This document shows positions 1 through 64,000 of a stretch of 64,000 nucleotides of DNA, one piece after another. The notes under the pieces were generated by a model that was not told the DNA's origin, made no database searches, and saw only the letters and a list, made by a program, of their open reading frames with translations. Every line of letters starts with the position of its first letter. Positions within the stretch are counted from its first letter, which is position 1. The stretch is taken from positions 72,887 through 136,886 of the forward strand of contig JAZDIN010000004.1 in assembly GCA_043804895.1 (NCBI GenBank), in the 5' to 3' direction. The stretch comes from Candidatus Altiarchaeota archaeon (GTDB lineage Archaea > Altiarchaeota > Altiarchaeia > IMC4 > SCGC-AAA252-I15). A program made the position numbers and the translations under genes.

Positions 1-1
1 C

Positions 2-142
2 CACCACGCAATAGTGTCAACACTCCTCGGAGATAAGAGGATAACAAAGACTAATGACCAGCCGATGGAGGCTACGAAAGAATCAATCGAGGAGCTGAGA
101 AGAAACCTGGAGGAAACGCCGCTGTTCAAATCTGTAGCATAG
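2..142 (+). CDS. 3' end of an unidentified CDS entering from the left edge (partial)
   Basis: Open frame from the window edge to TAG at 140-142 (...EELRRNLEETPLFKSVA*). No recognisable motif. Overlaps the 3' end of the convergent Nudix gene. Confidence 0.3.
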   Translation, partial: HHAIVSTLLGDKRITKTNDQPMEATKESIEELRRNLEETPLFKSVA

Positions 143-533
143 CCTTCACGTCTGCGACTATTTTCCCGTGGTCGAATGCTAACTCTGGAAGTGCGTCTAA
201 TGAGAACCATTTCGCCTCCTTCGCATCGTCTGCGGCCTTCAGTTTCCCGCCGACTATGTCGCACAGGAATATGATGCCGACTGTGTGGCCTCGGGGGTCT
301 CTTTTCGGGTCGCTGTAGACGCCCACCAGCTTCTTTATCTTCACGTCAAGGCTCGTCTCCTCCTTGGCCTCGCGGACGCACGCGTCCTCCACCTTCTCCC
401 CTAAGTCCACAAAGCCGCCTGGAAGGGCCCAGGAGCCTTTGAACGGCGGGTTCACCCGCCTAATGAACACAATCTTCCCGGCCTCGACTATAGCAGCATC
501 CACGGTCACCGACGGAGTCTTCACGTCTATCAT
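126..533 (-). CDS. Nudix hydrolase
   Basis: Nudix box GGFVDLGEKVEDACVREAKEETSL (GX5EX7REUXEEXGU). 135 aa. Lies directly downstream of folK-folP on the same strand. Confidence 0.85.
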   Translation of the reverse strand: MIDVKTPSVTVDAAIVEAGKIVFIRRVNPPFKGSWALPGGFVDLGEKVEDACVREAKEETSLDVKIKKLVGVYSDPKRDPRGHTVGIIFLCDIVGGKLKAADDAKEAKWFSLDALPELAFDHGKIVADVKAMLQI

Positions 534-542
534 CGTATTACA

Positions 543-1007
543 CTAGCGTTTGACACTTATATTCCTGTATAGCTCAGCGACGGTCTTCTTGAGCACTGGG
601 TGGGTGAATGCAGGGCACAAGACATTCAGCGGTTGGAGTACGAACTGCCGCTCATGCAGTCGCGGATGAGGGAGTGTCAGTTCAGGCTCGTCAAATATTA
701 AGTTGTCGTAGAAGAGGATGTCAATGTCGATAGTCCGGGGGCCATTTTTCACAGTCTCCTTCCTCTTCAGTTTCTGTTCAATCACCTTGATGAACCATAG
801 GAGTTCTATGGGCGTCAGTTCGGTCTCGACTTCCGCTGCGCAGTTTAGGAACATGCCCTGCTCCTTGTAGCCGACTGGCTCGGTCTCGTAGAGCGGAGAG
901 ACGTTCATGACCTTGCACTTTTCGCCCAGCAGGCGGACTGCTTCTTTGATGTTCTTTTCCCTGACACCGAGGTTAGAACCCAGGCTGAGGAATACTTTAG
1001 CCATCAT
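543..1007 (-). CDS. folK: 6-hydroxymethyl-7,8-dihydropterin pyrophosphokinase (HPPK)
   Basis: FLSLGSNLG N-terminus, PRTIDIDILFYD and LTLPHPRLHERQFVL motifs typical of HPPK. 4-nt overlap with folP. Confidence 0.85.
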   Translation of the reverse strand: MMAKVFLSLGSNLGVREKNIKEAVRLLGEKCKVMNVSPLYETEPVGYKEQGMFLNCAAEVETELTPIELLWFIKVIEQKLKRKETVKNGPRTIDIDILFYDNLIFDEPELTLPHPRLHERQFVLQPLNVLCPAFTHPVLKKTVAELYRNISVKR

Positions 1008-1831
1008 GCACCCCTTATCGCATCGGCAACCTGGGCCGCCCTCTTCACTTGGAGGACGTCGTGGACTCTCACGATATTGGCTCCGTTCATTATGGACACG
1101 GCCACCGCAGCTAACGTCCCCTCAAGGCGCTCGTTAACAGGCAGGCCAGTGACATCCCCTATGAACGACTTTCTGGAGGGGCCGATGAGTACCGGACACC
1201 CCAGGGTTTTGAACTCTGCGAGCCGTTTAATTAACTGGAGATTGTGTTCTGTGGTCTTCCCGAACCCAATCCCTGGGTCTATGATGACGTCCTTTATGCC
1301 TGCCTTCTTCGCAGCATCAGCACGCTCCTTCAGGTAGGCCTTCACCTCATTGACGACGTCGCCGTATTTCGGTTCCTGTTGCATGCTCTTGGGTGAGCCT
1401 TTCATGTGCATTATGACTGCAGGGACGCCGTATTGTGCCACTGTGTCCATCATCCTCCTGTCAGCTAATCCGGTTATGTCGTTGACCATGTGCGCCCCCA
1501 TTTTAAGGCAAACTCTCGCGACCTCAGGTTTGTAGGTGTCTATCGATATCGGCACATCCGCCTCAGCCAGGAGCTGTGATATGACTGGCCACACCCTTTC
1601 AAGTTCCTGTTCGACTGAAATTGGCTCCGAGCCTGGCCTTGAGCTTTCGCCTCCGACGTCTATTATGTCTGCGCCTTCCTTGACCATCCTTTTGGCGTGT
1701 TCCAATGCCTGGTCTGTGTCGGCGTAGATTCCATCCCTTGAGAAGGAGTCTGGGGTGACGTTCAGCACACCCATTATGATGGTCCGCTCTAGGGTGAGCT
1801 GGTGTTTGCCGCAACGTATGGTCTTTTCCAT
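1004..1831 (-). CDS. folP: dihydropteroate synthase
   Basis: GVLNVTPDSFS and DIIDVGGESSRPG motifs. The 310-aa track ORF is trimmed to the internal ATG (MEKTIRCGKHQL...) at 1831, because the upstream extension is basic and unlike DHPS. Confidence 0.85.
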   Translation of the reverse strand: MEKTIRCGKHQLTLERTIIMGVLNVTPDSFSRDGIYADTDQALEHAKRMVKEGADIIDVGGESSRPGSEPISVEQELERVWPVISQLLAEADVPISIDTYKPEVARVCLKMGAHMVNDITGLADRRMMDTVAQYGVPAVIMHMKGSPKSMQQEPKYGDVVNEVKAYLKERADAAKKAGIKDVIIDPGIGFGKTTEHNLQLIKRLAEFKTLGCPVLIGPSRKSFIGDVTGLPVNERLEGTLAAVAVSIMNGANIVRVHDVLQVKRAAQVADAIRGA

Positions 1832-1883
1832 CCGGTTATTACATGTAAAGTCATGTTTTTTAATCTGAAATCCTGTTTGTATT

Positions 1884-1994
1884 ATGCGTTCCCTCTTCTG
1901 CCCCATGTGCGGTTGCGATATGTTGCCTGAAACCACCTTAACTTCAGGGAGACGATACCTGTGTGAGGTGTGCGGGCATAGGGTGGTAGGGTGA
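1884..1994 (+). CDS. possible 36-aa zinc-ribbon mini-protein
   Basis: My own translation gives MRSLFCPMCGCDMLPETTLTSGRRYLCEVCGHRVVG*. It has a CPxCG...CxxCG four-Cys pattern. It is below the track's length cut-off and has no other support. Confidence 0.3.
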   Translation: MRSLFCPMCGCDMLPETTLTSGRRYLCEVCGHRVVG

Positions 1995-2043
1995 CCATAC
2001 AGCCAGGCGCCTATTTTAGTTCGTCATTTGTCGTTGTCGTATG

Positions 2044-2051
2044 TTTATATT
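2044..2051 (+). promoter_or_regulatory. TATA-like box upstream of ftsZ
   Basis: TTTATATT lies about 60 nt upstream of the ftsZ ATG, in an AT-rich divergent intergenic region. Confidence 0.3.
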
Positions 2052-2109
2052 CTTGTTTCATCAAAATGAACTATATCAAAGTGATTTTTCCTCAGATATC
2101 TAATTTAAA

Positions 2110-3186
2110 ATGAAAGCACTGGTAAATGAAGCATTACAAGGCGGTGAAATACGCGGGAGCGAGATAGGGTTTGACGAGTCCGAACAGCTTAGGATTGTAG
2201 TTATGGGAGCCGGCGGAGGCGGCGGAAACACCGTGAACCGGTTGTGTAAGATAGGGGTTAGCGGAGCCGAACTCGCCGCATGCAACACCGACGCGCAGGA
2301 CCTGAAGAAAATCGACCAGCGCATAACGAAAGTACTCATAGGAGCGAAGATAACAAGAGGCCTGGGCGCAGGAGGCTTCCCTGAGATGGGGATGAAAGCA
2401 GCCGAAGCAAGCAGGAACGACCTCGTCAACTACCTACAGGGGACGCACCTCATGTTCCTGTGCGCAGGAATGGGAGGCGGAACCGGAACAGGCGCAGCCC
2501 CAGTCATCGCGGAAGTCGGGAAAGAGGTCGGAGCCATAGTCGTTTCGATAGTCACCTACCCGTTCAAGCTGGAGCGTGCAAGGATAACCAAAGCCCGCGA
2601 GGGCATAGAAAAGCTGAGGAAGGCAGCTGACACGGTAATAGTCGTCGACAACAACAAGCTCGTCGAGTACGTGCCGAACCTTCCGATAGACAAATCATTC
2701 CTGATAGCTGATGAGATTGTCGCAAGAGCTGTGAAAGGGATAACAGAGACTATCAAGGAGCCGTCACTCATCAACCTAGACTTCGCGGACATACGCTCAG
2801 TCCTCGGTGGCGGAAAAGTCTCAGTCATAGGGATAGGAGACGGCGAAGGCCCTGACAAGGTAGAGCTTGGAGTCAGGAACACGCTGGAACACCCGCTATT
2901 GGACGTCGACTACAAGGGCGCTAAGGGGGCGCTAATCCACATAACAGGCGGACCTGACCTGACAATAGGAGACGCCAACAGGGTCGGAGAGCTCATAACA
3001 CAGGAGTTCGACCCATCAGCCAACGTCATGTGGGGAGCCAGAGTGAACCCGACATTCGAGGACAGGATTGAGATTATCAACATCGCAACAGGAGTGAAGT
3101 CTCAGCACATCCTCGGAGCAGGCTCAGACGACGGCGACGGGGACTACGAGAGGGAAACATCCGACTGGGACATCAGGTCGCTCTAG
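2110..3186 (+). CDS. ftsZ: cell division GTPase FtsZ
   Basis: [13 protein letters not shown] and the tubulin signature [16 protein letters not shown]. 358 aa. Confidence 0.95.
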
Positions 3187-3269
3187 GACATACATCCCAA
3201 TCCTAATACAACCACCCATTTAGGCTCCGCCCCACATCCGGTTTTATAGCATCCATCAGATATACTAAC

Positions 3270-3641
3270 ATGGAATCAGGAAAGGTCGCATTATCCCGGA
3301 CCCCAACCGCCCCCAAACCAGAGCCATCAGATTCCACAGCCTATGCTGACAGGATCCTTGCAGAGCGTAAGGCCATGAAACTGAAGCTTAGCTTCTACAT
3401 CAGCATCCTCGTTGGAGTCGTCCTGGTCATACTGACGGTGTTCGGGATAATCGATGCAACCATCGCAGCGGTGATATTCGCATTCCTCATAGTCGGCATG
3501 CTCGTCTTCCATGGCGGAGTAACGGCCATGATCTCTGGAGTGTCAGACCACGAAGGCTACGAAAAACAGCTTGAAGAGGAGGAACAGAGGAAGGCAGAGG
3601 AGGCCGAATACTTCGGCGAGGAACACCACGACGCCGACTGA
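3270..3641 (+). CDS. small membrane protein, two predicted TM helices and an acidic tail
   Basis: Hydrophobic stretches LSFYISILVGVVLVILTVFGII and AAVIFAFLIVGMLVF. Glu-rich C-terminus. No family recognised. Confidence 0.5.
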   Translation: MESGKVALSRTPTAPKPEPSDSTAYADRILAERKAMKLKLSFYISILVGVVLVILTVFGIIDATIAAVIFAFLIVGMLVFHGGVTAMISGVSDHEGYEKQLEEEEQRKAEEAEYFGEEHHDAD

Positions 3642-3644
3642 AGG

Positions 3645-4475
3645 TTACATTCGTGATTTTTTCTGCCTTTCCACCCGCTCAACAAGTTTTTTAGCGTAGT
3701 CAAGCCCAGATATGTCAGAGGCGACATCGATTATCAGGTTGTGGTGGCTGCCAAGAAGCAGAGTCTTTCTTTCCTTTACCCGTATGTTGGTTGTGAGCAT
3801 GCTATTTCTTATGTCCGTGTATTTCCGCAGAACATCGACTGCATGCCGGTCCTCGACAAGTTGCTTCCACCTGCTTTCCCTGAGTTCTGGTCTCTGCAGG
3901 TATTCCTGCAGGGTGTGGTATTCCAGTCCGCTTGAAATGGGCGACAGGCTTTCGGATTCGCAGACGACCACATGAGGTTCGGTCAGCTTTGCCATCTTAG
4001 TGGCTAAGACGAGTCTTCGGAAGTCATCGATTAAATGCAAGTCTGGGGCAGGCCCTGCAACATCCCTTTCATATGCTTCTGTCACGATGATGTCGGCATT
4101 CACAAGCTGCACCCCCTTGTAGAGGAGTTCACTGCAATGAGCCCTCATTTCAGGGTTTTTGCTGGCGATTACGCAATCGCTAGGCTCCGGGTGGGGGCCA
4201 ATCTCCAGTTGGGAGGACCCGTCATATTCCTTGTACCTGAGGCAGAATTCTGGCAGGACGCCGCCCCAGATTATTCGTTTAGCCCCTGAGAGGGACTCAT
4301 CAATAGACTTTTTAGGGTAGGCGACGCCTGCTTCGACCAGGATTATGGTGAAGACTGCGCATGTTTCCGGCGATGTGACAGTGATGAAAGGGTGCTGGAA
4401 TTCCTTCACCCCGAGGTCACCTACTTCGCTGCCTGACCCTTTATTATCATCATCTGGTGGTTTGAGGTTGCTCAT
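3645..4475 (-). CDS. hypothetical protein (276 aa)
   Basis: Long ORF with ordinary composition. No motif I can name. Confidence 0.5.
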   Translation of the reverse strand: MSNLKPPDDDNKGSGSEVGDLGVKEFQHPFITVTSPETCAVFTIILVEAGVAYPKKSIDESLSGAKRIIWGGVLPEFCLRYKEYDGSSQLEIGPHPEPSDCVIASKNPEMRAHCSELLYKGVQLVNADIIVTEAYERDVAGPAPDLHLIDDFRRLVLATKMAKLTEPHVVVCESESLSPISSGLEYHTLQEYLQRPELRESRWKQLVEDRHAVDVLRKYTDIRNSMLTTNIRVKERKTLLLGSHHNLIIDVASDISGLDYAKKLVERVERQKKSRM

Positions 4476-4609
4476 TCCAGTAATGATAGGGGAATCGCAA
4501 GCCTAAAACATACTTTTCCGCCGCTCTAGGGATTCCTTAATACCCCCGCCATACACTAGGATATTGTATGTCAAAATCCCTTAGGACATAGGGATTTTGG
4601 GAGAGTAAG

Positions 4610-4798
4610 ATGAAAGGGCAAGTACCAGATTGGAGGGTCAGCACAGTAGTGAGCGACCCTGAAGCAGGAAAGGATAGGTGGACGAACGTCGGGGTGGCAT
4701 TCGAAGGCAACGACACGATAACAGTGCTCGTTGACGCGATGCCAGTTAACGGCAAACTCATCCTACAGCGTCCGCGCAAAAAAGAAGAGGCCAAGTAA
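4610..4798 (+). CDS. hypothetical small protein (62 aa)
   Basis: ORF preceded by GGGAGAG and a 9-bp hairpin (4573-4598). No family recognised. Confidence 0.4.
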   Translation: MKGQVPDWRVSTVVSDPEAGKDRWTNVGVAFEGNDTITVLVDAMPVNGKLILQRPRKKEEAK

Positions 4799-4824
4799 CC
4801 CCCACATGCCGGAAGCAGAGGGGG

Positions 4825-5346
4825 TTACAGTTTTTTTATCATATATATTATCTTTTCCTCCAGCCCATCCTGGCGGACGTACTCGGACTCTGACAACTCT
4901 TTGAAGCCCATCTTCTGCCAGAATTGTAGGGCCGGGGTGTTTTTCATGTTCACGTTCAGTATAACGTGCGTCGCCTCCTTAGTCCGGAGGTGCTCCTGCG
5001 TGGTCTTGTAGAGCATCGTCCCCAGGCCACGTCGTCTGAGAGGCCGTTCTATGACGATCAGGTCTACTTCAGTCAGTTTCTTTACCTTCTTGAATGGGTT
5101 AAACGTTGGTGTCCGGATGGTTATGAATCCGATTATCGTGTTGTTATCCTTTAGGACGAAGGTTTCGCATTCGCTGTCAGTGAGCGTCTTAGCCCATGGT
5201 ATCTCGCCGTCTATGTAACGGTAGTTTGCGTCTCCTACGCCGGCGGAGACCCTGTCTTCGTTGAACTCCATGTAGAGTTTTAGTATCCCCTTAGAGTCCC
5301 CAGGGGCAGCTAAGCTAACCTGCATAGTGTATATTTCACCGTACAT
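4825..5346 (-). CDS. GNAT-family N-acetyltransferase
   Basis: Acetyl-CoA loop RPLRRRGLGTMLY (Q/RxxGxG). Start trimmed to MYGEIYTMQV... (ATG at 5346), because the track extension runs through a structured repeat. Confidence 0.75.
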   Translation of the reverse strand: MYGEIYTMQVSLAAPGDSKGILKLYMEFNEDRVSAGVGDANYRYIDGEIPWAKTLTDSECETFVLKDNNTIIGFITIRTPTFNPFKKVKKLTEVDLIVIERPLRRRGLGTMLYKTTQEHLRTKEATHVILNVNMKNTPALQFWQKMGFKELSESEYVRQDGLEEKIIYMIKKL

Positions 5347-5432
5347 ATTAATCAATACCTCTAGGATAGTATTTACCAGAAAAAACGCAGAGTAGTATTG
5401 TATTAACCCTGCGCTTTTATGACGCGACCTAA

Positions 5433-5507
5433 CCCCCTGGCTAGGGCGTGTGTCTGAGCATTGCTCAGCCACATAAATACCGCAGCCTTCAGGCTGCAGG
5501 TATTTAT
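5433..5507 (-). repeat. multi-hairpin module, copy 1 (in the GNAT 5' leader)
   Basis: Read on the minus strand: hairpin CGCAGCC-TGAA-GGCTGCG, then ATGTGG, hairpin CTGAGCAATGCTCAG, ACACACGCC and CTAGCCAGGG. The same architecture occurs at 6609-6679, 21313-21360, 45178-45250 and 50194-50269. Confidence 0.7.
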
Positions 5508-5541
5508 TGTCCGTCGAGGATAGTTAAGTCGGTGAGTTGGT

Positions 5542-6411
5542 TTGAAGGCGACATTTTTTGGCAGTCTGAAGACGCTGTTGGACCTCATACGCATGAGGAA
5601 TGCGGCGATATCTTTTCTGGGAGTGTATGTGGGCGCGTTGGTCTTCCTGTTGAAGCCTTCGATGCCGCTCTTGGAAGTCCTTAAGGCAGCTGTGTCGACC
5701 AGCCTGATACTTGGGGCTGGCAACACCCTCAACGACTACTTCGACTTTGAGATAGACAGGGTGAACAGGCCGAAGAGGCCGATTCCTTCAGGGAGGATAA
5801 GCCGCCGGTGGGCGCTCATCGTGTCGGTTGTCCTTTTCCTAGTCGGTTTAGGGTTTGCTTTGGGGATAAACGACCTGTGCTTTGACATAGCCTTGTTCAA
5901 TTCCGCGCTGCTTGTCATGTACGCGGCTTACGGGAAGAGGATGCTCCTGGCATCGAATATAATGATAAGCTACCTTGTCGCCTCAGTCTTCCTCTATGGG
6001 GCGGCTGCGGTGCATTCGCCGACTGTGAGCTTTGACCCTGCGGGTGCGAAGCTTGTCGTAATACTCGCCTTGTGCGCGTTCTTCGTGAACTTCAGCAGGG
6101 AAATCGTGAAGGACATAGAGGATGTTGAAGGAGACATGAAGAAGAACAGCCTAACGCTCCCGATAAGATACGGGGAAAAAAACGCCAGACTTTTAGCATT
6201 CACCTCAGCCGTCTTCGCAGTCCTGATAAGCCTGACGCCGGTACTCTCACAGACTCACAGCTTCAACAGACTCGCCTACACGGCGCTTCTCATACCAACA
6301 GACATTATGATACTCTTCTCCTTCACCACATGCCCGGCCACAAACCAGAAGCTCCTAGTCCTCAGCATGACCCTCGCACTACTCTCATTCCTACTCGGCG
6401 CAACAATTTAG
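5542..6411 (+). CDS. UbiA-family prenyltransferase, probable digeranylgeranylglyceryl phosphate synthase
   Basis: NDYFDFEIDRVNRPKRPIPSG (the Asp-rich UbiA motif) and about 8 predicted TM segments. TTG start as in the track; an alternative ATG lies at 5593. Confidence 0.8.
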   Translation: MKATFFGSLKTLLDLIRMRNAAISFLGVYVGALVFLLKPSMPLLEVLKAAVSTSLILGAGNTLNDYFDFEIDRVNRPKRPIPSGRISRRWALIVSVVLFLVGLGFALGINDLCFDIALFNSALLVMYAAYGKRMLLASNIMISYLVASVFLYGAAAVHSPTVSFDPAGAKLVVILALCAFFVNFSREIVKDIEDVEGDMKKNSLTLPIRYGEKNARLLAFTSAVFAVLISLTPVLSQTHSFNRLAYTALLIPTDIMILFSFTTCPATNQKLLVLSMTLALLSFLLGATI

Positions 6412-6433
6412 CTCGTAACGTGATAATGCACTC

Positions 6434-6453
6434 GTGCCACCGACAGGTGGCAC
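6434..6453. terminator. 8-bp GC-rich hairpin between the convergent DGGGPS gene and tRNA-Thr
   Basis: GTGCCACC-GACA-GGTGGCAC. A terminator role is only inferred, since archaeal termination usually relies on oligo-T. Confidence 0.3.
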
Positions 6454-6516
6454 AAGTCCGTTCCGGGGGGATCAGGGTTAACTTAAAACTGAGGGGGCGG
6501 TAGCCCCCTGCGGTTT

Positions 6517-6723
6517 AGCCTCAGGCGAGAATTGAACTCGCCACCTCGTGCTGTTTGTAGCTTGAATTGACCCGGTTTTTCTTTCTTTGAACCCGAGGGC
6601 CTCACCGCCGAGCCTTTTAGGCTCGGGTGTGTGTCTGAGACTTTTGTCTCAGCCACATTCTTTCTTGCGAAGAAAGAAAGGGGCTCTACCAAGCACGCGC
6701 TCTACCTACTGAGCTACTGAGGC
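6517..6723 (-). tRNA. tRNA-Thr(GGU) with a 134-nt intron after position 37
   Basis: Manual cloverleaf: GCCTCAG-TA-GCTC-AGTAGGTA-GAGC-G-CGTGC-TTGGTA|intron|A-GCACG-AGGTG-GCGAG-TTCAATT-CTCGC-CTGAGGC-T. No encoded CCA. TTATAA box about 28 nt upstream (6751-6756). Confidence 0.85.
6553..6686 (-). other. tRNA-Thr intron (134 nt) containing the multi-hairpin module
   Basis: Begins GAGCCCCTTTCTTTC..., homologous to the start of the tRNA-Glu intron. Contains ATGTGG-CTGAGACAAAAGTCTCAG-ACACACACC-CGAGCCTAAAAGGCTCG. The exact splice junctions are inferred from the cloverleaf. Confidence 0.7.
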
Positions 6724-6872
6724 TTTGTTGATGTTGCCAATTCGCCAGCCTTATAAGGCCTTTATTGAGGCGATTTGGTTCCTATTCTTTAGGTATTTGT
6801 GGTTTATATGTTCCGGGGTGAGTGTCCCTTAGGGGTGTGGGGTTTTTTATTGCGTTGCGCTTATTATCTACC

Positions 6873-7151
6873 ATGGGTAATTGTGGGAGATGCGGTAAGC
6901 CTATGTTCAACCCGGGGGAGGCGGTTTGCGAAAGCTGTAAGAAGACTATTTCGAGGGGTGCTTCTAAACATGCTGATAGGATGAATAGGAGGATGGATGA
7001 GCAGGCTGAGTTGTTCATGAACATTGCGGCTCCGGGTGGTGATGAGGATGTTAAGGGTGACATGCGCCATGAGCATTATGTGAACACCCATGACGCCTCC
7101 GCGGTTTGGGCTGATGGGGGCGCTAAGAAGGGAGGCAGCAGGAAGCAGTGA
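6873..7151 (+). CDS. small zinc-ribbon protein
   Basis: MGNCGRCGKPMFNPGEAVCESC (CxxC...CxxC). Start trimmed to the ATG at 6873. Confidence 0.5.
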   Translation: MGNCGRCGKPMFNPGEAVCESCKKTISRGASKHADRMNRRMDEQAELFMNIAAPGGDEDVKGDMRHEHYVNTHDASAVWADGGAKKGGSRKQ

Positions 7152-7153
7152 GT

Positions 7154-8218
7154 TCAGTTCATCCTGTAGCGTAGTTTGGCTGCCATTCCCCCGAGTGAGC
7201 TTAACCTCTGTCCAGCTTCTGATTCGCTGTTGATTAGGTGGACTTTGCCTGCTGAGTTTGTGACTTGGTTCATCAGCGGTTCCGCGTGCGCTCTTTCGGC
7301 GAAGAAGAGTGCGTCGGTCACGAGGAGCATTTCAGCGGCGCCCGCGTTGACTGCGTCTGCCACTTCCTTCCGACCGTATGCTGCAAGTCCGGTGTCCTTG
7401 CCTATCTGTTTTAGTATGTCTTCGACGAGCCTGATGTCTTGGACTGAGTTGACTTCCTCGATAGTCCTTTGTATTGCTTCCCGTTTGAGGACCTCCTGTA
7501 TTCCGTTGCGTCCTGCGCTGCCTGTGTCTTCGATTGCGCATTTTCCAGCTAGTTCTTGATTTTCTTCCTTGAGGAATTTGAAGTAGTTGTTCTTCTCAAA
7601 TCCTGGCCCGGATAGTATCGCGTTGCCAGCGTTCTCCTTTTCCATGACGTTCCCGATGAGTTGGGTGAGTTGCCGGTAGAATTCGGCTTTGCGGGTCTCC
7701 CTTCCCTTCGCATCGTATTTTCCGCCGATGTTTGAGCCTATGTCATAGTATTCTAGCTTGGATTCCCTAAGGAGGGCCAGCGTGGCTTCTCCCTCATCAA
7801 GCGACACTATTATGACCTTAGGTCGTAGGGTGCTTTTGACCGCGTCGTTGAGGCGGTCCATCTCCGTCTTAGCCCACCGCTCCTTTATGATTGTCAACTG
7901 AGTGTCTGCGTCGACGTTGAGCGTGTGGTGGCTGCCTTGGCTGACTATGTCCTCGGGGCCTTCCTCGATTGTGCCTGAGACTCGCAGGACGCTGGTGTCT
8001 GATTTGAAGTCGGTCTTCTCGACTTTGACTGTCAATGTGATTGTCTTGCGTTCTCCTCCTGAGCTTTTGGTGTCGTCCTTGTCTTTGATGCGCCTCTGGC
8101 TCTTCCCCTTCACCAGGTCCCCGGAAGCGATGACCTGGCTGAGGTACCACAGGTCGTCGAGGCTCTCGCACCTGACCCTGACGAGCCCATGCCGCAAGTC
8201 CTTGTACTCTATCCTCAT
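7154..8218 (-). CDS. pelA: pelota (Dom34) mRNA surveillance / ribosome rescue factor
   Basis: N-terminus MRIEYKDLRHGLVRVRCESLDDLWYLSQVI. 354 aa with eRF1-like three-domain length, and C-terminal GGMAAKLRY. Confidence 0.88.
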   Translation of the reverse strand: MRIEYKDLRHGLVRVRCESLDDLWYLSQVIASGDLVKGKSQRRIKDKDDTKSSGGERKTITLTVKVEKTDFKSDTSVLRVSGTIEEGPEDIVSQGSHHTLNVDADTQLTIIKERWAKTEMDRLNDAVKSTLRPKVIIVSLDEGEATLALLRESKLEYYDIGSNIGGKYDAKGRETRKAEFYRQLTQLIGNVMEKENAGNAILSGPGFEKNNYFKFLKEENQELAGKCAIEDTGSAGRNGIQEVLKREAIQRTIEEVNSVQDIRLVEDILKQIGKDTGLAAYGRKEVADAVNAGAAEMLLVTDALFFAERAHAEPLMNQVTNSAGKVHLINSESEAGQRLSSLGGMAAKLRYRMN

Positions 8219-8271
8219 AACATAGGATTAGTGCGAGAAGGTTTAATATAAAAAGCCGTTAAAGTAGGGGT

Positions 8272-9426
8272 ATGGACTTCGACGTCGCAGTAATCGGAGC
8301 CGGCCCGGCAGGTTCCACAGCCGCTAGGGAATGCACGAAAGCAGGGTTGAGGACAGTTCTGGTGGAGAAGGAGAAGCTCCCAAGGTTTAAGCCGTGCGGC
8401 GGGGGGTTGACTGCGAAGACGTTGAAGGCATTAGGCTTCATAGTGCCCAAGGAGTATGTTCTAAGCCGTCTTAGCTCAGTCCGATTACACTATAAGGAAC
8501 TGTCTATCAGATACGACAGCGAGGAGACGATGGTAACTACAGTCGAACGCGACGGCTTCGATAAGCTGCTCGCAGATAAGGCGGTTGACGCCGGAGCAAC
8601 GCTCCTGGAAGGCACAAACGTCGTCGAGGTCAAAGTAAGCCGCGAGGGATGCGAGATAACCGCTGTCGGAGGGGATATCACAACATCTGTGGTAATCGGC
8701 GCAGACGGGGTGAACAGCACTGTAGCGAAGAATGTGAGGCCGCCGTTCAAGCCTGAAGATTTAGTGCTCGCTTATGAGGCTGAAGTCCCATCGAAGGACG
8801 CTGGAGGCAGCGTCTGCGACATATACTTCGACTGCGGTTGCATGGGCTACGGGTGGGTTTTCCCGAAGGGGAATCACACATCCGTCGGATTGGGGGGCGT
8901 GTTAAGCGGTTTCAGGGATTCGAGGAGGCTGTTCAACGAGCACATGAGGAGGGTGGGCTACAACGGAGACGTTGATGTTCACGTGCACCTCATACCGATT
9001 GGTAGCAACAGGACTGAGACAGTCTCTGACCGGGTCATCCTCGTGGGGGATGCGGCAGGTTTCGCTGAACCCCTCACAGGAGAAGGCATATACTACGCAA
9101 TAAGGTCGGGGCAGCTGGCTGCTAAGACGATAACGGAGGCTCAAAGCAGAGGAGACTACAGTGAACACGCTCTCCAACAGTACGAGACCGCATGGAGGAG
9201 CGAATTCGGCGAAGAATTCAGGAGGTCCCGGAAGGCTATGAGGGGATTGTTCATGGCAGGCCCCCTATCGATGAGAATCCTATTCTCAAACAAGGAAATC
9301 ATAGAGAAATTCAGCGACATACAGGCCGGCAGGATGACATACAAGGAATTCAAAAACTGGTTCATAAGAAGAACACCGCATCTTATGGCTGGAACAGCCG
9401 TTAAAATGGTGAGTGGGAAGCATTAA
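8272..9426 (+). CDS. geranylgeranyl reductase family flavoprotein
   Basis: FAD fingerprint DVAVIGAGPAGSTAAR, LVGDAAGF and PLTGEGIYYA motifs. Confidence 0.85.
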   Translation: MDFDVAVIGAGPAGSTAARECTKAGLRTVLVEKEKLPRFKPCGGGLTAKTLKALGFIVPKEYVLSRLSSVRLHYKELSIRYDSEETMVTTVERDGFDKLLADKAVDAGATLLEGTNVVEVKVSREGCEITAVGGDITTSVVIGADGVNSTVAKNVRPPFKPEDLVLAYEAEVPSKDAGGSVCDIYFDCGCMGYGWVFPKGNHTSVGLGGVLSGFRDSRRLFNEHMRRVGYNGDVDVHVHLIPIGSNRTETVSDRVILVGDAAGFAEPLTGEGIYYAIRSGQLAAKTITEAQSRGDYSEHALQQYETAWRSEFGEEFRRSRKAMRGLFMAGPLSMRILFSNKEIIEKFSDIQAGRMTYKEFKNWFIRRTPHLMAGTAVKMVSGKH

Positions 9427-9460
9427 ATAAAGACAACTTCCGAGTATTATATGGAACCAT

Positions 9461-9883
9461 ATGGTCAATAAATTGCGCAGTAGAGAGGAAGTGAAAGAAC
9501 CTGGGACAATTAAGGGATTCCCTGAGAAGCCTAAACTCGTTTGGGATGACCTTTTGGACAGGATGGAGATCAAATCGGCTGTGGAAACCAGATATGACGA
9601 GAAGAGTAAGGCTGGAGAAAGTCGCGTGATCCCTGCTATTGAGGTTACAGGACTCACAATATGGGATGACCTCCAGGTTACGATAAAGAAGGGGCCGGAC
9701 CAAGCCGAAGCTCGCCTGAAAAGAGTCAAAGTCCGTGTGGAAAGCAGACAGAACAAGAGGACGGGTGAGAGGGTGCATGTGATTCCCCCGATAGATGTGA
9801 CAGGAGACTCAGGGTACCATGAAGGAAGCCAAGTCACGCTAACAATAGAGCGGAAAAACAGCGGGAAATTCTATAAGGCGTAA
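9461..9883 (+). CDS. hypothetical protein with an internal duplication
   Basis: Two related segments: ESRVIPAIEVTGLTIWDDLQVTIKK and GERVHVIPPIDVTGDSGYHEGSQVTLTIER. No family recognised. Confidence 0.4.
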   Translation: MVNKLRSREEVKEPGTIKGFPEKPKLVWDDLLDRMEIKSAVETRYDEKSKAGESRVIPAIEVTGLTIWDDLQVTIKKGPDQAEARLKRVKVRVESRQNKRTGERVHVIPPIDVTGDSGYHEGSQVTLTIERKNSGKFYKA

Positions 9884-9894
9884 TAATCTGACAG

Positions 9895-10803
9895 TTAGTT
9901 GAACGCGTTGAACAACAGCAGTGCGATTGGCGAAAGGAGCGTTGTGAGCACTATCGCTGATGAGACAAGCTCCGCGTCAAGCTTATACTGGTCTGCGAGG
10001 ACGAAATTCGTCACCGCAATGGGCATCGCCGCCTCTATGAGCGAGACCTCGAATCCAAGGCCCCTGAGGCCGAATAGGCGGGCGAAGGCGATGTAGAGCA
10101 GCGGGAAGACTGCCATCTTGAGGGCTGCGACTGAGAGGTTAAGCCTGATGTTTGCGAGGGGGTTACGGCCGTGCATGAATATGCCGAGGGAGAGTAGGGC
10201 GAGGGGTGCTGTCACATGTCCTATGAGGCTGAGGGATGTGGAAAGCACAACCGGCAGCTGGAGCGAAAGGTAAAGGAAGCCGAGGCCAGCGAGGACGCTG
10301 ATTAGGAGCGGGTTGAAAAGGAGGCGGCGCAGTATTTCGGAAAGTTTCATGCGCATCGAAGAGTATTCGAGCATCGCAATCCCCAGTGAGAAGATGATGA
10401 TGGTGTAGATGGTGGATACTATCACCACCACCGGCACAGCCTCCCTGCCTAACGCTAATTCAACAACAGGGTAGCCCATGTACACCACGTTCCCGAAGAA
10501 GGCCGTGATGAGTAGGACTGAAGCGAGCTTGCGGGGGAGGCGCAGGAGGACTGAGGCGACTACAACCAGTGCCATCATCGCGATTATCGCGCAGGCATTG
10601 GATAGTATGAGCGGCAAGTCCGCGAACGATGTCGAGCCGGCCTCCACAAGGCTTATGAACATCAAAGCCGGCAACGTCACATAATAGATGAAGCTGTTGA
10701 ACTTCCCGTAATCCCCGGCCCCAACCACCCTAAGATGACGCGCAAGCCAGCCTACACCGATGACAATGAAAACCGAAACTATCGCACTCAACACCTCAAA
10801 CAT
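9895..10803 (-). CDS. AEC (auxin efflux carrier) family transporter
   Basis: 302 aa and about 10 hydrophobic segments. The N-terminus MFEVLSAIVSVFIVIGVGWLARH is typical of the family. Confidence 0.75.
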   Translation of the reverse strand: MFEVLSAIVSVFIVIGVGWLARHLRVVGAGDYGKFNSFIYYVTLPALMFISLVEAGSTSFADLPLILSNACAIIAMMALVVVASVLLRLPRKLASVLLITAFFGNVVYMGYPVVELALGREAVPVVVIVSTIYTIIIFSLGIAMLEYSSMRMKLSEILRRLLFNPLLISVLAGLGFLYLSLQLPVVLSTSLSLIGHVTAPLALLSLGIFMHGRNPLANIRLNLSVAALKMAVFPLLYIAFARLFGLRGLGFEVSLIEAAMPIAVTNFVLADQYKLDAELVSSAIVLTTLLSPIALLLFNAFN

Positions 10804-11177
10804 AGTCTCAGCAGGGTTATTGATTTCCTAAGATTAATACCGGGATACTGTGTAGTGCATCGGCAAAATGTAGCCAATGTTGCATGGTCTCGGTCATTTG
10901 CCCACTTTTGACCGCTGATTATAGACGATAGCAAATGTATTTGAACTTTTGACAATGTACATTTGCTATCGAATATATCGAATGACATGGAAATTTGGCT
11001 GATTTCCGACAAGCCCAAAGTTCAACAACTTATGTCATTCGCTATATATTTATACAGCCAGCTTCCGATATGTACTTGGGTGGTAGATAATAACGTGGGC
11101 AACATTGGAGAGAATATGCAATGTTCTTTCCAAATGTTATTTTTACAGGAAAAGCTAACCAGTAAAGGGAGGGGATT

Positions 11178-13269
11178 ATGTCGGATAAACAGACGACAGT
11201 TGGGGGGGATTCTAGAAGACCATACTTAACCCCGTTTTTCCTGCAGTGCATAATCGACAGCATATACTCCCCGATATTCTCGGTTGACGAAAACTACATC
11301 TACACCAGCTTCAACAAGGGCCATGCCGCAGCCATGAAGTCCATCTACGGCGTAGACATCGAATTCGGAAAAAGCATTCTGGATTACATGAGTGTCGAAG
11401 AAGACCGCGCAACCGCGAAGGCAAACCTAGACCGTGCCTTGCGCGGAGAATCCTTCATCGAAGAGGCCTATTCAGGCGATACGAAATTCTCAAGGCATTA
11501 TTTCGAAGTCAGACACACACCCCTCAAGGACGAAACCGGAACCGTATACGGCGTGAGCGTCTGCGCAAAGGATGTCACCGAACGCAAGCAGGCGCTGAAT
11601 GCGGTGCAGGCGAGTGATTCGAAGTTACAAGCCGCCATAAATATTCTGCCGGTGGGACTCTGGATTATTGACGCGGAAGGACAGATTATAACCAGCAGCG
11701 CTGCCGCCCAGCGAATCTGGGGGGGGGGTACATTACGTTGACCTAAACCAGCTTGGTGAATACAAGGGCTGGCGGACCGACAGCGGTAAACTGGTAGAAT
11801 CTCATGAATGGGCGGGGGCTCGGGCCCTTGAGAAGGGTGAAACTACAACTGAAGAGGAAGTCGAGATCGAGTGCTTTGATGGCACGCACAAGATTATCCT
11901 CGACTCTGCCGTGCCGCTGCGCAAAAGCGACGGGAGCATCTGTGGCGCCGTTACCATCAACCAGGACATCACCGAACGCAAGAAAGCGGAGGCTGCGCTG
12001 AAGGAGTCTGAGGTAAAATTCAGATCAATATTTGACAATGCAGCTGAGGGGATATTGTTAGCCGATCTGGAAACTAAGAAATTTTACATGGGCAATAATG
12101 CAATTTGCCGGATGCTTGGCTACAGCATGGAGGAAATTACAGGTTTGGGGGTCATGGACATTCATACTGAAAAAGACAGCCCTTATGTTATTGATCAATT
12201 TGAAAGGCAAGCAAAAGGAGAGTTTGTTTTAGCAAAAGATTTACCCGTTAAGAGAAAAGACGGCAGTGTTTTTTATGCTGACGTTACTTCAACAACCGTC
12301 AAAATTGCCGGAAAGACATACCTACTCGGTTTTTTCCACGACAACACTGAACGCAAGAGGATGGAGGATGCGATAAAAACCCGCGAGGAAAAATACTGCA
12401 GCCTATTCGAAAACTCGCGCGACGCCCTCATGATACTTGAACCCCCATCCTGGAAGTTCACAAGCTGTAATAATGCAACCCTGAAAATGTTCAATGCGAG
12501 AAACATGGAGGAATTCACCTCATTGGGGCCTTGGGATGTATCCCCGAAAACGCAGCTGGACGGCAGTGACTCCGGAGAGAAAGCCCAAGAGATGATTGGG
12601 ACTGCCATCCGCGATGGTAGCAACTTTTTCGAGTGGACTCACAAGCGGATAGACGGAGGGAAGTTTCCAGCCACGATCCTTTTGACCCGGATGGAAGTGT
12701 GTGGAAAGGCCTTATTACAGGCGACAGTCAGAGACATCACCGGCCTCAAGGAGGCGGAGGTTAAATTGCGGAATAGTCGGGAGTACCTAGAGAGGGTAAT
12801 AAACAGCATCGCCGACCCAGTCTTTGTGAAAGATGTTAACTCCCGGTTTGTCCTTGTCAACGATGCCTTATGCAATATGTGGGGGTTAAGCAGGGAGAAT
12901 ATGCTCGGGAAAACACTTGCCGAATCACTGCCTGAGGACCAGATAGAACACTTCCTCAGAGTCGACAAACTAGTGCTCGAATCTGGGCAGGAGAACGTGA
13001 GCGAGGAACTGCTCACTGCAAAAGATGGAAAAGTCATGAGTATAGTCACAAAGAAGACACGCTATGTCGACAACGAAGGGAACATGTTCTTAGTGGGCGT
13101 GATACGCGACATCACCAAAAGGAATATAATGGAGAATGAACTCAAGAAACGCGTTCTTGACCTTGAAAGGTTACTGAGAATAACCGTGGACAGGGAACTT
13201 ACGATGATAGCTCTCAAGAAGGAGATCAACAAAATGCTGGATGAGGCCGGCAAGACCCGGAGATACTAG
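11178..13269 (+). pseudogene. multi-PAS sensor protein interrupted by a +1 frameshift in a G10 tract
   Basis: ORF 11178-11741 (PAS) stops 4 codons after G10 (11719-11728). The +1 frame is open from the tract to 13269 and continues the same PAS domain (...YVDLNQLGEYKGWRTDSGKL...INQDITERKKAE). Removing one G restores a single ORF of about 697 aa with about five PAS repeats and no kinase domain. Confidence 0.75.
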
Positions 13270-13277
13270 GTGCGACC

Positions 13278-15026
13278 ATGAACATTCGAACCAAGCTATT
13301 CATTAGTTTACTGACGATGGTGCTGTTCGTATTGTTGATAGGCTATATCACATTAGCCAATCTTTCCGAAATCAAACGCCTAGTAGACACGAACTCGGAA
13401 AACATCGACATAAACCTGCTGAACAGCGAACAGCTAAAGCAGGACGCGATGGACATCCAATACTATGACGAGGTTCTCACGCAGTCGGCGAGAAATTACG
13501 CGTACACCGGGGACATAAAATGGAAAACCCGCTACCTCGACGCCGAACCCACGCTCGAGGCGACAATCAAGAACGCGCTGAAACTCAGCGACGAAAACGA
13601 GAGGAGGATATTCTCAGCAATGGATGAGGCCAACGTTGCCTTAGGGGCAATAGAGCACAAATCCCTGGATTACGTCGATAGCGGCATGCGCCAGGAGGCA
13701 ATCGACATACTCGACGGGGCAGAATACTCAACACAAAAGGGGATATACTCGAACGGAGTATCCAACTTCATCAGCTACTCTGCGACGAAACACTCCGACT
13801 CAATCAACAAAATCGCGGACACAGTATACGAGAACCTCAACGAAATAGAGTCGAGAATAGATGTTATCGTAGGGTACATTCTTCTAACCCTCGCCGCATC
13901 CCTTTCGGTGACAGTGGTGCTGACAATCTACCTCCAGAAGCAGGTGGCCGGACCATTACATTCCTTGGGAGACGCATCAAAAAAGATAGCAGCCGGCGAT
14001 TTCAACATAACCCTAGACACAAGGAAAAAAGATGAACTCGGCGAACTTAACGTCGCATTCAAATCGATGGCAGATAAGCTGGGAGCATACCAGGAAGAGA
14101 TTGAACAGGCAAACAAGAACCTGGAGCTGAAGGTCCAGGAGAGAACAACAGAGCTCAATGACAAGGTCGAGGACCTGGACAGGACGCGGATAGCCATCAT
14201 AAACATCATGGAGGACCTGCAGCGGAACAAGATGGAACTCGAGGAGAAGGTAAAGACCAGGACATTGGACCTGCAGAAGGCTTACGACGAACTTCGGGAG
14301 TCAGACAGAGTCAAGGACGACTTCCTGGCGATAACATCCCACGAACTGAAGACCCCCCTCACATCCATCATCGGGCTGACGCATCTGATACAGGAGGAGC
14401 TCGCCGACAAGATGAGCGACGACGAGAAGGAGGACATAAAAATAGTCATGGAGGAAGCCAACCGGCTGAGAAAACTCATAGAGGAGATACTGGAGCTGGC
14501 CAGGCTCGACGCCGGAAAAAAGGTGTTCACCATGACCGACGTGGACCTCAAGGTAGTCGCTAACGAGGTCGCAGAAGAGCTTAAACCATTCTCGCAGCAG
14601 TTCAACGTGCCGATAAGGGTGGAACCGTTTGACGTCCCAACCATAACGGGGGACACAGACTCCATAAAAACCCTCATGAACAACCTAATCAACAACGCCA
14701 TAAAATACATGTCCGGCAGGCCGGGCGAAGTGACGGTCGGAGCCCGCCTCGACGGCAAAAACGTGGTGACGTACGTCAAGGACATTGGCATTGGCATACC
14801 GGACATGTCAAAGGGGAAGATATTCGCCAGATTCTACCAGGTGGACTCGTCCAAATCCCGCAAATACGGCGGCACGGGACTCGGCCTTGCGATATGCAAG
14901 AAGATAGTGGAAGCCCACAACGGGAGCATATGGTTCGAAAGCCGGGGGGGTGTGGGCTCCACATTCTACTTCAGCCTGCCAATAAGCAAAAAAGATGCGA
15001 CAAAGCCGGCGAGGGAGGGCGCATAG
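13278..15026 (+). CDS. membrane sensor histidine kinase (periplasmic-type sensor, HAMP, HisKA, HATPase_c)
   Basis: N-terminal TM helix and a second TM before HAMP (PLHSLGDASKKIAAGDFN...ELGELNVAFKSMADKL). H-box FLAITSHELKTPLTSI and G-box GTGLGLAICKKIVEAHNGSIWFES. Confidence 0.9.
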   Translation: MNIRTKLFISLLTMVLFVLLIGYITLANLSEIKRLVDTNSENIDINLLNSEQLKQDAMDIQYYDEVLTQSARNYAYTGDIKWKTRYLDAEPTLEATIKNALKLSDENERRIFSAMDEANVALGAIEHKSLDYVDSGMRQEAIDILDGAEYSTQKGIYSNGVSNFISYSATKHSDSINKIADTVYENLNEIESRIDVIVGYILLTLAASLSVTVVLTIYLQKQVAGPLHSLGDASKKIAAGDFNITLDTRKKDELGELNVAFKSMADKLGAYQEEIEQANKNLELKVQERTTELNDKVEDLDRTRIAIINIMEDLQRNKMELEEKVKTRTLDLQKAYDELRESDRVKDDFLAITSHELKTPLTSIIGLTHLIQEELADKMSDDEKEDIKIVMEEANRLRKLIEEILELARLDAGKKVFTMTDVDLKVVANEVAEELKPFSQQFNVPIRVEPFDVPTITGDTDSIKTLMNNLINNAIKYMSGRPGEVTVGARLDGKNVVTYVKDIGIGIPDMSKGKIFARFYQVDSSKSRKYGGTGLGLAICKKIVEAHNGSIWFESRGGVGSTFYFSLPISKKDATKPAREGA

Positions 15027-15413
15027 ATGGACAAGAAGATACTCTTAGTAGACGACGACCCTGCAATCAGGCACAGCCTAGGGCGAATATTGGATTCGAA
15101 AGGATATGCTGTAGAGCTGGCCGAGAATGGACAGGACTGCCTGGACAAGTTGAACGGACATGGGAACGAATTCAAACTTATTATACTCGACATCATGATG
15201 CCGGGGCTGAGCGGAGGGGAGGTCACTAAAGCACTAATGAAAGACAAACTGCTAAAACACATACCCATAATCTATCTGATGGCCAAGACTGATGAACCAA
15301 GCAGAGTAGCCGGATATCTGGGGGGAGAGGAGTACATAACAAAACCGTTCAACACTGAAGACCTGCTTGAGAGGATACGACAGGTTCTAGCCAGAGTAGG
15401 AGGGGAAAAATGA
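15027..15413 (+). CDS. receiver-only response regulator 1
   Basis: KILLVDDDPAIR...LIILDIMMPGLSG...ITKPF. No output domain. The start abuts the kinase stop. Confidence 0.85.
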   Translation: MDKKILLVDDDPAIRHSLGRILDSKGYAVELAENGQDCLDKLNGHGNEFKLIILDIMMPGLSGGEVTKALMKDKLLKHIPIIYLMAKTDEPSRVAGYLGGEEYITKPFNTEDLLERIRQVLARVGGEK

Positions 15414-15808
15414 AAGCTAAAGTGATGATTGTGGACGACGAAATCCACACGGTAAGGCTGGTCAAACGGCTCCTGGAGCGCGAAGGCTACGAGGTAGAGT
15501 TCGCATACAACGGCGAAGAGGCCTTGAAAGTCTTATCCGGCTTCGCACCGGACGTGATGCTGTTGGACATCATGATGCCCGGCCTCCCGCCCAAGAAGGT
15601 CATAGAGAAGCTGCGGGAGATGGGGGTGAAGGTCAAGATATTCTACTTCTCCGCCTTGACAGAGAAGCACGAAACATCAGACCGCATAAAGAGGGAACTG
15701 GTCTCCGACAACGACCGAGACTACATCATCGGCTACATCGAAAAGCCGTTCGACAACCAGGACATGCTAAAAAGGATTAAGGAAGCTGTGGAGGGTTCAA
15801 ATGGCTAA
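15410..15808 (+). CDS. receiver-only response regulator 2
   Basis: KVMIVDDEIH...VMLLDIMMPG...IEKPF. ATGA overlap with RR1. Confidence 0.85.
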   Translation: MKAKVMIVDDEIHTVRLVKRLLEREGYEVEFAYNGEEALKVLSGFAPDVMLLDIMMPGLPPKKVIEKLREMGVKVKIFYFSALTEKHETSDRIKRELVSDNDRDYIIGYIEKPFDNQDMLKRIKEAVEGSNG

Positions 15809-16172
15809 GACAATCATGATAGTGGACGACGACCAGGCCATCAGATACAGTCTGGGGAGGATTCTAAGGGTCGACGGCCACACAATAATAGAAGCGGACG
15901 GCTACAAGGAATGCATGAAAGAACTGTCGAATTTAGGGGGGAAAGTCGACTTAATACTCCTGGACATTATGATGCCAGAACAGGATGGAATCGGGTTGTT
16001 CTGGGACATCAAATCCGCCTACCCTGACGTTAAAATAATATTCCTCAGCGCAATAGTGCCGGATGAGAGGGCAAAGTACAGGCTCAGAAGGGAGGGACAC
16101 ATACCTAACATAAAAAAACCCTTTGACGTGGAGGAGGTGAGGGGGATAGTGAAGAAAACGCTTGGAGAATAG
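15801..16172 (+). CDS. receiver-only response regulator 3
   Basis: TIMIVDDDQAIR...LILLDIMMPEQDG...IKKPF. Confidence 0.85.
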   Translation: MAKTIMIVDDDQAIRYSLGRILRVDGHTIIEADGYKECMKELSNLGGKVDLILLDIMMPEQDGIGLFWDIKSAYPDVKIIFLSAIVPDERAKYRLRREGHIPNIKKPFDVEEVRGIVKKTLGE

Positions 16173-16253
16173 CCTGGTAAGGATACACCCAACAACAATG
16201 GACACCAACGTAAAAAATAGGCCAAAACGCCTGCGAGCATCCCCTGATGCGAT

Positions 16254-16652
16254 ATGAAAGCAAGAATCCTGATAGTAGACGACGACCCGAGCATCAGGTA
16301 TAGCGTCAGCAGGATTTTAGACACCCACGGCTACACTGTCACCCTCATAGAAACCTCCAAGGACTGTTTAAGGGAACTCCTAAGGGTGAATGGCCAAGTA
16401 GACTTGATTCTACTGGACATAATGCTGCCAGAGCTTAGTGGGGTGACGATATTCAATGCGATTAAAAAGAGATTCCCGAAGATAAAGATAATATTCATGA
16501 GCGCCCTCCAGCCACCACAGAATATGAAGGACTTGTTAAGGTCTGAGGGCGGCGTACCAAACATCATGAAACCGTTCGACAATAGAGTTTTATTGGATGC
16601 CGTGGAAAAAACACTCGGATTCTCCAACACCCCAACCAGCAAACTCGAATAA
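16254..16652 (+). CDS. receiver-only response regulator 4
   Basis: RILIVDDDPSIR...LILLDIMLPELSG...IMKPF. Confidence 0.85.
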   Translation: MKARILIVDDDPSIRYSVSRILDTHGYTVTLIETSKDCLRELLRVNGQVDLILLDIMLPELSGVTIFNAIKKRFPKIKIIFMSALQPPQNMKDLLRSEGGVPNIMKPFDNRVLLDAVEKTLGFSNTPTSKLE

Positions 16653-16807
16653 AATTTCAATCATTGCTTCACCTCAACAACTTGATCACAAAACTGGCTC
16701 AACTGAGATAGCATCTTCTCATCAGTTTCTTTCTCTAGACAAATTACAATTTTTATAGGATATTTCGCTAGACAGCCAATATGTTCGGTCCCACTAGGAC
16801 GCAGAGC

Positions 16808-17197
16808 TCATTTGACGAACTCTACGCCCACCACGCCCCTGAAGTCCTCGTCGCCGGTTAGCATCCTAATCCCTAATCCCTGGGCTAGCACATAGTTGAC
16901 GCAGTCGGTATATGATAGGCTACGTTTTTCCTTACGCATTTTACTCCTGAATACTCCGGCTTCCTTGATAACACCAATGTCATTCAACGGTAGAATCTTG
17001 AAGTTGCCAAGTATATTGCCCAGAACCTCTTCGGCGATTCCCGCATCTTCCGCGTGAAATATGCGAGAGTATACTTCCATCAGCGACAGCATTGAAGTGT
17101 AATCTTCACCAGTGAACTTCTCAAAGTACTTCCTGTAGGATTCCCTCCCCTCAAAGTAGTATGCTATGAAGGCGTAGGTGTCGAACAGGTAGGGCAT
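16808..17197 (-). CDS. vapC: PIN-domain toxin (VapC-like)
   Basis: MPYLFDTYAFIAYY... with acidic residues at PIN positions (D at the N-terminus, E40-region, DxxxY, TGDEDF). Immediately downstream of an AbrB-type antitoxin. Confidence 0.8.
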   Translation of the reverse strand: MPYLFDTYAFIAYYFEGRESYRKYFEKFTGEDYTSMLSLMEVYSRIFHAEDAGIAEEVLGNILGNFKILPLNDIGVIKEAGVFRSKMRKEKRSLSYTDCVNYVLAQGLGIRMLTGDEDFRGVVGVEFVK

Positions 17198-17198
17198 T

Positions 17199-17432
17199 CT
17201 ATTTCCATCCACTATCTATCTCAGCCACTATATCCTCAGTGCTCTTCCCTCTAAATCCGTTGGAGTTCTTGAGTACCCCGAACAGCTCCTTAGTCGACTT
17301 CACAGGTCTCAACACAATGCTGTTTTCCTGCACGGTCTCAACCAGTTTGTCCCCGGCCTTCAAGCCCAATTTATCCCTAACACCCTTCATCAACACAATC
17401 TGCCCCTTAGACGATAAAGTAACACAATCCAT
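17199..17432 (-). CDS. vapB: AbrB/SpoVT-type antitoxin (VapB-like)
   Basis: LSSKGQIVLMKGVRDKLGLKAGDKL swapped-hairpin motif. 77 aa. Confidence 0.8.
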   Translation of the reverse strand: MDCVTLSSKGQIVLMKGVRDKLGLKAGDKLVETVQENSIVLRPVKSTKELFGVLKNSNGFRGKSTEDIVAEIDSGWK

Positions 17433-17497
17433 CTTACCAAATAGTATAGAGTTTTACATTAATAAATAAGTAAGACAGCCAATGAAAAGTAAAATAT

Positions 17498-17579
17498 GGC
17501 TCCCTTCAGGGAGCTGACGCATCAACTCCTCAAAATCGCCGAGCGATTTTGGGATGCTAGTTGCCAGAGCAACTTCGCG
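17498..17579 (+). repeat. left arm of an inverted repeat of about 80 nt flanking the GNAT-toxin cassette
   Basis: GGCTCCCTTCAGGGAGCTGACGC...TCCTCAAAATCGCCGAGCGATTTTGGGATGCTAGTTGCCAGAGCAACTTCGCG. Its reverse complement recurs at 18772-18856. Confidence 0.8.
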
Positions 17580-17765
17580 CATAAAACTGCCCGGAACATA
17601 TCCAGCAAGCCCGAGTGTATTCATCTATTGCAAAAGGATGCAAATGAGCCGTAGCGTTAGCGTGGTCTGATGCAAAAGGGTGGAGAAACTCAGTAGGAGA
17701 GCCTTATCTGGCAGGGCATAAAGTATATATCCTAGCGTTACTTATTGAGTATTACAGGCGATTTT

Positions 17766-17939
17766 ATGGCACGACCAATCGATTTTTCCACAGACCTGAA
17801 CGAGGAGGACAGCATGCGGTTTGTCAACGAGTTGATTAGAGTGGATTCTTTACCAGCGAACGACAAGGAACTGGTCAAACACAGGAAGTTCCTAGAGGAA
17901 TGCGCCATTAAGGCAAGCAAGGTCAAGTGGCTTGCTTAG
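17766..17939 (+). CDS. hypothetical small protein (57 aa)
   Basis: ORF MARPIDFSTDLNEEDSMRFVNEL..., convergent with the GNAT pseudogene and overlapping its stop. No family recognised. Confidence 0.3.
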   Translation: MARPIDFSTDLNEEDSMRFVNELIRVDSLPANDKELVKHRKFLEECAIKASKVKWLA

Positions 17940-18534
17940 AACTCCCTCAACAGGTCGAGATACATCTTGATGGTTTCAGAATCTGTTTTCTTCTTGCTTA
18001 GAACCTTGAACTCGTTGTGTTCATAGAATCCGACGGCATCGGAGTATGCGTCAACAACTATAAAACGGCAGCCAATCTTCTCTGACTCTTTCAATGCCAG
18101 ACCGATTATTGTCTTGATTATCTCCGTGCCAACACCTTTTAGCATGAAGTTCTTGTCAACACCCAGACGAGCAATCAACAGGGCCGGGAAGAGTTTGTAC
18201 TTCTTCCCCCGTTGACGTAGTATCTGCAATGCCCTTTCAGTCGGCTCTATAGCGAACATACTCAGCAAAAGTACCCCAACACATTGCCCTTTTGCATGAA
18301 GAGATACGTTACCGCCGCCTTCCCTTTTAGGTGGTCTAATGCATCTTCCTGGAGGAATTCATTCAGGTCTTTATCACCGCAGTCGAATCCATTCGTCAAC
18401 GCAAGATTGCCCTCATCCAATCTGATTATCCTGGCATCAGACAAGTCCGTGACAGCAGCGCCCATACTACCTATATTGTGGCGAGAGGATAATAAGTTGC
18501 TCGACATACCATTTTGTAGATAAACTCTAGGCAC
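17936..18534 (-). pseudogene. GNAT-type acetyltransferase toxin (TacT/AtaT-like), frameshifted
   Basis: The N-terminal ORF (FDCGDKDLNEFLQEDA...VLGYFC*) and C-terminal ORF (LLSMFAIEP...FPALLIARLGVDKNFMLKGVGTEII...) are two halves of one GNAT. The frames join if one T is added to the T4 run (plus-strand A4 at 18267-18270). No DUF1778/RHH antitoxin lies upstream. Confidence 0.7.
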
Positions 18535-18670
18535 TAAAATCAGGTGAGTCTTTAAAGACGTTGGAGATTCGAACCCAATAGGTTAATGCGCAGCTGGAAG
18601 ATTTGAACCTGAACTATATAACCTATCTGGACTGGCTAAAACGGCAGTATAATAGACGTGAGAAAATAAT

Positions 18671-18739
18671 TGCTCCCTTCGGGATTTCCCACAAGACGTT
18701 CGTCTTGCTTAAATCCCGAAGGCGTACAGTGCATGCACC
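18671..18739 (+). repeat. 69-nt palindromic element built on the tRNA-Glu 3' end (copy 1)
   Basis: TGCTCCCTTCGGGATTTCCCACAAGACGTTCGTCTTGCTTAAATCCCGAAGGCGTACAGTGCATGCACC. The first 17 nt equal the reverse complement of the tRNA-Glu 3' end. Nearly identical to 20423-20491. Confidence 0.85.
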
Positions 18740-18771
18740 CTCGAAGAGGGTGCTATCCGCTTCGGTGCGAT

Positions 18772-18856
18772 GCGAAGTTGCTCTGGCAACTAGCATCCCA
18801 AAATCGCCCGGCGATTTTGAGGATCTGACGCGTCAGCTCAATGCTCCCTTCGAGCC
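18772..18856 (-). repeat. right arm of the inverted repeat flanking the GNAT-toxin cassette
   Basis: Reverse complement: GGCTCGAAGGGAGCATTGAGCTGACGCGTCAGATCCTCAAAATCGCCGGGCGATTTTGGGATGCTAGTTGCCAGAGCAACTTCGC. It also shares GGGAGCATTGAGCTGACGC with the sequence just 3' of tRNA-Glu. Confidence 0.8.
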
Positions 18857-19064
18857 ATAAACAGTTTGTTCAATTAAGGGGAAACTCCGGCAGAAAAGGG
18901 CACATTTTGGCTCAACAACCTCCCTTCCATCCCGGCCAAATAACAAGGTTGGATGAAGGGTCAGGTGTAGTATTTATAGTTGAGATATGCTATATGTTAG
19001 CAATAACCTCCCCATCTTTAGGTAGGCTTGTCCTATCTAACGATGGGCCCTCTGTGTGCTTCTG

Positions 19065-19610
19065 ATGAAACGGGCTGTTATTTTCATAGACGGTAGCAAC
19101 TTCTACCACTCCTGTTTGGACTCATTGGGCGCCGCCGACGTCAACTTCGGCAAGTTCGCCGCCAAACTATGCAGGAGCTATGAGCTTGTTGAAATCAGGT
19201 ACTATAACGCATCCATAAATCAGCAGATGGAGCCGGAGAAGTACAGGGAACAGCAGAGGTTCTTCGCCAAGGTGGCCAAGATACCGAAGGTGAAACTCAT
19301 ACTCGGGAAACTGAAGGCACGATTTGAGACGTGCACCCAATGCAGCAAGAAGACCAGGTATTTCGTGGAGAAAAATACCGACGTAAACATAGCAATTGAC
19401 CTGGTTGACTTGGCCCACAAGAATGTGTACGATATAGCGGTTATGGTCACAGGAGACGGCGATTTCAGCGGAGCAGTCAGGTTGGTCAGAACCTTCAGCA
19501 AGGAAGTCGAACACGCAAGGTTCAGGAAGAACTACTCGACAGAACTCAACAGGGCCTGCAACAGGGAAATAATACTAGACGAGGAATACATGAGAGATTG
19601 TTTACTATAA
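19065..19610 (+). CDS. NYN-domain (LabA/DUF88-like) putative RNase
   Basis: AVIFIDGSNFYHS and DVNIAIDLVDLAHKNVYDIAVMVTGDGDFSGAV motifs. Start taken at MKRAV. Confidence 0.8.
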   Translation: MKRAVIFIDGSNFYHSCLDSLGAADVNFGKFAAKLCRSYELVEIRYYNASINQQMEPEKYREQQRFFAKVAKIPKVKLILGKLKARFETCTQCSKKTRYFVEKNTDVNIAIDLVDLAHKNVYDIAVMVTGDGDFSGAVRLVRTFSKEVEHARFRKNYSTELNRACNREIILDEEYMRDCLL

Positions 19611-19684
19611 CCCACCCTTCCAGGCTAATGACTTGGGTTCCTCGAAGACCCAAGACTGCAGACAAATTCCAACCGTAAAGATAT

Positions 19685-19700
19685 TGCTCCCTTCGGGATT
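19685..19700 (+). repeat. 16-nt copy of the tRNA-Glu 3' end
   Basis: TGCTCCCTTCGGGATT matches 21407-21422 exactly. It is followed by a truncated T-arm-like CCGGGTTCGAGTC. Confidence 0.8.
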
Positions 19701-19781
19701 CCTGTACCGGGTTCGAGTCTCAAATTTTAATTACTAATTAAAGATGAGACATGCAAGTATAAAAATTCTCGGACATAATGA

Positions 19782-20027
19782 CTATCGATACACTTTGTCT
19801 CTATGTTCAAAACAGTTTATGAGTATCCTATCCTGTTCAACTCTATAAATAATCCTAAATGGTGGGACTCGTAGACTTCTGTGGTTTTTTAGTTCATGCT
19901 TCAGTGGCTTTCCCGCATCTGGTTGTTGTTCGAGCTTCTTGATTTGTTTGATTATCCTCAATCGAGTTGCATTATCCTTTATCTTCTTATACTCTTCCGC
20001 AAACTCCTGTGAGAAAATTATTTCCAT
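19782..20027 (-). CDS. relE: RelE/ParE-family toxin
   Basis: 81 aa. KPLKHELKNHRSLRVPPFRIIYRVEQDRILINCFEHRDKVY is the typical RelE C-terminal pattern. Downstream of an AbrB-type antitoxin. Confidence 0.8.
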   Translation of the reverse strand: MEIIFSQEFAEEYKKIKDNATRLRIIKQIKKLEQQPDAGKPLKHELKNHRSLRVPPFRIIYRVEQDRILINCFEHRDKVYR

Positions 20028-20030
20028 GAC

Positions 20031-20306
20031 TCATGCTATCAGAAGGTGATCTATCTCTTCATCTCCCATCTCCGTACTCGCCTTAACCACTTTACCGGAC
20101 TTTATCTGGGATTCGCTTTTAGTTATGCGCTCAATCAACTTTATTTCCTCCGATAACGCTGCATTATTTACCAACTTCAGGAGGATGTTACTCCCTTTGT
20201 TGAATACTATAAACTTTGATTGCGGCCCCAATCCGGCGTCCCTCCTAACTTCAGCAGGTATAACTATCTGACCATTCTGGCTCATCTTTGTTATAGCAAC
20301 TTCCAT
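20031..20306 (-). CDS. AbrB/MazE-type antitoxin
   Basis: MSQNGQIVIPAEVRRDAGLGPQSKF swapped-hairpin motif. Start taken at MEVAITK. Confidence 0.75.
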   Translation of the reverse strand: MEVAITKMSQNGQIVIPAEVRRDAGLGPQSKFIVFNKGSNILLKLVNNAALSEEIKLIERITKSESQIKSGKVVKASTEMGDEEIDHLLIA

Positions 20307-20422
20307 ATACAACACCTACAATACGTTTTAATATTAAAACATAGCATATTTGAGTTTAAAAATAGGGATTTACATAAAATCCCCCCTTCAGGATATATCC
20401 GAGTTTCGAACCCTCATAGGGA

Positions 20423-20491
20423 TGCTCCCTTCGGGATTTCCCGCAAGACATTCGTCTTGCTTAAATCCCGAAGGCGTACAGTGCATGCACC
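20423..20491 (+). repeat. 69-nt palindromic element built on the tRNA-Glu 3' end (copy 2)
   Basis: TGCTCCCTTCGGGATTTCCCGCAAGACATTCGTCTTGCTTAAATCCCGAAGGCGTACAGTGCATGCACC. Differs from copy 1 at two positions. Confidence 0.85.
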
Positions 20492-20607
20492 TTGACGGCA
20501 TAAAACATATGCTGATTGATACTATCCAAGAGTTAGTGAACATTATTCATTTTTATTCTTTCATTGCAGGTAATTAACTAGTCAGCATAAGATGGAGGAC
20601 TCTAAAG

Positions 20608-21078
20608 ATGGATAAACACATCACCTTCGGAATCTGGACGGCATTCGCGGTCTTCGCGATTGGAATACTAGTAGGCGCAATGATGATGGGGAACGCAATC
20701 CCAGCAGGACAATTCAGCACTCCTGACACTTCAACACAAAGATCAGTTGAGCCGGCTAACATAATACCAACCCCCCTTGAAGGGGAAGAAGATGATGGGT
20801 GTTGTATTTATAAGGATGAGACGTATTCGGGGGAGACGACCGAGGAAGAATGCGAGGATGATGAGGGCACCTGGTATGATGAAACGTGTGAAGAGATAAT
20901 ATGTGGTTTGTATGTTGGGAACCCTACGCTGGAGGAAGAGTGCATTACTGCCGAAGAATGTGAAGAAAAAAATGGCGGTGCGATAAATAAGATATGTCCA
21001 AGACTGGGTTCAGGTGACCCGCTAGGCGCCATAGACATAGAGGAGGACATAGTCTGTTGTTTACACCCGGGTGATTAG
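20608..21078 (+). CDS. membrane-anchored acidic Cys-rich protein
   Basis: N-terminal TM helix (FGIWTAFAVFAIGILVGAMMMG), then a Glu/Asp-rich region with 10 Cys (GCCIY, EECEDDEG, CEEIICG, EECITAEECEE, IVCC). No family recognised. Confidence 0.5.
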   Translation: MDKHITFGIWTAFAVFAIGILVGAMMMGNAIPAGQFSTPDTSTQRSVEPANIIPTPLEGEEDDGCCIYKDETYSGETTEEECEDDEGTWYDETCEEIICGLYVGNPTLEEECITAEECEEKNGGAINKICPRLGSGDPLGAIDIEEDIVCCLHPGD

Positions 21079-21312
21079 GTTTCGCTCAATTAGAGTGGCC
21101 ATCCTCTTGGGGAAGAAAGTGCCCGCGGAAAGAAAACACCTAGTGCATGTGTCTTCGAAGAAGTCGTTATTCATTCGTCTTATGCGTTCTGATGGGTCGA
21201 AAGACCCATCAACACCCGTAGTTTTCGCGAGCCTTTTGATAAAAGGCTCAATGCTCGCTTCGAGGAGCCCTTCCTTTGCGAAAGAAAGCGTATAGTGCAT
21301 GTACCTTCTGAT

Positions 21313-21360
21313 ATGTGGCGTAGCCACTGGCTACGACACGCGCCCGAGACAATGTCTCGG
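21313..21360 (+). repeat. multi-hairpin module copy, inside a hairpin-rich tract of about 340 nt (21060-21406)
   Basis: ATGTGG-CGTAGCCACTGGCTACG-ACACGCGC-CCGAGACAATGTCTCGG. Confidence 0.7.
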
Positions 21361-21406
21361 TCGCGAGGCACCATCCGCTCCAGTGCGAGCTGATGCGTCA
21401 GCTCAA

Positions 21407-21568
21407 TGCTCCCTTCGGGATTTGAACCCGAGTCGCCGGATTTCTCCAGGCAGGACCTAACGGTTCTGCCACCCGTTTTTCTTGGGGGGTGAAGCACCTT
21501 TCTTTTTTGAAAAGAAAGGGGCTCTCTGCGAAAGTCCGGTATGATAGGCCGGTCTACACTAAGGGAGC
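21407..21568 (-). tRNA. tRNA-Glu(UUC) with an 87-nt intron in the anticodon loop
   Basis: GCTCCCT-TA-GTGTAGACCGGCCTATCAT-A-CCGGA-CTTTCG|intron|A-TCCGG-CGAC-TCGGG-TTCAAAT-CCCGA-AGGGAGC-A. The D-arm GTGTAGNCCGGCCNATCAT is the archaeal tRNA-Glu signature. The junction could be 37/38 or 38/39. Confidence 0.85.
21442..21528 (-). other. tRNA-Glu intron (87 nt)
   Basis: CAGAGAGCCCCTTTCTTTTCAAAAAAGAAAGG...AAGAAAAACGGGTGG.... Both ends resemble the tRNA-Thr intron (GAGCCCCTTTCTTTC... and ...AAGAAAAACCGGGTC). Confidence 0.7.
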
Positions 21569-21629
21569 GTAGATTTGTTTTGTTGGTTATCCTCTCAGTA
21601 TATCTGAGATTCATATTAGATTAGTGTAA

Positions 21630-21713
21630 TCCGGTATGATAGGCCGGTATCTGGCTCGAAGAGCCGGATATGCGCGACCGCCGCAGCGTCGCATGCATCT
21701 ACACTAAGGGAGC
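21630..21713 (-). pseudogene. partial tRNA-Glu copy B: positions 1-31 with a 50-nt insert in the D-loop and no 3' half
   Basis: GCTCCCTTAGTGTAGA-[50 nt, 21648-21697, two hairpins]-CCGGCCTATCATACCGGA, then TTACACT and the hairpin AATCTCAGATATACTGAGAGGATA. The exon parts are identical to the complete gene. Confidence 0.6.
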
Positions 21714-21768
21714 GTTTGTGCGCTCTTTTTATCTATCCTCTCCGCGTGGAGATTCATTGCTCCAGTAG

Positions 21769-21850
21769 TCCGGTATGATAGGCCGGTGTCGGGCATGGGA
21801 GTGCCCGAGACGCCCGACGCGGATGCGTCGGATGCGTCTACACTAAGGGA
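21769..21850 (-). pseudogene. partial tRNA-Glu copy A: positions 3-31 with a different 50-nt D-loop insert
   Basis: (AA)TCCCTTAGTGTAGA-[50 nt, 21787-21836, two hairpins]-CCGGCCTATCATACCGGA, then CTACTGG and the hairpin AATGAATCTCCACGCGGAGAGGATA. The first two acceptor nucleotides do not match. Confidence 0.6.
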
Positions 21851-21878
21851 TTGGTTTTGTTATTAGGGGTCTTGTTTT

Positions 21879-21887
21879 AATATAAAA
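21879..21887 (-). promoter_or_regulatory. strong TATA box driving the tRNA-Glu array
   Basis: The minus strand reads AAAATTCTTTTATATTAAAAC (purine-rich BRE-like stretch plus TTTTATATT), about 27 nt upstream of copy A. Confidence 0.55.
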
Positions 21888-21933
21888 GAATTTTGGGCAC
21901 GGAGCTTGGAGGATAGGCCTTGCTCCGTGGTTT

Positions 21934-22242
21934 TTATTTGGTTAGTTCTATTTCGATGTGCACGCCGTCTGGTACTTGTATGCGCATTATTTGGCGTAGG
22001 CTTCTTTCGTTGGCGTCTATGTCTATTATTCTCTTGTGTATGCGCATGTTCCAGCGGTCCCATGTTTCTGTGCCGTCTCCGCTTGGTGCTTTGCGGGTGG
22101 TTATTTTCATCTGTTTGGTTGGTAGGGGGATTGGTCCGCTGTATTTTGTGCCTGTTTTTTTGGTGACGTCCACTATCTGGTTGCATACGTCGTCCAGTTG
22201 TCCTGTTTCCTTCCCGATTAGTATTATGCGTGCTTTCTCCAT
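21934..22242 (-). CDS. rps10: 30S ribosomal protein S10 (uS10)
   Basis: GPIPLPTK...[15 protein letters not shown]. 102 aa. Follows EF-1alpha as in archaeal str clusters. Confidence 0.95.
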
Positions 22243-22272
22243 CTTTGATTTAAAAATTTTGGAGAAGGAGAT

Positions 22273-23544
<1,272 letters not shown>

Positions 23545-23604
23545 TTTTAGCCTATCCTCCTTTAAATTTAGCTTTAGTTATTGTTGTCTTGTCGTATTAA
23601 ATAC

Positions 23605-25794
23605 TTATGCCATGTAGTCCTCTGCTTTGGGTAGTTCCCGTTTGAGCCCCTTCCTGTCGCGTATCTGGTTGACTACCTTCGTCTGTAGTTCGCTTGGGAG
23701 TCTTGCGAATCCCGCGTTTTCGGTGCTCCAGAGGGCGTGTCCTTCGCTTGCGCTCCTCAGGTCTCCTGCGAATCCGAATGATTCTGCGACCGGGACTTTG
23801 GCTTCTATGGTCACGAGCTCGTCTTTCTGGCTCATGTTGCCTACTATACCCCTCCTCCTTTGGAGTTCCCTTGTTATCGAGCCCATATACTGTTGCGGCA
23901 CGTCCACCCATATGTTCTGGACCGGCTCCAGCATGTTAGACTTGCTCTTGATTATGCAGGCGTACATCGGGTTTTTGACCGCGGGATATATCTGTGCCGG
24001 GCCCCTGTGTATGGCGTCCTCGTGCATTGATGCGTCCTCGAGTATGACTTTGACTTTTGTCATCGGTTCCTTGGCTAGTGGGCCGTTGTCCATGACCTGT
24101 TCGAATCCGTCAAGGAGGAGTTCCATGATTTCGTCTAGGTGTTGTACTCCGCGGGTCATGTCGACCATCATGTTGCCGTGGTACACGTTCAATACCTTTT
24201 TGGACTCTTCCTTATCCATGCCGAGTTCGTGTAGGGTCTGCCATATGTCCTTGCTCTTGTCTTTGCGGCGTCCCTCGTCTATCTCTCCTGCGCGTATGGC
24301 TTCGAATACGCCCTGTTCGAGTGGTTCGACGCTTATCTTGAACTTGTTGTGTTTGTTCGGGGACTTCCCTTCCAGTGGGCCGAAGCTGCCTTCTATTGTC
24401 TCCCTGTACACGACTATCGGCTGTGAGACGATGATTTCCAGGCCGCTTGCCTTTATCCTGTTTGTGATGACTTCGAGGTGTAGTTCGCCCATTCCGGAGA
24501 GGAGGTGTTCGCCTGTCTCCTCGTTGATTGCGGCGCGCAGGGTTGGGTCTTCCTTGGCTGTCTGCCTTAGGACTTCTATGACGCGCGGAAGGTCTTTCAT
24601 GTGTTTAGCCTCGACTGCGACTGTGACGACAGGTTCGCTGTGGTGTTTTATGGCCTCGAACGGCGCTATGTGTTCCTCGGAGACGGTTTCTCCTGCGTAT
24701 GCGTGTTTGAGTCCTGATATTGCCACGATGTTCCCTGCTGGGACGTATTCCACGTTCTGTCGTGATGCTCCCATGTACAATCCGACGTGGGTGACCCTTT
24801 CCGTAATTTTGGAGTTGACGAGGTATAGTTCCTGTCCTTCCCTGACGGTGCCTGAGAATATCCTGCCAGTGGCTACTTCACCTTCGCGTTTGTCGAAGGT
24901 CTGGATGTTCGTGACCATTATCGCGACCTTGCCTTTGGCGTCGCAGTTGAGCATGCTCTTTGCTATCTCGCTTTCCAGGTCCCCTTTCCATATCTGAGGT
25001 ATCCTTATCTTCTGCGCCTGGATTGGACTCGGAAGGTGTTTCACAGCCATGTCCAGTATTATCTGGTGGGCTGGAGCCCTTTGTGACAGTTCTTTATGCA
25101 GGCCTTTCTCGCAGTTGTCTATGATGTCCTTGAACGTGATGCCTGATTTTTTCATGTAGGGTACGTTTATCGCCCATTTGTGGAATCCGCTTCCGAAGGC
25201 TACTGAACCGCCGTTTACGTCAACCCTCCAGTCCATCCCCTCAGGCTGTTTCATAGAGATTATCTTGTTTATGTCTGCGATTATCTTCATGAACCTCTTC
25301 TGTAGCTCCTCTGGGGTTAGTTTGAGTTCGTTGATTAGGCGGTCTACCTTGTTGATTAGGACGACTGGCCTTACCCTCTCCTTCAGTGCCTGGTTTAGGA
25401 CGGTCTTCGTCTGTGGCATGACGCCTTCGACAGCGCACACTACTAATACGACGCCGTCGACTGCGCGCATGGCGCGCGTCACGTCCCCGCCGAAGTCCAC
25501 GTGCCCCGGGGTGTCTATAAGGTTGACTAGGTATTCCTTGCCGTCGTACCCGTGGGTCATCGACACGTTGGCTGCGTTGATTGTGATGCCGCGCTGCTGC
25601 TCGTCCTCATGGAAGTCCATGGCAAGCTGCCTGCCTGCGGTGTCCATGGAGATGAGGCCGGCGCTGGCGAGTAGGCTGTCGGTGAGGGTTGTCTTCCCGT
25701 GGTCAATGTGTGCTACGATTCCCAGGTTCCTTACCAATTCTAGATTCCCGACAACACGCATGACCCTTTCCGCTACTTGCTCTTGGCGTCCCAT
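23605..25794 (-). CDS. fusA: translation elongation factor aEF-2
   Basis: AHIDHGKTTLTD, DTPGHVDF and NKVDR. 729 aa. Carries the diphthamide-region HRGPAQ near the C-terminal third. Confidence 0.97.
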   Translation of the reverse strand: MGRQEQVAERVMRVVGNLELVRNLGIVAHIDHGKTTLTDSLLASAGLISMDTAGRQLAMDFHEDEQQRGITINAANVSMTHGYDGKEYLVNLIDTPGHVDFGGDVTRAMRAVDGVVLVVCAVEGVMPQTKTVLNQALKERVRPVVLINKVDRLINELKLTPEELQKRFMKIIADINKIISMKQPEGMDWRVDVNGGSVAFGSGFHKWAINVPYMKKSGITFKDIIDNCEKGLHKELSQRAPAHQIILDMAVKHLPSPIQAQKIRIPQIWKGDLESEIAKSMLNCDAKGKVAIMVTNIQTFDKREGEVATGRIFSGTVREGQELYLVNSKITERVTHVGLYMGASRQNVEYVPAGNIVAISGLKHAYAGETVSEEHIAPFEAIKHHSEPVVTVAVEAKHMKDLPRVIEVLRQTAKEDPTLRAAINEETGEHLLSGMGELHLEVITNRIKASGLEIIVSQPIVVYRETIEGSFGPLEGKSPNKHNKFKISVEPLEQGVFEAIRAGEIDEGRRKDKSKDIWQTLHELGMDKEESKKVLNVYHGNMMVDMTRGVQHLDEIMELLLDGFEQVMDNGPLAKEPMTKVKVILEDASMHEDAIHRGPAQIYPAVKNPMYACIIKSKSNMLEPVQNIWVDVPQQYMGSITRELQRRRGIVGNMSQKDELVTIEAKVPVAESFGFAGDLRSASEGHALWSTENAGFARLPSELQTKVVNQIRDRKGLKRELPKAEDYMA

Positions 25795-25803
25795 CTTTTT
25801 ACC

Positions 25804-26409
25804 TCATCTAGCTGATTGCGCAATCCTCTCAGTCTCCTCCTTCCTCTGGACCGCGTACGATTTAGACTCAGAATTAGAAGCCCATATTATCTCATCAGCG
25901 AGGCACTCCTCGATTGACTTGTTCTTGTTGAATGCTGTGGCGAACGCCCCAAGAGACAGGTACTTTAGTGCGAAGTCCACCCTCCTTTGCGTGGACACGT
26001 CAACTGACTGGTGGTATCGTATTCCACCGTATATGATTGTTGTAGTCTCCTCGCGGGGTCCTGCGTTCTGTATGGCGTCAACAAAGACTTGTATCGGGTT
26101 CTTCTTCGTCCTCTTCTCGACTATCTCAAAAGCCTTCTCGATTATGTTTATAGCGTTCAACTTCTTACCTGTGTTTCCGCCGCCCCTTATGTACTTGCCT
26201 GCGACTTTTTTGGTGCCCTGCCCTGAGCGCATCATCTTGTTTATCAGGCGTTCGACTATGTTCATCTTGCTTTTGCTGAATTGCTTCCCGATATACCTTC
26301 CTGAGGTGTGCGGTACGTGGATTGGGTTCAGGCAGATGTACCTGGCCATCCCCGCGTCCTTCAGCGTCACGTTATAGTCCCATCTCCCTAACAGTTTTAT
26401 GTCGGCCAT
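25804..26409 (-). CDS. rps7: 30S ribosomal protein S7 (uS7)
   Basis: IVERLINKMMRSG...KAFEIVEKRTKKNPIQVFVDAIQNAGPRE. 201 aa. Confidence 0.93.
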   Translation of the reverse strand: MADIKLLGRWDYNVTLKDAGMARYICLNPIHVPHTSGRYIGKQFSKSKMNIVERLINKMMRSGQGTKKVAGKYIRGGGNTGKKLNAINIIEKAFEIVEKRTKKNPIQVFVDAIQNAGPREETTTIIYGGIRYHQSVDVSTQRRVDFALKYLSLGAFATAFNKNKSIEECLADEIIWASNSESKSYAVQRKEETERIAQSAR

Positions 26410-26410
26410 T

Positions 26411-26578
26411 TTAGCTGAATTTCTGGAATCCTATCTTCTCCGCGACCTCTCTGAAGCAGCGCCTGCATATGTTGAGGCCGTACTTGTGTATGAGGCCCCT
26501 GTTTGTGCCGCATACGCTGCATGCGATGGTCTTGGAGTCCATCTTCTTGTTCTTTTTCGAGTCAGTCTTCTTCTTCAA
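26411..26578 (-). CDS. rps14: 30S ribosomal protein S14 (uS14, zinc type)
   Basis: My own translation (below the track cut-off): ...[43 protein letters not shown]. The ATG is at 26542; a TTG at 26578 would add a Lys-rich N-terminus and give 55 aa. The stop lies 1 nt before the S7 ATG. Confidence 0.8.
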
Positions 26579-27083
26579 TTTTAACACCGAAATTGTTTTT
26601 CATGAATTCTATCGCTTCGTCCCTTTGCACCCTGGCCTTTTGCGGTACTTTGACGTTTTTTCTGGCGCGCCTTTGTATGCTGTAGCCGGGGTGTTCTAGG
26701 TTCACGTTCACGTTCATGCCGAATATCCCTATCTCAGGGTCGTATTTGAGACCTTGTATGTCGAGGTATTCCTGTATCCCGTATGAGACGTTCCCTGTGG
26801 TGTCGAAGTTCCCTGGGTTGAGTGCGTTGTTCTTCGCGTAGAGTGTGCGTTTGATTATCTCGACTGCGTCCTTTCCCCTGAGGGTCACTTTGCATCCGAT
26901 TGGTTCGCCCTTCTTCAGGTCCCATGTTGGTATCTTGCGTTTTGAGACTGTCCTCACCGGCTTTTTGCTTGTGAGCTTCTGAAGGAGCTTCTCGGCTTTT
27001 CCGAGCTTCTCTCCTGACTCTCCGACGCCTATGTTGACTGTGACCTTCTCTATCCTTGGGGTTTGCATAACGTTTGCTATCAT
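26562..27083 (-). CDS. rpl5: 50S ribosomal protein L5 (uL5)
   Basis: [16 protein letters not shown]...GMNVNV. 173 aa. Operon position between S4e and S14. Confidence 0.93.
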
Positions 27084-27730
27084 ACTTCAACCATCGGTTT
27101 GTCTTTTCCTATGACGAACACGTATTCTGTGAGCGTCTTGAAGTCGCCTATCGCTGTGAGGGACTTCCTTGCCGCCGTCCCCGGTAGCACCTCCTTCACG
27201 ACGCCTTTTTCGCAGCGGTGTCTTCCGCTGACGACGAGCACGTGGTTTCCTGCCTCGTAGGGTATCACTTCCTTCAGCTTCCTTCCAGGCAGTTCCAAAA
27301 CTATTGTGTCGTTCACCTTAACCTTCTTGTCTGATATCAGGTTAGTCCCATCGTGGAGGTTCAACTGGGTCTTCCCGCCTGTTAGCGTCCTCTTCCCGAT
27401 GACCCTGCATAGTTTCGTCTTGGAAGAGCCAACTACCTTTAGAGTGAAGCCCTTCTTCGCAGTTGTCACGATGAAGTTTTCCTTTGTCTTCGGTATGGAC
27501 AGGACGTCCATGAGGCCGACCCCGTATTTGGAGTCTTTGACTGGTTTGCCGTCGACCTCTATCATCCCGCCTGATATTATCTTCTCTGCTTCTTCGCTCT
27601 TGTCTGCGAGGTCCAACATCTTCAAAACGTCTATGAGCGGTATGGACTCAGTCTTCTTGTGCGGGCCCCTTGGGGTTGCAGTCCATTTCCTGCCCTTCTC
27701 CCCGCCGACCGCGATTGCCTTCGTGTGCAT
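27080..27730 (-). CDS. rps4e: 30S ribosomal protein S4e (eS4)
   Basis: 216 aa. PRGPHKK...IPL..VL, GGMIEVDGKPVKDSKYGVGLMDVLSI and a KOW-like C-terminus. Operon position after L24. Confidence 0.9.
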   Translation of the reverse strand: MHTKAIAVGGEKGRKWTATPRGPHKKTESIPLIDVLKMLDLADKSEEAEKIISGGMIEVDGKPVKDSKYGVGLMDVLSIPKTKENFIVTTAKKGFTLKVVGSSKTKLCRVIGKRTLTGGKTQLNLHDGTNLISDKKVKVNDTIVLELPGRKLKEVIPYEAGNHVLVVSGRHRCEKGVVKEVLPGTAARKSLTAIGDFKTLTEYVFVIGKDKPMVEV

Positions 27731-28104
27731 TATTTCGCCTCCGTGTTCCTGGCCATAGCATCCCTGCGTTCCTTGTCCTCCTCGTGGAATTGGGTTATCA
27801 TAACGTTTGAGGGGTGGACTGGCCTTTCGACTTCCTTCCCGTCAGTCTTCTTGGCTATGACGCCGTTTATGAATACCTTGTATTTGCTTATGTCAACTCC
27901 CATCACCTCTCCGGTGTGTCCTCTCATGGTTCCGCGCATTATCTTCACCGTGTCGCCTTTCCTGAGTGGCATGCTGTTCCTCTTGTACTTGCCCTTCAAC
28001 TCCTTGCTCAGCGCCGCTGACACCATCTTATGCCTTGCATGGAGCGGGGCCTTCGCCAGCCACTTCCTCTGCTTCCTCGGTTGCTTTGATGTTGGCCTTA
28101 TCAT
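27730..28104 (-). CDS. rpl24: 50S ribosomal protein L24 (uL24)
   Basis: KOW motif LRKGDTVKIMRGTMRGHTGEV. 124 aa. Confidence 0.92.
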   Translation of the reverse strand: MIRPTSKQPRKQRKWLAKAPLHARHKMVSAALSKELKGKYKRNSMPLRKGDTVKIMRGTMRGHTGEVMGVDISKYKVFINGVIAKKTDGKEVERPVHPSNVMITQFHEEDKERRDAMARNTEAK

Positions 28105-28105
28105 T

Positions 28106-28546
28106 TTAGATTACTATGCTCGATATCGTCGCTATCTTAGACCAGCGTTCGGTCGCCTCCTTCGCTACCGGACCTTTTATTTCCGTGCCCTTGGGCATGC
28201 CTTCCTCGCCGACGATGATTGCGGCGTTGTCTTCGAAGCATATCCTTGAGCCGTTAGCCCTCCGGTAAGGGTGCTTTTGCCGTATTACCACGGCGTGGAT
28301 GACCTGTTTTCTCATGTCAGGCCTTCCCTTCTTGACTGATGCGATGATCATGTCGCCTACGCCGGCGGTCGGCATCCTGTTTCTCACGCCCTTGTATCCC
28401 CTGACAGCTATTATGCTAATCTCCTTCGCGCCTGTGTTGTCTGCGCACACCAGGTGGGCGTTGTTTGTGAGCGTCTTGGTTATGTTAGCCGAGATAGCCT
28501 TCCCGAGGGGTAGGTTCTTCGGCATACCTCCGAGTGGCTTAGCCAT
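28106..28546 (-). CDS. rpl14: 50S ribosomal protein L14 (uL14)
   Basis: LVCADNTGAKEISIIAV...GDMIIASVKKG...AVVIRQK. Confidence 0.94.
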   Translation of the reverse strand: MAKPLGGMPKNLPLGKAISANITKTLTNNAHLVCADNTGAKEISIIAVRGYKGVRNRMPTAGVGDMIIASVKKGRPDMRKQVIHAVVIRQKHPYRRANGSRICFEDNAAIIVGEEGMPKGTEIKGPVAKEATERWSKIATISSIVI

Positions 28547-28937
28547 TCTCTACCTCCGTCTTCTTCCTCGGCTTCTTAGGCGCCTTCTTAGTTGCCTTAG
28601 GTTCAACCTCTTTTTTGTGCTTCGGCTCCTCCTTCACGACCTCGTCCTTGTTGAGCTTCTCAATTACTACGAAGCTTACGGTCTTTGCGAGCTTCCTGCA
28701 CTCCATGATCCTGACTGCGTCCCCTTCCTTTGCCCCAATGCATGGCGGGTTGTGCGCCGGCATCCTGGATGTGTGCTTCCTGTACCTGTCGTATTTCCTG
28801 ATTTTGATGAAGCGCTCCCTGAGGACGATGACCGTCCCCTGCATCTTGTCCGAGACCACCACTCCATCCAAGACCGTGCCCCTCGTAGAGAGGGTCCCGT
28901 GTACTGGGCAGTTCCTGTCCTTACATTCCATGTTCAA
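28539..28937 (-). CDS. rps17: 30S ribosomal protein S17 (uS17) with a Lys-rich C-terminal extension
   Basis: CKDRNCPVHGTL..RG..L.G.VVSDKM..TV.V and ...GD.V.I.ECR.L.K...F.V. The tail is KEEPKHKKEVEPKATKKAPKKPRKK. Confidence 0.9.
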   Translation of the reverse strand: MNMECKDRNCPVHGTLSTRGTVLDGVVVSDKMQGTVIVLRERFIKIRKYDRYRKHTSRMPAHNPPCIGAKEGDAVRIMECRKLAKTVSFVVIEKLNKDEVVKEEPKHKKEVEPKATKKAPKKPRKKTEVENG

Positions 28938-29203
28938 AACCTTATCCTATGCTTCCTCTTTATGCGGTCCTCAGGTCGCTCGGAAAGCAGTTCGCCTTCC
29001 GCCTCAACGACCGCACCGGATGGCAGCCGGAACTCCAGCACGCTGGATTCCTTCACCACCGTCTTGACCCCCGAGGGGGTCTTGAGCTTGAACGTGTTTT
29101 TCGTCTCCTCCTCCACGACGCCTTCGAACGTCTTGCCCCCCACCCGCACCTTGAGGGGGAGGCCGACCAGCTCGTGCCGGAGTATGTTATATGGGCTTAT
29201 CAT
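28934..29203 (-). CDS. rnp1: RNase P protein component 1 (Rpp29/Pop4)
   Basis: ILRHELVGLPLKVRVGG...GVVEEETKNTFKLKT matches the Rpp29 Sm-like core. Start trimmed to MISPYN (ATG at 29203). Canonical archaeal position between SUI1/L29 and S17. Confidence 0.8.
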   Translation of the reverse strand: MISPYNILRHELVGLPLKVRVGGKTFEGVVEEETKNTFKLKTPSGVKTVVKESSVLEFRLPSGAVVEAEGELLSERPEDRIKRKHRIRF

Positions 29204-29232
29204 TGTTGTTTGAGAGTAGGGCTTCAAACAGT

Positions 29233-29529
29233 TTATGCGACATCTATCATGTTCTCTGAGAACCCCATGTTTACCAGAACCTCCTTCACGCGGTTCACAT
29301 GGTTCCCCTGCAATTCTATGATGTCGTTTTTCGACGTTCCGCCGCACGCCATAGTCCTCTTCAAGTCCTTCGCGACCTTATCTACGTCGACGTTCTCGAA
29401 ACCTTCTATGACAGTCACGTACTTCCCGTAACGCCTCTTGTCACCCCTGACCCTTATCTTCTGACCCACGCGGGTCATCTCCTCGCAAACGCAAAGCTCC
29501 TTCGGCAGACCGCACTTGGGGCAGTTCAT
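29233..29529 (-). CDS. sui1: translation initiation factor aSUI1 (eIF1 homologue)
   Basis: N-terminal CPKCGLPKELCVC zinc knuckle, then KIRVRGDKRRYGKYVTVIEGF...LKRTMACGGT. Confidence 0.9.
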   Translation of the reverse strand: MNCPKCGLPKELCVCEEMTRVGQKIRVRGDKRRYGKYVTVIEGFENVDVDKVAKDLKRTMACGGTSKNDIIELQGNHVNRVKEVLVNMGFSENMIDVA

Positions 29530-29759
29530 TTCTTGGTTGAAACCTCCCTCTTGCCGCCTGCCTTGGCCTTCTGGGCCTTTATGGTCTTTATGCGCGCGAT
29601 GGTCCTTTTTATCTCCCTTGCCTTGCCGACCTCCTCGGGTATGCCCCCGGATGCCAGCACGCCCTGTATCTTCATCAACTCCTTCCGAAGTTGGGTCAGG
29701 CGCTCATCCATCTCAGAGTCGTTCATGCCCTGTATTTCATCTGAACGTAATATTGCCAT
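29526..29759 (-). CDS. rpl29: 50S ribosomal protein L29 (uL29)
   Basis: LRSDEIQGMNDSEMDERLTQLRKELMKIQG. 77 aa. Confidence 0.9.
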   Translation of the reverse strand: MAILRSDEIQGMNDSEMDERLTQLRKELMKIQGVLASGGIPEEVGKAREIKRTIARIKTIKAQKAKAGGKREVSTKK

Positions 29760-29790
29760 TTAGAGTGTATATTATAATATGTTATCGTAT

Positions 29791-30564
29791 TTAAGGTTTA
29801 TCTGCCGGTTCAGCCTCTTCTTGCGTGTTCTCCACTACAGCCACGGCCTCTGACACTGGTTCTTCTGTCTTCGTCTCGGCTTCGGCCGGCGCTACCTCGC
29901 CTTCTGGCACCTTCTTCTTCCTAGCCTTCCTCTTCGGCTTCTTCTCCTCTTCCGGGAGCGGCTGGATACCCTTTAGGACGCTGATCTGATCTGGGAATTT
30001 CGTGTCCGGCGGGACTATCTTCACAGTCACGCCTATGACCCCTGCCTTAAGGTAGGCTTGAGTGGAGCCTACCTTGACGAGCTTGAGGCTGTCCCCTGCT
30101 TTTTTCATGTAGCCTTCCGCGTATTTCTCGGATCTTGAGCGTCCGCCTTTTCCTACGATTTTTCCTGAAAGGATAATCTCAACCCCTCTGGCTCTGGATG
30201 ACATGACAGCCCTAACCGCCTTGTAGGCGATTCTTCTCCTGTTCATGCCCCTCTCTAATGCGACCGCAATCCTCCTGGCTATGATGTTCGGGTCCAATGT
30301 CGGCTTCTCAATCTTCTGCACGTCGATTGAGGGATTCTCTATGCCGAACTTCTCCTTCAGAAGCGATGTCAGCGTGTTAATCCTCTTACCCTTCTTGCCG
30401 ATGACTATCGGCGGCTTCTCGACGAACAGTATGACCCTCGTCGTGAGGGGCGTCTTCTGTATGCTGATTCCGCTGTAACCCGCCCTGTTGAGTTCATTGC
30501 GCAGGAGGCTCTCTATCTCGCTCCTTATGACACCCTCCTGTATGAAATGCCTTTCAATCGCCAT
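29791..30564 (-). CDS. rps3: 30S ribosomal protein S3 (uS3) with an acidic/Lys-rich C-terminal tail
   Basis: KH domain (MAIERHFIQEGVIRSEIESLL...VILFVEKPPIVIGKKGKRI). Start trimmed to the ATG at 30564, next to the L22 stop. Confidence 0.92.
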   Translation of the reverse strand: MAIERHFIQEGVIRSEIESLLRNELNRAGYSGISIQKTPLTTRVILFVEKPPIVIGKKGKRINTLTSLLKEKFGIENPSIDVQKIEKPTLDPNIIARRIAVALERGMNRRRIAYKAVRAVMSSRARGVEIILSGKIVGKGGRSRSEKYAEGYMKKAGDSLKLVKVGSTQAYLKAGVIGVTVKIVPPDTKFPDQISVLKGIQPLPEEEKKPKRKARKKKVPEGEVAPAEAETKTEEPVSEAVAVVENTQEEAEPADKP

Positions 30565-30565
30565 T

Positions 30566-31009
30566 TTACTTCTCCTTCCCCACGACCTGCAAGTGGCAGT
30601 ATTCCGTCTCCCAGGTGGTGTAGCGGCCTTTCGGCTTCCTCCTCGGCCTTGAGACTCCATGCTGGGCTTGTGAGTGGGTTATCTTTACCTTTTCTGAATC
30701 GTACCCCTTGAACTCCGCGTTAGATTGGAGGTTCTTCAGTATCTTCAGCGCGTATCCTGCCGCCTTCACAGGGTACCTGCTCATCTTGAACTGGTTTCCG
30801 GGGCGGTGTCCGATGCCTGTGTTGAATCTTCTGAAGGGTATTGGGCGCTTCAGCGAGACCACGTCCTCCATCCTCTTGATTGCAGTCTCAATGTTCTTCC
30901 CCTTTATGGCCTCGGCTACCATGATCATGTCCTTGAACGAGACGTTCATATCCCGTCCCATCGCCTTCACGGTCTTCTCGCCCGGCTTTATGGAGTACTT
31001 GAGTTTCAT
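30566..31009 (-). CDS. rpl22: 50S ribosomal protein L22 (uL22)
   Basis: KAMGRDMNVSFKDMIMVAEAIKGK...GRYPVKAAGYALKILKN. Confidence 0.92.
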   Translation of the reverse strand: MKLKYSIKPGEKTVKAMGRDMNVSFKDMIMVAEAIKGKNIETAIKRMEDVVSLKRPIPFRRFNTGIGHRPGNQFKMSRYPVKAAGYALKILKNLQSNAEFKGYDSEKVKITHSQAQHGVSRPRRKPKGRYTTWETEYCHLQVVGKEK

Positions 31010-31012
31010 TTT

Positions 31013-31411
31013 TTATTTGATTGGCACGAAGAGCGAGCTTCTTGTTGCTCCGACTCCCGGGGCACTGTGTTTCACGGTCCTTCTGCATAGGGCGAACTCG
31101 CCGAGGAACTTGCCCAACATCTCCACGTTCACTTCCACGTCCACGAATTCCTTCCCGTTGTAGACTCCGAACCTGAGGCCCGCCATCTCCGGGAGTATGA
31201 CCATGTCCCTGCAGTGAGTCCTTATCGGCTTCTTCTGCGGCGTCTTCCTCGCCTCCACTGCAGCCTCAAGGAGCTTAGTCTGCTGCTCATCCAACCCCCT
31301 CTTCAAGCTGCGCCTAGCCCTTGAGCTGAAAAACTTCATAACATCATCCAAAGGCATGCTCTGGAGTTCCTCAATCGTGTGACCCCTGTAGTGTAGTTCC
31401 CTTTTAGCCAT
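31013..31411 (-). CDS. rps19: 30S ribosomal protein S19 (uS19)
   Basis: IRTHCRDMVILPEMAGLRFGVYNGKEF..VEV...LGKFLGEFA..R..VKHSAPGVGATRSS. Confidence 0.94.
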   Translation of the reverse strand: MAKRELHYRGHTIEELQSMPLDDVMKFFSSRARRSLKRGLDEQQTKLLEAAVEARKTPQKKPIRTHCRDMVILPEMAGLRFGVYNGKEFVDVEVNVEMLGKFLGEFALCRRTVKHSAPGVGATRSSLFVPIK

Positions 31412-31417
31412 TTTAAT

Positions 31418-32146
31418 TTAACCCTTCTTCTTCAATCCGGTCCTTCTCGCGGCGATGTGCCCGACCTTCCTCCCTGGGGGAGCATTCCTTGACACCGTCG
31501 TCGGCCTACCGACATGTGGGTGCCTTCCTCCGCCGTGCTTGTGGTCCACAGCGTTCTTCGCGCGGCCTACGACCACAGGCCACAACTTCCCGCGAGCCCT
31601 CATGGGGTAGAAGTTCTGGCCTGCATGGAGCATCGGCTTGTCCTTGCGGCCGCCTGCCGCTACCCTGCCGACGCTCGCGAGCGATTCGCTTCTGACGAAC
31701 TTAATCTTCTTTGAAGGTAGTTTAAGCTGCGTCAGCCCGGTTAGTTTGTCGTGCGCTACAACAGACCCTGACGTGCCTGCAGTCCTCACCATCTTCCCGC
31801 CGTCTCCCGGCTTGTTTTCGATGTTGTAGATGTCGGTTCCGGCCGGTATCTTGATTAACGGCAGCACGTTTCCTGGATTCAGCTTCGCCTCTGAGCCTAA
31901 CTCGATGGTCTGGCCTACGTGCAAACCCTCAGCAGCTATCATGTTGGTTGTAGTGAAATCGTCGAGCATGATGTTCGCAAGCGGGGCAGTCCTCCCGGGG
32001 TCGTTGATGAACTCCAGTATCTGACCTAGCCTTTTCCCGTTATAATCCATCCTCGGATAGGCTACTTCGCCTTTGAACCTGTGAGATGGCGAACGGTACC
32101 TTGGGGTTCCGCGTCCGCGCCTCTGGGGGATGTTCCGGTTCGGCAT
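31418..32146 (-). CDS. rpl2: 50S ribosomal protein L2 (uL2)
   Basis: GNVLPL..IP.GT.I.NIE..PGDGGK..R.AG and DHKHGGG...GRP motifs. 242 aa. Confidence 0.96.
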   Translation of the reverse strand: MPNRNIPQRRGRGTPRYRSPSHRFKGEVAYPRMDYNGKRLGQILEFINDPGRTAPLANIMLDDFTTTNMIAAEGLHVGQTIELGSEAKLNPGNVLPLIKIPAGTDIYNIENKPGDGGKMVRTAGTSGSVVAHDKLTGLTQLKLPSKKIKFVRSESLASVGRVAAGGRKDKPMLHAGQNFYPMRARGKLWPVVVGRAKNAVDHKHGGGRHPHVGRPTTVSRNAPPGRKVGHIAARRTGLKKKG

Positions 32147-32147
32147 C

Positions 32148-32408
32148 CTACAGCACCCCCATGTGAGACGCTATCTCGTCAGCCTTATGCTTCTTGTCCA
32201 ATTTTATGTGAGCCTTCTTGTGGCCATCTGTCGTGTGCATTACCCTGACGTCAACCACCTTAACGTTGAACATCTTCTCCGCGGCGATTCTGACATCCTT
32301 CTTTGAGGCCCTCTTGTCAACTATGAATGTGAGCGTATTCTCCTTCTCCCTGAGCATCGTCGCCTTCTCGCCCATCAACGGGTATAGGAGTGTCTCGTAT
32401 GGTTCCAT
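32148..32408 (-). CDS. rpl23: 50S ribosomal protein L23 (uL23)
   Basis: LYPLMGEKATMLREKENTLTFIVDKRASKKDVRIAAEKMFNVKV. 86 aa. Confidence 0.92.
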   Translation of the reverse strand: MEPYETLLYPLMGEKATMLREKENTLTFIVDKRASKKDVRIAAEKMFNVKVVDVRVMHTTDGHKKAHIKLDKKHKADEIASHMGVL

Positions 32409-32409
32409 C

Positions 32410-33135
32410 TTATTTAATATTCTTTATCGCAGATTCGCTCCAGACTGTGAGCCGGCCTGCCTTAGCGCCGGGGGCGAGGACGTCCACGCCCATGTCATCC
32501 ACTGTCGCAACGTCAACGCCGCTTATGTTGGACGCCGCCTTCCTTATCCCCTTATCTTCTTTCACTATGATTAGGATTTTCTTCCTCTTCCCGGAGTCAA
32601 GCTCATCATGTAGGCCGACAGCGACGAGAGCCTTCTTCACGTCAGATGCTTTCTTAAGGCCTTCCAGCTTGTCTTCGAAGACAACTGGAAGTTCTAAGCC
32701 GCCTATTATGTGACCATGGGATTCGACGAGCGCCCTGTTGCCTGTTGCCGCGACCGCGGAATCCAAAGCCAGCTTAAGCTCCTTCTTGTTTATCTTGCGA
32801 CTGTAATCCTTGCCCTTCGGCGGGTGAGCCCTCCTGCCGCCCTTAGCCTGCGGTAGCCTCACCACACGACCTAAACCGCCTCCTCCAGTCTTGACCCTTG
32901 GAAGCCTGCTCATACCCTTGTTTATCGTCTGCCTGTAATGGTTCTTCCTTGAGCCGAAATAGTTTCCGCTAGTCTGCAACCCTGCAAGAGGCGAAGTCGC
33001 ATACGGTTGGCGTAGGTTAGCGAGCGCTGCCACGACCGTCCGTTGTATGATGTCCGGCCTGTAGGCTGCCGAAAACACCCTCGGCAATTCGACGCTGCCC
33101 TTCGTCTTCCCGTCCAACGAATAAACCTTCACCAT
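32410..33135 (-). CDS. rpl4: 50S ribosomal protein L4 (uL4)
   Basis: MVKVYSLDGKTKGSVELP...GGGLGRVVRLPQAKGGRRAHPPK. Start trimmed to the ATG at 33135. Confidence 0.93.
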   Translation of the reverse strand: MVKVYSLDGKTKGSVELPRVFSAAYRPDIIQRTVVAALANLRQPYATSPLAGLQTSGNYFGSRKNHYRQTINKGMSRLPRVKTGGGGLGRVVRLPQAKGGRRAHPPKGKDYSRKINKKELKLALDSAVAATGNRALVESHGHIIGGLELPVVFEDKLEGLKKASDVKKALVAVGLHDELDSGKRKKILIIVKEDKGIRKAASNISGVDVATVDDMGVDVLAPGAKAGRLTVWSESAIKNIK

Positions 33136-33139
33136 CTTC

Positions 33140-34126
33140 TCATGCCCCCTGCTTCGACGAAACGTCAATGTGCTTTATCGTGTAATTAACCGGCTGATGC
33201 CCACGCCGGGGGAACGTGAACCTGACGACCCTCTTGCTCGGCCCAGGGACGCTGCCGTACAGCATCACATAGTCGCCCTTCACAGGGCCGTAGTGTAGGA
33301 ATCCTCCGGCAGGCGAGACTTCCCCGCCGTTTCCGCTTATCTTAAGTATCAATTTGTTGAATTCAGTCCTCGTATGGTATCCTATCTGTCCGGGGAGGGG
33401 CTCAACCCACAGTTTCCTGGCTGGCTGCCAGGAGCCGCCAGTCCCGCCGTGCCTTCGCTTCTTGGTAGCCTTACTAGGCTGCTTCCTCACGCCGTACCTT
33501 TTGATGACGCCGCCGAAACCCTTACCCTTTGTCACGGACGTGACGTCAACGAAATCTTTTTCTTTGAACACGTCCTTGAACGAAATCTCCTTCCCCAACA
33601 CGCCCTTAGCATAAGCTAGTTTGTCTGCCACGGTCCCGCTTAGGACAAGTTCCATGATGTCAGGAATCTTCTTAGGAGCATGAGTAAGGTAAGGCTGAGT
33701 ATAGGATATCAAACGAACGTCGCTGACGTTTTTAAGGCCCTTATCGACTTCAGCAAGCTTCTTCGCAGAATCAGTCTTTTTAGGCAGGCTCGTGCGCTCG
33801 CCCACCTCCTTCCCAGGAGCGTCGCACCATATGTCTGTGAAGGATTCGGGGCCGCCGTAGCCTGCGCGGTAGACCCTGATTCCCACAATCTTCATCGGAG
33901 GAGTCTCAACGATTGTGACAGGAACGAAAACCTCAGAACCTGCCGTGACATTCCCCTTATTCTCATCGACTGCCATGCAATGGGTCATCCCAGCCTTATA
34001 GCCCGTGAAACCAAGAACCTTAGAATCTCCAGACGGCCAAGTGTGTATCCTCGGCTTCTCCTGCCTCGCCCTCTTCAAAGGACGGTACGCTCGTGAGCCA
34101 GCAACTGGCTTATTACGTTTTGCCAT
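33140..34126 (-). CDS. rpl3: 50S ribosomal protein L3 (uL3)
   Basis: GYKAGMTHCMAVD...TKGKGFGGVIKRYGV...GQIGYHTRTE. 328 aa. First gene of the operon. Confidence 0.96.
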   Translation of the reverse strand: MAKRNKPVAGSRAYRPLKRARQEKPRIHTWPSGDSKVLGFTGYKAGMTHCMAVDENKGNVTAGSEVFVPVTIVETPPMKIVGIRVYRAGYGGPESFTDIWCDAPGKEVGERTSLPKKTDSAKKLAEVDKGLKNVSDVRLISYTQPYLTHAPKKIPDIMELVLSGTVADKLAYAKGVLGKEISFKDVFKEKDFVDVTSVTKGKGFGGVIKRYGVRKQPSKATKKRRHGGTGGSWQPARKLWVEPLPGQIGYHTRTEFNKLILKISGNGGEVSPAGGFLHYGPVKGDYVMLYGSVPGPSKRVVRFTFPRRGHQPVNYTIKHIDVSSKQGA

Positions 34127-34189
34127 AGGCCTTCTTAAAAGAAATGGTCTTGGAAGACCATTAGAATAGCATAGCAGCTTAAAAACTGC

Positions 34190-34220
34190 CCTTAAATATA
34201 AACACTTCGCCTATATAAGC
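34190..34220 (-). promoter_or_regulatory. promoter region of the L3 ribosomal operon (two TATA-like boxes)
   Basis: The minus strand reads GCTTATATAGG and GTTTATATTTAAGG, 65-95 nt upstream of the L3 ATG. A hairpin (ATGGTCTT-CC-AAGACCAT) follows in the leader. Confidence 0.4.
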
Positions 34221-34225
34221 AGTGT

Positions 34226-34405
34226 CTATCTTAGCCTTCTCTTCCTCTTCGCTTGGGGGACCCTCTTAAGCCTCGGACCACGGCCGAAGCCGCATGAAGC
34301 GCACACTTTCTTCCGCTGGTGGTAGCTTCTTGAGCCGCACCTACCGCATTTCACATGGGTCTTCCTCTTACCCATCTTCCCGTGGCTTGCAGTCCCCTTG
34401 CTCAT
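34226..34405 (-). CDS. rpl37e: 50S ribosomal protein L37e (eL37)
   Basis: My own translation: [59 protein letters not shown]. It has the C4 zinc-ribbon eL37 signature. Below the track cut-off. Confidence 0.88.
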
Positions 34406-34444
34406 CTTAACCTACTAATATGATATCCTACTATAAAAGTGGAT

Positions 34445-34651
34445 TTAACTTATGAACAAGATCATGTCCCCGCGCAGGAATAGCCTCTTAAACTTCTTGC
34501 TCACATCCCCATCCTGGAACTCCGCATCCTCCAAGACAAGGTTGATGTGTATGTCAAAGGCCTTCAACTTCCCGCGTATCTCCATCCCATTCTTCAGTCG
34601 CACGATAACATGGTTGTCCAACAGCTCCCCGAGCGCATCAAGTGGTTTCAT
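34445..34651 (-). CDS. Sm-like archaeal protein (LSm/SmAP)
   Basis: Sm1/Sm2 pattern: VIVRLKNGMEIRGKLKAFDIHINLVLEDAE...LFLRGDMILFIS. The conserved LSm-L37e gene pair. Confidence 0.9.
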   Translation of the reverse strand: MKPLDALGELLDNHVIVRLKNGMEIRGKLKAFDIHINLVLEDAEFQDGDVSKKFKRLFLRGDMILFIS

Positions 34652-34741
34652 TTTAGAACACCTTAAAAAAATAACTTAGTGATAGAATATGCGAGCAGTA
34701 CTTAAAAACGCTTTTACGTCTTTGATGCAATATTATATACT

Positions 34742-35770
34742 ATGTCTTCTGAGTTGCGTTTGCGTCTTCGTAAGGTTAGGGAGGGTATGCGTGAGGCTAG
34801 AGTGGGGGCTTTTTATGTCACCCGTGACGTTGACGTGCTCTATCTTAGCGGGCAGGAGAGCGGCCGTATCCTGGTGACAGACAAGGATGCGATACTGTGG
34901 GTTAAGGATATATATGAGGAGCTTTATGATGCGACCTATTCTTCAGCCGGTTATCCTCTTGAGGTGAGGGAGTATGATAAGGAGAAGTTGGAGGGGACGT
35001 TGCGCGGCCTCCGTAAGAAGGCAATCGGAGTCTGCTCTTATGATGCTGCAGCCGCGCTGAGGAAGGTTTCCGGAAAGAGGAGTGTGGTGGCTGATGTGGT
35101 GAAGTCCGCGCGGAGTGTGAAGACGAAGCATGAGATTGAGTTAATCAGGAGATCATGCAACATGGCGAAGGCTGGGATGAGGAAGGCCCGCGAAGTCGTC
35201 CGCAAGGACGTGAGGGAGTTGGACGCCGTCGCAGAAGTAGAAGCCGAACTTAGGAGGCGCGGTTCCGAGAAGGCTCCCTTCGGCAGCGGGATGCTCCTTG
35301 CCTCAGGCCGATTCAGCTCCGACATACACGCGAAAGCTTCTTTGAGGAGGATTCAACGCGGCACCGTCGTCGTCGACTTGGGGGCCTGCCATAGGGGGTA
35401 TTTTTCTGACATGACGAGGACGCTCATGGTCGGTGCACCGACGGTTGATGAGAGGCGTGTGATGGAGTCTGTGAGGAATCTCAGGGATGAGACGATAGAC
35501 TACATCAGGCCTGGTATGTTGGCCTCAGAAGTCCATAGGCACGTTGAAGGGAGGATTAGTGGGTTGGGTTTCAATTTCTATCACCTCACAGGACACGGCG
35601 TCGGCTTGGAGGTGCATGAGAGCCCCAGCTTCAGTCCGGATTCGAAGGTGAAGTTGAGGGATGGTATGGTGTTCACTGTCGAACCTGGGATTTACGTGCC
35701 TAAGAAATTCGGAGTCAGGTTCGAGGACACGGTGCTTCTGACAAGAAACGGCTGCAAGAAACTAACCTAA
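34742..35770 (+). CDS. M24-family Xaa-Pro aminopeptidase/dipeptidase
   Basis: Pita-bread metal ligands: VVVDLGA...YFSDMTRT, HLTGHGVGLEVHE, FTVEPGIY, VRFEDTV. Confidence 0.85.
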   Translation: MSSELRLRLRKVREGMREARVGAFYVTRDVDVLYLSGQESGRILVTDKDAILWVKDIYEELYDATYSSAGYPLEVREYDKEKLEGTLRGLRKKAIGVCSYDAAAALRKVSGKRSVVADVVKSARSVKTKHEIELIRRSCNMAKAGMRKAREVVRKDVRELDAVAEVEAELRRRGSEKAPFGSGMLLASGRFSSDIHAKASLRRIQRGTVVVDLGACHRGYFSDMTRTLMVGAPTVDERRVMESVRNLRDETIDYIRPGMLASEVHRHVEGRISGLGFNFYHLTGHGVGLEVHESPSFSPDSKVKLRDGMVFTVEPGIYVPKKFGVRFEDTVLLTRNGCKKLT

Positions 35771-36093
35771 TCGTTTTTCGCCTCCATCTGGAGGTAGCGG
35801 AAGAGTAGTCTCTTAGCGTAAGGCGTTTGTTCAGGAACATCCTCAGGCCTCCTTTTCAGTTTCTCTGCCACCATATTTCTTGTGTTATCCAAGATTTTGC
35901 CCTTCTCCTCACCTGTCAGGGCAGACCACAGGTCATTTGTAAGATTTACCTCATCGGCATGGGGTACGCCCTCCATTGTGAAAGGTGTGAAGTCAAGCCT
36001 CCTTCTGAATTTGTTCACCAACTCAGCTGTCCTCTCCTTCGAAAAAGCAGTAGCCTTCACTATCAGACACCCTCTATAGCCCTCTTCGCACAT
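35767..36093 (-). CDS. hypothetical protein (108 aa)
   Basis: ORF only. A 57-aa ORF (36233-36060, other frame) lies directly upstream, so a frameshifted longer gene cannot be excluded. Confidence 0.35.
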   Translation of the reverse strand: MCEEGYRGCLIVKATAFSKERTAELVNKFRRRLDFTPFTMEGVPHADEVNLTNDLWSALTGEEKGKILDNTRNMVAEKLKRRPEDVPEQTPYAKRLLFRYLQMEAKND

Positions 36094-36273
36094 TTTGCGC
36101 TGTATCTCGTAGAATCATCGCCATGTAGTTCGAAATCCCTGTTTAGCTTGACTAGTATGTTATCCATCGGCCCTCCCAGCGCCCCAATGTCTAGCCCACT
36201 GGGGATTCGTTCTAGAACTCCTCTTTCCGCCATTTTCTCAGTTATTATCTGGCTTTTTTGTTATATTAATGGT

Positions 36274-36585
36274 ATGGTCAGGGGCAGGGAGCGGGATGAG
36301 CAGAGGACTATAGCCTTGGAGCGGATTAGGTTGCTCTTCGACCAGGCTGGGAAATTGGCCGGTTCTGACGTTGAGGCTGCCACAAGGAGGGTTGGGCAGG
36401 CTCATAGGATAGCGTTAAGGTGTAATGTGCGTATGCCGAGGGAGTTGAAGCTGAGGTTCTGCAGGAAGTGCCTCACCTACTTCAACTCTGTGAACTGCAG
36501 GCGTAGGCTGAACTCAAGGCAGCATAGGCTGGAGTTGAAGTGCCTCGGGTGCGGGCGCACAGCGTACATCCCGTACGGCAGGTAA
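36274..36585 (+). CDS. rnp4: RNase P protein component 4 (Rpp21/Rnp4)
   Basis: RIALERIRLLFDQA...RFCRKCLTYF......LKCLGCGR, the Rpp21 zinc ribbon. The 252-aa track ORF is trimmed to the ATG at 36274. Confidence 0.8.
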   Translation: MVRGRERDEQRTIALERIRLLFDQAGKLAGSDVEAATRRVGQAHRIALRCNVRMPRELKLRFCRKCLTYFNSVNCRRRLNSRQHRLELKCLGCGRTAYIPYGR

Positions 36586-39327
36586 TCACTTATTCTGCCT
36601 TGGCACCAGTATAACCTTCGGCCTCTTCCTTATGCCGAGTATTCCGGTAACTTGGTTTTTCACCTGTTCTGCCTTTTTGACGAGCGGAGGTTGCGGGTCG
36701 GCTGGAGCCTGCAGGATTTTTGTCTCGATTTTCTTCTTCCACGGCTTAACTAGAGGCCCGGCCTCAACCGCCCTCTTTTCCAGTTTAGGTAGTATGACAG
36801 TCCTTTGCTTCAGCCCGAAGCGCGTCACGTTCGTGAGCCTCTCAAGTTCCTTCGCGATCGCCTGCTGTAGTGTGAGTTGTTTCTTCGACTCCAGCGCCTT
36901 CCCGTCTTCGACTGGTTTAGGTTTCCTCCCAAAGAATTTTTCCTTCAGTCCGGTGACGTTGAGTACGATCTTTTTCTTAGGTTCGGTGGACGGCCTTCGA
37001 AGGAGCAGGTAGGCGACGGCTGCTAAGCTCAATGCTATTGCGATGTTCTGGCTGGTGAGCCAGGATGATGAAGTGGAGAACGTTTTCTTGCCGTCCTCGG
37101 CCTGCATGTATAGTCGCTGCGCCTTCCTGTATCCGGTCGCGTCGCCTGAGGTGTTGAATGCTGACATGGACTTGCCGGAGTATTCTAAGGCTTCGTCGAA
37201 GCTCATGTTGTCGTACGACTGCTGCGCCCTCACGTAGAGTATGTCCGCTTCCACCAAGCTTTTGGTGCTGTCGTACATGGTTATGGCTTTTTCAGCGTTT
37301 TCTCCGCCTGTCTTCTGGTAGAGTGGTATGGCCTGCTTCAACTGGTCTGATGCCTTGATGTAGTCTCCTTCGTTGTAATATTCCAATGCCTTCTGATAGT
37401 ATGTGTCTGCCTTAATCTTGGTGAGCATCCTCTCGGTCTTCTCCAATCCGGCGTTGTTGCCTGCGAGCTCGTACGACTGTCTGGCGAAGCCGAATATCAT
37501 CAAGGCGTTATCTGGTTTCCCCTCACCGATAGCCTTCAGGCCGTCGGCATAGTATTTGTCTGCCTTCTCGGTTAGGCTGAACATGTCAGACGCGTTCCTA
37601 AGTTTGATGAGACTTTGGGTGTCGTTCACTCCACGGTAGAATCTCGCCGCAGCAGCAAGGTATGTTGACGCGTTCTCTGTGAGCCCGATGGAGTAGTAGT
37701 ATTGGGCTTCAAGGAGGTATTTTTCAGCCTCTATCTTCTGGTAGAGGAGCTGGCTTTTCCTGATGCCTGCCGTATCGTTGACGTCCCCGTAAATCCTAGA
37801 GGCCTCATCAAGCCTGCGGCCGGCTTCGGTCAGGTTGGCGTCGATGTAGAGGCCTTCAGCCCGGTTGAACACGAGGTCAGCGTCGAGGGAGCGCAGGAGG
37901 TTGTCGCATTTGACTATGCCATCAGGGTAGGATATCTTCGAGTATACGGACCTTGCAGCCGCAATGTTCTCCTTCGCCGACTCCATGTCGCCCACGTCCC
38001 TGTTCCTGAGCGCAGCCCGGTATGAGACGTCGCCGAAGGCTATCCTCACGCGCCGCATGTCGCCGAACATGTAGAGGCGGCCGTCGTCTGAGCCGACTGC
38101 GAACTCCAGCGCCCCGTCGTTTGTGAGGTCCGCTACCGCAGGCGACGACTTCACTTTCCCGCCGGTCCTGTAACTGAACTTCCTCGTGCCAGGATAGTTT
38201 ATGACGTACACCACCCCATCGTCTGAGCCGAAGATGACGTCGGTCACGTTGTCGCGGTTCAGGTCAGCGAGCGCTGGTGAGGATTCTATCGGCTCGGTGA
38301 GCGTGTACCGTTTGACTAACGTGAGGTTCGTGTGCATGAAGTAGAGGGTGCCGTCCGCTGACCCGAATATCACGTACGCGACTCCGCTGTCGTCCAGGCT
38401 GGAGAGAGCCGCGGAGGATGTTACGGCCCCCCAGGAGGTGTAGTTGACTGCTGACATGCCTGTCGTCCCAATCGACTCCGTCGTCCACCCTGCCGCAGTC
38501 CTGACGCGACGCGTCTCGGTCGCATCGGTAGCTTCTATGGTCAGCCGGTATATCTTCCTGTCCTCTGAGCCTACGTAGACGTATCCGGTGTTGGCTATCG
38601 CTGGCGTTGCTGATATGTCGCCGTCGACAGCATAGGACCAGGACTTGTATGGGGGGTGTTTTAGGATGTACACCATGTTGTCGTTGGAGCCTATGATGAC
38701 GTCAGCCCCACCGGTGTGGTCAACGTCAAAGAGCGCGGGAGAGGACGCTATGCTGTCGAGGGTCTGGTACTCCCACACCCTGATGCCCGGGTGGTTGAGG
38801 CAGTAGACTGCACCGTCGTATGAGCCGAACACGACCTCCTTGGCTGGTGTGCCTCCCAAGTCCATGACAGCCGGCGAACCCCGAACAACACCATGGGTGG
38901 TGTAGTTCCACATTAGCCTGCCATTGTTGTCGAGGACGTATAGGTTGCCGTCGTCTGAGCCGAACACGACGTCCGTCTTACCGTCGCCGTCAACGTCAGC
39001 GAGAGTAGGGGACGAGCGGACAGGCGCGCCTGTTGCGAACTTCCACAAGAGCCTGCCAGAGTAGTCAAGCGCATATAGGCGGCCGTTGTCTGAGCCGAAC
39101 ACGACCTCGAGGATTGTGTCGTTGTTTATGTCTGCTATCGCAGGGGAGGACCTTACCGGCTTCCCAGTCGAGTAGTTCCACAGGAGTTGTATGTCGTTGA
39201 GGCTGTACTTCGAATACGCCGTCGAAACTCCATTCCTTTGGTAGTTGCCACGGAACGTGGGCCAGTCATGGGATGACACGGACTGAGCCAGGGCGAAGAG
39301 CGCCAAAACCAGGAGAATCTTCCTCAT
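36586..39327 (-). CDS. large type I membrane protein: signal peptide, 8-blade PQQ/FG-GAP-like beta-propeller, helical (TPR-like) repeats, TM helix and a Lys/Pro-rich cytoplasmic tail
   Basis: Signal peptide MRKILLVLALFALAQSVSS. Eight repeats of the (F/V/I)GSxDxxxY type (FGSDNGRLYALD, FGSDDGNLYVLD, FGSYDGAVYCLN, IGSNDNMVYIL, VGSEDRKIYRL, FGSADGTLYFM, FGSDDGVVYVIN, VGSDDGRLYMF), preceded by ADxDxDG-like loops. TM helix IAIALSLAAVAYLLL. Confidence 0.8.
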   Translation of the reverse strand: MRKILLVLALFALAQSVSSHDWPTFRGNYQRNGVSTAYSKYSLNDIQLLWNYSTGKPVRSSPAIADINNDTILEVVFGSDNGRLYALDYSGRLLWKFATGAPVRSSPTLADVDGDGKTDVVFGSDDGNLYVLDNNGRLMWNYTTHGVVRGSPAVMDLGGTPAKEVVFGSYDGAVYCLNHPGIRVWEYQTLDSIASSPALFDVDHTGGADVIIGSNDNMVYILKHPPYKSWSYAVDGDISATPAIANTGYVYVGSEDRKIYRLTIEATDATETRRVRTAAGWTTESIGTTGMSAVNYTSWGAVTSSAALSSLDDSGVAYVIFGSADGTLYFMHTNLTLVKRYTLTEPIESSPALADLNRDNVTDVIFGSDDGVVYVINYPGTRKFSYRTGGKVKSSPAVADLTNDGALEFAVGSDDGRLYMFGDMRRVRIAFGDVSYRAALRNRDVGDMESAKENIAAARSVYSKISYPDGIVKCDNLLRSLDADLVFNRAEGLYIDANLTEAGRRLDEASRIYGDVNDTAGIRKSQLLYQKIEAEKYLLEAQYYYSIGLTENASTYLAAAARFYRGVNDTQSLIKLRNASDMFSLTEKADKYYADGLKAIGEGKPDNALMIFGFARQSYELAGNNAGLEKTERMLTKIKADTYYQKALEYYNEGDYIKASDQLKQAIPLYQKTGGENAEKAITMYDSTKSLVEADILYVRAQQSYDNMSFDEALEYSGKSMSAFNTSGDATGYRKAQRLYMQAEDGKKTFSTSSSWLTSQNIAIALSLAAVAYLLLRRPSTEPKKKIVLNVTGLKEKFFGRKPKPVEDGKALESKKQLTLQQAIAKELERLTNVTRFGLKQRTVILPKLEKRAVEAGPLVKPWKKKIETKILQAPADPQPPLVKKAEQVKNQVTGILGIRKRPKVILVPRQNK

Positions 39328-39367
39328 CCTTAATTAATGGTGTTTAAAGAACATATTTATACGAGAA

Positions 39368-40072
39368 ATGGGTAAACTTGCCGGGAGAGGACAAAGCGGG
39401 GTGGAATTGATAGTCGGACTCGTCTTCATAGTGATGATATTCCTAGTCATCGTCCTCCTGTCCATGGAGAAGACTTCGGAGAGCGCGGACATAAAGACCT
39501 ACCTTGACGTGAAGAGGCTCGGAGGAAGCGTAAAGGACAACATAAACATGATAAGCCAGCAGGGGCCAGGATACTACAGCTACTTTTCAATACCGGAACA
39601 GTTGCAGGGCGGGTACGAGTATGACCTGTTCATGAGGGGCAACGTCATGGAACTCATGTGGGGGAACAACACGTGGTCCGCGAAGCTCTTGGCATCAAAC
39701 GCGACGGTGCACTGCCTAAGTAAGGGATTGAACAGGAAGAACAGGATATTCTACAGTGAGGACGGCATAGAAATAACATGCCACCTCCCCAACCTGAAGA
39801 TTCCAAAAAATAGGGTGATCGTGAACAAAGATGGCAACTACACTAAGGCCTACATTGTAAACGATGCGCATGTGGATTCGCCGGGATTCACAGCAACGTT
39901 CCGCACGAGAGACAATGAGACGAACGTTTCCATGAGCGGCCTGCCAGCCGGAGAATCGGTGATGCTCCAATTCAACTCCACTCTCGCTGATTATGTGACA
40001 GTGTACGCGGACTCCGGCTATGAGGTGAACGAGAGCATAGAGGACGACAACAACTACACGGCAATAATATGA
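39368..40072 (+). CDS. prepilin-like protein (class III signal peptide), 234 aa
   Basis: N-terminus MGKLAGRGQSGVELIVGLVFIVMIFLVIVLL: a basic residue, then G|Q, Glu at +5 and a hydrophobic helix. Several N-x-S/T sequons. Confidence 0.65.
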   Translation: MGKLAGRGQSGVELIVGLVFIVMIFLVIVLLSMEKTSESADIKTYLDVKRLGGSVKDNINMISQQGPGYYSYFSIPEQLQGGYEYDLFMRGNVMELMWGNNTWSAKLLASNATVHCLSKGLNRKNRIFYSEDGIEITCHLPNLKIPKNRVIVNKDGNYTKAYIVNDAHVDSPGFTATFRTRDNETNVSMSGLPAGESVMLQFNSTLADYVTVYADSGYEVNESIEDDNNYTAII

Positions 40073-40614
40073 AAAAAACTGGGGAACCACGGGGGCAGAT
40101 GTTCAGCGGCGAACTACTGATAGCCCTGGTGGTCGCACTAGCAGCAATAATACTGATACTGGGGCTTTGGAGCTCATCAACCAGGGAGGTCCTTGAAACA
40201 GAAGGCTTCAAGGACATGGAGGAGGCGGGCGTGGACGCGGCTGAGGAGCTTGTGAGGACACCCGGGATACCATCAGACTGGGGCGTCGAAAACGTCACAT
40301 CACTCGGCCTAGCCAACGAAAGCAGAATACTGATGCCGCATAAGATCAGAAGTTTCATCGAATACATGAGCAACGACGTCTCCACCTTGTGCAGCGGAGG
40401 CATGAACTACGAATGCAACCTCCACATGCTCGGGATGGGAGGCTACCAATTCTGGTTCAACCTCACATACATGAACGGCTCCACCGTCAACGCAGAGGGC
40501 ACACCAGCCTGGACCGGCGTGCGCCCAGGAAGCGGAAACAACACCATAACAATAGTACGTACAGCGATACTTGAAGGTAAGGTAACAAAGATGTACCTCA
40601 CGGTGTGGAGATGA
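40069..40614 (+). CDS. prepilin-like protein, 181 aa
   Basis: MKKTGEPRGQMFSGELLIALVVALAAIILILGLW. ATGA overlap with the upstream gene. Confidence 0.65.
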   Translation: MKKTGEPRGQMFSGELLIALVVALAAIILILGLWSSSTREVLETEGFKDMEEAGVDAAEELVRTPGIPSDWGVENVTSLGLANESRILMPHKIRSFIEYMSNDVSTLCSGGMNYECNLHMLGMGGYQFWFNLTYMNGSTVNAEGTPAWTGVRPGSGNNTITIVRTAILEGKVTKMYLTVWR

Positions 40615-42545
40615 GAAGAGGATACGCAATGCTGTTGGACGCTGCAGTAGCCTTGACGTTCACCCTCATAATACTCTACTCGCTCATTGGGATGCAATAC
40701 ACCGGCTCATCAGGCTCGGACGCGTCCATGAGGAGGCTCCACTACGTCTCCGAAGACGTCCTGGACGTGATGAACAAACAGGGAATCCTGGACCAGGTGG
40801 GTGAGGAATGGGCCGCTGCGGACGGCAACAAGAGCAGCCCCCACTACATCAACGCCACAATATTAGCCAATGAAAGCATACGGCCCCTACTGCCCCAAAA
40901 CATCGGATACATGCTCACCATAGACGACGACCCAGTCGTAAACGACAGCGAAACCCCCCAAGACATATCAGACTCCCTAACCCATTCCACCCGACTCCTA
41001 GTCGGCTACGGAAAAGGCCTCCCAACCCGCGGGAACGTGGCTAGGGCATTCCTGACAAGCATTAAGGGAAAACAGGCCTCAGCTTACACTTTCTTCGGCG
41101 GGAGGGTGGGATTAGGGAACATTACAGTCGACGTCAAAGACGTCCCCCAAGACAACACGAACATACTAAAATACTGCCTCGAATTGAACACCAACTCCAG
41201 CTTTAATTTAAAAATTGACGGCCAAGCCGCCGGCACGTATAACATAATCGCTTCCCCGCAGATGAAACCAAACGTGGTCGAAGGTGAGAACGACGCAGAT
41301 CAGATACAATGCTGCGTGAATTCGACGTCATACCCTCTTTCAGACCAAGGCAGTGACGGCATCTTAAGGTTCGAGATAACGTTCACTAACCCTGACATCA
41401 AAGACCATTACGTCAACGGCGGCTACGCCCACGTCAGGTACAACACCTCGGAGATGGACACCAAGCCGATATCAAAGTACATGGAAAAGAACCTGCCTGG
41501 AATAAAGGGTGGGGTGATTGACCTGAGGGACTCATTCTACGTCCCAGGGGCGATAAAGGATATGAACGTGCACCTGCACTTCAAAAGCAAGCCGCAAGTC
41601 TACTTCAACATTGCGAACGTCACTGTATACAATTCAACCGACGGGGACTCAAGCGAGCAGGTGGTCGACATACCTAATCCAGTGGGATTGTACTATGAAC
41701 CGGTTGAGGATGCATCCTCCCTAAGCGGCAAGACCGTGCCGATAATGATGGGAACATACAACTACACCGAACTGGCTGAAGCAGGCTACACAGAGGCTGA
41801 ATTATACCCGGACTCATACATCGAGTTCACGTATGACACAGCCAACAAATCCTACTATGGTATGGTCTCCCTAACCGAGGCGACCGGAAGGTTCGACAAC
41901 CCTATGGACCCATGCGAAGGCAATATCAGCACCCCCCCGGGCGTCACATTATCAGACGTCGAAGTCCTCTCATATTCAGGCCCACACTGGACTGATTACG
42001 TGGACCTAGGTGGAGTGGCAGTCTACAATCTGCCAGGAAGCTGGTCGAGCGAGAACTATTCCATGTTAGGCAACCCATCAGCAGTAAACATCCCGCCAGA
42101 GTACGTCACCCCAGGCGGGACCAACATAGTTAAAGTCCGTACTGGAAACACGACAAAGGCCTCGCAAGGCTGCACCACATACAACAAGGGAGTGTACACC
42201 ATGAGGGTTAAGACGCTCGTCGGATACGGAGACGTCTACCAGAAGATGGAGGGCTGCAAATGGGACATTGAGTTCGAGGACGGCTCGCCGCTGACTGGGG
42301 AGAGGATACCAGCCTCCTACGCAGGAAACGACACCTGCAACTACACGAGCTACAGCATAGCGTACGCGAAGGACGATGCCATGAAGGACGCGGTATACAG
42401 GCTATTTTATGAGCTTGACTTCGACAAGGACGGGGAAGTGGATTTATTATTCGACCAAACCATGATAGATTTTGAGATTGGACAGGCCGGAGGAGTCCAG
42501 TCACTATGGGGCCCGGCAAGGTTCAAACTGGTGGTTTGGATATGA
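40611..42545 (+). CDS. large prepilin-like protein, 644 aa
   Basis: MRRGYAMLLDAAVALTFTLIILYSLIG. The start is set at the ATG forming an ATGA overlap (the track used GTG at 40605). The remainder is Asn/Thr-rich and extracellular-like. Confidence 0.6.
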   Translation: MRRGYAMLLDAAVALTFTLIILYSLIGMQYTGSSGSDASMRRLHYVSEDVLDVMNKQGILDQVGEEWAAADGNKSSPHYINATILANESIRPLLPQNIGYMLTIDDDPVVNDSETPQDISDSLTHSTRLLVGYGKGLPTRGNVARAFLTSIKGKQASAYTFFGGRVGLGNITVDVKDVPQDNTNILKYCLELNTNSSFNLKIDGQAAGTYNIIASPQMKPNVVEGENDADQIQCCVNSTSYPLSDQGSDGILRFEITFTNPDIKDHYVNGGYAHVRYNTSEMDTKPISKYMEKNLPGIKGGVIDLRDSFYVPGAIKDMNVHLHFKSKPQVYFNIANVTVYNSTDGDSSEQVVDIPNPVGLYYEPVEDASSLSGKTVPIMMGTYNYTELAEAGYTEAELYPDSYIEFTYDTANKSYYGMVSLTEATGRFDNPMDPCEGNISTPPGVTLSDVEVLSYSGPHWTDYVDLGGVAVYNLPGSWSSENYSMLGNPSAVNIPPEYVTPGGTNIVKVRTGNTTKASQGCTTYNKGVYTMRVKTLVGYGDVYQKMEGCKWDIEFEDGSPLTGERIPASYAGNDTCNYTSYSIAYAKDDAMKDAVYRLFYELDFDKDGEVDLLFDQTMIDFEIGQAGGVQSLWGPARFKLVVWI

Positions 42546-45103
42546 AAGTCAAGGGATTGTTCTTCACGGTTGGCGCCTTAATCCTCATAATACCCCTCAT
42601 ATTCTTCGTAGCATACTACTCCACCATGGCGCCGACGAAGACGGCGGACACGGTGTCTAAGATACGCTGCGACGAGCTGCATTACTTCGTCGAAGACGTC
42701 CGCGGAGACCTTGAGCGCGCCCTTGTGATATTCGGCCGCAGGGCCACAATTTACGCGATAGACGATGTTGTTAAAAGCGGCAAGCCACTCAACGACTACG
42801 TGTTCAACTGCTCCACAAGCTGCAACCTGGACTGCAGCGAATTCAAGTTCGAGGTGAACGGCAGCGAGTCAGCCCTCGCTGAACTCATGCTCTGCGGCAC
42901 GTTACACGGCCAAAACGTCACATACATGACCAACCACACAGTGTCGCAGTGGATTAACCGGATACAACAGCATGCCAAGGACATGCACTTCAATGTCACC
43001 ATAACGATGAGACAGTTGAAGATCACGCCAAAGGACCCCTGGACCTACCAAATCTACACCAACAGCACATTCAACGTCTTCGACGAATCAGGCACATGCT
43101 ACTACGTCGGCGACAACATCATAACATCCTCCCCCTCATCAATACTCGGACTGGAGGACCCCCTATACCCACTCAACACCAACTCAGAAGTAATAAAATT
43201 CATAAACAACTGCACCACCAAAATAAACCTCCAGATGCTGGCAGGTTGCAGTAAATCTGATTTAGGCAACGGCACCGGGACCGGGAGAGTCATATTCTAC
43301 TCGCACAGGCAACCGCATCCTGGTTGGGATGATTTTTGCTCCACGACACCAAATGCAGATAAGTACATACTCGTAATAGACCAGGCGATAGGGGGCGGTT
43401 CGTTGTGCACACACATAGAGAACTCTTGTTTTAACGCATCAAGCCCTAGTCATCTTGCAGGTTTGATAAACGAAGGCCCAGATAACATAAATTCGTTGCT
43501 ACACAATTGTGAGGTCACGATACCATGGATAACCGACACAGGAGTCATCGACGATGACCCTGAAGGCCACCCCGGCTGGGACCCAGACCCAAACTGCTTC
43601 CAAGCGAACATATCAAACGACTCCTGCGTGGAAATCCATAACGACGAGAACTGCGGACTATACCAGGTTCTTGTCGGCCAGGATGCGGAGTCGTTGAACA
43701 CCACATGCTATCAGCTGAGCAACGTATCGGAATACGTTTTCGGGGGAGTGAATGGCCCGAGCTTCTTCGACAGGCTTGACGGGAACCTGAACCTAACCAA
43801 CAAGTACGCAAACCAGAGTTTCGAGTACTTCGGGACAAGGCTCATCGGCATTGAGACCCTTGTGAGTCCATACGACCTGAACAGGCATGGCGTCCGGGTG
43901 AACACGAACGCCACATGGGTGGACTACCTGTACTGGGCTGGAGTGGACGGCTGCGGAGCGAGGGGCTTCTGCGAAGGCGGAAGATACGCCTTCCGTTTGG
44001 AGGAAGAGCATGTGCCAGTATACAAGGTCGAAACCGAATGCGCGATTATCCCGGGCTGCCCCAACTCAGCGGAGACATGCGTCGATTTCATCGACCAGGA
44101 CAACGACACCCAAGAGGACTGGAGGGACTACGACTGCAATCCCTCCTTTGCAAGATGTGGTGAGATACAACTATGCGGCATCACGGGGCCTGAGGAGTGC
44201 GAAAGCTGCGACGACACGACTCCGGAGCAGATGTCAGAGAACACGACAAGGACTTGCAACTATTACGGCTACAACGACACCGAATGGCATTTCTATAGAA
44301 TAACTCCCACTTCAGACGGTAGGCTGAGTGTGTTCTTAAACAGCACAAGCAACGTCACTGATGCGCAGAAGACGGACTTCAGCGTATACAACTACTCAGT
44401 CCCCGGCGTAGGTTGCACAAGCCAGGTGGAGAGGTTCCAGGACATTGAAGGAGCTGATACGGACACGGTCTGCGTGCTAGCCTACTCCGAGTATATCCTA
44501 GGCCTTGATGTCGACGTCCCATCATACGGTTACAACGGCTCATATGTGATGAACGTCACAGTAACCCCCGACCCAACGTGCGCCTCAGGCACCACATCCA
44601 CGACTACGACGTCCACGACAGGCTCGACGACAACGACCACGATATGCGGATTCTACGACGACATGGAGTCTGATAAGGAATGGAACAACGAAAACGAGTG
44701 GATAAGGGGTGTCCCAAGCAAACCAGGCTGGAGCAGCTGCTTTGCAGGAAGCTGCTTTGTGACTGACCTGTACGGACCGTACGACAACAATGCAAACGAA
44801 TCCCTGACCAGCCCGTGGATAAACCTGGCGCCGGCTGCTGGGGGTGCGGCGACCCTCAGATACCACCTGACATACAAGACTGAAGATAAGAGAGATTACG
44901 TCCACGTCGAATCCTCCGACGACGGAGTAAGCTGGATGGAGATTGTGAACTACACAAAGAACAACGGAAACGGTGACGTATACTCGCATAACATGAACAG
45001 CTACGCCGGAGGGCTGCTTAAGGTAAGGTTCAGGCTCACATCAGACTCAAGCGGAGACGACCGCGGAGCGATGGTGGATAACGTGAACGTAACCTGTTAC
45101 TGA
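42542..45103 (+). CDS. giant prepilin-like putative adhesin, 853 aa
   Basis: MKVKGLFFTVGALILIIPLIFFVAYY. It has a Cys-rich middle and a PPC-like segment (WHFYRITPTSDGRLSVFL...DFSVYNY). A Thr linker (TSTTTTSTTGSTTTTT) precedes a C-terminal jelly-roll/MAM-like segment (FYDDMESDKEW...SPWINL...LRYHLTYKTEDKRDYVHVESSDDGVSW...LKVRFRLTSD). Domain names are by resemblance only. Confidence 0.6.
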   Translation: MKVKGLFFTVGALILIIPLIFFVAYYSTMAPTKTADTVSKIRCDELHYFVEDVRGDLERALVIFGRRATIYAIDDVVKSGKPLNDYVFNCSTSCNLDCSEFKFEVNGSESALAELMLCGTLHGQNVTYMTNHTVSQWINRIQQHAKDMHFNVTITMRQLKITPKDPWTYQIYTNSTFNVFDESGTCYYVGDNIITSSPSSILGLEDPLYPLNTNSEVIKFINNCTTKINLQMLAGCSKSDLGNGTGTGRVIFYSHRQPHPGWDDFCSTTPNADKYILVIDQAIGGGSLCTHIENSCFNASSPSHLAGLINEGPDNINSLLHNCEVTIPWITDTGVIDDDPEGHPGWDPDPNCFQANISNDSCVEIHNDENCGLYQVLVGQDAESLNTTCYQLSNVSEYVFGGVNGPSFFDRLDGNLNLTNKYANQSFEYFGTRLIGIETLVSPYDLNRHGVRVNTNATWVDYLYWAGVDGCGARGFCEGGRYAFRLEEEHVPVYKVETECAIIPGCPNSAETCVDFIDQDNDTQEDWRDYDCNPSFARCGEIQLCGITGPEECESCDDTTPEQMSENTTRTCNYYGYNDTEWHFYRITPTSDGRLSVFLNSTSNVTDAQKTDFSVYNYSVPGVGCTSQVERFQDIEGADTDTVCVLAYSEYILGLDVDVPSYGYNGSYVMNVTVTPDPTCASGTTSTTTTSTTGSTTTTTICGFYDDMESDKEWNNENEWIRGVPSKPGWSSCFAGSCFVTDLYGPYDNNANESLTSPWINLAPAAGGAATLRYHLTYKTEDKRDYVHVESSDDGVSWMEIVNYTKNNGNGDVYSHNMNSYAGGLLKVRFRLTSDSSGDDRGAMVDNVNVTCY

Positions 45104-45177
45104 CCAGCGGGAAACCAATGCCAAGAGCCGTTCGTGAGCGTTTTAACCCGGTGAGTTAAATATATTCTCTGAATGAA

Positions 45178-45334
45178 CCGCAGCCTTTAGGCTGCGGTAC
45201 AACGGACACTAGGTGTCCGTGTACACGAACTCCAAAAGGAGTTCGTTGTATTCCAAATACGCTTAAAATGCCAAACAGCCAAACAAACACAGGAGGTGTA
45301 AGCGAGTAGGCTGTAGTGCCATCGCGTATTTGTA
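45178..45334 (+). repeat. three-hairpin module plus conserved leader upstream of 45335
   Basis: CCGCAGCCTTTAGGCTGCGG, CGGACACTAGGTGTCCG and GAACTCCAAAAGGAGTTC, followed by ...AAAATGCCAAA...AGGAGGTGTAAGCGAGTA...CGCGTATTTGTAATGA. Paralogous to 50194-50347. Confidence 0.75.
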
Positions 45335-46987
45335 ATGACCGAGGTGAAATCGAGGCTGCACGGCGGCATGGAGGAGAAGAAGAAGAAAGGCGCTGAGATG
45401 CTCAGACTCATCCTCGACAGCGTGAAAGCCAACGGCGTCCTATCCGAGAGCGAACTGGCCGGGAAAGTCGGATTAGACAAGAAAAGCCTCTCAAAATACG
45501 TCGAATACCTGAAGGAGAAGGAGCTCATCGCAGTCAAAAAGAGGATATTCGGCGAAGCTGAGATATCACTGACCGGTAAGGCATCCATTAGGCCGAAGCA
45601 GGAACACCCCGCCGAGGAGAAGAAACAGGAGATTCCGCCAGAAGTGCAGAAGGCTATCAGCACCATAAAATCGTGGGAGGCGCAAAGGAGCGGGACAGAA
45701 CCCCAGCCTGAACCTCCTGCGGCACCGGAACCTGAGGAGAAAGTAGGAGAACCCCCAGCAGAACCTGTGAAGACTGAGCCTACGCAACCAGTTGAACCAG
45801 CACCGGGTATTGAACCTAAATTTGAGCTGGCAAAGCCCATGCCAAAAACCAAGCCAGAGGAACCACCAGCTCAACCGCCCGCGCCAGTCCAGAAGGTGGA
45901 AACTCAGGAGAAGAAACCTGATGAGCCGGCCGGTGTTGGGGGAGGCGAGAAGGTCGTGCCAGAGACCGCTCAGGAGTTGAGGGAGGTCGTTAAAAGCCTG
46001 GTCACAGACTTCATCGGTGTGATGAGACTTTATGGGGAGGCGCAGGGGCAGTCGTACACCGCGGGACTCCTGATAGACAAGGGCGAGATAGTCGCAGTCT
46101 CCTTCGAGCACATGGACACCGTGGAACTCTCATACGGCGATGAGGCGATGAAGGAAATCCAGTCAAAGTTCATGGGCACCAAAGGCGACCTGGAGATATA
46201 CGAGATGAGCGAAGACGACCTCAACGCCTCGCTACGCGACAACGCGAACTACATGCTCTCCGCCCCGGTGAAGCTCTCCACTATGAACATCAGGATAAAG
46301 TCGCGGCTGAAGGAGGAGCCGGAAGCCGCGCCAAAAGGCTCACTCTTCTCCAAGCTCAAGGGAGCCCTCACAACACAAGACACCTCCGTAAAGGAGGAGC
46401 GGAAGAAGATGATGAGGGACCTGGAGAAGAAGGAGGGTAAAATCAACCTCGTCGAATTCGCCAGGAGCCTCACAATAGACCCGCTCAAAGCTAAACGATT
46501 CGAAGAGTTGAGAAAGCTCAGACAGGGAGTGGGCTCACAGAGGGGTGAGACTGAGGGGAGGAAAGCCGAACGGCTGCAGGAGCTGAAACTCCAACAAGCC
46601 ACGGCAGCGGCCGTAGGGATACTAGGCGGGGGGAACGCGAAGGAGGCGAGGCTTGAGGAGATGAGGCAGGCGAGGGCAGAGCCGATTAAAGTGGAGGTTG
46701 AGGAGAAAATCCCGACACAGGCGGTCCAAGAAGGCCATAAGGTGGAGACGAACATAGACAAGCTGTACTCGCTCGTCGAATCACAAGGTAAACTCAGGAT
46801 AAACGACGCCCTAGCAGCCAAACTCAAAGTCAGCAAAACGCAGATAGAGGAATGGGCGATGATACTGGAGGAACACGGCCTCCTCGAGCTCAAGTACCCG
46901 ACGATGGGGGAACCGGAGATAATTAGCGCGCACCCAAGCAAAAACGTTAAAAACGAGGCAGCAGATGGAAAGAAAAAACAGCAGTAA
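45335..46987 (+). CDS. pilus-locus protein: N-terminal wHTH, Pro/Glu-rich linker, central domain, C-terminal wHTH-like domain
   Basis: LRLILDSVKANGVLSESELAGKVGLDKKSLSKYVEYLKEKELI (wHTH). A PEPPAAPEPEEK...PAQPPAPVQ linker. C-terminus IDKLYSLVESQGKLRINDALAAKLKVSKTQIEEWAMILEEHGLLELKYP. Precedes and overlaps the ATPase gene. Confidence 0.6.
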   Translation: MTEVKSRLHGGMEEKKKKGAEMLRLILDSVKANGVLSESELAGKVGLDKKSLSKYVEYLKEKELIAVKKRIFGEAEISLTGKASIRPKQEHPAEEKKQEIPPEVQKAISTIKSWEAQRSGTEPQPEPPAAPEPEEKVGEPPAEPVKTEPTQPVEPAPGIEPKFELAKPMPKTKPEEPPAQPPAPVQKVETQEKKPDEPAGVGGGEKVVPETAQELREVVKSLVTDFIGVMRLYGEAQGQSYTAGLLIDKGEIVAVSFEHMDTVELSYGDEAMKEIQSKFMGTKGDLEIYEMSEDDLNASLRDNANYMLSAPVKLSTMNIRIKSRLKEEPEAAPKGSLFSKLKGALTTQDTSVKEERKKMMRDLEKKEGKINLVEFARSLTIDPLKAKRFEELRKLRQGVGSQRGETEGRKAERLQELKLQQATAAAVGILGGGNAKEARLEEMRQARAEPIKVEVEEKIPTQAVQEGHKVETNIDKLYSLVESQGKLRINDALAAKLKVSKTQIEEWAMILEEHGLLELKYPTMGEPEIISAHPSKNVKNEAADGKKKQQ

Positions 46988-48530
46988 ACCGGCGGATGAG
47001 GAGATACTCTCAACCTATGAGATAGAGTCGGCGGAAGTGAAGACTACAGTGCAGGTGGTCATGAAGGACTATGTGCCCTACTACAGGCTAGTGCTGCCAG
47101 AGGTCGACGTCGCAACACTCGCACTCCTGGATGACATAAAGGACAGGATGATATCCGGCGTGGAGATGACGACGACCGAGATACTGGACCCGAAACTCCT
47201 CGGCCAGCTGAAGAGTGAATTCAGCAAGAAGGCGGATTCCATACTCGAGAAGGAACTCCCCGAACTCGACGACGACGTGAAGAAGCACTTCATAGTGAAC
47301 ATCATCCACGAGCTTCTGGGCCTGGACGAGATAGAGTACTTCCTCTCAGACCCGAACCTCGAGGAGATAGTCGTCAACTCCTCAACAGAGCCTGTTCGGG
47401 TGTACCACAAGAAGTTCGGATGGCTTAAGACTAACATAACGCCCCAGAACGAGCTTAGGATACAAAACTACGCGAACACGATAGCAAGGAGGGTGGGCAG
47501 GGAAGTGACGACACTCAACCCGCTCTTGGATGCGCACCTGGTGAGCAAGGACAGGGCGAACGCGATACTAACCCCCATATCCACGAAAGGGAACACCATT
47601 ACTATAAGAAAATTCGCAAGGGACCCGTGGACCTGCACAGACTTCATAAACACAGAAACAGCCACACCGGAAGTCCTAGCACTAATCTGGCTGATGATAC
47701 AATACGAGATGAACATAGTAATCTCCGGAGGAACAGGCTCGGGGAAGACCAGCTTCCTGAACATCTGCATGCCGTTCATACCCCCCAACCACCGCATCAT
47801 AAGCATCGAAGACACGAGGGAACTGCAGCTGCCAGACTACCTGTACTGGTGCCCGCTCACCACAAGGGAGCCGAACCCAGAGGGGAAAGGCGAAGTCAAC
47901 ATGCTAGACCTGCTCGTGAACTCGCTGAGGATGCGGCCGGACAGGATAATAATGGGTGAGGTCAGGAAGAAGAGGGAGGCTGAAGTCCTCTTCGAGGCGA
48001 TGCACACCGGACACTCCGTCTACTGCACCATACACGCGGACACATGCGAGCAGACCATAACGAGGATAACCAACCCGCCCATAGAGGTGCCGCACAGCAT
48101 GCTAGAGGCTGTCCACCTTAACATCGTCATGTTCCGCGACAGGAGGCGCGGGATAAGACGGATCTTCGAAATGGGTGAATTCGTCCAGGACGAGGAGAAG
48201 AGGCACAGTGGAGAAGTGAGGTACAAACCGAACATAATCTACAGGTGGGACGCGAGAGACGATAAGATAGTCCCCAACATGGAGCCGATGAGACTATTCA
48301 CCGAACTATACCGCCACACCGGCCTCACAAGAGCCGAAGTCGTAGAGGACATAAACGAGAAGAAGGCAATCCTCGAATGGCTTGTGGAACACAAGGTAAG
48401 GCAGATAAACGACGTCGGCAAGGTCTTCAACAGATACTACATCGACCGAGCGACTGTAATCAAGCAAGTGAAGAAGAACGGCGACCCAAGGGAGATAATA
48501 GGCGAGTTCACGCCTGACATTCTCATTTGA
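46965..48530 (+). CDS. type IV pilus/archaellum-type secretion ATPase (FlaI/TadA/GspE superfamily)
   Basis: Walker A ISGGTGSGKTSFLN, Walker B/Asp box PDRIIMGEVR and His box TGHSVYCTIHA. 521 aa. Confidence 0.9.
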   Translation: MERKNSSKPADEEILSTYEIESAEVKTTVQVVMKDYVPYYRLVLPEVDVATLALLDDIKDRMISGVEMTTTEILDPKLLGQLKSEFSKKADSILEKELPELDDDVKKHFIVNIIHELLGLDEIEYFLSDPNLEEIVVNSSTEPVRVYHKKFGWLKTNITPQNELRIQNYANTIARRVGREVTTLNPLLDAHLVSKDRANAILTPISTKGNTITIRKFARDPWTCTDFINTETATPEVLALIWLMIQYEMNIVISGGTGSGKTSFLNICMPFIPPNHRIISIEDTRELQLPDYLYWCPLTTREPNPEGKGEVNMLDLLVNSLRMRPDRIIMGEVRKKREAEVLFEAMHTGHSVYCTIHADTCEQTITRITNPPIEVPHSMLEAVHLNIVMFRDRRRGIRRIFEMGEFVQDEEKRHSGEVRYKPNIIYRWDARDDKIVPNMEPMRLFTELYRHTGLTRAEVVEDINEKKAILEWLVEHKVRQINDVGKVFNRYYIDRATVIKQVKKNGDPREIIGEFTPDILI

Positions 48531-49245
48531 CGACTATGCCTGTGTCCGTGAACTCCATGTTATGAGAGCCTGCGTTAATCCTAGTCTGCCGCAGCTTCTC
48601 GACGCTCACGGACCTCAGGACATCCTTGCCTATCATCAACTTCTTGAACACCACAACCCCGTCGCAGACGAACTCGCTCACCTCGTCCCTCGTCATCCTC
48701 TCAGGGTCAAGCTGCTCTGAGATTATCAGTGATGTGACACCCATGGACTTGATCCTGCTCAGTATGTGGTATATCGTCTGCTTCCGGTACTGGTCTGGGT
48801 CCATCGCAATCCTGGAGTGTAAGTCAACGGACAAATCCATAAGCTTAATGTGCTCAGGGTCCTCAAGTATGTTAGTGTAGACTGAGACAACCGACAGACT
48901 GTCGATGACAAGGCGCTTTGCGCCCTTAGCCTCCACCTCATCCTTAAGGTAGCTCATGAAACCCTGGATGTCCTTGTGCTTAATGGACAAAAGCGAAAAA
49001 AGCTTCTCGTTGCGTATCTCATTCCAGCCGAACTGCTCGGCCTGCATGATAATGTCCTCCCTGAACTGCTCGAAGCTGACGTAAATCCCAGGCTCGCCCC
49101 TCTTGACACCATCATGAATGAACTGTAAACCAAGTATCGTCTTGCCTGTTCCTGGAGCCCCAGAAACAAGAACGTTAAAGCCTTCGGGAATTCCCCCGGC
49201 AATAAGGCTGTCTAATCCGCTAACCCCTGTTGAGAGACGTTTCAT
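48523..49245 (-). CDS. KaiC/RecA-superfamily ATPase (FlaH-like)
   Basis: RLSTGVSGLDSLIAGGIPEGFNVLVSGAPGTGKTILGLQFI and Walker B RLVIDSLS. 240 aa, single domain. Confidence 0.85.
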   Translation of the reverse strand: MKRLSTGVSGLDSLIAGGIPEGFNVLVSGAPGTGKTILGLQFIHDGVKRGEPGIYVSFEQFREDIIMQAEQFGWNEIRNEKLFSLLSIKHKDIQGFMSYLKDEVEAKGAKRLVIDSLSVVSVYTNILEDPEHIKLMDLSVDLHSRIAMDPDQYRKQTIYHILSRIKSMGVTSLIISEQLDPERMTRDEVSEFVCDGVVVFKKLMIGKDVLRSVSVEKLRQTRINAGSHNMEFTDTGIVVK

Positions 49246-49287
49246 GTTAATTAATACGTCTTTAATATTAAATCCTATTCCTATTTA

Positions 49288-50187
49288 ATGCAAGCCATTA
49301 GGATACCCATGCTAGGCTCCGCGAGCATAAGAAACACATCCCGCATATTCATAGGAGTCGGCGCCATAATGCTCCACATATTCCCCTCCATGAAGAACGC
49401 CGTCGAACAGTCCGGCGTCCGAGAGGAATACAAGATAGACACCCGCGAATACCTCGCATTCTGCTTCTTCGTCTCGATGATAATGCTAGTCGGCTTCGGA
49501 GGCCTCATAACAGCCATACTGGTGTTGGGGAAGGCTAAGATGCCCATGCTCGGGCCGACGATTGGAGTCGTCCTTGGGCTGGTGTTCTTCATGTACCTCA
49601 TGGTTTACCCAAGATCCATAGTCAACAAGAGGGTCAAGTACATAGAACGGAACCTCCTCTTCGCCCTCAGAAGCCTCCTGATACAGGTCCGCTCCGGTGT
49701 ATCGCTGTTCAACGGGATGGTTTCCATCGCCACCGGCAACTACGGTGCAATAAGCGAGGAATTCAAGCTGGTCGTGGAGAAGGTGAACGCAGGACGCCCG
49801 GTCGTAGAGGTCTTGGAGGAGATGGCGATAAGGAACCCGAGCCTGTACTTCAGGCGCGCCCTATGGCAGGTAGTCAACAGCCTCAAATCCGGCAGCGACG
49901 TCGGCAAAAACCTCGAGGACGTGATACGCTCCCTCTCAAAAGAACAACTCGTGGAGATAGGCAGGTACAAGAGCATACTCAACCCCCTCGCAATGATGTA
50001 CATGATGGTCGCAGTCATAGCACCGTCACTTGGCATAACCATGCTCATAATCCTCTCCTTCTTCCCTGGAATGGAGAAACTAGGCAACGAAACCGTATTC
50101 TGGGGCCTCCTCGTAGGCGTCGTGTTCATGCAGTTCGTGTTCCTCGGCCTCATAAAATCAAAGAGACCGAACCTGATAGGAGGATAA
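49288..50187 (+). CDS. T2SSF-domain membrane protein (TadB/FlaJ N-half-like)
   Basis: One T2SSF-like cytoplasmic domain (LFALRSLLIQVRSGVSLFNGMVSIA...EVLEEMA...SLKSGSDVGKNL) between TM segments. Confidence 0.8.
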   Translation: MQAIRIPMLGSASIRNTSRIFIGVGAIMLHIFPSMKNAVEQSGVREEYKIDTREYLAFCFFVSMIMLVGFGGLITAILVLGKAKMPMLGPTIGVVLGLVFFMYLMVYPRSIVNKRVKYIERNLLFALRSLLIQVRSGVSLFNGMVSIATGNYGAISEEFKLVVEKVNAGRPVVEVLEEMAIRNPSLYFRRALWQVVNSLKSGSDVGKNLEDVIRSLSKEQLVEIGRYKSILNPLAMMYMMVAVIAPSLGITMLIILSFFPGMEKLGNETVFWGLLVGVVFMQFVFLGLIKSKRPNLIGG

Positions 50188-50193
50188 AATAAA

Positions 50194-50347
50194 CCGCAGC
50201 CTTTAGGCTGCGTATTCCAATGTGGCCGAGACAAATGTCTCGGACACACACCGGAGGCTAAGAGCCTCCGATGTGATACGCTCAAAATGCCAAAAAGCAA
50301 AAAACAGATAGGAGGTGCAAGCGAGTAAGAATACTCGCGTATTTGTA
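50194..50347 (+). repeat. three-hairpin module plus conserved leader upstream of 50348
   Basis: CCGCAGCCTTTAGGCTGCG, ATGTGG, CCGAGACAAATGTCTCGG, ACACACACC, GGAGGCTAAGAGCCTCC, then ...AAAATGCCAAA...AGGAGGTGCAAGCGAGTAAGAATACTCGCGTATTTGTAATGA. Confidence 0.8.
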
Positions 50348-51346
50348 ATGAGTTTCGTGAAGATGCTGTCCCGGATGCTCCCGAGGAAGATGAGGGACAA
50401 CTACCACCAACTGCTCGGGTGCTCCACAGTCAAGGGAGACCCGGACTCGTTCATAGGGATGGCCCAGGTCATCGGGATAGTGGCGAGCTTCACCATCACC
50501 CTCTTCACAGGAAACTACAAGACAGTACCACCCCTCCTAGTGTTCGTCGCATCGTTCATGGTCATAGAATTCCTCATATACCTCTGGCTGGTCCTGAACG
50601 TGAGCGCCAAGGGACAGCAGGTGGAGGCCGCCCTCCCGGATGCACTCCAGCTGATGTCATCCAACATCAGAGCAGGCCTCACCACAGACAAGGCCCTCCT
50701 CCTTGCAGCAAGACCAGAGTTCGGGGCCCTTGAGGAGGAGCTAAGGAGGGTGGGGAAGGAGACGATGGCAGGCAGAAGCCTCGCCGACGCCCTCTCAAGG
50801 ATGACTCTCCACATAAGGTCCAACGACCTGGACAGGACCATAGAGTTGCTCATACACAGCCTAAAATCCGGAGGACAGCTCGCAGACCTCCTCGACCAGA
50901 CAGCAAACGACCTGAGGGACCAGCAGATAGTCCAAAAGGAGATAAGCGCCAGCGTCCTCATGTACGTCCTTTTCATATTCATCGCCCTTGCGATAGGCGC
51001 CCCAGTGCTCTTCTCCATGTCATCGTTCCTAGTCGAACTCCTCTCCACGAACATGCAACTGATAGCGAAGGAGATGCCGAAGGACTTCGGCGCCCACGGC
51101 GGGTCCATGCCGATAAAGATGACCGGCACCACAGTCAGCACCACCTTCCTCCACACCTACGCCATAATCTCGATAACGCTATCGTGCGTATTCGGAGGCC
51201 TCATAATCGGGATGATACTCAAAGGAGAGGAGAAGGAGGGAGTCAAATACATACCAATCATGCTCTTCGTAGCGCTGCTGCTATTCTTCTTGGCCACGTT
51301 TGTGTTGAAGTCGACAATCGGCGGCATGATGCCGATGGGCGATTAG
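50348..51346 (+). CDS. T2SSF-domain membrane protein (TadC/FlaJ C-half-like)
   Basis: [22 protein letters not shown]...LADALSRM...[11 protein letters not shown]. The ATG at 50348 is chosen by analogy with the conserved leader of 45335; the track's GTG at 50315 lies inside the AGGAGGTG block. Confidence 0.8.
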
Positions 51347-51347
51347 A

Positions 51348-51527
51348 ATGGAATGTAAGAAAAGAGAGAACCTTAAAGACTGCAACTGCACGTACCCGTG
51401 CGAGAGAAGGGGCCTCTGCTGCGAGTGCGTGAGGTACCACAGGAGCAGGAACGAAATACCTGCCTGCTACTTCAGCCCAGAGAAGGAAAAGACGTACGAC
51501 AGGAGCATAAGGGGATACGGCCGCTAG
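51348..51527 (+). CDS. small Cys-rich protein (59 aa)
   Basis: My own translation: [59 protein letters not shown]. It starts 1 nt after the TadC-like stop. It resembles a widespread small Cys-rich family seen in anaerobes, recalled from memory and not verified. Confidence 0.5.
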
Positions 51528-51790
51528 CCCCCCCTGTTTCTCAACCACATGCCCTTGAAATACGGCATCGTCAGCGTGGACAGCATGAAAGCCACTGCAG
51601 GGACTATCGCATTCAGCCACGGTTGCGGGACGTTTATCGCATGCAGGTAGAATCCCACAGCCAGGTAGGTGAACGCCATGAGGAGGAACCTTCTCGTGAC
51701 GCTAGTCTCCCAAGCCTTCTCTGACTCCACCCTACGATTCCTCTCCTTTATCTCAGAGATTTCCTTTTCAAGCTCCTCCAACGCAGCCAT
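51524..51790 (-). CDS. small membrane protein (coiled-coil N-terminus, two TM helices)
   Basis: [20 protein letters not shown]... then [15 protein letters not shown] and [13 protein letters not shown]. Trimmed so as not to overlap the SprT-like gene. Confidence 0.45.
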
Positions 51791-51819
51791 AGTAGAGTTA
51801 TTCCCAGATACGTTTAATA

Positions 51820-52296
51820 CTATCTTTCCTCCGTTAGATAGAGTCTGTGCCGTGGGTTGTATCTCCTGTCGCAGCTTCTGCAGCTGTACCTCCACGGGTG
51901 CCTGATTTTCCTCAGGCGGTGCATCTCCAACCCGCACGTGGGGCAGGCGTAGACGAATCCTCCAACCGGCTTAACCTCCAGTTTGTCCCTTACTCCGCCC
52001 CTGCTTTTGAACTCAGCCCAGAATAGTTTCGTGTGCCTGTCACGCCTCCCCTCTTGGTGCAGGAGGGCGTGAGTCATCTCATGCAAAAGCGTCTGGACCA
52101 CGGCCTCCCAACCGTGCTGCTCATAAAGCTGCAATGAGACCCGTATCTGTTTCCTTCTGAAGTTTATGCTACCGTGGGTTCGGAACGACCTTCTGCTGAA
52201 CCTCACCGAATGCTCCTGGATTAAACCTCCGAAACGCTCGATGTTAAGCCTCGCGAACTCGTCCCTAAGACGCAAAGTAAGCTCGTCCATGCACAA
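51820..52296 (-). CDS. SprT-like zinc metalloprotease domain protein
   Basis: HExxH in TLLHEMTHALLH, plus a C-terminal zinc ribbon CPTCG...CRSCD. Confidence 0.75.
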   Translation of the reverse strand: MCMDELTLRLRDEFARLNIERFGGLIQEHSVRFSRRSFRTHGSINFRRKQIRVSLQLYEQHGWEAVVQTLLHEMTHALLHQEGRRDRHTKLFWAEFKSRGGVRDKLEVKPVGGFVYACPTCGLEMHRLRKIRHPWRYSCRSCDRRYNPRHRLYLTEER

Positions 52297-52321
52297 TCAC
52301 ACACTACAAGGCGAAGAGCGC

Positions 52322-52735
52322 CTAATTGCCTCCAATGTGTCTGACAAATTCCGCCCCATTGAATATCCGCACGCCCTTGTAACTCCCCAACCTAAGCAGG
52401 TCCTGGTCACCTGTGACCACGCAGTCAGCCTCTGCTTCGAGCGCGCACTCAAGCACCCTGTTGTCAGCAGGGTCTTCTTTGATGACAGCAACTACACTCT
52501 TCGGGGACACCAAAACTGAAGCAGCCCTCACGGCCTGACAAGCCTCGTCCACCATGTCCTGAGTGTAGCCGAACTTTGGCCGTGACATCACAACCCGGAA
52601 CTCTTTTAACATGCACTCGGAGGCGTAAATCTTAAACTCACCCTTGAGTGCCTTCCGCAGTATCGCATTCTCGTTCCCGCCATCCATCAGGAAGGCGGAG
52701 ATGAGGACGTTGGTGTCCAAAACTACTTTTTTCAT
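52322..52735 (-). CDS. PIN-domain toxin
   Basis: KKVVLDTNVLISAFL... and ...CVVTGDQDLL. 137 aa. 4-nt overlap with the upstream AbrB-type antitoxin. Confidence 0.8.
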   Translation of the reverse strand: MKKVVLDTNVLISAFLMDGGNENAILRKALKGEFKIYASECMLKEFRVVMSRPKFGYTQDMVDEACQAVRAASVLVSPKSVVAVIKEDPADNRVLECALEAEADCVVTGDQDLLRLGSYKGVRIFNGAEFVRHIGGN

Positions 52736-52995
52736 GCCTTGGACGCTCTCACTTCCTTTATTGCGTCTTCTATATCGCTGCGGGTTATGCCCCTGCGCTT
52801 GGCTATGCTTGATAAGTCCTTGGTTAACCTGTCGAATTCCTCGACTGTCGGGACCTTAAGCCTCCTCAGAACCACAGTGTCCCCCTTCCCATACACCGCG
52901 AACTTGGCCCCTGGCCGTATGCCAAGTTCCTCCCTGATGCCTGCAGGCAGGACAATCTGCCCCTTAGATGAGGCTGTCGTAAACACAACATCCAC
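52732..52995 (-). CDS. AbrB/SpoVT-type antitoxin
   Basis: SSKGQIVLPAGIREELGIRPGAKF. GTG start at 52995, 5 nt after GGAGGTG. Confidence 0.75.
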   Translation of the reverse strand: MDVVFTTASSKGQIVLPAGIREELGIRPGAKFAVYGKGDTVVLRRLKVPTVEEFDRLTKDLSSIAKRRGITRSDIEDAIKEVRASKA

Positions 52996-53138
52996 AAAAA
53001 CACCTCCAAGTAAGACTGACTTACATACTACCATTAGGCATTAGGTGTATAAAAACGCAAGAGAATGGTTTAAAGGATGATTTGAGGGTTTTTATAGTAG
53101 AAGAGCTTATATGATTGGGATATGATTGGTGTAATATT

Positions 53139-53318
53139 ATGCCGCGTATTTCAGTGGAAGTCCCGAAACACATACTAGACGACCTGAGAACCCACATAGG
53201 GGATGACAGGAAGTTCGTGAACCTATCCGACGCAGTCAGGACAGCATGCAGGAAGATGCTCGACCAAATGGACGAGATAGACAAAAGACACGGCAGAATC
53301 AAGGAGGAGAAAAAATGA
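53139..53318 (+). CDS. ribbon-helix-helix (CopG-like) DNA-binding protein
   Basis: MPRISVEVPKHILDDLRTHIG...NLSDAVRTACRKML, the RHH beta-alpha-alpha pattern. Its stop overlaps the queD ATG. Confidence 0.65.
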   Translation: MPRISVEVPKHILDDLRTHIGDDRKFVNLSDAVRTACRKMLDQMDEIDKRHGRIKEEKK

Positions 53319-53656
53319 GACTATGCAGGGAATTCATATTCGACGCAGCCCACTACATCCCAGACTACAAAGGAGAATGCGAGAAACTCCACGGCCACAC
53401 CTACAAGCTGGAAATCACAGTTGAGGGGAAGGTCGGGAAAGACGGTATGGTGATGGACTTCTCGGCACTGAAGAATGTGGTTGAGGAGAACGTGCTTGGA
53501 AAGCTCGACCACCAGAACCTCAACGACGTCATGGACAACCCCACCGCCGAAAACATCGTGGAGTGGATTCACAAGAGACTGGAGAAAAAGCTGCCGCTCT
53601 ATTCGATTAGGCTGTGGGAGGGAGATGGGAAGTGGGTCGAAAGGCAGTGTGCCTGA
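53315..53656 (+). CDS. queD: 6-carboxy-5,6,7,8-tetrahydropterin synthase
   Basis: FDAAHYIPDYKGECEKLHGHTYKLEI...NPTAENI (the Cys/His zinc site of the QueD/PTPS family). ATG at 53315 after AAGGAGGAG. Confidence 0.88.
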   Translation: MRLCREFIFDAAHYIPDYKGECEKLHGHTYKLEITVEGKVGKDGMVMDFSALKNVVEENVLGKLDHQNLNDVMDNPTAENIVEWIHKRLEKKLPLYSIRLWEGDGKWVERQCA

Positions 53657-54306
53657 TTTCAGGCGGGATGGACTCCGCTGTCGCGGCTGCGGTGGCGATG
53701 AGGGACGGTTTTGAGATATACGCCCTCACATTCGACTACGGGCAGAGGCATCGAAGGGAGTTGGAGAGTGCTAGGAAGATAGTTAGGCACTACAAGGCTA
53801 AGGAGCACAAGATACTCAAAATCAGCCTTGACAAGATAGGAGGCTCGTCGCTCACTGACAGGAGGATGAAGATTCCGAAGAAAAAAACGAAAGGCATCCC
53901 CTCAACTTATGTGCCTGCGAGGAACACGATACTGCTCTCATACGCTCTCGCCTTTGCTGAAGTGGCCGGCGCTGATGCGATATACATCGGAGCCAACCAC
54001 ATAGACTACAGCGGATACCCTGACTGCAGGCTGGAATACTACAGGGCATTCCAGAATTTGGCGAATCTCGCAACGAAGAGGGCGGTCGATGGCAATCCCG
54101 TGAAGATTAGGACTCCGCTTCTTCAGATGAGCAAGGAGGAGATAATCAGAGAGGGGGTTAAGCTCAAAGTCCCATTCGAAGTCACCTGGTCATGCTACAA
54201 CGGTGGGAAGAAAGCGTGCGGCAGATGCGCAAGCTGCATCCTCAGGCTTGAAGGATTCAAGAAGGCAGGGTACGAGGACCCAATAGAATATGGAAGGAGA
54301 GTCTGA
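53614..54306 (+). CDS. queC: 7-cyano-7-deazaguanine synthase
   Basis: AVCLISGGMDSAV PP-loop and the C-terminal zinc cluster CYNGGKKACGRCASC. GTG start at 53614 or 53632. Confidence 0.9.
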   Translation: MGGRWEVGRKAVCLISGGMDSAVAAAVAMRDGFEIYALTFDYGQRHRRELESARKIVRHYKAKEHKILKISLDKIGGSSLTDRRMKIPKKKTKGIPSTYVPARNTILLSYALAFAEVAGADAIYIGANHIDYSGYPDCRLEYYRAFQNLANLATKRAVDGNPVKIRTPLLQMSKEEIIREGVKLKVPFEVTWSCYNGGKKACGRCASCILRLEGFKKAGYEDPIEYGRRV

Positions 54307-54847
54307 AGCTGGAAAAAACTGCATGGAGGCTGAAGTGTTCGCAAGGAAGGGGGAGCCAGGATTAGCCATAGCCCACCTTCACGAAGCCTTGAAAACCAGC
54401 CCAGAAAACGCCCTAATCCACTACGAGCTCGCGGTACTTTTGGAGGATTCAAACAGGAAGGAGAGCATAAAACACTACCTAGCCTCAGCGAAGGCGGACC
54501 CAAGGGAAAGCGACGTCCAATACGCCTTAGGCAGGCTCTACGGCATGGAAGGCGAGATGGAAAACTCCATAAGATGCTTCACAGAATGCATCAGACTGGA
54601 CCCGTTCGACAGCAGACCCTACTGCGGACTCGGAGTCGCATACAACGTCAGGAAGGACAACACCAAGTCGATTGAATGCCTCCAGAAGGCCATCGAACTC
54701 AACCCCAAAGACCCGGTCGCATATGAACTTCTGGGCGACGTGAAAGCCGAAGCAGGCGACAAGGAAAACGCACTCAAAAACTACAAGAGAAGCTGCGAAC
54801 TAACAAGTAGCGAAAGAATCAAAGAGAAGATTAGAGGGTTAAGATGA
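54290..54847 (+). CDS. TPR-repeat protein
   Basis: About four 34-residue repeats of the A..YELA..L......A...Y..A...DP type. Confidence 0.7.
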   Translation: MEGESEAGKNCMEAEVFARKGEPGLAIAHLHEALKTSPENALIHYELAVLLEDSNRKESIKHYLASAKADPRESDVQYALGRLYGMEGEMENSIRCFTECIRLDPFDSRPYCGLGVAYNVRKDNTKSIECLQKAIELNPKDPVAYELLGDVKAEAGDKENALKNYKRSCELTSSERIKEKIRGLR

Positions 54848-55464
54848 GAGGAGATTGGTTTAACGCATTCAAGGCGGCGCATAATCTCGAGTTCACTCCG
54901 GAGGATTACAGTGGATGGAGCAAGATGGTCGACGAGTGCATGCCCTTCTACCTCAACCACCTGCCTGAAGGCTCAAGCATGCTTGAGTGCTGCTCGGGCC
55001 TCGGGTGCACCGCGATACCACTGTCCCACCACTACCGCGTAACAGCCTTCGACAAGGATGAGGGGATACTAGAGTACACGAGAAAGAACGCTAAGAGGTT
55101 CGGAGGAGACATCAATGTAGTGAACGCCGACTTCAGGAGTATTGTTGAGAAGTTCGGCCCAGACTCCTACGACGCCTGCAGTTCAGGCGGCGTCCTCGAA
55201 CACTTTAGTGTGGATGAGATTCACGAGCTCGTCAACAAACAGCTGACCGTCGCCCCCCTGGTTTTCATCTCAGTTCCACTTGGAGACGGGAAGAAGACGA
55301 CAGACGAGCATAGCATTACAAGGTACGGTTACACGAGAAGACAATGGTTGAAGGAGATACTAAATGAGCATAACCTAGTCGACAGCATGGTGAGCGAATC
55401 AGACCCGAAAGTATCAGGAGACAAACCCTGGACCGAGTTGAACATAGCGATGAGGCGAATATGA
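54844..55464 (+). CDS. class I SAM-dependent methyltransferase
   Basis: Motif I MLECCSGLGCTAIPL, an acidic residue at the end of beta-2 (VTAFDKDE), and NADF. Substrate unknown. Confidence 0.65.
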   Translation: MRGDWFNAFKAAHNLEFTPEDYSGWSKMVDECMPFYLNHLPEGSSMLECCSGLGCTAIPLSHHYRVTAFDKDEGILEYTRKNAKRFGGDINVVNADFRSIVEKFGPDSYDACSSGGVLEHFSVDEIHELVNKQLTVAPLVFISVPLGDGKKTTDEHSITRYGYTRRQWLKEILNEHNLVDSMVSESDPKVSGDKPWTELNIAMRRI

Positions 55465-56069
55465 AAATCTCAGAGATATTTGCGAGCATACAAGGGGAGG
55501 GCCGATATATTGGTAGGCCGCAGGTGTTCGTTCGACTAACCGGGTGCAATCTCCGCTGCTCCTGGTGTGATACCAAGTACGCCTGGGAGTGCGGGAAGGA
55601 GTTGACAGTCGATAGGGTTGTGAGGGAGGTGGCGCGGCATAAAATCAAGAGCGTGTGCATCACAGGCGGGGAGCCTATGCTCCAGTTGGTTGAGCTTCGG
55701 CAACTTGTTGACAGGCTGAAGTCGAGGGGGTATTTCATAGTCCTTGAGACGAACGGCACACTCTATGACAGGAGGATATTCTCGAAAGTCGACTGCGCGA
55801 GCGTGGACATGAAACCGCCAAGCTCAAAGGAGAAGAGCGATGAGCGAATCCTCGGGAAACTGAGAGCCAAGGACCAGGTGAAGGTCGTCGTAGCAGACGA
55901 CAGAGACCTCAAATACGCTAAGAAGGTAATATCAAAGACGAAAAAGGCGGAAGTGATACTGCAGCCCGCAGGCGGCAAAGACATTAAACCCCTCGCCAGG
56001 AAGCTGCTGGACCTTAAGATGGACTCCCGGGTGCTGCCACAACTGCACAAGGTAGTGGGATTAAAATGA
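55461..56069 (+). CDS. queE: 7-carboxy-7-deazaguanine synthase (radical SAM)
   Basis: EIFASIQGEGRYIGRPQVFVRLTGCNLRCSWCDTKY. Confidence 0.9.
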   Translation: MKISEIFASIQGEGRYIGRPQVFVRLTGCNLRCSWCDTKYAWECGKELTVDRVVREVARHKIKSVCITGGEPMLQLVELRQLVDRLKSRGYFIVLETNGTLYDRRIFSKVDCASVDMKPPSSKEKSDERILGKLRAKDQVKVVVADDRDLKYAKKVISKTKKAEVILQPAGGKDIKPLARKLLDLKMDSRVLPQLHKVVGLK

Positions 56070-56743
56070 AACTCGTGCTCTTCGACATAGATGGAGTGCT
56101 GCTTAAGCCAAAGTCGGTGGAATTCGACTACTGGGGAGCCATCGTAAAGAAGCACTTCGGGCTTGCGGTCAGGAGAGACGACATTTACATGGAGGGCAAG
56201 ACTGACAGGGGGATACTATATGAACTCCTGAAGAGCGCGGGGGTGGAAGACTCTGAGGCAGACCCACTTTTCAAAACAGCAATCGATGACATCGGCAACG
56301 TGGTCGCACAGGGGATAAAAGGCAAGCAGCTGAGGAAGGTCGAAAACGTCGAGGAACTCGTACAGCGCCTCATAAAGGACGGACACGTCATCGGCATCTT
56401 GAGCGGCAACACCGGGGAAAAAGCCAAAGTCAAACTTGAGAGCGCAGGCCTGTGGAAGTATTTCAGGTTCGGGGCCTTCGGGGATGCGAGCAAGAGAAGG
56501 AGCGAACTCGTCCCCATCGCCTTAGAGCGAGCTAGACATGAGACTGGATTCGTCTTCGACAGAGGCGACGTTTACATAATCGGGGACACTATCAGGGACG
56601 TGCAGTGCGCGAGGGATGCTGGTGTGAAGTCTATAATAGTAGCCACTGGGAACGAGGGCATGGACGAGCTTAGGAAGGCGCGCCCAGACCACCTGTTCAG
56701 GGACTTCAATGCATTAGATGAAATAATGGCGGTGATAAAATGA
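56066..56743 (+). CDS. HAD-superfamily hydrolase
   Basis: Motif I LVLFDIDGVL, motif II ILSGN, and motif IV IGDTIRDVQCARDAG. Confidence 0.8.
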   Translation: MKLVLFDIDGVLLKPKSVEFDYWGAIVKKHFGLAVRRDDIYMEGKTDRGILYELLKSAGVEDSEADPLFKTAIDDIGNVVAQGIKGKQLRKVENVEELVQRLIKDGHVIGILSGNTGEKAKVKLESAGLWKYFRFGAFGDASKRRSELVPIALERARHETGFVFDRGDVYIIGDTIRDVQCARDAGVKSIIVATGNEGMDELRKARPDHLFRDFNALDEIMAVIK

Positions 56744-57525
56744 AGGACACGCAGGATAAGAAGCCGAATGTGGAGAGGAGCTTGGATAGGGTTGGGATAA
56801 CGAATCTGAGGACGCTGATACACACGACCTGGGGCGGCCAGGATTACAGGTTCACACCCAAAATCGAGATTACGATAGACTTGGAGAAGGGCAAGAAGGG
56901 GATTCATATGAGCAGGCTCGTGGAGGCTATCGGGGAGGCTGTGGAGGAGGAGACGCAGAAGCCTGGAAGCTCGATTGAGGAGATTGAGAAGAGGATACTG
57001 GAGCGGCTCCTAAGACGCCACCCCTACCGTCGCGGTGAGGTTAGGATGGAAACGGACCTGATAGTGGAGAAGAGGACGCCTGTGAGCGGGCTTAAGACAA
57101 CCGAAGCCCATAAGGTCGAAGTGACCGTGGCGAAAGACAACGGCAGGTACTCGAAAAAGCTGAAGGCCACAGTCCTTGGCAACACCGTCTGCCCGCATTC
57201 GATGGAGACGGCAGGTAAGCCGCACATCCAGAGGGCTGTTGGGGAGCTCGAAGTGGAAACCGGCTACGGCAACTATGTCGACTTGGAGGACATGATAGAG
57301 TGCGTCGAAGGGTCCTTCTCATCCGAAGTGTACACCCTCTTGAAGACCGAGGACGAGAGGCACGTCGTGGAGAAGATGTTCAAGAACCCCAAATTCGTGG
57401 AGGACGTGGTGAGGGACATACTACATGATGCGAAAAAGAGGTTCAGAGGCTGCAGGATAAAGTCGAAGGTCATCTCATACGAGTCCATACACAGGCACGA
57501 CGTCATAGCTGAAGGGTCCTGCTGA
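56740..57525 (+). CDS. folE2: GTP cyclohydrolase IB family (FolE2/MptA)
   Basis: LDRVGITNL, KGIHMSRL, VCPHS and ESIHRHDV motifs. 261 aa. I cannot tell FolE2 from MptA chemistry by eye. Confidence 0.8.
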   Translation: MKDTQDKKPNVERSLDRVGITNLRTLIHTTWGGQDYRFTPKIEITIDLEKGKKGIHMSRLVEAIGEAVEEETQKPGSSIEEIEKRILERLLRRHPYRRGEVRMETDLIVEKRTPVSGLKTTEAHKVEVTVAKDNGRYSKKLKATVLGNTVCPHSMETAGKPHIQRAVGELEVETGYGNYVDLEDMIECVEGSFSSEVYTLLKTEDERHVVEKMFKNPKFVEDVVRDILHDAKKRFRGCRIKSKVISYESIHRHDVIAEGSC

Positions 57526-57562
57526 ACCCTTATATATTAGTACGCGTAAGATTAGACTCGAA

Positions 57563-58897
57563 ATGGACTTTGAAAGCATAGGACTGCAGGTTCCGACGAT
57601 ACTTTTGCCAAGGAATGGGGTGGACATGACGAAATGGGCTGTTGTCGCATGCGACCAGTACACCGCAGAGGAGGAATACTGGCAGAGGGCGAGGAAGTTC
57701 ATAGGAGACGCACCGTCAACCCTGAACATCATACTACCTGAAGTCTACCTTGAGTCAGCTGACAAGGAGGAGAGGATACGGAACATCAACAATAAAATGG
57801 GGGAATACGTCGAAGGCGGCGTCCTCACACCACAGGAGCCAGGATTCATACTAGTCGATAGGAAGACGCCATCCACAAAGTCGAGGAAAGGTCTCGTCGT
57901 CGCATTGGACCTGGAAAGATACGATTACAGCAAAGGCTCCCAGACGCTCATCAGGGCGACTGAGGGCACGATTGTGGAGAGACTGCCGCCGCGGGTGAGG
58001 ATAAGGGAGAACGCAGCCATAGAGCTGCCCCACATCATGGTACTGATAGATGACCCGAAGAAGACCGTCATAGAGCCGCTATTCAAAAAGAAGCTGAAGA
58101 AAGCCTACGACTTCGATTTGATGGCCGGAAGCGGCCACATCAGAGGCCTCAGGGTAACAGACGAGAAGCTGTTGGAAGGCATCGCAGAAAAGCTCGGGAA
58201 ACTCGCTGACCAGAAGACGTTCGACAAGAAGTATAAGGTGTCAGGGAAGGGAGTCCTACTCTACGCTATGGGCGACGGCAACCACTCCCTCGCAACCGCG
58301 AAGGCAATCTGGGAGAGGCTGAAGGAGAACGCCAGCGACAAGAAGGCTGTGATGAACCACCCGGCACGCTACGCCCTAGTGGAACTCGTGAACGTACACG
58401 ACAAAGGCCTCGAATTCGAGCCCATACACCGCGTAGTGTTCGGAGTCGACGTCGAAGACATGCTCAAAGCAATGGAATCGTACTACAAGGCCGAAGGCTC
58501 CCAGTTCACTAGCGAGAGATTCAACTCCCAAGCGAAGATGAGAAAAGAGCTGAAGAAAGCCAAGAAAGGAGTACACGCCATCTCCTTCGTCGCAGGCAAG
58601 GAGTACGGGATACTCTACATAAAAAAACCTAAACTCAACCTCGAAGTGGGGACGCTACAAACCTTCCTCGACAAGTACCTGAAAGAGAAATGCTTGAAAG
58701 TCGACTACATACACGGGGACGAAGTCGTCACAACACTCGGCGCCAAAACAGGGAACATCGGATTCCTACTCCCGGCCATGTCAAAACACGAACTATTCAG
58801 AACAGTAATACTAGACGGCGCACTACCCCGGAAGACTTTCTCCATGGGCCACGCACCAGACAAAAGATTCTACATCGAATGCAGAAAAATAGTCTAA
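57563..58897 (+). CDS. DUF1015-like protein (tentative)
   Basis: 444 aa. The assignment rests on length and a MGDGNHSLATAKAIWE segment that resembles the ADGHHR core of that family. Needs an HMM check. Confidence 0.45.
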   Translation: MDFESIGLQVPTILLPRNGVDMTKWAVVACDQYTAEEEYWQRARKFIGDAPSTLNIILPEVYLESADKEERIRNINNKMGEYVEGGVLTPQEPGFILVDRKTPSTKSRKGLVVALDLERYDYSKGSQTLIRATEGTIVERLPPRVRIRENAAIELPHIMVLIDDPKKTVIEPLFKKKLKKAYDFDLMAGSGHIRGLRVTDEKLLEGIAEKLGKLADQKTFDKKYKVSGKGVLLYAMGDGNHSLATAKAIWERLKENASDKKAVMNHPARYALVELVNVHDKGLEFEPIHRVVFGVDVEDMLKAMESYYKAEGSQFTSERFNSQAKMRKELKKAKKGVHAISFVAGKEYGILYIKKPKLNLEVGTLQTFLDKYLKEKCLKVDYIHGDEVVTTLGAKTGNIGFLLPAMSKHELFRTVILDGALPRKTFSMGHAPDKRFYIECRKIV

Positions 58898-59103
58898 GAA
58901 CGCTTCTTTTTCTTGTTTTTCTTTAGAACGTTCAGACCGTAGTCTATCTCCTTCTTCCGGTTGGCTATCTCCTTTTCCCAGTAGCCGAGGGTGTGTTCCA
59001 TGCCTTTCACGCCGACGTTGCATTCTATCTTTTTCTCGTGAATCTCTATCTGGCGCTTTAGGCTTTCGACTCTCTTCCCCAGCCGTTTCTTCCTACTTGC
59101 CAT
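58894..59103 (-). CDS. hypothetical basic coiled-coil protein (69 aa)
   Basis: ORF only. Overlaps the 3' end of the upstream nucleotidyltransferase gene. Confidence 0.35.
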   Translation of the reverse strand: MASRKKRLGKRVESLKRQIEIHEKKIECNVGVKGMEHTLGYWEKEIANRKKEIDYGLNVLKKNKKKKRS

Positions 59104-59860
59104 CTTCCAACATCGCTCCTAGGCTTTTGTTCTCCTTCTCCAATATCCCCTGCAGGACGAGGATATCCTCTATGTCCAGTAGGGAGTCTGGGAGGGGCTT
59201 ATCATCCCTCACAGCACGGTAGACGGTGTATAATCCCTCATATGCTTTCTCGCTTAAACCTTTCGGAAGGACATAATCCTTGAAGTCCTTGTTAGCGTAC
59301 TTACCGCCGGACAGGAGCATCCTCGCAAGGTAGACCGCCTTCAGACGGATTAGGAGGGAGTATATGACAGCCCCAATCCTCTTCCTGCCTTTAATCAACT
59401 CCCTGTTCTCCTTTAGTATCCTGCTCGTGTCCTTAACCAGCTTCAGGTAACCGCGCTGGTCTATTTTCCGCTCCCTCAGGGTCTGCAGGTATGGGCCGTT
59501 GATCAAGGCCTCTGCTTCGGAGAGTATAGGAGTCAACTGTATGGGGTCGTTGGAGAGTAGCCAGTCGACTTCCTCAGGCGTTGAGACTACGATATCCAGT
59601 GGAAATGTTGAGGGTATCTTTATCTTCTCGCTCGCGACTACGAGCACGTCAATGTCCGAGTGCTGCGTCTCCTCCCCCCTAACGTGGCTGCCGTGCATGT
59701 ACGCGCCGACTATCTTAGGCAGGTAAGGCATCAAGGCCTCCAGCGCAGCCTCCCTGGGCGACAGCAACCGCACGACAACCTTCTGATTCTGCCAGCCGCG
59801 AGGCACATAAACCGCTGAAGAATTCCCCATAGGCCTACACACCTTCACCAAACCATCCAT
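59093..59860 (-). CDS. nucleotidyltransferase-domain protein with an N-terminal AbrB-like/DUF2080-like segment
   Basis: Minimal NTase motif GSHVRGEETQHSDIDVLVV. N-terminus VCRPMGNSSAVYVPRGWQNQKVVV. The C-terminal helical region is unassigned. Confidence 0.7.
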   Translation of the reverse strand: MDGLVKVCRPMGNSSAVYVPRGWQNQKVVVRLLSPREAALEALMPYLPKIVGAYMHGSHVRGEETQHSDIDVLVVASEKIKIPSTFPLDIVVSTPEEVDWLLSNDPIQLTPILSEAEALINGPYLQTLRERKIDQRGYLKLVKDTSRILKENRELIKGRKRIGAVIYSLLIRLKAVYLARMLLSGGKYANKDFKDYVLPKGLSEKAYEGLYTVYRAVRDDKPLPDSLLDIEDILVLQGILEKENKSLGAMLEDGK

Positions 59861-60029
59861 ATAGTAAATACAATGTATTTACCTTAATAAATACATGCTT
59901 AAACCAAATCGAAGCATTTTAAAACCCAGCGTTTAAAGGCCTTAAACAATGGAATGCCCAGTCTGCGAAGGCCAGGTCCAGAAAAATACGTACTGAAGGC
60001 AACAAATGCTATAGGCTCTCGTGATTTTG

Positions 60030-61271
60030 TTATGTGTGTTTTTCGTAGATTTTGCTTTGTTTCAGTGCGATGTATGTGACTGGGATTGAGAGTATGAGAA
60101 TGCACCCGAGTAGCATGAACGTCGAGCTGATGCTGTAGGACTCCGCTATCAGTCCGCCGATTATGGGGCTTGCCACGTAGGCCGCATCCTCGGAGACGTT
60201 CCATACGCCTACTATTCCGCCCCTCTCCTTGTCTGAGGATATGTCGGTTAGGAAGCCGTCTATGGCAGGCCTTGAGAGTGCTAGGCCGGTGGTTGCGATG
60301 AATGCGGATATCATGAGTATGTCGGGGTCTTTTGTGGAGCCGAATATTATTAGGAACGCCCCCGCCACTGCCATTCCTAGGATGAACATCTTCACCTTCC
60401 CTATGCGGTCTGCCGCCATTCCAGCCGGAACTTCAAAGAGTACGAACGGTATGACGAACATGACGAGTATGATGCCCACAGTCTCAACGTCCAAGCCCAG
60501 CGTGGTGTAGAGCGGCTCCAGGGTCCAGATCACGCCGTCTATGAATACGGTGATGAAGGTTGTGAATAGGATGGCCGCGCCAGAGTAGTGGAGATCCCTG
60601 AAGTCTGTGAGGCTCCTCAGGTACACCTTGTCTTCATGGATTGCATCCTTCAGGCTCGCAATCAGGGTCTTCCCCAGGAGGATGGATTCCTTTACTTTTA
60701 GCATGATGAGTGCTGAGGCCAGGCAGAGGAGGAAATAGAATAACCCGGTGTTTGACACACTCACATCCAACGAGTCAGCAATCAAGTACCCTGCGACCAC
60801 AGGGCCGACCGCGAACCCCACCTGGTATGCCACTTCTATTATCCCGAAGAATTCGGAGGATTTCGCCTTAGGCGCGATGTCCATGACGTAAGCCCTCACT
60901 GGCACTATGATCATCAGGTTAGCGAACCCGAAGAAGACCATGAAAATAGCATAATCCAGGAGGGTGTGGACTGAAGGCAGAACCAACCCAAGAAGACCCA
61001 TAAACACCATCCCGTAGATTATGAACTTCTTCCTACCCACGTGGTCTGAGAGGCCGCCAACAGGTATGTCAAAGACCATCGCTATGAGCGAGGGGACTGC
61101 GATGAGGAGGCCTACGGTGAAAAGATTCTTGAAGAGACTCTCCGCGATTATTGGCAGGACAAACCAAACCACAGCATTGCCTATCGAGAACAGGACGCCG
61201 CCCATACCCAAGAGGAAGATGGGACGATACTCCCTCTCAGCTGACGCGAACCTGCGGAAGAAGGGAGGCAT
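60030..61271 (-). CDS. MFS transporter
   Basis: About 12 TM segments and the GGLSDHVGRKK loop (MFS motif A). Start trimmed to MPPFFRRF (ATG at 61271), because the track extension overlaps the upstream MFS gene. Confidence 0.8.
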   Translation of the reverse strand: MPPFFRRFASAEREYRPIFLLGMGGVLFSIGNAVVWFVLPIIAESLFKNLFTVGLLIAVPSLIAMVFDIPVGGLSDHVGRKKFIIYGMVFMGLLGLVLPSVHTLLDYAIFMVFFGFANLMIIVPVRAYVMDIAPKAKSSEFFGIIEVAYQVGFAVGPVVAGYLIADSLDVSVSNTGLFYFLLCLASALIMLKVKESILLGKTLIASLKDAIHEDKVYLRSLTDFRDLHYSGAAILFTTFITVFIDGVIWTLEPLYTTLGLDVETVGIILVMFVIPFVLFEVPAGMAADRIGKVKMFILGMAVAGAFLIIFGSTKDPDILMISAFIATTGLALSRPAIDGFLTDISSDKERGGIVGVWNVSEDAAYVASPIIGGLIAESYSISSTFMLLGCILILSIPVTYIALKQSKIYEKHT

Positions 61272-61279
61272 ATGATAGA

Positions 61280-62467
61280 TTACTTTTTGTCGTATAAATG
61301 CATTCTTTTGATTAGGAGCGTGGACAGTATCATCAGAATCCCGAGTGTTATGAATGGCATCCGGATGCCCGAGTACTGTGCGACCAGACCGCCTAGTATG
61401 GGGCCTGCGAGGTAACCTAATTCCTCTGAGGTGTTCCAGACTCCGATGATTCCACCTTTTTTGGATTTCCTTGAGGCATCGGCGAGTAGGCCGGAGAGTG
61501 ATATCCACGCGAACGCTAAGCCAGCGGTGGATAGGAAGGCGAATACTATGAGGAGCGGGGTATCCCTGGCTAAACCGAACAGTATCATGAAGAATCCTGC
61601 CGTGATGAGGCCTGGGACTAGCACTTTCATCTTACCGTACCGGTCTGCGAGTATCCCGGCTGGTATGTTGAACAGTATGAACGGGAGTATGAACATCGAC
61701 ATTATCAGCCCGGTAGTGAAGGAATCAAGGCCGTAGTATTTGTTGAAGAGGGGCTCCAGCGTCCAGACCAGTCCCTCGTAGGTGGTGAACATTATTGTAA
61801 GCCACAGGACGGTGACGCCAACACGGCCGAGTTTCATGTACTCTCTTATTCCGCCGAAGATGAAGTCCTTCAGGTTGAGTTTCAGCTTTGAGGTTACCTT
61901 AGATTCGCTGAACCTGAAGAAGAGGAAAAACAACGCCACCAGAAGTAGGTCGATGGCGAACAGGTTTGAGGCTGAAGCCAAACCCGCCTCCAAGCTGTTG
62001 ATTATGAGGTACCCCCCGACCAGAGGACCTAAACCAAGCCCGGCCTGGAATGCCGTGGCGACTACGCCGAAATGCTTTGACGCGCTGTCTGTTATGTCAA
62101 ACAGGTGGACTTTGATTGAGGCGTATATCAGCTGACTGGCGACGCCGAAGAAAAACGCGAAAAATAGGAAGCCAGCTAGTGTTGAACAGTACGGCAGACA
62201 CAACATCAAAAGCACCATTAGAGACAACCCTGCGAGGACGACAGTCTTACGCCCGTAAGCGTCCGCAAAATTCCCGGCAGGTATGGCAGTGAACATCGAA
62301 GCCAACGCAGGGACAGCAACCAAGAGGCCGACTGCGAGGACGCTCCCGGACACCTCATAAGCCATGAAAGGTAGTAGAAACAACACCAATCCGAAGCCGA
62401 TGGAGTACAGTAGCGAGATGAACGCAAGCCCCGCAACACCATGCGACGCCTTCATATTATCTATCAC
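61280..62467 (-). CDS. MFS transporter (tandem paralogue)
   Basis: GNFADAYGRKT and GILADRYGKMK loops, about 12 TM segments. Confidence 0.8.
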   Translation of the reverse strand: MIDNMKASHGVAGLAFISLLYSIGFGLVLFLLPFMAYEVSGSVLAVGLLVAVPALASMFTAIPAGNFADAYGRKTVVLAGLSLMVLLMLCLPYCSTLAGFLFFAFFFGVASQLIYASIKVHLFDITDSASKHFGVVATAFQAGLGLGPLVGGYLIINSLEAGLASASNLFAIDLLLVALFFLFFRFSESKVTSKLKLNLKDFIFGGIREYMKLGRVGVTVLWLTIMFTTYEGLVWTLEPLFNKYYGLDSFTTGLIMSMFILPFILFNIPAGILADRYGKMKVLVPGLITAGFFMILFGLARDTPLLIVFAFLSTAGLAFAWISLSGLLADASRKSKKGGIIGVWNTSEELGYLAGPILGGLVAQYSGIRMPFITLGILMILSTLLIKRMHLYDKK

Positions 62468-62505
62468 ACGGGAGCCCTTATATTAGAAATCTCATATAAC
62501 CTACA

Positions 62506-63768
62506 ATGGAGGGGAAGACTGTCGAATGCGACGTGCTGGTCGTCGGGGCCGGACCGGCCGGTTCAGCCGCTGCGAGGGCCTCAGCGCTCGCAGGATTGAA
62601 GACTGTTTTCATAGACAAACGCGCTGAAGTCGGCTACCCGGTCCGCTGCGCCGAAGGGATGGGCAACTACCTGTTCCCGTTCATGCCGTTCAAGATACCC
62701 AGAAGGGAGATAGTGTGGGAGACTGACGGTATCGAATTCTGGGCTGAGGACATCACAATAAGACGCCGGGGCGTGCTGTGGGCCGGCTACACTGTCAACC
62801 GCCGTTTGTTCGACAAATGGGTGGCGAAGCAGGCTGTTGAGGCGGGTGCTAGACTGATGTTGGATGCGGAACTTGAGGGGTTCGAGTTCAAGGGGAAACA
62901 CACAGTCGAAGAGGCTAAAATCAAAACAAAAGAGGGGGAAGTAACGATAAAGCCGAAGGTTGTTGTCGGCGCTGACGGATTCGAGTCCACTACATTGAAG
63001 CTATTGGGTGAGTACCATCCGAAGGAGGGTGCAGTCGCTGAAATCTACTCCTATGAGATGAAGGATATGAGACTCGCCTCCCCGAAGTACGAGCAGGTGT
63101 TCGTCGGAGACTTCAGCGAAAGCGGATACGCTTACGTGTTCCCGATATCGAAGACGAGGGCTAACGTCGGAGTAGGATGCGCGTACCCGACTAAACCGAT
63201 TGAAGAATACTTTAACGAGTTCCTGCAGATTCCTGAGATGAAGCATCAGGTGAAGGAAGCTGTGAGGGTGGAGAATAAGGGCGGGAAGGTGAACGCCCTC
63301 GCACTGTCCAAACGGTGGGCGTACGGGAACGTGCTCCTGGCAGGCGACTCAGCAGACCAGAACTTTAAACCGTTCGTTGAGGGCATACTCCCAGCCATAA
63401 TCTGCGGCGACATCGCAGGTAAGACCGCAGCCAAACACCTCCAGGGAGTGGAGGGACTAGACCAGTACACCCACGAGGTGAAACGAGTCCTGGGGCCGGT
63501 GCTCAACCAGTCTGACAGAGTCGGAGACCTCATATACGAGCTATTCAGCATCAAAGACCCGAAAAGATACCTACTACTACTCAACCTACTGGCCGACTTG
63601 AACAGCCCAGATAGGATTCATGAGATGAAACGGATGCACTACGACAGGCTCAAAGACGAAACCCTACTCTGGCAGGAACACTACAAACAAATCCCAACCA
63701 GAATACAAGAATACCTCTGGTACCAGTACATAAAAGCAGAAAAACAGATTCACAGACTCCTGCCGTAA
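62506..63768 (+). CDS. geranylgeranyl reductase-family FAD-dependent oxidoreductase (second paralogue)
   Basis: DVLVVGAGPAGSAAAR and LLAGDSAD. 420 aa. Confidence 0.75.
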   Translation: MEGKTVECDVLVVGAGPAGSAAARASALAGLKTVFIDKRAEVGYPVRCAEGMGNYLFPFMPFKIPRREIVWETDGIEFWAEDITIRRRGVLWAGYTVNRRLFDKWVAKQAVEAGARLMLDAELEGFEFKGKHTVEEAKIKTKEGEVTIKPKVVVGADGFESTTLKLLGEYHPKEGAVAEIYSYEMKDMRLASPKYEQVFVGDFSESGYAYVFPISKTRANVGVGCAYPTKPIEEYFNEFLQIPEMKHQVKEAVRVENKGGKVNALALSKRWAYGNVLLAGDSADQNFKPFVEGILPAIICGDIAGKTAAKHLQGVEGLDQYTHEVKRVLGPVLNQSDRVGDLIYELFSIKDPKRYLLLLNLLADLNSPDRIHEMKRMHYDRLKDETLLWQEHYKQIPTRIQEYLWYQYIKAEKQIHRLLP

Positions 63769-63894
63769 GCTAGTGCTATCAGGCTTAGGATAAGTATCAC
63801 CACAGTTATACTTATGGTAGTTATTGTTAGGCCTGGTGAAGTGAAACAAAATGTGGGCTGTTTTTATACCGTGCTTGGATTAAGTAGTTATGTT

Positions 63895-64000
63895 ATGAGA
63901 AAGAAGTACAATTTCCCGGTTGTGGTTGAGGGGGATGAAGACGGTTACTTCGTGTCATGCCCGACACTGCAAGGCTGCTACTCGTGCGGGGACAGTTATG
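63895..64000 (+). CDS. HicB-like antitoxin, 5' part (runs off the window)
   Basis: MRKKYNFPVVVEGDEDGYFVSCPTLQGCYSCGDSY..., the typical HicB/UPF0150 N-terminus. Confidence 0.6.
   Translation, partial: MRKKYNFPVVVEGDEDGYFVSCPTLQGCYSCGDSY

Follow-up and report, generated by a model that had tools for sequence, protein, structure and literature searches.

We found that two partial copies of the 5' part of a tRNA-Glu gene, modules A and B, are conserved repeat modules at a recombination hot spot and not spare halves of a split tRNA. They were located in a 64-kb stretch of DNA (the window) from a metagenome-assembled genome (MAG) of an uncultured Candidatus Altiarchaeota archaeon. The locus was read on the minus strand throughout, and its order was S10, one TATA box, copy A, copy B and an intron-bearing tRNA-Glu(UUC) gene. 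In our reading, neither A nor B contributes a piece to a tRNA. With slightly less than even confidence, we regard them as attachment-site-type modules without cargo, which arose by recombination in the D-loop region and are transcribed as a leader and discarded. The anatomy of the modules, the boundaries of the repeats, their conservation in relatives, the cassette array on the 3' side and the absence of splice motifs were directly observed. When parts of tRNA genes are found, they are mostly interpreted either as the footprints of integrated elements or as evidence of how split and intron-bearing tRNA genes originate. A sequence-only reading of this DNA had offered three explanations, namely recombination scars, decaying duplicates of a multi-intron tRNA, and alternative 5' pieces that have a single 3' half in common. 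Its coordinates and its description of the minus strand all held, with two corrections concerning the 3' half and the heptamers behind the copies.

The upstream limit of the locus was a hairpin directly after the S10 stop codon (21898..21929, stems CACGGAGC / GCTCCGTG) with the conserved loop motif CCTATCCTCC; both recurred in about ten related loci. The strong TATA described before the copies was found as the TATA-like box TTTTATATT at 21887-21879. It was the sole strong promoter element before A, B and the gene, and a T-rich TATA-like element stood at the same place in all related loci. From the usual archaeal spacing between TATA box and start, transcription would be expected to begin near 21857. 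Before B and before the gene, no TATA-like box stood at a suitable distance. Promoters inside the spacers were dismissed by eye; the A-rich stretch was about 8 nt too close, and the distances ranged from 1 to 33 nt. No CRISPR array was present in the 64-kb window.

The complete tRNA-Glu(UUC) gene occupied 21568-21407. It carried an 87-nt intron in the anticodon loop and no D-loop insert, as had been read from the sequence. A scan for bulge-helix-bulge (BHB) motifs placed the intron at 21528-21442, at position 37/38, with the helix CTTT/GGAG and the bulges CG|C and AA|A. The outer helix had 5 bp, the central helix had 4 bp and the two bulges had 3 nt each, which is the hBHBh' arrangement of a canonical intron-bearing tRNA. 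The scan covered 21300-21950, and only this canonical motif was coherent; the other matches were at chance level. Exon 1 (21529..21568, positions 1-37) was defined by ARAGORN, the BHB scan and intronless orthologues, and exon 2 (21407..21441) held positions 38-73 with CCA not encoded. The intron started with the hairpin GAGCCCCTTTCTTTT, common to the tRNA-Thr intron, and the two belong to a shared intron family. The spliced mature sequence was the same as the intronless genes of two related genomes, L162 and L164. Default ARAGORN and Rfam at gathering thresholds gave no match in the whole window. ARAGORN with introns allowed, a check that had been proposed earlier, found the gene but misplaced the intron and called it Ser(aga), whereas the intronless orthologues were called Glu(ttc). 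An Rfam scan of 21250-22000 by E-value gave chance matches only, and no Rfam family fitted the modules. This meant that standard tRNA finders miss or mislabel the gene, and the fragments could be mistaken for split-tRNA halves.

The exon parts of A and B were identical to the gene, as had been claimed. Module A contained tRNA positions 3-16 (TCCCTTAGTGTAGA, 21837..21850, 14/14 bases), a 50-nt insert at D-loop position 16/17 (21787..21836) and positions 17-31 (CCGGCCTATCATACCGGA, 21769..21786, 18/18 bases). It began with AA instead of G1 and C2, and its 17-31 segment could fold on itself as CCGG-loop-CCGG. Module B contained positions 1-16 (GCTCCCTTAGTGTAGA, 21698..21713, 16/16 bases), a 50-nt insert at 16/17 (21648..21697) and positions 17-31 (21630..21647, 18/18 bases). 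The 18-mer was present three times with no mismatch; dinucleotide shuffles predicted 0.08 occurrences, and 0/100 shuffles reached three. The tandem spacing between modules and gene was 139 and 145 nt, and the two modules differed in half of their sequence.

Each insert was found to fold into two hairpins, as the sequence-only reading had described. The fold was significant for A (z = −4.65) and not for B alone (z = −0.44). In module A these were hp1, with a 2-nt AU bulge, and hp2; module B had the same two-hairpin architecture with a different sequence. Inserts homologous to that of module A occurred in L164 and L196. The 2-nt bulge of hp1 was kept across five sequences. Two compensatory pairs were seen in hp1, and hp2 of module B had a C.A mismatch where L164 and L196 had A.C. 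With four sequences, the covariation of hp1 and hp2 was weak, and the 2 compensatory pairs were equalled by 59/500 shuffles. The relationships were mosaic, with the head of A resembling L164u and L196u and the tail of B resembling L164u. In all six modules, the bottom strand folded 1-3 kcal/mol better than the transcribed strand, on which the conserved hp2 mismatch was A.C or C.A. This strand preference was treated as a hint only because base composition could explain it.

The differing heptamers reported after the truncation points belong to longer tails, which are partly antisense to the 5' region of the tRNA. In the module A tail (CTACTGGAGCA, 21758..21768), CTAC was antisense to tRNA 12-15. 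Its last seven bases followed by AAT of the next hairpin gave CTGGAGCAAT, which resembled the end of the real intron and the first bases of exon 2 (CTGGAGAAAT). A BHB-like pairing of this tail with the 5' end of the next copy was judged to be at chance level. The module B tail (TTACACTAATCTAAT, 21615..21629) was recognized as an inverted repeat and by its fold. Its bases 1-9 paired with tRNA 7-15 through 8 Watson-Crick pairs and one G-U, and this pairing could close a helix around three inner hairpins. ACACTAA within TTACACTAA was the perfect reverse complement of tRNA 7-13. The L164 counterpart of the B tail was CTACACTAA.

A conserved hairpin had also been reported after A and B, and it was recovered as the form ATGAA-stem-GGATA. 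Leader hairpin A (ATGAA-TCTCC-ACGC-GGAGA-GGATA) lay at 21757-21734, before an A-rich spacer that led to module B (21714..21733). Leader hairpin B (ATGAA-TCTCAG-ATATA-CTGAGA-GGATA) lay at 21614-21588, and the spacer between it and the real gene (21569..21587) was orthologous to that of L162 and L196 (..CCAATCTAC). Eleven instances were found in six genomes. Stem pairs 1-4 were always pyrimidine-purine and switched between C-G and U-A, with 43/44 cells paired. A relaxed motif scan of 1.46 Mb, which recovers only a subset of the eleven instances, gave one off-locus, chance-like match. The distance from GGATA to the next GCTCCC was 17-22 nt in most instances and 1 or 31-33 nt in others. Several identities of this hairpin were rejected. 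A K-turn or C/D box, judged by eye, was dismissed because the flanks formed a run of purine-purine mismatches, and neither a 3-nt bulge nor a conserved CUGA was present. If ATGAA were the start of a leader peptide or of an integrase N-terminus, its frames and stops should agree, yet they varied between instances, and a CUC anticodon within the hairpin was not conserved. Taken in order, a module unit was composed of the ATGAA-stem-GGATA leader hairpin, a spacer, tRNA 1-16, a palindromic insert with two hairpins, tRNA 17-31 and the antisense tail.

The same modules were kept in relatives, truncated in some and absent from others. At least one partial 5' copy was present between S10 and tRNA-Glu in 11/15 related genomes, the copy number varied among genera and ranged from 0 to 2, and no modules were found in L166, L006, L081 and L082. 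Truncated forms held positions 1-15 only, 17-31 only or 7 nt only. In nine genomes, the repeat blocks began with tRNA position 1 or 1-2 nt ahead of it and ended at D-loop positions 15-18, with unrelated DNA behind them. These boundaries pointed to a recurrent, position-specific process. The promoter had stayed with the outermost copy, and the outer copies were more eroded, as in module A of the window without G1-C2 and in L162 u1, which retained only CTCCCT. The tRNA-Thr genes of the same genomes had no such partial copies.

The individual loci showed further variants. L005 had two perfect 68-bp tandem units, and none were found in the near-identical L082, which ends 26 nt into the tRNA. In the case of L161, an almost whole pseudo-copy was observed with an intron-like hairpin, a T-arm-like stem and GGGAGCA. 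L196u retained positions 32-37 with one change, and L003u looked like a decayed copy of 1-37. The L002 module stem GCTCCCC/GGGGAGC was changed on both sides compared to the real acceptor stem. The leaders of L005 and L164 contained T5-T6 runs, which act as archaeal terminators.

The window module type was conserved in three genomes with saturated synonymous sites. Its column identity was 81%, compared to 31-55% at the four-fold sites of EF-1a in the same genomes. This was not the neutral-like divergence of a tRNA pseudogene, and the scenario of freely decaying, inert copies was contradicted. Homologous modules did not differ between assemblies made independently from different samples (L164 = L165, L162 = L163). 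Population pairs had identical 5' leaders although their 3' sides differed, which suggested that the 5' modules are old and stable rather than visibly mobile. A metagenome scan with EF-1a gave at least two Altiarchaeota loci among the matches listed, and an exact look-up of the S10 protein gave no match.

On the 3' side, the earlier statement that there is only one 3' half was true for the full 33-nt half, which occurred once in the 64-kb window. Downstream, however, the tRNA 3' end (AATCCCGAAGGGAGCA), a core from the T-loop to position 73, was repeated in perfect 16-nt copies at 20438-20423, 19700-19685 and 18686-18671. These three further copies bounded three cassettes in an array at 18671..21406 on the minus strand. 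An inverted copy of the core and a hairpin preceded 2/3 of them (at 20475-20465 and 18723-18713), and the third (19721-19685) had a different, type-2 lead-in. Pfam identified MazE plus ParE, and NYN, as cassette content. The second cassette of the window was orthologous to the first cassette of L162, and the window had one more tRNA-proximal cassette than L162. L168 and L169 had identical EF-1a, yet they diverged fully 2 nt after the tRNA. In L196, the 3' side held three units without cargo, each about 70-90 nt long, and the array there also showed an outward erosion gradient.

Tyrosine integrases adjoined the tRNA in L164, L161 and L001, and an integrase fragment was present in L002. The best NCBIfam matches of the neighbouring recombinases were XerA-like, at 93-105 bits against a cut-off of 220. 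Integron-integrase models gave 31-55 bits against a cut-off of 265, and no IntI-type integrase was recognized by these models. The same tRNA-Glu is thus a demonstrated integration hot spot. A tblastn search with two neighbouring integrases gave no match to the window or to any of the leaders. In all 15 loci, the DNA between the 5' copies was free of integrases, cargo and larger elements; it held hairpins and spacers only, and no conserved ORF was found there. L003, L004 and L005, which have 5' copies, showed no 3' repeats or integrase within 3.5 kb.

How the 5' side recombines, which enzyme acts there and what becomes of the leader are matters of inference in what follows. The module layout looks like a circularly permuted attachment site, in which structured arms flank a core identical to the tRNA from its 5' end to the D-loop. 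Insertion or unequal recombination in the D-loop region would push the original promoter and the old 5' end outward, and each such event would leave a fresh intact 5' end on the gene. With outward displacement of the old 5' ends, the outermost copy A would be the most eroded. The 3' end of the gene mirrors the 5' side, with a 16-nt core from T-loop to 3' end, an inverted core and a hairpin, and its units carry toxin-antitoxin cargo, with a tyrosine integrase next door in relatives. Selection may have kept the 5' units small because they lie between the only promoter and an essential single-copy tRNA. A single transcript would run from near 21857 through A and B into the gene, and each module RNA would fold shut on itself. 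RNase P would cut at G1 (21568), the splicing endonuclease would remove the 87-nt intron, and the leader of roughly 290 nt would be discarded. A and B may be described as a smaller and odder form of the repeated tRNA fragments that remain after mobile DNA has integrated.

Among the three earlier explanations, recombination scars came nearest to the evidence, since the same tRNA is an integration hot spot, but their supposed inertness was contradicted. On both sides of the gene, the repeats were direct, identical to terminal segments of the tRNA and ended in the loop region, as in attachment repeats. A mobile element with integrase or cargo between repeat and gene was found for the 3' copies, in the form of toxin-antitoxin cassettes and of the integrases of L164, L161 and L001, and not for the 5' copies. 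Other observations counted against the recombination reading. The unit of 125-145 bp is very small for an excisable element, and 81% conservation would be equally expected from purifying selection on an RNA. Some modules (L161u, L196u) look like internally deleted copies of the whole gene. Viral contigs scanned for the 18-mer, for the leader hairpin, for the start of the A-type insert and for the 3' palindrome yielded one, 23, 63 and no matches, respectively, all at chance level, and no free element with such a site was found.

The main alternative gives the modules a function, either within the pre-tRNA-Glu leader or as small RNAs processed out of it; they would have originated by partial gene duplication and would be under purifying selection on RNA sequence and structure. 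They might control processing or transcription, mimic the tRNA-Glu 5' half toward a protein or pair with the 3' half. We consider this doubtful, though worth serious weight. The modules lie on the transcribed strand between a conserved promoter and the gene, and 81% column identity against 31-55% at four-fold sites is what such selection would give. The tRNA-like parts, scored at 14/14, 16/16, 17/18 and 18/18 bases against the gene, the covariation of ATGAA-stem-GGATA across eleven instances, the hp1 bulge in five sequences and the L002 stem changed on both sides are all consistent with an RNA function, as are 5' leaders that stay stable where 3' sides turn over. However, neither architecture nor copy number was conserved, with 0 to 2 modules, partial forms and four genomes without any. 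No Rfam family matched, no K-turn or C/D boxes were seen by eye, and no conserved frame started from ATGAA. The slightly better fold of the bottom strand in 6/6 modules, the conserved A.C or C.A mismatch in hp2 and the terminator-like T5-T6 runs in the L005 and L164 leaders also argued against it.

A broader form of the recombination idea appeared unlikely to us, its 5' tRNA-half-mimic variant included. In this view, the tRNA-Glu gene anchors an integron-like recombination platform with two sides in this Altiarchaeota clade. Each end of the gene would act as an attachment core, and through the acceptor stem the two would mirror each other, with AAGGGAGC read from opposite strands. Next to the gene, small units would be added that each finish with a folded palindrome and a core. 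The 3' units would hold toxin-antitoxin and other cargo, and on the 5' side only cargo-less units would survive, now as a structured conserved leader. In the variant, the 5' units would be expressed as stable mimics of the tRNA-Glu 5' half with a cellular role.

It is decidedly improbable that A and B are plain tandem duplicates of the intron-bearing gene or its 5' exon, made by slippage or unequal crossing-over, interrupted by palindromic insertions and now decaying as pseudogenes. The earlier idea of decaying duplicates did fit the origin of some modules, as shown by the almost full-length pseudo-copy of L161 and by positions 32-37 of L196u with one change. The A tail that resembles the intron end and exon-2 start, L003u with its likeness to a decayed 1-37 copy, the perfect tandem repeats of L005 and the erosion that increases outward pointed the same way. 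However, free decay was contradicted by the conservation of the modules in three genomes with saturated synonymous sites. In addition, random deletion would not repeatedly stop at D-loop 15-16 or create antisense tails.

In the case of a split or multi-intron tRNA, the D-loop insert would be spliced out and the 5' part joined to a shared or distant 3' half. We regard this as very improbable, and alternative 5' pieces with a shared 3' half were not supported. The exon-like parts are identical to the gene, and a shared tRNA-Glu 3' half exists in Nanoarchaeum equitans (PMC4033280). The A tail can also imitate the exon-1/intron junction, with a 5-bp outer helix, 3/4 central pairs and a 2-bp inner helix. 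However, only copy A does so, with one mismatch, and the product would have ACU on a body without G1-C2; copy B would give ACA. No BHB or HBh' was found at either border of the D-loop inserts, where a central 4-bp helix with 3-nt bulges at 16/17 was lacking and the inserts folded on themselves. A and B hold nothing past position 31, so not all exons were present. The halves had no promoters of their own, only a single TATA before A in a tandem arrangement, and the scan of 21300-21950 found no annealing leader and trailer with a BHB, relaxed or not. No cloverleaf with a sensible anticodon could be completed, an intact tRNA-Glu(UUC) gene adjoins, and there was no second 3' half in 64 kb. L162, L164 and L196 kept modules with an intronless tRNA-Glu, which meant that no 3' splice partner existed there, and the truncated modules of relatives ruled out use as exons. 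The top long-range BHB matches, which were between module hairpins and the 3' trailer (21384-21335), were not counted as evidence; about 0.5 would be expected by chance (an estimate), and hairpins in those combinations were absent from relatives.

A metagenome assembly artefact, conceivable since the window is from a MAG and repeats can be misassembled, was practically negligible given that A and B are half different in sequence, that modules are identical across independent assemblies from different samples and pipelines, and that at least nine other genomes have orthologues.

The locus forms a natural series within the Altiarchaeota, in which an essential tRNA gene gains, keeps and erodes its own pieces on both sides. 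Among these pieces are inserts that lie within the tRNA-like part, as well as members of a shared intron family. The series bears directly on two models, one in which introns and fragments stem from recombination with mobile DNA (Sugahara et al. 2012) and another in which there is an interplay between disrupted tRNA genes and integration. Should the modules turn out to be substrates of recombination or processed RNAs, they would be a new class of small element tied to a tRNA gene.

Among known systems, the attachment repeats of archaeal tRNA genes were similar in being direct, terminal to the tRNA and extended from the gene end to a loop region with the gene left intact (PMC9897764, PMC8371274). 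As here, several events can affect one tRNA, and integrases lie nearby, in our case in relatives. However, kilobases of element DNA separate those repeats, whereas the 5' copies here were 105-111 nt apart from the D-loop junction to the next start. Also unlike known repeats, the 5' copies stand between promoter and gene, contain a palindromic insert and are conserved across genera. Archaeal integrases use either end of a tRNA gene, and pTN3-like integrases use the 5' half (PMC8371274). In Thermococcales these also take the 5' tRNA part as attachment region and leave a displaced fragment upstream; in those systems the integrase gene contains the att site and is split when the element integrates, after which the integrase promoter drives the tRNA (PMC8371274). 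In contrast, no integrase fragments flanked A or B, ATGAA opened no conserved frame, and the split integrase flanking an element, with att in the ORF, of this SSV-family type was not seen.

A 5' tRNA-Thr fragment upstream of its gene, and an attP with an extra insert, have been described (PMC3293823). In Caldiarchaeum subterraneum, this fragment is likewise a direct repeat of the complete gene (Sugahara et al. 2012, PMC3293823). In the model for it, one partner has an insert, and the crossover position decides which copy keeps the insert, which resembles our locus (PMC3293823). However, 1.8 kb with a recombinase gene lies between those copies and the gene gains the intron (PMC3293823), whereas our locus lacks such a body and the insert is found in the displaced copies. 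The split tRNA-Glu of N. equitans also has several 5' pieces, two halves in its case, and one 3' part, with separate half genes, complementary leaders, a relaxed BHB, sensible anticodons and no intact gene (PMC4033280); none of the latter features was found here. Integron arrays, including those of archaeal MAGs (PMC9668308), were like the 3' side in having a row of small cassettes, often toxin-antitoxin, each with an imperfect palindrome and a conserved core, a likeness of general layout only. Cassettes added next to an anchor and cargo-less units were likewise shared. In contrast to integrons, the core here was the tRNA 3' end and not GTTRRRY, and the recombinases scored as generic XerA-like tyrosine recombinases, well below every NCBIfam cut-off.

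On the minus strand the gene order was EF-2, EF-1a, S10 (21934-22242) and then the tRNA-Glu locus. The EF-1a gene (22273-23544, minus) encoded a protein with 100% identity to one from a Candidatus Altiarchaeota MAG, and its close relatives were all Altiarchaeota. A direct read of the minus strand gave the TATA-like box TTTTATATT at 21887-21879. It was followed by copy A, with a first part TCCCTTAGTGTAGA (21850-21837), a 50-nt insert and a second part, the 18-mer CCGGCCTATCATACCGGA (21786-21769). Copy B consisted of GCTCCCTTAGTGTAGA (21713-21698), a 50-nt insert differing from that of A, and the same 18-mer (21647-21630). The complete tRNA-Glu gene lay at 21568-21407. This layout matched the sequence-only reading exactly, and two further claims of that reading held: the parts of A and B were identical to the gene (the 18-mer was present three times with zero mismatch, 0.08 expected), and the 33-nt tRNA 3' half was present once. 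The 87-nt anticodon-loop intron was confirmed by a bulge-helix-bulge (BHB) scan, which placed the cuts after 21529 and after 21442, at position 37/38; this was the one coherent BHB motif recovered. The spliced product was a 75-nt tRNA-Glu(UUC), identical to the intronless genes of two relatives, L162 and L164. The gene (21407-21568) was missed both by ARAGORN at default settings and by the Rfam tRNA model. ARAGORN with introns allowed, a check proposed earlier, found the gene but labelled it tRNA-Ser(aga) with a misplaced intron. The related L005 gene was likewise labelled tRNA-Stop, and in both cases the error arose because the intron was set one or two bases off.

The tRNA-Thr(GGU) gene of the window (6516-6724, minus) carried a 134-nt intron that started with GAGCC and a CCTTTCTTT...AAAGAAAGG hairpin. 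This start was common to the tRNA-Glu introns of the window (21442-21528), L001, L003, L005 and L081, which places all these introns in one family. The tRNA-Glu leader of L164 contained a 155-nt element in the style of this family (4716-4870), and short T-rich hairpins of the same style followed 1-15 fragments in L005, L162 and L197. No partial copies of tRNA-Thr were found at the two available tRNA-Thr genes. Identical GC-rich perfect hairpins occurred at unrelated sites (window 6434-6453, 21344-21360, 45179-45196 and 50195-50243; L001 7756-7775). A GTGCCACC-N4-GGTGGCAC hairpin was shared by the tRNA-Thr trailer of the window and the tRNA-Glu leader of L001, and a CCGAGAC-N3/4-GTCTCGG hairpin by the tRNA-Glu trailer and 50226. 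The window contained 69 perfect hairpins with stems of 7 bp or more, versus about 21 in shuffles. This count and the recurring identical hairpins suggested that small palindromic repeats of one family are present. A pair of homologous intergenic elements, each about 170 nt long (45165-45335 and 50190-50350, plus), stood just upstream of the ORFs 45335-46987 and 50315-51346. Each had three hairpins and then a conserved ATACGCTYAAAATGCCAAA...AGGAGGTG.AAGCGAGTA...CGCGTATTTGTAATGA, and the pair may represent a repeat or a regulatory leader acting in cis.

The interval from S10 to tRNA-Glu was gathered from 15 further genomes or populations of Altiarchaeota. In this comparison, which had been proposed earlier, partial 5' copies of tRNA-Glu were the rule. 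L196 and L164 each had one module of the window type; that of L196 had positions 1-16 (with two changes) and 17-31 around a homologous 50-nt insert, and extended even to 32-37 (with one change). L162 had two truncated modules, one with CTCCCT and 17-31, the other with 1-15 and a T-rich hairpin. L001 carried 1-16, two other hairpins and the ATGAA-stem-GGATA hairpin described below. In L002 a diverged 1-16 and the first insert hairpin (hp1) were enclosed by a stem of the module's own, GCTCCCC/GGGGAGC. A nearly complete pseudo-copy was present in L161, positions 1-18 and further in L003, two perfect 68-bp units in L005, diverged copies in L004 and L197, a 7-nt stub in L170 and the ATGAA hairpin alone in L168. 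No partial 5' copy was found in this interval in L166, L006, L081 and L082.

The modules were well conserved. Identity at EF-1a four-fold degenerate sites was only 31-55% among the compared genomes, which meant that these sites were saturated, and promoter-proximal spacers could not be aligned between genomes. However, the alignment of A, B and the modules of L164 and L196 had 81% mean column identity. In this order, the first tRNA-like part matched the gene at 14/14, 16/16, 16/16 and 14/16 bases, and positions 17-31 at 18/18, 18/18, 17/18 and 18/18. As the sequence-only reading had proposed, each 50-nt insert folded into two hairpins, and the architecture was kept: hp1 had a 2-nt bulge, and the second hairpin (hp2) had one mismatch between a base of 4 bp and a top of 5 bp. 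Among the four sequences most hp1/hp2 pairs were invariant and two were compensatory. The hairpin noted after the truncation point was the ATGAA-stem-GGATA hairpin, present in both tails and in eleven instances from six genomes. Its stem pairs 1-4 were always pyrimidine-purine, alternating between C-G and U-A, with 43/44 cells paired; it is better supported than the hp1/hp2 pairing. A relaxed scan for it over 1.46 Mb recovered only some instances and gave one off-locus, chance-like match. The tails after CCGGA were antisense to the tRNA 5' region. The B tail TTACACTAA formed 8 Watson-Crick pairs and one G-U with positions 7-15, to which the L164 tail CTACACTAA was exactly reverse-complementary. 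L196, L162 (second module), L161 and L002 had GGGAG(C), pairing with positions 2-6. Each module could therefore fold shut, with its inner hairpins enclosed. Separately, a hairpin lay directly 3' of the S10 stop codon (21898-21929, minus). Its loop CCTATCCTCC, conserved in about ten related loci, resembled an anti-Shine-Dalgarno sequence and was complementary over 6-10 bp (10 bp in L196) to the GAGG(G)ATAG sequence that flanks the ATGAA leader hairpins.

The 3' side of the gene was a mirror image of the 5' side. Perfect copies of AATCCCGAAGGGAGCA, spanning the T-loop to position 73, lay at 20438-20423, 19700-19685 and 18686-18671 (minus). Two of them were preceded by the inverted core GCCTTCGGGAT and a hairpin, and the middle one by a different lead-in. 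These 16-nt copies bounded a cassette-like array (18671-21406, minus) of three segments (984, 738 and 1014 nt), carrying a 156-aa Cys-rich ORF, MazE with ParE, and an NYN protein, one cargo per segment. GNAT and MazE with PIN genes lay beyond 18671, and no integrase was found within the window. In L162 the MazE/ParE cassette came first after the tRNA, which means that the window gained one cassette adjoining the gene. L196 had a row of three cargo-less units (2477-2725), each about 70-90 nt long. L164 had one, with a tyrosine integrase gene directly after it, and L161 and L001 had related integrases. L168 and L169 shared an identical EF-1a protein and S10-to-tRNA-Glu interval and were unrelated from two bases past the tRNA (position 4854), which indicated that different DNA had integrated at the same site. 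Given this turnover, the tRNA-Glu gene is a live integration hot spot. The cargo-less 3' units of about 70-130 nt (L196 2477-2725, L164 5136-5227, L170 3972-4099) each had an inverted core CCCTTCGGGAT, a hairpin and a tRNA 3'-end copy. Immediately after the tRNA-Glu 3' end of L002, a fragment (7953-8135) covered no more than codons 1-61 of an L164-like integrase gene, which may be partitioned or truncated.

Our leading, still tentative, explanation was that the 5' copies are the counterpart, at the other gene end, of the 3' attachment-site repeats. Read circularly, one module would give the ATGAA hairpin, spacer, 1-16, palindromic insert, 17-31 and inverted core, an attachment-site layout with structured arms. 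The promoter stayed with the outermost copy, erosion was greater in outer copies and copy number varied. Kinship was mosaic: the head of A was nearest to the L164 and L196 modules, and the tail of B to that of L164. Large insertions between the sole promoter and an essential tRNA would be selected against, so that only cargo-less units would persist on the 5' side. The leader would be transcribed, fold module by module and be removed by RNase P. Against this explanation, no integrase or cargo was present between 5' copies at any locus, viral-contig scans found no free element carrying the site, and L003 to L005 had 5' copies with no sign of 3' integration. The 5' leaders were also stable where 3' sides turned over.

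The main rival was a functional leader or small RNA, since purifying selection acting on an RNA would produce exactly such conservation of the modules. However, the architecture was variable, four genomes had no modules, some leaders contained T5-T6 runs and the non-transcribed strand folded slightly better. We considered this rival unlikely but serious. Inert, freely decaying scars had been the other outcome foreseen, and plain decay alone was improbable because it does not fit modules 81% identical where four-fold sites were saturated. Partial gene duplication may nevertheless be the origin, even without recombination enzymes, because the L161 and L196 modules and the A tail resembled internally deleted whole-gene copies. 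A split tRNA, with alternative 5' pieces and a shared 3' half, was very improbable. There was no BHB at the D-loop insert borders, nothing past position 31 was present in A and B, and the intact gene stood 60 nt downstream of B. The two weaknesses already noted proved correct: splicing after the heptamers would give ACU or ACA, and copy A lacked G1-C2. Modules were kept in L162, L164 and L196 despite their intronless tRNA-Glu, which offers no 3' splice site to share, and many relatives kept just pieces unusable as exons. The original appeal of alternative 5' halves does not survive. An assembly artefact was hardly credible, as modules were identical between independent assemblies from different samples and are therefore real.

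To our knowledge, no locus has been described in which tandem cargo-less modules stand between a promoter and its tRNA gene, bear antisense tails and a palindromic insert within their tRNA-like part, are conserved across genera and are mirrored by a 3' cassette array. The locus, from a phylum of uncultured archaea, is moderately interesting for the study of tRNA gene disruption and of small recombination units. Like integrase cores that start in the T-loop or in the anticodon loop and reach the 3' end, the repeated 5' block stretched between one end of the gene and a loop, in this case the D-loop; this pattern favours the attachment-site explanation. tRNA-gene fragments made at integration hot spots are well known (PMC9897764). 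In Nanoarchaeum equitans, a pair of 5' halves does share a single 3' half (PMC4033280), but the defining features of that split tRNA-Glu were absent from the Altiarchaeota locus. Two precedents also support the attachment-site explanation: archaeal integrases using a tRNA 5' half exist (PMC8371274), and in Caldiarchaeum a 5' fragment has been described ahead of its gene, one recombination partner carrying an extra insert (PMC3293823).

Follow-up and report, generated by a model that had tools for sequence, protein, structure and literature searches.

We found that positions 36586-51527 of the DNA analysed here (a 64-kb stretch, referred to below as the window, from an uncultivated Candidatus Altiarchaeota MAG) contained a type IV pilus-like gene cluster. 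Judging from its sequence, the locus probably encodes a type IV filament machine (archaeal T4P / Tad-Epd-like) assembling a non-motile adhesive surface filament, and we assign this reading a probability of about 0.75. Every gene listed in an earlier, sequence-only reading of the same DNA was confirmed, and its view of a type IV filament locus other than an archaellum was supported. The cluster was neither a relative of the archaellum nor a new type of machine, and its core was common to many Altiarchaeota and DPANN archaea. The large clade holding its ATPase and T2SSF genes is recognised in the literature, without experimental characterisation, and archaeal type IV filament systems are already known to include large adhesin-pilins, an association with KaiC and platform genes that are split. 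The features of the locus were as follows.

36586..39327, minus strand: g1, type I membrane protein of 913 aa with a PQQ/FG-GAP beta-propeller (PF13570, E 4.7e-45)
39368..40072, plus strand: g2, pilin-like protein of 234 aa, N-terminus RG|QSGVE (Glu at +5), C-terminal CARDB Ig-like domain
40069..40614, plus strand: g3, minor-pilin-like protein of 181 aa, N-terminus RG|QMFSGE, acidic residue at +6
40611..42545, plus strand: g4, giant pilin-like protein of 644 aa, N-terminus RG|YAMLLD
42542..45103, plus strand: g5, giant pilin-like protein of 853 aa, N-terminus KG|LFFTVG, no acidic residue
45172..45337, plus strand: intergenic cassette, copy 1, with a conserved A-rich leader and three strong hairpins, ending at the g6 ATG
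45335..46987, plus strand: g6, cytoplasmic protein of 550 aa with an N-terminal wHTH, a Pro/Glu-rich linker, DUF2226 and a C-terminal wHTH
46965..48530, plus strand: g7, T2SSE/VirB11-family secretion ATPase of 521 aa (PF00437, E 1.3e-32)
48523..49245, minus strand: g8, single-domain KaiC/RecA-like ATPase of 240 aa (PF06745, E 1e-46)
49288..50187, plus strand: g9, TadB-like platform protein of 299 aa with one T2SSF stretch (PF00482, E 1e-15)
50188..50350, plus strand: intergenic cassette, copy 2, a paralogue of copy 1, ending at the g10 ATG (50348)
50348..51346, plus strand: g10, TadC-like platform protein of about 332 aa with one T2SSF domain (PF00482, E 6e-19)
51348..51527, plus strand: g11, Cys-rich DUF6485 protein of 59 aa (PF20095, E 3.6e-6; 27.8 bits, cutoff 24)

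For comparison we used 80 related loci, found in Altiarchaeota as well as in Woese-, Nano-, Aenigm- and Iainarchaeota. Syntenic in them was a core coding for the wHTH protein, the ATPase and two T2SSF proteins of one domain each, and homologues of g3, g4 and g5 were often located near it. With the window's ATPase, 56 DPANN/other loci were retrieved; homologous loci were abundant in DPANN phyla and, among the 80, at least as common there as in Altiarchaeota. Backing for the epibiont lifestyle considered in the sequence-only reading was only indirect. The sequence-only reading had named an ATPase and T2SSF genes placed inside a known pilus clade of identical content as a reason to abandon its proposal, and this was largely what the comparison gave, the core content being near-identical.

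The product of g7 is the predicted pilus assembly motor, a hexameric-type secretion ATPase. Its translation contained Walker A (GGTGSGKTS), an Asp box (IEDTRELQL), Walker B (DRIIMGE) and a His box (HTGHSVYCTIHA). Among NCBIfam models it matched FlaI at 270 bits (cutoff 550), TadA at 169, BasE at 155 (cutoff 1000) and ComGA at 66 (cutoff 300). A weak match to PilB3_C reached 21.5 bits (cutoff 27). The best solved relative was Archaeoglobus fulgidus GspE (2oap, 222 bits), followed by FlaI (190) and CpaF (171). The protein was 100% identical to one from an NCBI Ca. Altiarchaeota MAG. In the ATPase tree, the Altiarchaeota formed a clade distinct from the DPANN clade, a split that fits vertical inheritance.

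The 3' end of g6, the wHTH/Pro-rich protein of the sequence-only reading, overlapped the start of g7 by 23 nt. Its DUF2226 part (29 bits, cutoff 22) was detected in Altiarchaeota homologues only and was followed by a charged helical region before the C-terminal wHTH; MarR/HTH_24 matches were weak. In 18/20 Altiarchaeota and 40/52 DPANN loci, the ATPase gene was immediately preceded by sequence encoding the C-terminal segment of about 60 aa (residues ~470-530). We consider g6 a putative regulator or adaptor of the ATPase, and synteny and analogy suggest that it could bind the latter.

Two separate T2SSF proteins with a TadB/TadC-like split had been anticipated, and g9 and g10 indeed carried one domain each; they were paralogues (26% identity, E 6e-14). 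In 47/48 DPANN and 10/18 Altiarchaeota loci, g9 came immediately after the ATPase gene, and the order of g10 after g9 was conserved in related loci. The most likely start of g10 was the ATG at 50348, not the GTG at 50315. This ATG was located at the end of the second intergenic cassette, which shared 72% column identity with the first. Hairpin 1 was identical in both copies, and hairpins 2 and 3 of copy 2 were altered in sequence but retained their folding (z -6.8). Copy 1, with CTTAAAA and GGAGGTG in its leader, folded at an MFE of -69.3 kcal/mol (z -7.8) and had no match in Rfam. The g11 gene began after a 1-nt gap from the g10 stop, as the Cys-rich 59-aa protein expected there, and was kept after TadC in two loci only (L001 and L003, 64-70% identity).

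An antisense, FlaH-like KaiC gene had also been reported. The antisense orientation and the single KaiC domain of g8 were confirmed; its likeness to FlaH was not, since a generic archaeal model matched better (KaiC_arch_4, 120 bits; ArlH, 47.7 bits, cutoff 215). Its PDB matches were KaiC, PH0186, SSO2452 and PH0284, with no FlaH structure among them. The antisense position was kept in the three closest relatives only (L001-L003, 77-79% identity). A KaiC-like gene of 25-35% identity followed TadC in 30/43 DPANN loci, and most Altiarchaeota versions of the locus had no KaiC gene. We regard g8 as a putative regulator.

At the flank, the divergent beta-propeller/TPR membrane protein was present as g1, with further Pfam matches for the propeller (PQQ_2 and FG-GAP) and a weak PilW/TPR match (E 3e-4, far below cutoff). 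It comprised a Sec-type signal peptide, an extracellular propeller, a helical TPR-like region, one C-terminal TM and a Lys/Pro-rich cytoplasmic tail; its PDB relatives were archaeal cell-surface PQQ-like propellers (3hxj, the 'Cake' and 'Bagel' designs). A homologue occupied the same divergent position in four loci only (L001, L003, L012 and L036), and therefore the linkage was partial. It is possible that g1, divergent from the pilin operon, is an accessory or anchor protein.

The four genes between 39368 and 45103 were, as described earlier, coupled by ATGA overlaps at all three junctions (g2/g3, g3/g4 and g4/g5) and began with class III signal-peptide-like N-termini; their claimed growth from 181 to 853 aa did not hold, the sizes in gene order being 234, 181, 644 and 853 aa. 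We scanned the entire window for ~20-mers of strong hydrophobicity that were preceded by [KR][GAS] and lay near an ORF start. Class III-like N-termini were located exactly at g2, g3, g4 and g5, and the remaining matches were only internal TM helices of T2SSF and MFS proteins. Each family retained its own N-terminal motif, also across phyla. The class III assignment was based on motif, hydrophobicity, conservation and AlphaFold models; g2-g5 had no direct match to Pfam pilin or class III models. Among 118 small pilin-like neighbours in related loci, 12 matched Pfam Class_IIIsignal (best E 4.6e-7), seven DUF7266 and three DUF7287. No prepilin peptidase was found in the window or among the neighbours checked, in agreement with the sequence-only reading; the multi-TM ORFs of the window were UbiA, an AEC-type transporter and an MFS transporter.

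Based on its sequence, g2 is the locus's only candidate major (PilA-like) pilin. Its N-terminal hydrophobic mean was 3.3, its CARDB match was above the Pfam cutoff (E 1.9e-5), and the family motif was RG|QxS/AxE (consensus form [KR][GA]|QxSIE). A DPANN homologue (L045:8406-8798) matched the pilin-like family DUF7266 below cutoff (E 4.8e-5). The g3 family included 36 ORFs in related loci, with the motif [KR][GAS]|Qxxxx[DE] (consensus form K[GAS]|Qxxxx[DE]L); g3 itself had no Pfam match, and the g3, g4 and g5 families had no Pfam counterpart.

Members of the g4 family shared the motif [KR]G|YAxxLD. In 32/35 homologues, vWA Pfam domains with a DxSGS MIDAS were present in an insertion of 214-442 residues after residue 392, which was missing from the window copy and from P0251-P0253. 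We predict g4 to be a form without vWA in a family otherwise made up mostly of modular vWA pilins, like TadG; part of the adhesin logic of the relatives therefore does not apply here. In the AF2 models of both g4 and g5, an N-terminal TM helix was followed by a kink, a long second helix and beta-rich domains. The g4 model (pLDDT 82) had its N-terminal helix at residues 2-30, further helices to residue 93 and then beta-sandwich domains, for which Foldseek returned only non-specific jelly-roll matches.

In g5, a conserved pilin-like module of ~500 aa at the N-terminus was followed by a region rich in Cys, a linker rich in Thr and, at the C-terminus, two jelly-roll domains of lectin/MAM/CBM-like type. 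Its model (pLDDT 87.6) had helices at 3-28 and 37-79, and Foldseek matched the C-terminal domains to neuropilin, reelin, enteropeptidase-MAM and CBM22/51. The family motif was [KR]G|[FL]xFT...IPL. All named homologues (136/136) were from Altiarchaeota, with conservation over about the N-terminal 58% of the protein and differing C-termini (MAM-like PF20773, Big PF17957, FN3). Searched alone, the N-terminal module yielded 521 representative clusters at E<=1e-3, many of ~300-330 aa. With such adhesion/carbohydrate-binding jelly rolls, the proposed large adhesin-like pilins were indeed part of the locus, and the models suggest that g5 is a putative adhesin-carrying pilin.

Since the window contained no small Flp/Epd-type or ~130-aa PilA-type pilin, the identity of the shaft subunit was uncertain. 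The missing small major pilin also favours a short pseudopilus or 'bindosome-like' device for display or secretion, which would either lift g4 and g5 just above the membrane/S-layer to bind substrates or partners or, in the manner of T2SS, expel proteins. In line with this, the largest products were modular and carried binding domains (of vWA type in the relatives and MAM/CBM-like in the window), g7 also matched the bindosome model BasE, and the 2026 preprint proposes that TFF machines gain functions from binding proteins with class III signals. We nevertheless consider such a device unlikely. The match of g7 to the bindosome model BasE was far below cutoff and weaker than those to afGspE, FlaI and TadA; g2 carried the Glu+5 signature that is canonical for pilins; in DPANN, the locus encoded two or three QxSxE pilins of ~130-170 aa, as is typical for shaft subunits; and no genes for substrate-binding proteins or ABC transporters were adjacent.

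A DNA-uptake (competence) pilus has been suggested for T4P of ultra-small CPR/DPANN organisms, and T4P and competence genes have been discussed together for ultra-small prokaryotes (PMC9938205). Despite the wide distribution of this locus family in DPANN, we find that function quite improbable, as ComEC, DprA and a DNA-binding pilin signature were absent from the locus and window, the ComGA score was low, and the vWA, MAM/CBM and CARDB domains point to adhesion.

The origin of the window from Altiarchaeota brings up the hami (grappling hooks), whose ~97-kDa subunit has an N-terminal TM helix and a proposed T4P-like assembly route (PMC4460559); g4 or g5, the latter with 853 aa and an N-terminal helix, would then be hamus-like subunits. 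This is very unlikely: in the hamus protein, S_layer_N (PF05123) occupies the N-terminus and a Sec signal peptide is predicted, whereas no S_layer_N was matched by g2-g5 in Pfam, the locus family was no less common in DPANN phyla among the 80 loci, and in the SM1/IMC4 genome (L009) the ATPase had no adjoining pilin or platform genes.

Finally, the claimed FlaH-FlaI-FlaJ motor triad, and with it a degenerate or divergent archaellum-type rotary motility apparatus, was refuted on the family-defining features tested here, because, although FlaI was the top NCBIfam match of g7 and weak ArlJ and ArlH matches occurred in g9 and g8, all three were far below cutoff (270/550, 29/550 and 48/215 bits), afGspE outscored FlaI in the PDB, the platform was divided over two genes, most Altiarchaeota versions had no KaiC gene, and archaellin, ArlF/G, ArlCDE and ArlX were absent from the window, as the sequence-only reading had itself stated for archaellin and FlaCDE/FG.

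For the adhesive filament machine, we propose the following mechanism. A prepilin peptidase encoded elsewhere would cleave the pilin-like proteins after [KR]G. The g7 ATPase, docked on a heterodimeric g9/g10 platform, would pull them from the membrane and polymerise them via their hydrophobic N-terminal helices. The shaft may be composed of g2, with its Glu+5 and Ig-like CARDB head, or of a pilin encoded elsewhere. By synteny and analogy, g3-g4-g5 might form a conserved minor-pilin initiation or tip complex, functioning like bacterial TadE/F/G or GspI/J/K. This complex would display the g4 vWA in most relatives and, here, the lectin/MAM-like jelly rolls of g5 instead. The universally conserved C-terminal wHTH of g6 could act on the ATPase by binding or regulation, the KaiC-like g8 could tune activity or expression, and g1 may hold the filament at the envelope or guide it there.

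Among known systems, the archaellum (ArlB/ArlH/ArlI/ArlJ) belongs to the same TFF superfamily and likewise has a KaiC/RecA-fold ATPase nearby, but differs in the features given above. Modular type IV pilins such as Streptococcus sanguinis PilB with its vWA (PMC8179133) similarly combine a pilin N-terminus with an adhesion module, comparable to the vWA of g4 homologues and the MAM/CBM-like domains of g5 (predicted pilins); however, the g4/g5 families were archaeal, much larger and without detectable sequence homology to it.

Bacterial Tad/Flp systems shared the TadA/CpaF-type ATPase (169-171 bits), a platform of two single-T2SSF proteins, a pseudopilin set with a large vWA protein (the g4 family being TadG-like) and a TPR-containing accessory protein. 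By contrast, an Flp-type pilin, TadV, TadZ and the secretin RcpA were all missing from the locus, g4 of the window had no vWA, and no Pfam TadE/TadG N-terminal motif was matched; g3-g5 resemble TadE/F/G in architecture, as distinct from proven homology.

Euryarchaeal clade 2 / system 2 (Haloferax volcanii PilB3-PilC3, PilB4; 2oap) provided the best solved g7 relative and the weak PilB3_C match. KaiC association and often two tadC genes have been reported for clade 2, and pilins neighbouring the related loci matched DUF7266, DUF7287 and DUF7289. On the other hand, PilB3_C was below cutoff, the g3/g4/g5 families stood apart from Pfam, and single-gene platforms are described for system 2 (2026 preprint), in contrast to two genes here.

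For archaeal T4P, large class III adhesins, an association with KaiC and the presence of two tadC genes have been described (PMC4858521), and system 1, with two platform genes, has been reported in DPANN (bioRxiv 10.64898/2026.04.22.720090). Our locus resembled TFF system 1 / clade 1 (the Methanococcus maripaludis Epd pilus; Makarova 2016, PMC4858521; Sivabalasarma & Albers 2026 preprint) in its two platform genes, several class III minor pilins, large class III proteins that look like adhesins, a Cys-rich cytoplasmic protein associated with the system and its presence in DPANN. It differed in having no EppA-type peptidase, short Epd/Flp-like major pilin, DUF2341 adhesin or MinD/FleN ATPase; g7 was well conserved and FlaI/afGspE-like, unlike the clade 1 ATPase, described as fast-evolving.

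A matching layout has been reported for T4P loci of cluster-2 DPANN, in which CpaF and TadC are accompanied by a P-loop NTPase and coiled-coil proteins and for which there was proteomic detection (Hamm et al. 2024, PMC11291902); their conservation extends over Woese-, Pace-, Nano-, Aenigm- and Nanohaloarchaeota (Fig. 4 of that paper). Compared by layout, not by sequence, the 56 DPANN/other loci retrieved here matched them, and our locus had in common with them a CpaF-type ATPase and platform genes of TadC type, together with filament proteins resembling PilA/FlaF, an associated P-loop NTPase and coiled-coil proteins. The window differed in its larger pilin-like proteins, fused wHTH-DUF2226 protein, antisense KaiC and DUF6485 gene. 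Moreover, whereas that survey reported no Altiarchaeota or other cluster-1 DPANN, both the window and an Iainarchaeum (L062) carried a locus of this family.

The locus combined an ATPase of the type IV filament (TFF) superfamily, a split platform and four coupled class III-type proteins, and its synteny was conserved. Every gene that the sequence-only reading had listed for positions 36586-51527 was recovered at the position proposed for it by the ORF map and by Pfam and NCBIfam searches. The eleven consecutive genes were named g1 to g11:

36586-39327, minus strand: g1, 913 aa, with a Sec signal, a PQQ/FG-GAP beta-propeller, a helical region and one TM segment
39368-40072, plus strand: g2, pilin-like, 234 aa, with a CARDB domain at the C-terminus
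40069-40614, plus strand: g3, pilin-like, 181 aa
40611-42545, plus strand: g4, pilin-like, 644 aa
42542-45103, plus strand: g5, pilin-like, 853 aa, with a MAM-like match at the C-terminus
45335-46987, plus strand: g6, 550 aa, with a wHTH, a Pro-rich stretch, DUF2226 and a C-terminal wHTH
46965-48530, plus strand: g7, T2SSE ATPase
48523-49245, minus strand: g8, 240 aa, a single KaiC domain
49288-50187, plus strand: g9, one T2SSF domain (TadB-like)
50348-51346, plus strand: g10, one T2SSF domain (TadC-like)
51348-51527, plus strand: g11, 59 aa, DUF6485

An ATGA overlap was present at three junctions (g2/g3, g3/g4 and g4/g5), g6 and g7 overlapped by 23 nt, and the g10 stop was separated from the g11 start by 1 nt. 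The window otherwise contained ordinary archaeal housekeeping genes, including queuosine-type genes and genes for EF-1alpha, EF-2 and ribosomal proteins. Related loci were collected by an ATPase profile scan with one genome per species, which gave 569 confirmed loci; the best 80 of them were analysed, and in these a g1 homologue adjoined the pilin operon in four Altiarchaeota loci only. A resemblance of the g6 DUF2226 domain to PATAN/DUF4388 was rejected, since Pfam assigned DUF2226 only. No mention of DUF2226 or DUF6485 was found in the literature searched.

A class III signal peptide was defined as a short basic leader and [KR][GA] followed by a hydrophobic helix of ~20 residues. When all six frames of the 64-kb window were scanned for [KR][GAS] and a strongly hydrophobic ~20-mer near the ORF start, g2, g3, g4 and g5 were returned, the other hits being internal helices of T2SSF and MFS proteins only. 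Motif conservation was judged on homologues from the best 80 of the 569 loci and from two protein searches, and each of the four families kept its own N-terminal motif. Namely, the g2 family had [KR][GA]|QxS/AIE, where Glu at +5 is the canonical pilin signature, the g3 family K[GAS]|Qxxxx[DE]L, the g4 family [KR]G|YAxxLDA, and the g5 family [KR]G|[FL]xFT...IPL, in which the acidic residue was absent. There was no direct match between g2-g5 and the Pfam pilin families, and their N-termini gave none even at E<=1. Among 118 small class III-like proteins encoded beside homologous ATPases, Class_IIIsignal was matched by 12 (best E 4.6e-7), DUF7266 by 7 and DUF7287 by 3. Thus, the class III-like N-termini ascribed to the four coupled genes were confirmed as predicted features by motif, hydrophobicity, family conservation, AF2 helices and the Pfam matches of relatives. 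It was also correct that the window lacked a prepilin peptidase: no class III (A24) enzyme was found in the 64 kb, where the multi-TM ORFs were UbiA, AEC and MFS proteins. The locus held no dedicated 9-TM EppA or TadV peptidase, and none was found among the candidates adjoining related loci. Together, the window's multi-TM ORFs and these candidates proved to be UbiA, AEC, MFS, DUF116, GIDE and similar proteins.

In 32 of 35 g4 homologues (P0242-P0276), an insertion of 214-442 residues followed the position of window residue 392 and held a DxSGS MIDAS motif and vWA Pfam domains; therefore, the g4 family can be described as a modular vWA pilin. The insertion was missing from g4 of the window and from three close relatives (P0251-P0253), and this form is a lineage-specific domain loss common to them. 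AF2 models built on family alignments were confident (pLDDT 82.3 for g4 and 87.6 for g5), with N-terminal TM helices at residues 2-30 and 3-28, respectively. In both models a short kink of low confidence separated the TM helix from a long second helix, after which came beta-rich domains, a predicted layout of the pilin-like 'helix plus head' type. All 136 named g5 homologues were from Altiarchaeota, and in this family the N-terminal ~500 residues were conserved and the C-termini differed, carrying MAM-like, Big or FN3 domains. When the N-terminal module by itself was the query of an exhaustive search, 521 representative clusters were retrieved; many were ~300-330 aa long and aligned to it in three blocks, corresponding to the short g5 form present in DPANN loci. 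A fold search with the g5 model returned neuropilin, reelin, enteropeptidase-MAM and CBM22/51 through two C-terminal jelly-roll domains; these are folds of adhesion or of carbohydrate binding. For g4 and the g5 N-terminal module, the fold search gave generic jelly-roll matches only, with low TM-scores, and no pilin or pseudopilin structure. Pfam DUF2341 and Tad N-terminal domains were not matched by the pilin-like proteins of the locus.

We propose that g2-g5 would be processed by a peptidase encoded elsewhere and polymerised by the g7 ATPase acting on a g9/g10 heterodimer. The filament shaft would consist of g2 or of a pilin encoded elsewhere, and g3-g4-g5 would form an initiation or tip complex with adhesion modules on display. 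The C-terminal wHTH of g6 would contact or regulate the ATPase, g8 would be regulatory, and g1 may be an envelope accessory protein. The main rival to a filament is a short pseudopilus or a bindosome-like display device. A relaxed scan of the window found no short Flp/Epd-type major pilin without a globular domain, and a pilin of this type could be encoded elsewhere in the genome. Assembly of a competence pilus by the same genes has little support.

The sequence-only reading had also seen in the ATPase, the KaiC protein and the platform a FlaH-FlaI-FlaJ triad, the archaellum motor core, and this part had to be abandoned. The g7 protein matched PF00437 at E 1.3e-32, with Walker A, Asp box, Walker B and His box all visible in the translation. 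Its PDB relatives were Archaeoglobus fulgidus GspE (2oap; 222 bits), then FlaI (190) and CpaF (171); it scored 270 bits against the FlaI equivalog model (cutoff 550) and 169 bits against the TadA model (cutoff 373), the clade comparison here being one of bit scores alone. It was 100% identical to a protein of an NCBI 'MAG: Candidatus Altiarchaeota archaeon', and by identity (82-58%) its next relatives were from Altiarchaeota, followed by Nano- and Woesearchaeota. The platform was indeed split in a TadB/TadC-like way, as had been claimed: g9 and g10 were paralogues with one PF00482 domain each (E 1e-15 and 6e-19), and g9 scored 29.4 bits against the ArlJ model (cutoff 550). The best models for g8 were KaiC_arch_4 (120 bits) and thermo_KaiC_1, both below cutoff, and the ArlH model gave 47.7 bits (cutoff 215). 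Its structural relatives in the PDB were KaiC, PH0186, SSO2452 and PH0284-type single-domain proteins, and FlaH was not among them. With one 240-aa domain, g8 was neither a double-domain clock KaiC nor an ArlH equivalog in an archaellum operon. Its antisense position was kept in three loci only (L001-L003) among the best 80 of 569. Archaellin and FlaCDE/FG genes were missing, in agreement with the earlier observation: g2-g5 had no Arch_flagellin (PF01917) match, and ArlF/ArlG, ArlCDE and ArlX were found neither among the locus genes nor in the window ORF map. Among the 118 pilins of related loci there was one weak Arch_flagellin match (E 0.0026). Thus, an archaellum has little support, its core being ruled out by the NCBIfam cutoffs, the PDB ranking and the missing archaellin and stator genes.

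The best 80 of the 569 loci came from Altiarchaeota and from MAGs and SAGs of Woese-, Nano-, Aenigmat- and Iainarchaeota. A typical DPANN locus started with two or three QxSxE pilins of ~130-170 aa and a g3-like pilin, continued with a g4-like pilin of 890-1633 aa and a g5-like pilin of ~320 aa, and ended with the wHTH protein, ATPase, TadB, TadC and KaiC.

Table. Conserved features of the related loci (counts for DPANN/other; Altiarchaeota)
ATPase followed immediately by a TadB-like and then a TadC-like gene: 47/48; 10/18
ATPase immediately preceded by the ~60-aa wHTH of the g6 C-terminus: 40/52; 18/20
g4 or g5 homologue <=10 kb upstream: 10/28; 10/14
Locus with a KaiC-like gene: 30/43; 2/19

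In a neighbour-joining tree of the ATPases, an Altiarchaeota clade stood apart from a DPANN clade, a topology consistent with vertical inheritance. Several variants were seen among the loci. An Altiarchaeota ATPase sub-clade that included SM1/IMC4 (L009, L011, L015 and L017-L021) had no TadB/TadC downstream of the ATPase; a g6-like gene was usually still present upstream and was missing in L009. The g4-g5 pair was tandemly duplicated in L017 and L019, and L003 had an extra 74-aa zinc-ribbon ORF (12325-12549) between the KaiC and TadB genes. In L017, L019, L020 and L011 a separate coiled-coil protein of 356-443 aa was encoded upstream of the g6-like gene and may be the counterpart of the DPANN 'CCP' genes (PMC11291902); g6 itself had no significant similarity to these separate proteins of other Altiarchaeota.

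Two copies of an intergenic cassette of ~165 nt were located upstream of g6 (45172-45337) and of g10 (50188-50350). Each copy had three consecutive strong hairpins (MFE z -7.8 and -6.8); hairpin 1 was identical in both and had a partial third copy at 5478-5498, and hairpins 2 and 3 had diverged in sequence and still folded. The hairpins were followed by the conserved leader 'ATACGCTyAAAATGCCAAA...AGGAGGTG.AAGCGAG-hairpin-CGCGTATTTGTAATG'. From its sequence, the cassette resembles terminator-like hairpins placed ahead of a BRE/TATA-like promoter with a structured 5' leader, and on that reading the locus would contain co-regulated transcription units. The cassette matched no known RNA family in Rfam and was not found in any of the best 80 of the 569 related loci.

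Other features of the window were noted in passing. A structured repeat, 'TCCGGTATGATAGGCCGGT ... CTACACTAAGGGA', occurred three times at 21531-21860, at spacings of 95 and 139 nt, in non-coding DNA that lies downstream of EF-1alpha, with no Rfam match and no tRNA nearby. The stretch 16000-21500 had a GC content of 0.455-0.467 (~0.52 elsewhere), small PIN/AbrB-like ORFs resembling toxin-antitoxin pairs, and two near-identical direct repeats (18671-18739 with 20423-20491 at 97%; 18822-18852 with 21387-21417 at 94%), so that a mobile element or integrated island may be present here. At 11911-16652, PAS/sensor-kinase-like genes were followed by four consecutive putative stand-alone receiver (response-regulator) genes of ~123-132 aa, assigned from N-terminal sequences alone, an unusual tandem array.

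The finding holds up as real and coherent, and most of its seemingly unusual traits have been described before. It has been reported that clade 1 and many clade 2 systems have two tadC genes, that clade 1 systems include large class III adhesins, at least 5 minor pilins and an associated Cys-rich cytoplasmic family, and that archaeal T4P loci are linked to KaiC-family ATPases, with peptidases usually encoded elsewhere (Makarova, Koonin and Albers, PMC4858521). A 2026 preprint (10.64898/2026.04.22.720090) described a 'system 1' with two platform genes, present in DPANN, where two-platform variants of subsystem 4A were noted as well; Altiarchaeota were not mentioned there. Hamm et al. 2024 (PMC11291902) reported two conserved T4P loci, for cluster-2 DPANN and Undinarchaeota only, which contained CpaF, TadC, PilA/FlaF, coiled-coil proteins and a P-loop NTPase, and several of their products were detected by proteomics. 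Thus, the split platform, the KaiC neighbour, the giant adhesin-pilins and the missing local peptidase are already known for archaeal type IV filaments, and the current understanding of how these filaments work is unchanged. What is modestly new is that the family reaches Altiarchaeota and Iainarchaeota, that a conserved g3-g4-g5 triad can be defined, and that this lineage has its own changes (g4 vWA loss, lectin-like g5 heads, a fused wHTH-DUF2226 protein and DUF6485).

The same machine was present in Woese-, Nano-, Aenigm- and Iainarchaeota loci with ATPases 53-81% identical; therefore, it is probably ancestral to the Altiarchaeota/DPANN radiation and not an epibiont-specific invention. Further studies of DPANN attachment could target the g3-g4-g5 triad, the modular heads with vWA or MAM/CBM-like adhesin domains, and the ATPase-adjacent wHTH. 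A bolder reading, which we consider rather unlikely, is that the triad is an ancient pan-DPANN/Altiarchaeota initiation/tip complex, homologous and not merely analogous to bacterial TadE/TadF/TadG. Such a complex would consist of a small pilin, a giant pilin that normally bears a vWA domain, and a second pilin whose C-terminal adhesion modules can be swapped. If so, a Tad-type module of minor pilins and a vWA adhesin would already have existed in the archaeal ancestor that is the proposed source from which bacteria acquired Tad. The filament would then be a general organelle of host or surface attachment in the whole radiation, and free-living Altiarchaeota would have swapped the vWA head for lectin-like heads.

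With respect to known systems, assembly of hami, the altiarchaeal grappling hooks, has little support, and a link to the hamus itself was rejected. By its published description, the Altiarchaeum hamus subunit carries S_layer_N and is predicted to have a Sec signal; both were missing from g4 and g5, which are unrelated to it by those criteria, and the SM1/IMC4 locus (L009) holds the ATPase only. The window locus is unlike archaeal TFF system 1 (Epd-like) and bacterial Tad in lacking a short Epd/Flp-type pilin, EppA or TadV, and it resembles both in the platform being split into two genes. The g4 family recalls PilB of S. sanguinis, a pilin with a vWA module (PMC8179133), and bacterial TadG (mentioned in PMC4858521); g4 of the window is itself a vWA-less member of this family.

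Follow-up and report, generated by a model that had tools for sequence, protein, structure and literature searches.

A double-hairpin module of about 57 nt is repeated in an Altiarchaeota genome and in related DPANN metagenome contigs; its two hairpins adjoin each other, their base is conserved and their stems covary freely. The stretch analysed here is 64,000 nt of one contig of that genome (hereafter, the window). What the data show directly is its fold and covariation, its spread over multiple genomes, its presence/absence polymorphism, its nesting in loops, its orientation bias and its absence from Rfam. We give roughly even chances to the reading that it is a small non-autonomous mosaic insertion element of the REP/BIME kind, mostly co-oriented with transcription; mobility at the DNA level, the mechanism of spread and a trans-acting factor are what we infer beyond these observations.

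The pattern ATGTGGC-N12-22-GACACRC has four matches in the window, at 5448-5474(-), 6629-6658(-), 21313-21341(+), and 50220-50249(+), compared with 0.01 expected from 100 shuffles, and these lie where the initial annotation had placed four full copies. Scored with a covariance model, window copies 1-4 reach 57.6-74.4 bits. Copy 1 (50217..50279, +; 74.4 bits; MFE fold) occupies the spacer between two T2SSF genes and reads AU-GUG-G, the stem-loop CCGAGAC AAAU GUCUCGG, A-CAC followed directly by ACA-C, the stem-loop CGGAGGCU AAG AGCCUCCG, and A-UGU-GA. Copy 2 (6599..6661, -; 71.8 bits) lies within the intron of a tRNA-Thr(GGU) gene. Copy 3 (21310..21369, +; 71.4 bits; linker ACACGCGC, tail UCGCGA) is nested in the hairpin loop of a larger repeat, 45 nt past the 3' end of a minus-strand tRNA-Glu, and copy 4 (5419..5477, -; 57.6 bits; linker ACACACGC, tail UCGCGU), for which a fold was also computed, lies between divergent GNAT (-) and UbiA (+) genes identified by Pfam. 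The window holds four to five copies per 64 kb, a modest copy number.

The unit had been described as comprising three hairpins, but the actual unit has two; the upstream hairpin varies and is present with some copies only. Upstream of copy 1 this accessory hairpin, hp1 (50194..50212, +; CGCAGCC UUUA GGCUGCG), is a member of a separate repeat family, D9 (CCGCAGCC..GGCTGCG), which also occurs at 45178-45197 and at 5480-5499(-), the latter preceding copy 4. Where a degenerate copy was proposed, at 45178-45250, a variant double hairpin is present, and the model scores only 17.7-19.7 bits over 45170-45254. This variant (45194..45254, +) carries the tags GUACA / UGUACA / UUGUAU, keeps the logic X-hairpin-X'-hairpin-X, and folds at -47.8 kcal/mol with a z of -8.5. 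Other double hairpins in the window include a different module at 18776..18819 (+; tags GAUGC / GCAUCC / GGAU), which has an inverted copy at 17531-17574 and is absent from paralogue B at 21232-21425, and a further one at 21789..21831 (+; 16.3 bits) inside the D-loop region of a partial minus-strand tRNA-Glu 5' copy. A short peptide encoded from the conserved ATG was considered and rejected on our own reading of the sequences, because the loops vary in length and so put the copies in different reading frames. Repeats of another kind are found at 38072-39156 (-), within the ORF 36586-39327, where imperfect repeats of families D1 and D2, mostly at a 135-nt spacing, suggest that the encoded 913-aa protein is a repeat-domain surface protein.

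The linkers AUGUGG and ACACRCRC were initially taken to be single-stranded. They can, however, base-pair with each other and with a third conserved stretch on the 3' side of the last hairpin (the tail N-UGUG-A), and both RNAfold and RNAalifold predict all three to be paired. The resulting anatomy, 5'-AU GUG G (stem-loop 2) A CAC / ACA C (stem-loop 3) N UGU GA-3', is that of two extended hairpins set back to back, GUG-(G.A)-stem2-CAC being followed directly by ACA-(C.N)-stem3-UGU. The lowest three base pairs of each hairpin are formed by UGUG at the 5' side, ACACRCRC at the centre and YGYG in the 3' tail, and where the centre ends in ...GC the tail is UCGYG instead of N-UGUG-A. RNAfold returned the linker pairing as the MFE structure in five of six folded regions and as the centroid in the sixth (locus L034), with z values of -2.4 to -8.5 against shuffles across the six; RNAalifold, applied to an alignment of 19 distinct copies, independently returned the same two-hairpin structure. 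Each arm has a conserved 1x1 mismatch three base pairs above its foot, G.A in the first and C.(U/C/A) in the second, and the partner of C38 (column 58) is U, C or A in the 19 copies and never G. In about half of the copies (L084, L102/L103, L099, L081, L083, both copies in L034, and window copy 3) the flanking sequences also pair as a helix, P1, which yields a T-shaped three-way junction with the module at the tip of a longer hairpin. The remaining copies show no such flanking helix, and P1 is therefore not obligatory.

That the stems differ between copies yet stay complementary, as the initial annotation had proposed, is strongly borne out by covariation over the 19 copies. Standard pairs are formed in 97.2% of cells, compared with 20-44% when partners are slid by 1-3 columns; nine pairs change on both sides, a count reached in 2 of 500 shuffles; and the covariation score of 0.33, against 0.087 in shuffles, was reached in none of 500. 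The free stem pair 11-29 occurs as UA, CG, GC, and AU, pair 43-53 occurs as six pair types, and the centre/tail pairs 35-61 and 37-59 covary between AU and GC. These last two pairs are informative because the 3' tail lay outside the search pattern used on metagenomes. Letters fixed by that pattern are uninformative for covariation, and the conservation of the junction letters is partly a product of how the copies were found. Counts of G.U and A.C (3 vs 2) did not settle the strand. The covariance model, built from the same 19 copies and used to scan the window and the loci of relatives, also found variants that keep the pairing logic with other letters (ACAUAUGU with CCAUAU in L034, a similar one in L106, and AUGCGAC in L085), and in these the junction letters change with compensation. 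The module matches no described family in Rfam 15, which gave no match at gathering score in the window and none over the motif at E<=10 in seven loci or at E<=1 in 4500-7500. Inside the UbiA coding region, 5955-6017 (+) weakly resembles snoU31b in Rfam (26.9 bits against a gathering score of 37), probably by chance.

Beyond the window, relatives were sampled as one genome per GTDB species by T2SSF alignment. The resulting 80 loci include about 38 from Altiarchaeota and none from the species of the window. The module occurs in only one of these 80 loci, L034, in two copies, and it is absent from about 600 kb of other Altiarchaeota pilus loci. A scan of JGI metagenomes with the pattern ATGTGGCNNAGN{4,12}CTNNGACACRCRCC returned 27 matches in 26 loci, of which about 21 form both hairpins and six are GC-rich chance matches; viral contigs gave no match to the strict pattern. 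About 20 copies beyond those of the window are thus found in DPANN metagenome contigs. These span 33-60% GC with a patchy distribution, they share 20 or more conserved letters across unrelated contigs, and one of the contigs encodes a protein identical to one labelled Pacearchaeota. In L085 and L106 adjacent copies stand in inverted orientation. In low-GC contigs the module lies within a block of about 225 nt (L101 13836-14060; also in L082, L086, L088, and L091) that is near-identical across contigs while its flanks are unrelated in at least four contexts, the module itself being 100% identical in five aligned contigs. The functional strand of this block is ambiguous, because it is the opposite strand that has the more stable fold, a TATA-like box and a hairpin-T5 terminator; the block may represent either a mobile element of larger size or a small RNA gene present in multiple copies.

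Five lines of evidence from sequence comparison suggest that the module was inserted rather than inherited in place: the T2SSF genes that abut elsewhere, the leader blocks, the paralogous repeats, the inverted pairs, and the low-GC block with its unrelated flanks. In the window the two T2SSF genes are separated by about 160 nt, occupied by an inserted leader block (50188..50347, +) that comprises hp1, the module, an A-rich stretch with ACGCUCAAAAUGCC, a Shine-Dalgarno sequence (AGGAGGUG) and a hairpin, and that runs up to the start codon (ATG, 50348) of the second T2SSF gene. The two genes abut or overlap in every other Altiarchaeota locus examined, at 53-71% amino-acid identity; the closest of these relatives with gene calls are P0002 (71%) and P0005 and P0006 (both 68%), and the T2SSF protein at 50315-51346, which is identical to an NCBI protein from Altiarchaeota, has its next relatives at <=71%. 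The 15.9-kb locus L107, which is syntenic with 40-56 kb of the window, gave no model match above 11 bits. A paralogous leader block lies at 45172-45334 (repeat families D7 and D9), and homologous leader blocks in the window, L085, L089, and L095, each with its own AGGAGGUG and hairpin, end exactly at the start codons of unrelated genes (T2SSF, DUF2226-like, OapB, and DUF362/ferredoxin (Fer4)). The two leader blocks of the window carry different double hairpins on opposite sides of a common 'ATTCCAA', the variant at 45194..45254 being inserted before rather than after it. Similarly, the paralogous repeats 18660-18870 and 21232-21425 have a common backbone and different double hairpins at different sites, and the hairpin whose loop is occupied by copy 3 in 21232-21425 is intact, without the module, in 18660-18870. 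The presence/absence evidence from the T2SSF spacer and from the paralogous repeats fits the idea of a mobile structured element put forward in the initial annotation. Across the filled/empty comparisons no target-site duplication recurs consistently, and the exact limits of the insertion could not be placed; the candidate duplications ATGTG and AAGAAAG each fit some copies and not others.

Copies with interpretable flanks are all intergenic, apart from one that is intronic, and their neighbours are ordinary genes (PolB, PGI-like, adenylosuccinate lyase (ADSL), DtxR/FeoB, KaiC-like, T2SSE/F, GNAT, and UbiA). In a Pfam scan of the ORFs beside the copies, these were housekeeping, toxin-antitoxin or uncharacterised, and no transposase or HUH/Y1 gene was found near any copy. 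When 16 independent placements were tallied on ORF maps, about 13 ran in the same direction as the neighbouring gene or tRNA; L091 and the inverted partners in L085 and L106 did not. Among the contexts assigned earlier to the window copies, the tRNA-Thr intron and the spot beyond tRNA-Glu stand, but copy 4 may lie outside the 5' leader of the GNAT gene. A hairpin GCGCAG...CUGCG followed by T6 is seen at 5380-5415 (-), between copy 4 and the GNAT start codon, and because of this terminator-like site copy 4 may belong to a separate short transcript.

The tRNA-Thr(GGU) gene that hosts copy 2 (6516..6724, -) was detected by ARAGORN with introns allowed, and has a 134-nt anticodon-loop intron; in the predicted fold of the pre-tRNA the acceptor, D and T arms are intact and the anticodon helix is extended, and the Rfam tRNA model gives it a sub-threshold 21 bits. 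A second intron-bearing tRNA, c[21407,21568], found in the same way, is called Ser by ARAGORN, and from its anticodon loop we read it as tRNA-Glu(UUC). Neither tRNA was found by ARAGORN in its default mode or by Rfam at gathering score, which reported no RNA gene in the window. In practice, tRNA genes whose introns carry the module are overlooked by Rfam and by tRNA finders run with default settings. Both introns share the start GAGCCCC-UUUCUUU with the 21265 region. The module appears to be an insert in such introns rather than their core, because two sequences with the intron start, the tRNA-Glu intron and the second intron-like piece in L092, carry no module.

Several further observations concern tRNA fragments. 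Upstream of the second intron-bearing tRNA (21407-21575, -; Glu-UUC by our reading, Ser by ARAGORN) are two partial 5' copies of it (21626-21720 and 21765-21860, both -), with D-loop regions broken by GC-rich hairpin inserts of families D6 and D13. In a low-GC island at 17490-21420, five to six copies of a tRNA-Glu 3'-end fragment (TGCTCCCTTCGGGATTT) are interspersed among PIN, GNAT-toxin-like, NYN, and MazE/AbrB genes and repeats of 69 nt that are 97% identical (D4, D18, and I1); the island resembles what serial integrations at the tRNA gene would leave behind, and no integrase was seen in it. In L092, three tandem tRNA-Gly 5' pieces (15 nt, 39 nt, and the full gene) occupy 1333-1747; the first two are followed by intron-like sequence with a GAACCCC-UUUCUUU start, as in the tRNA introns of the window, and the module is in the first.

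Under the reading that we prefer, the module would have spread by insertion into non-coding DNA, such as spacers inside or after operons, other hairpin loops and an intron in a tRNA anticodon loop, and would have been joined with other hairpin modules into mosaic blocks as in bacterial REP/BIME. Stem complementarity would be kept by selection or by intrastrand repair while the stem sequence drifts, and the constant feet and mismatches would presumably reflect recognition of one strand by a trans-acting factor, possibly an HUH/Y1-type enzyme that acts on single-strand hairpins. A transcribed copy may act only as a stable RNA structure, for example as a 3'-end or intercistronic stabiliser. Weighing against this reading are the absence of a transposase or HUH/Y1 gene near the copies, the lack of inverted termini, of a consistent target-site duplication and of a sharp insertion boundary, and the modest copy number. 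The main rival, which we consider a good deal less probable, is a dedicated RNA function: a cis-acting structured motif (three-way junction or double hairpin) that a protein or nuclease of the host would recognise, for example for processing, stabilising or localising the RNA, and that was repeatedly recruited into introns, 3' UTRs and intercistronic spacers, its spread being secondary to function. The orientation bias and a junction that is constant across 33-60% GC fit such a motif equally well. The constancy of the junction letters and of both mismatches while the stems covary, the avoidance of G at column 58, and the identity of the low-GC module in five contigs despite unrelated flanks also speak for it, and the copies in the tRNA intron and inside operons are certainly transcribed in module orientation. 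It is opposed by the want of a common theme among the contexts (PolB, PGI, ADSL, feoAB, pilus genes, tRNA intron) and by the same loci lacking the module in most Altiarchaeota. The closing helix P1 in only about half of the copies, the three antisense copies, the better-folding opposite strand of the low-GC block with its TATA-like box and terminator, and the lack of K-turn, C/D or H/ACA features likewise count against an RNA function.

Less probable again is that the module is debris of an archaeal tRNA intron family moving between tRNA genes, its non-tRNA copies being fragments scattered by recombination or integration. Copy 2 within the tRNA-Thr intron, an intron-like composite (roughly 90% identical by eye) after a tRNA-Gly 5' fragment in L092, copy 3 in an island full of tRNA-Glu fragments, and the common intron starts speak for this idea, which we nonetheless judge improbable: most copies (in pilus spacers, in spacers after PolB, PGI and ADSL, and in the feo locus) lie away from any tRNA or intron sequence, and the intron start occurs without the module in the two sequences named above. 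A new small self-cleaving ribozyme built on the three-way junction would account for a compact junction with a conserved core and for many copies in varied contexts, some as inverted pairs, a distribution like that of hammerhead and twister. We think this very improbable, as the conserved letters are nearly all in Watson-Crick pairs with only about seven unpaired, P1 is often absent, the junction letters of the variants change with compensation, no Rfam ribozyme matches at E<=10, and cleavage in an operon spacer or intron has no obvious role. The likeness of unrelated terminator or spacer hairpins by chance, to which the abundance of GC-rich hairpins in the window (73 vs 38 in shuffles) might lend some colour, has a negligible probability and is refuted by the frequency of the pattern, the recurrence of its conserved letters in unrelated contigs and the covariation; adjacent double hairpins also number 6 in the window vs 0.1 in shuffles.

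To our knowledge, REP/BIME-type structured repeats have been described in bacteria, and we know of no comparable family described in DPANN archaea. With a clean fold supported by covariation, a junction conserved across 33-60% GC and clear filled and empty sites, the module offers a tractable handle on how small hairpin modules spread in streamlined archaeal genomes. It likewise offers a handle on operon remodelling, as two pilus genes that used to abut are here parted by the insertion, which brings in a new ribosome-binding site, and on a possible contribution of such insertions to the tRNA introns, unusually long in these lineages. A bolder proposition, which we think unlikely, is an archaeal system that has gone unreported, in which a strand-specific enzyme reads T-shaped hairpins by their UGUG/CACA feet and fixed mismatches and places them in other hairpin loops, or alternatively a protein-binding RNA motif common to DPANN lineages. 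If true, an enzyme system targeting tRNA anticodon and D loops would explain in concrete terms how archaeal tRNA introns arise and lengthen.

A comparison of the module with known structured elements shows partial likeness to several of them. Inspection of the 19 copies found no C (RUGAUGA) or D (CUGA) boxes, no H/ACA pocket and no 3-nt bulge with tandem G.A as in a K-turn; the core letters of hammerhead and other small self-cleaving ribozymes (e.g., CUGANGA / GAAA / UH) are absent from the same copies, and no Rfam ribozyme matches. An integron attC reading was rejected, the defining letters being missing. Archaeal tRNA introns with a bulge-helix-bulge, and 'intron transposition' in Thermoproteales, provide a further point of comparison. 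Like these, the module has one copy in a canonical-position tRNA intron and intron-like composites beside other tRNA pieces; its fold, however, lacks the bulge-helix-bulge and its 3-nt bulges, and only copy 2 is inside an intron. The T-shaped hairpins of parvovirus AAV ITRs, with two internal palindromes inside an outer palindrome forming a three-way T, are a structural analogy only, with no relation in sequence or biology. The T structure of the AAV ITR is read by an HUH nuclease, a precedent for single-strand recognition of such a shape.

The resemblance to MITEs suggested by the initial annotation fails under a strict definition, as neither terminal inverted repeats nor a consistent target-site duplication is seen. 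The ends of the module (AUGUGG... / ...YGUGA, that is UGUG...UGUG) are direct rather than inverted repeats, ATGTG repeats occur at some copies only, and a length of 57 nt is at the bottom of the MITE size range. The highest density of conserved MITEs (cMITEs) reported among archaea is that of Ca. Altiarchaeum (hamiconexum) (PMC11602168), and the module shares with MITEs and cMITEs its small, non-coding, intergenic insertions, its patchiness, its presence/absence between relatives and a host phylum reported to be MITE-rich. The ends of IS200/IS605 elements and PATEs are similar in their two subterminal imperfect hairpins without inverted repeats or target duplications, in their strand-specific action and in the short conserved letters 5' of each hairpin foot. 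Unlike them, the module has no tnpA or tnpB nearby and no identified conserved target tetranucleotide, and its hairpins are adjacent instead of standing at the two ends of an element.

The closest kind is REP/BIME, mobilised by RAYT (TnpA-REP). Systems of REP with RAYT are reported from bacteria alone, IS200-type TnpA-Y1 being the only kind known in archaea (PMC6006769). The module departs from them in its archaeal host, in pairing two tandem hairpins through a common central linker, and in its tag, which is (A)UGUG / ACAC (AUGUGG / ACAC) where REP/BIME have GTAG or CGTC at the 5' foot. REP/BIME number hundreds per genome, compared with the four to five module copies counted in 64 kb, and the Pfam-scanned neighbours of the copies include no cognate RAYT. 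In common with REP/BIME, the module is a short imperfect extragenic palindrome found after genes and between cistrons, and it shares with them a tag at the hairpin foot, a conserved mismatch, compensated stems, and an arrangement in mosaic clusters that sometimes includes inverted pairs.
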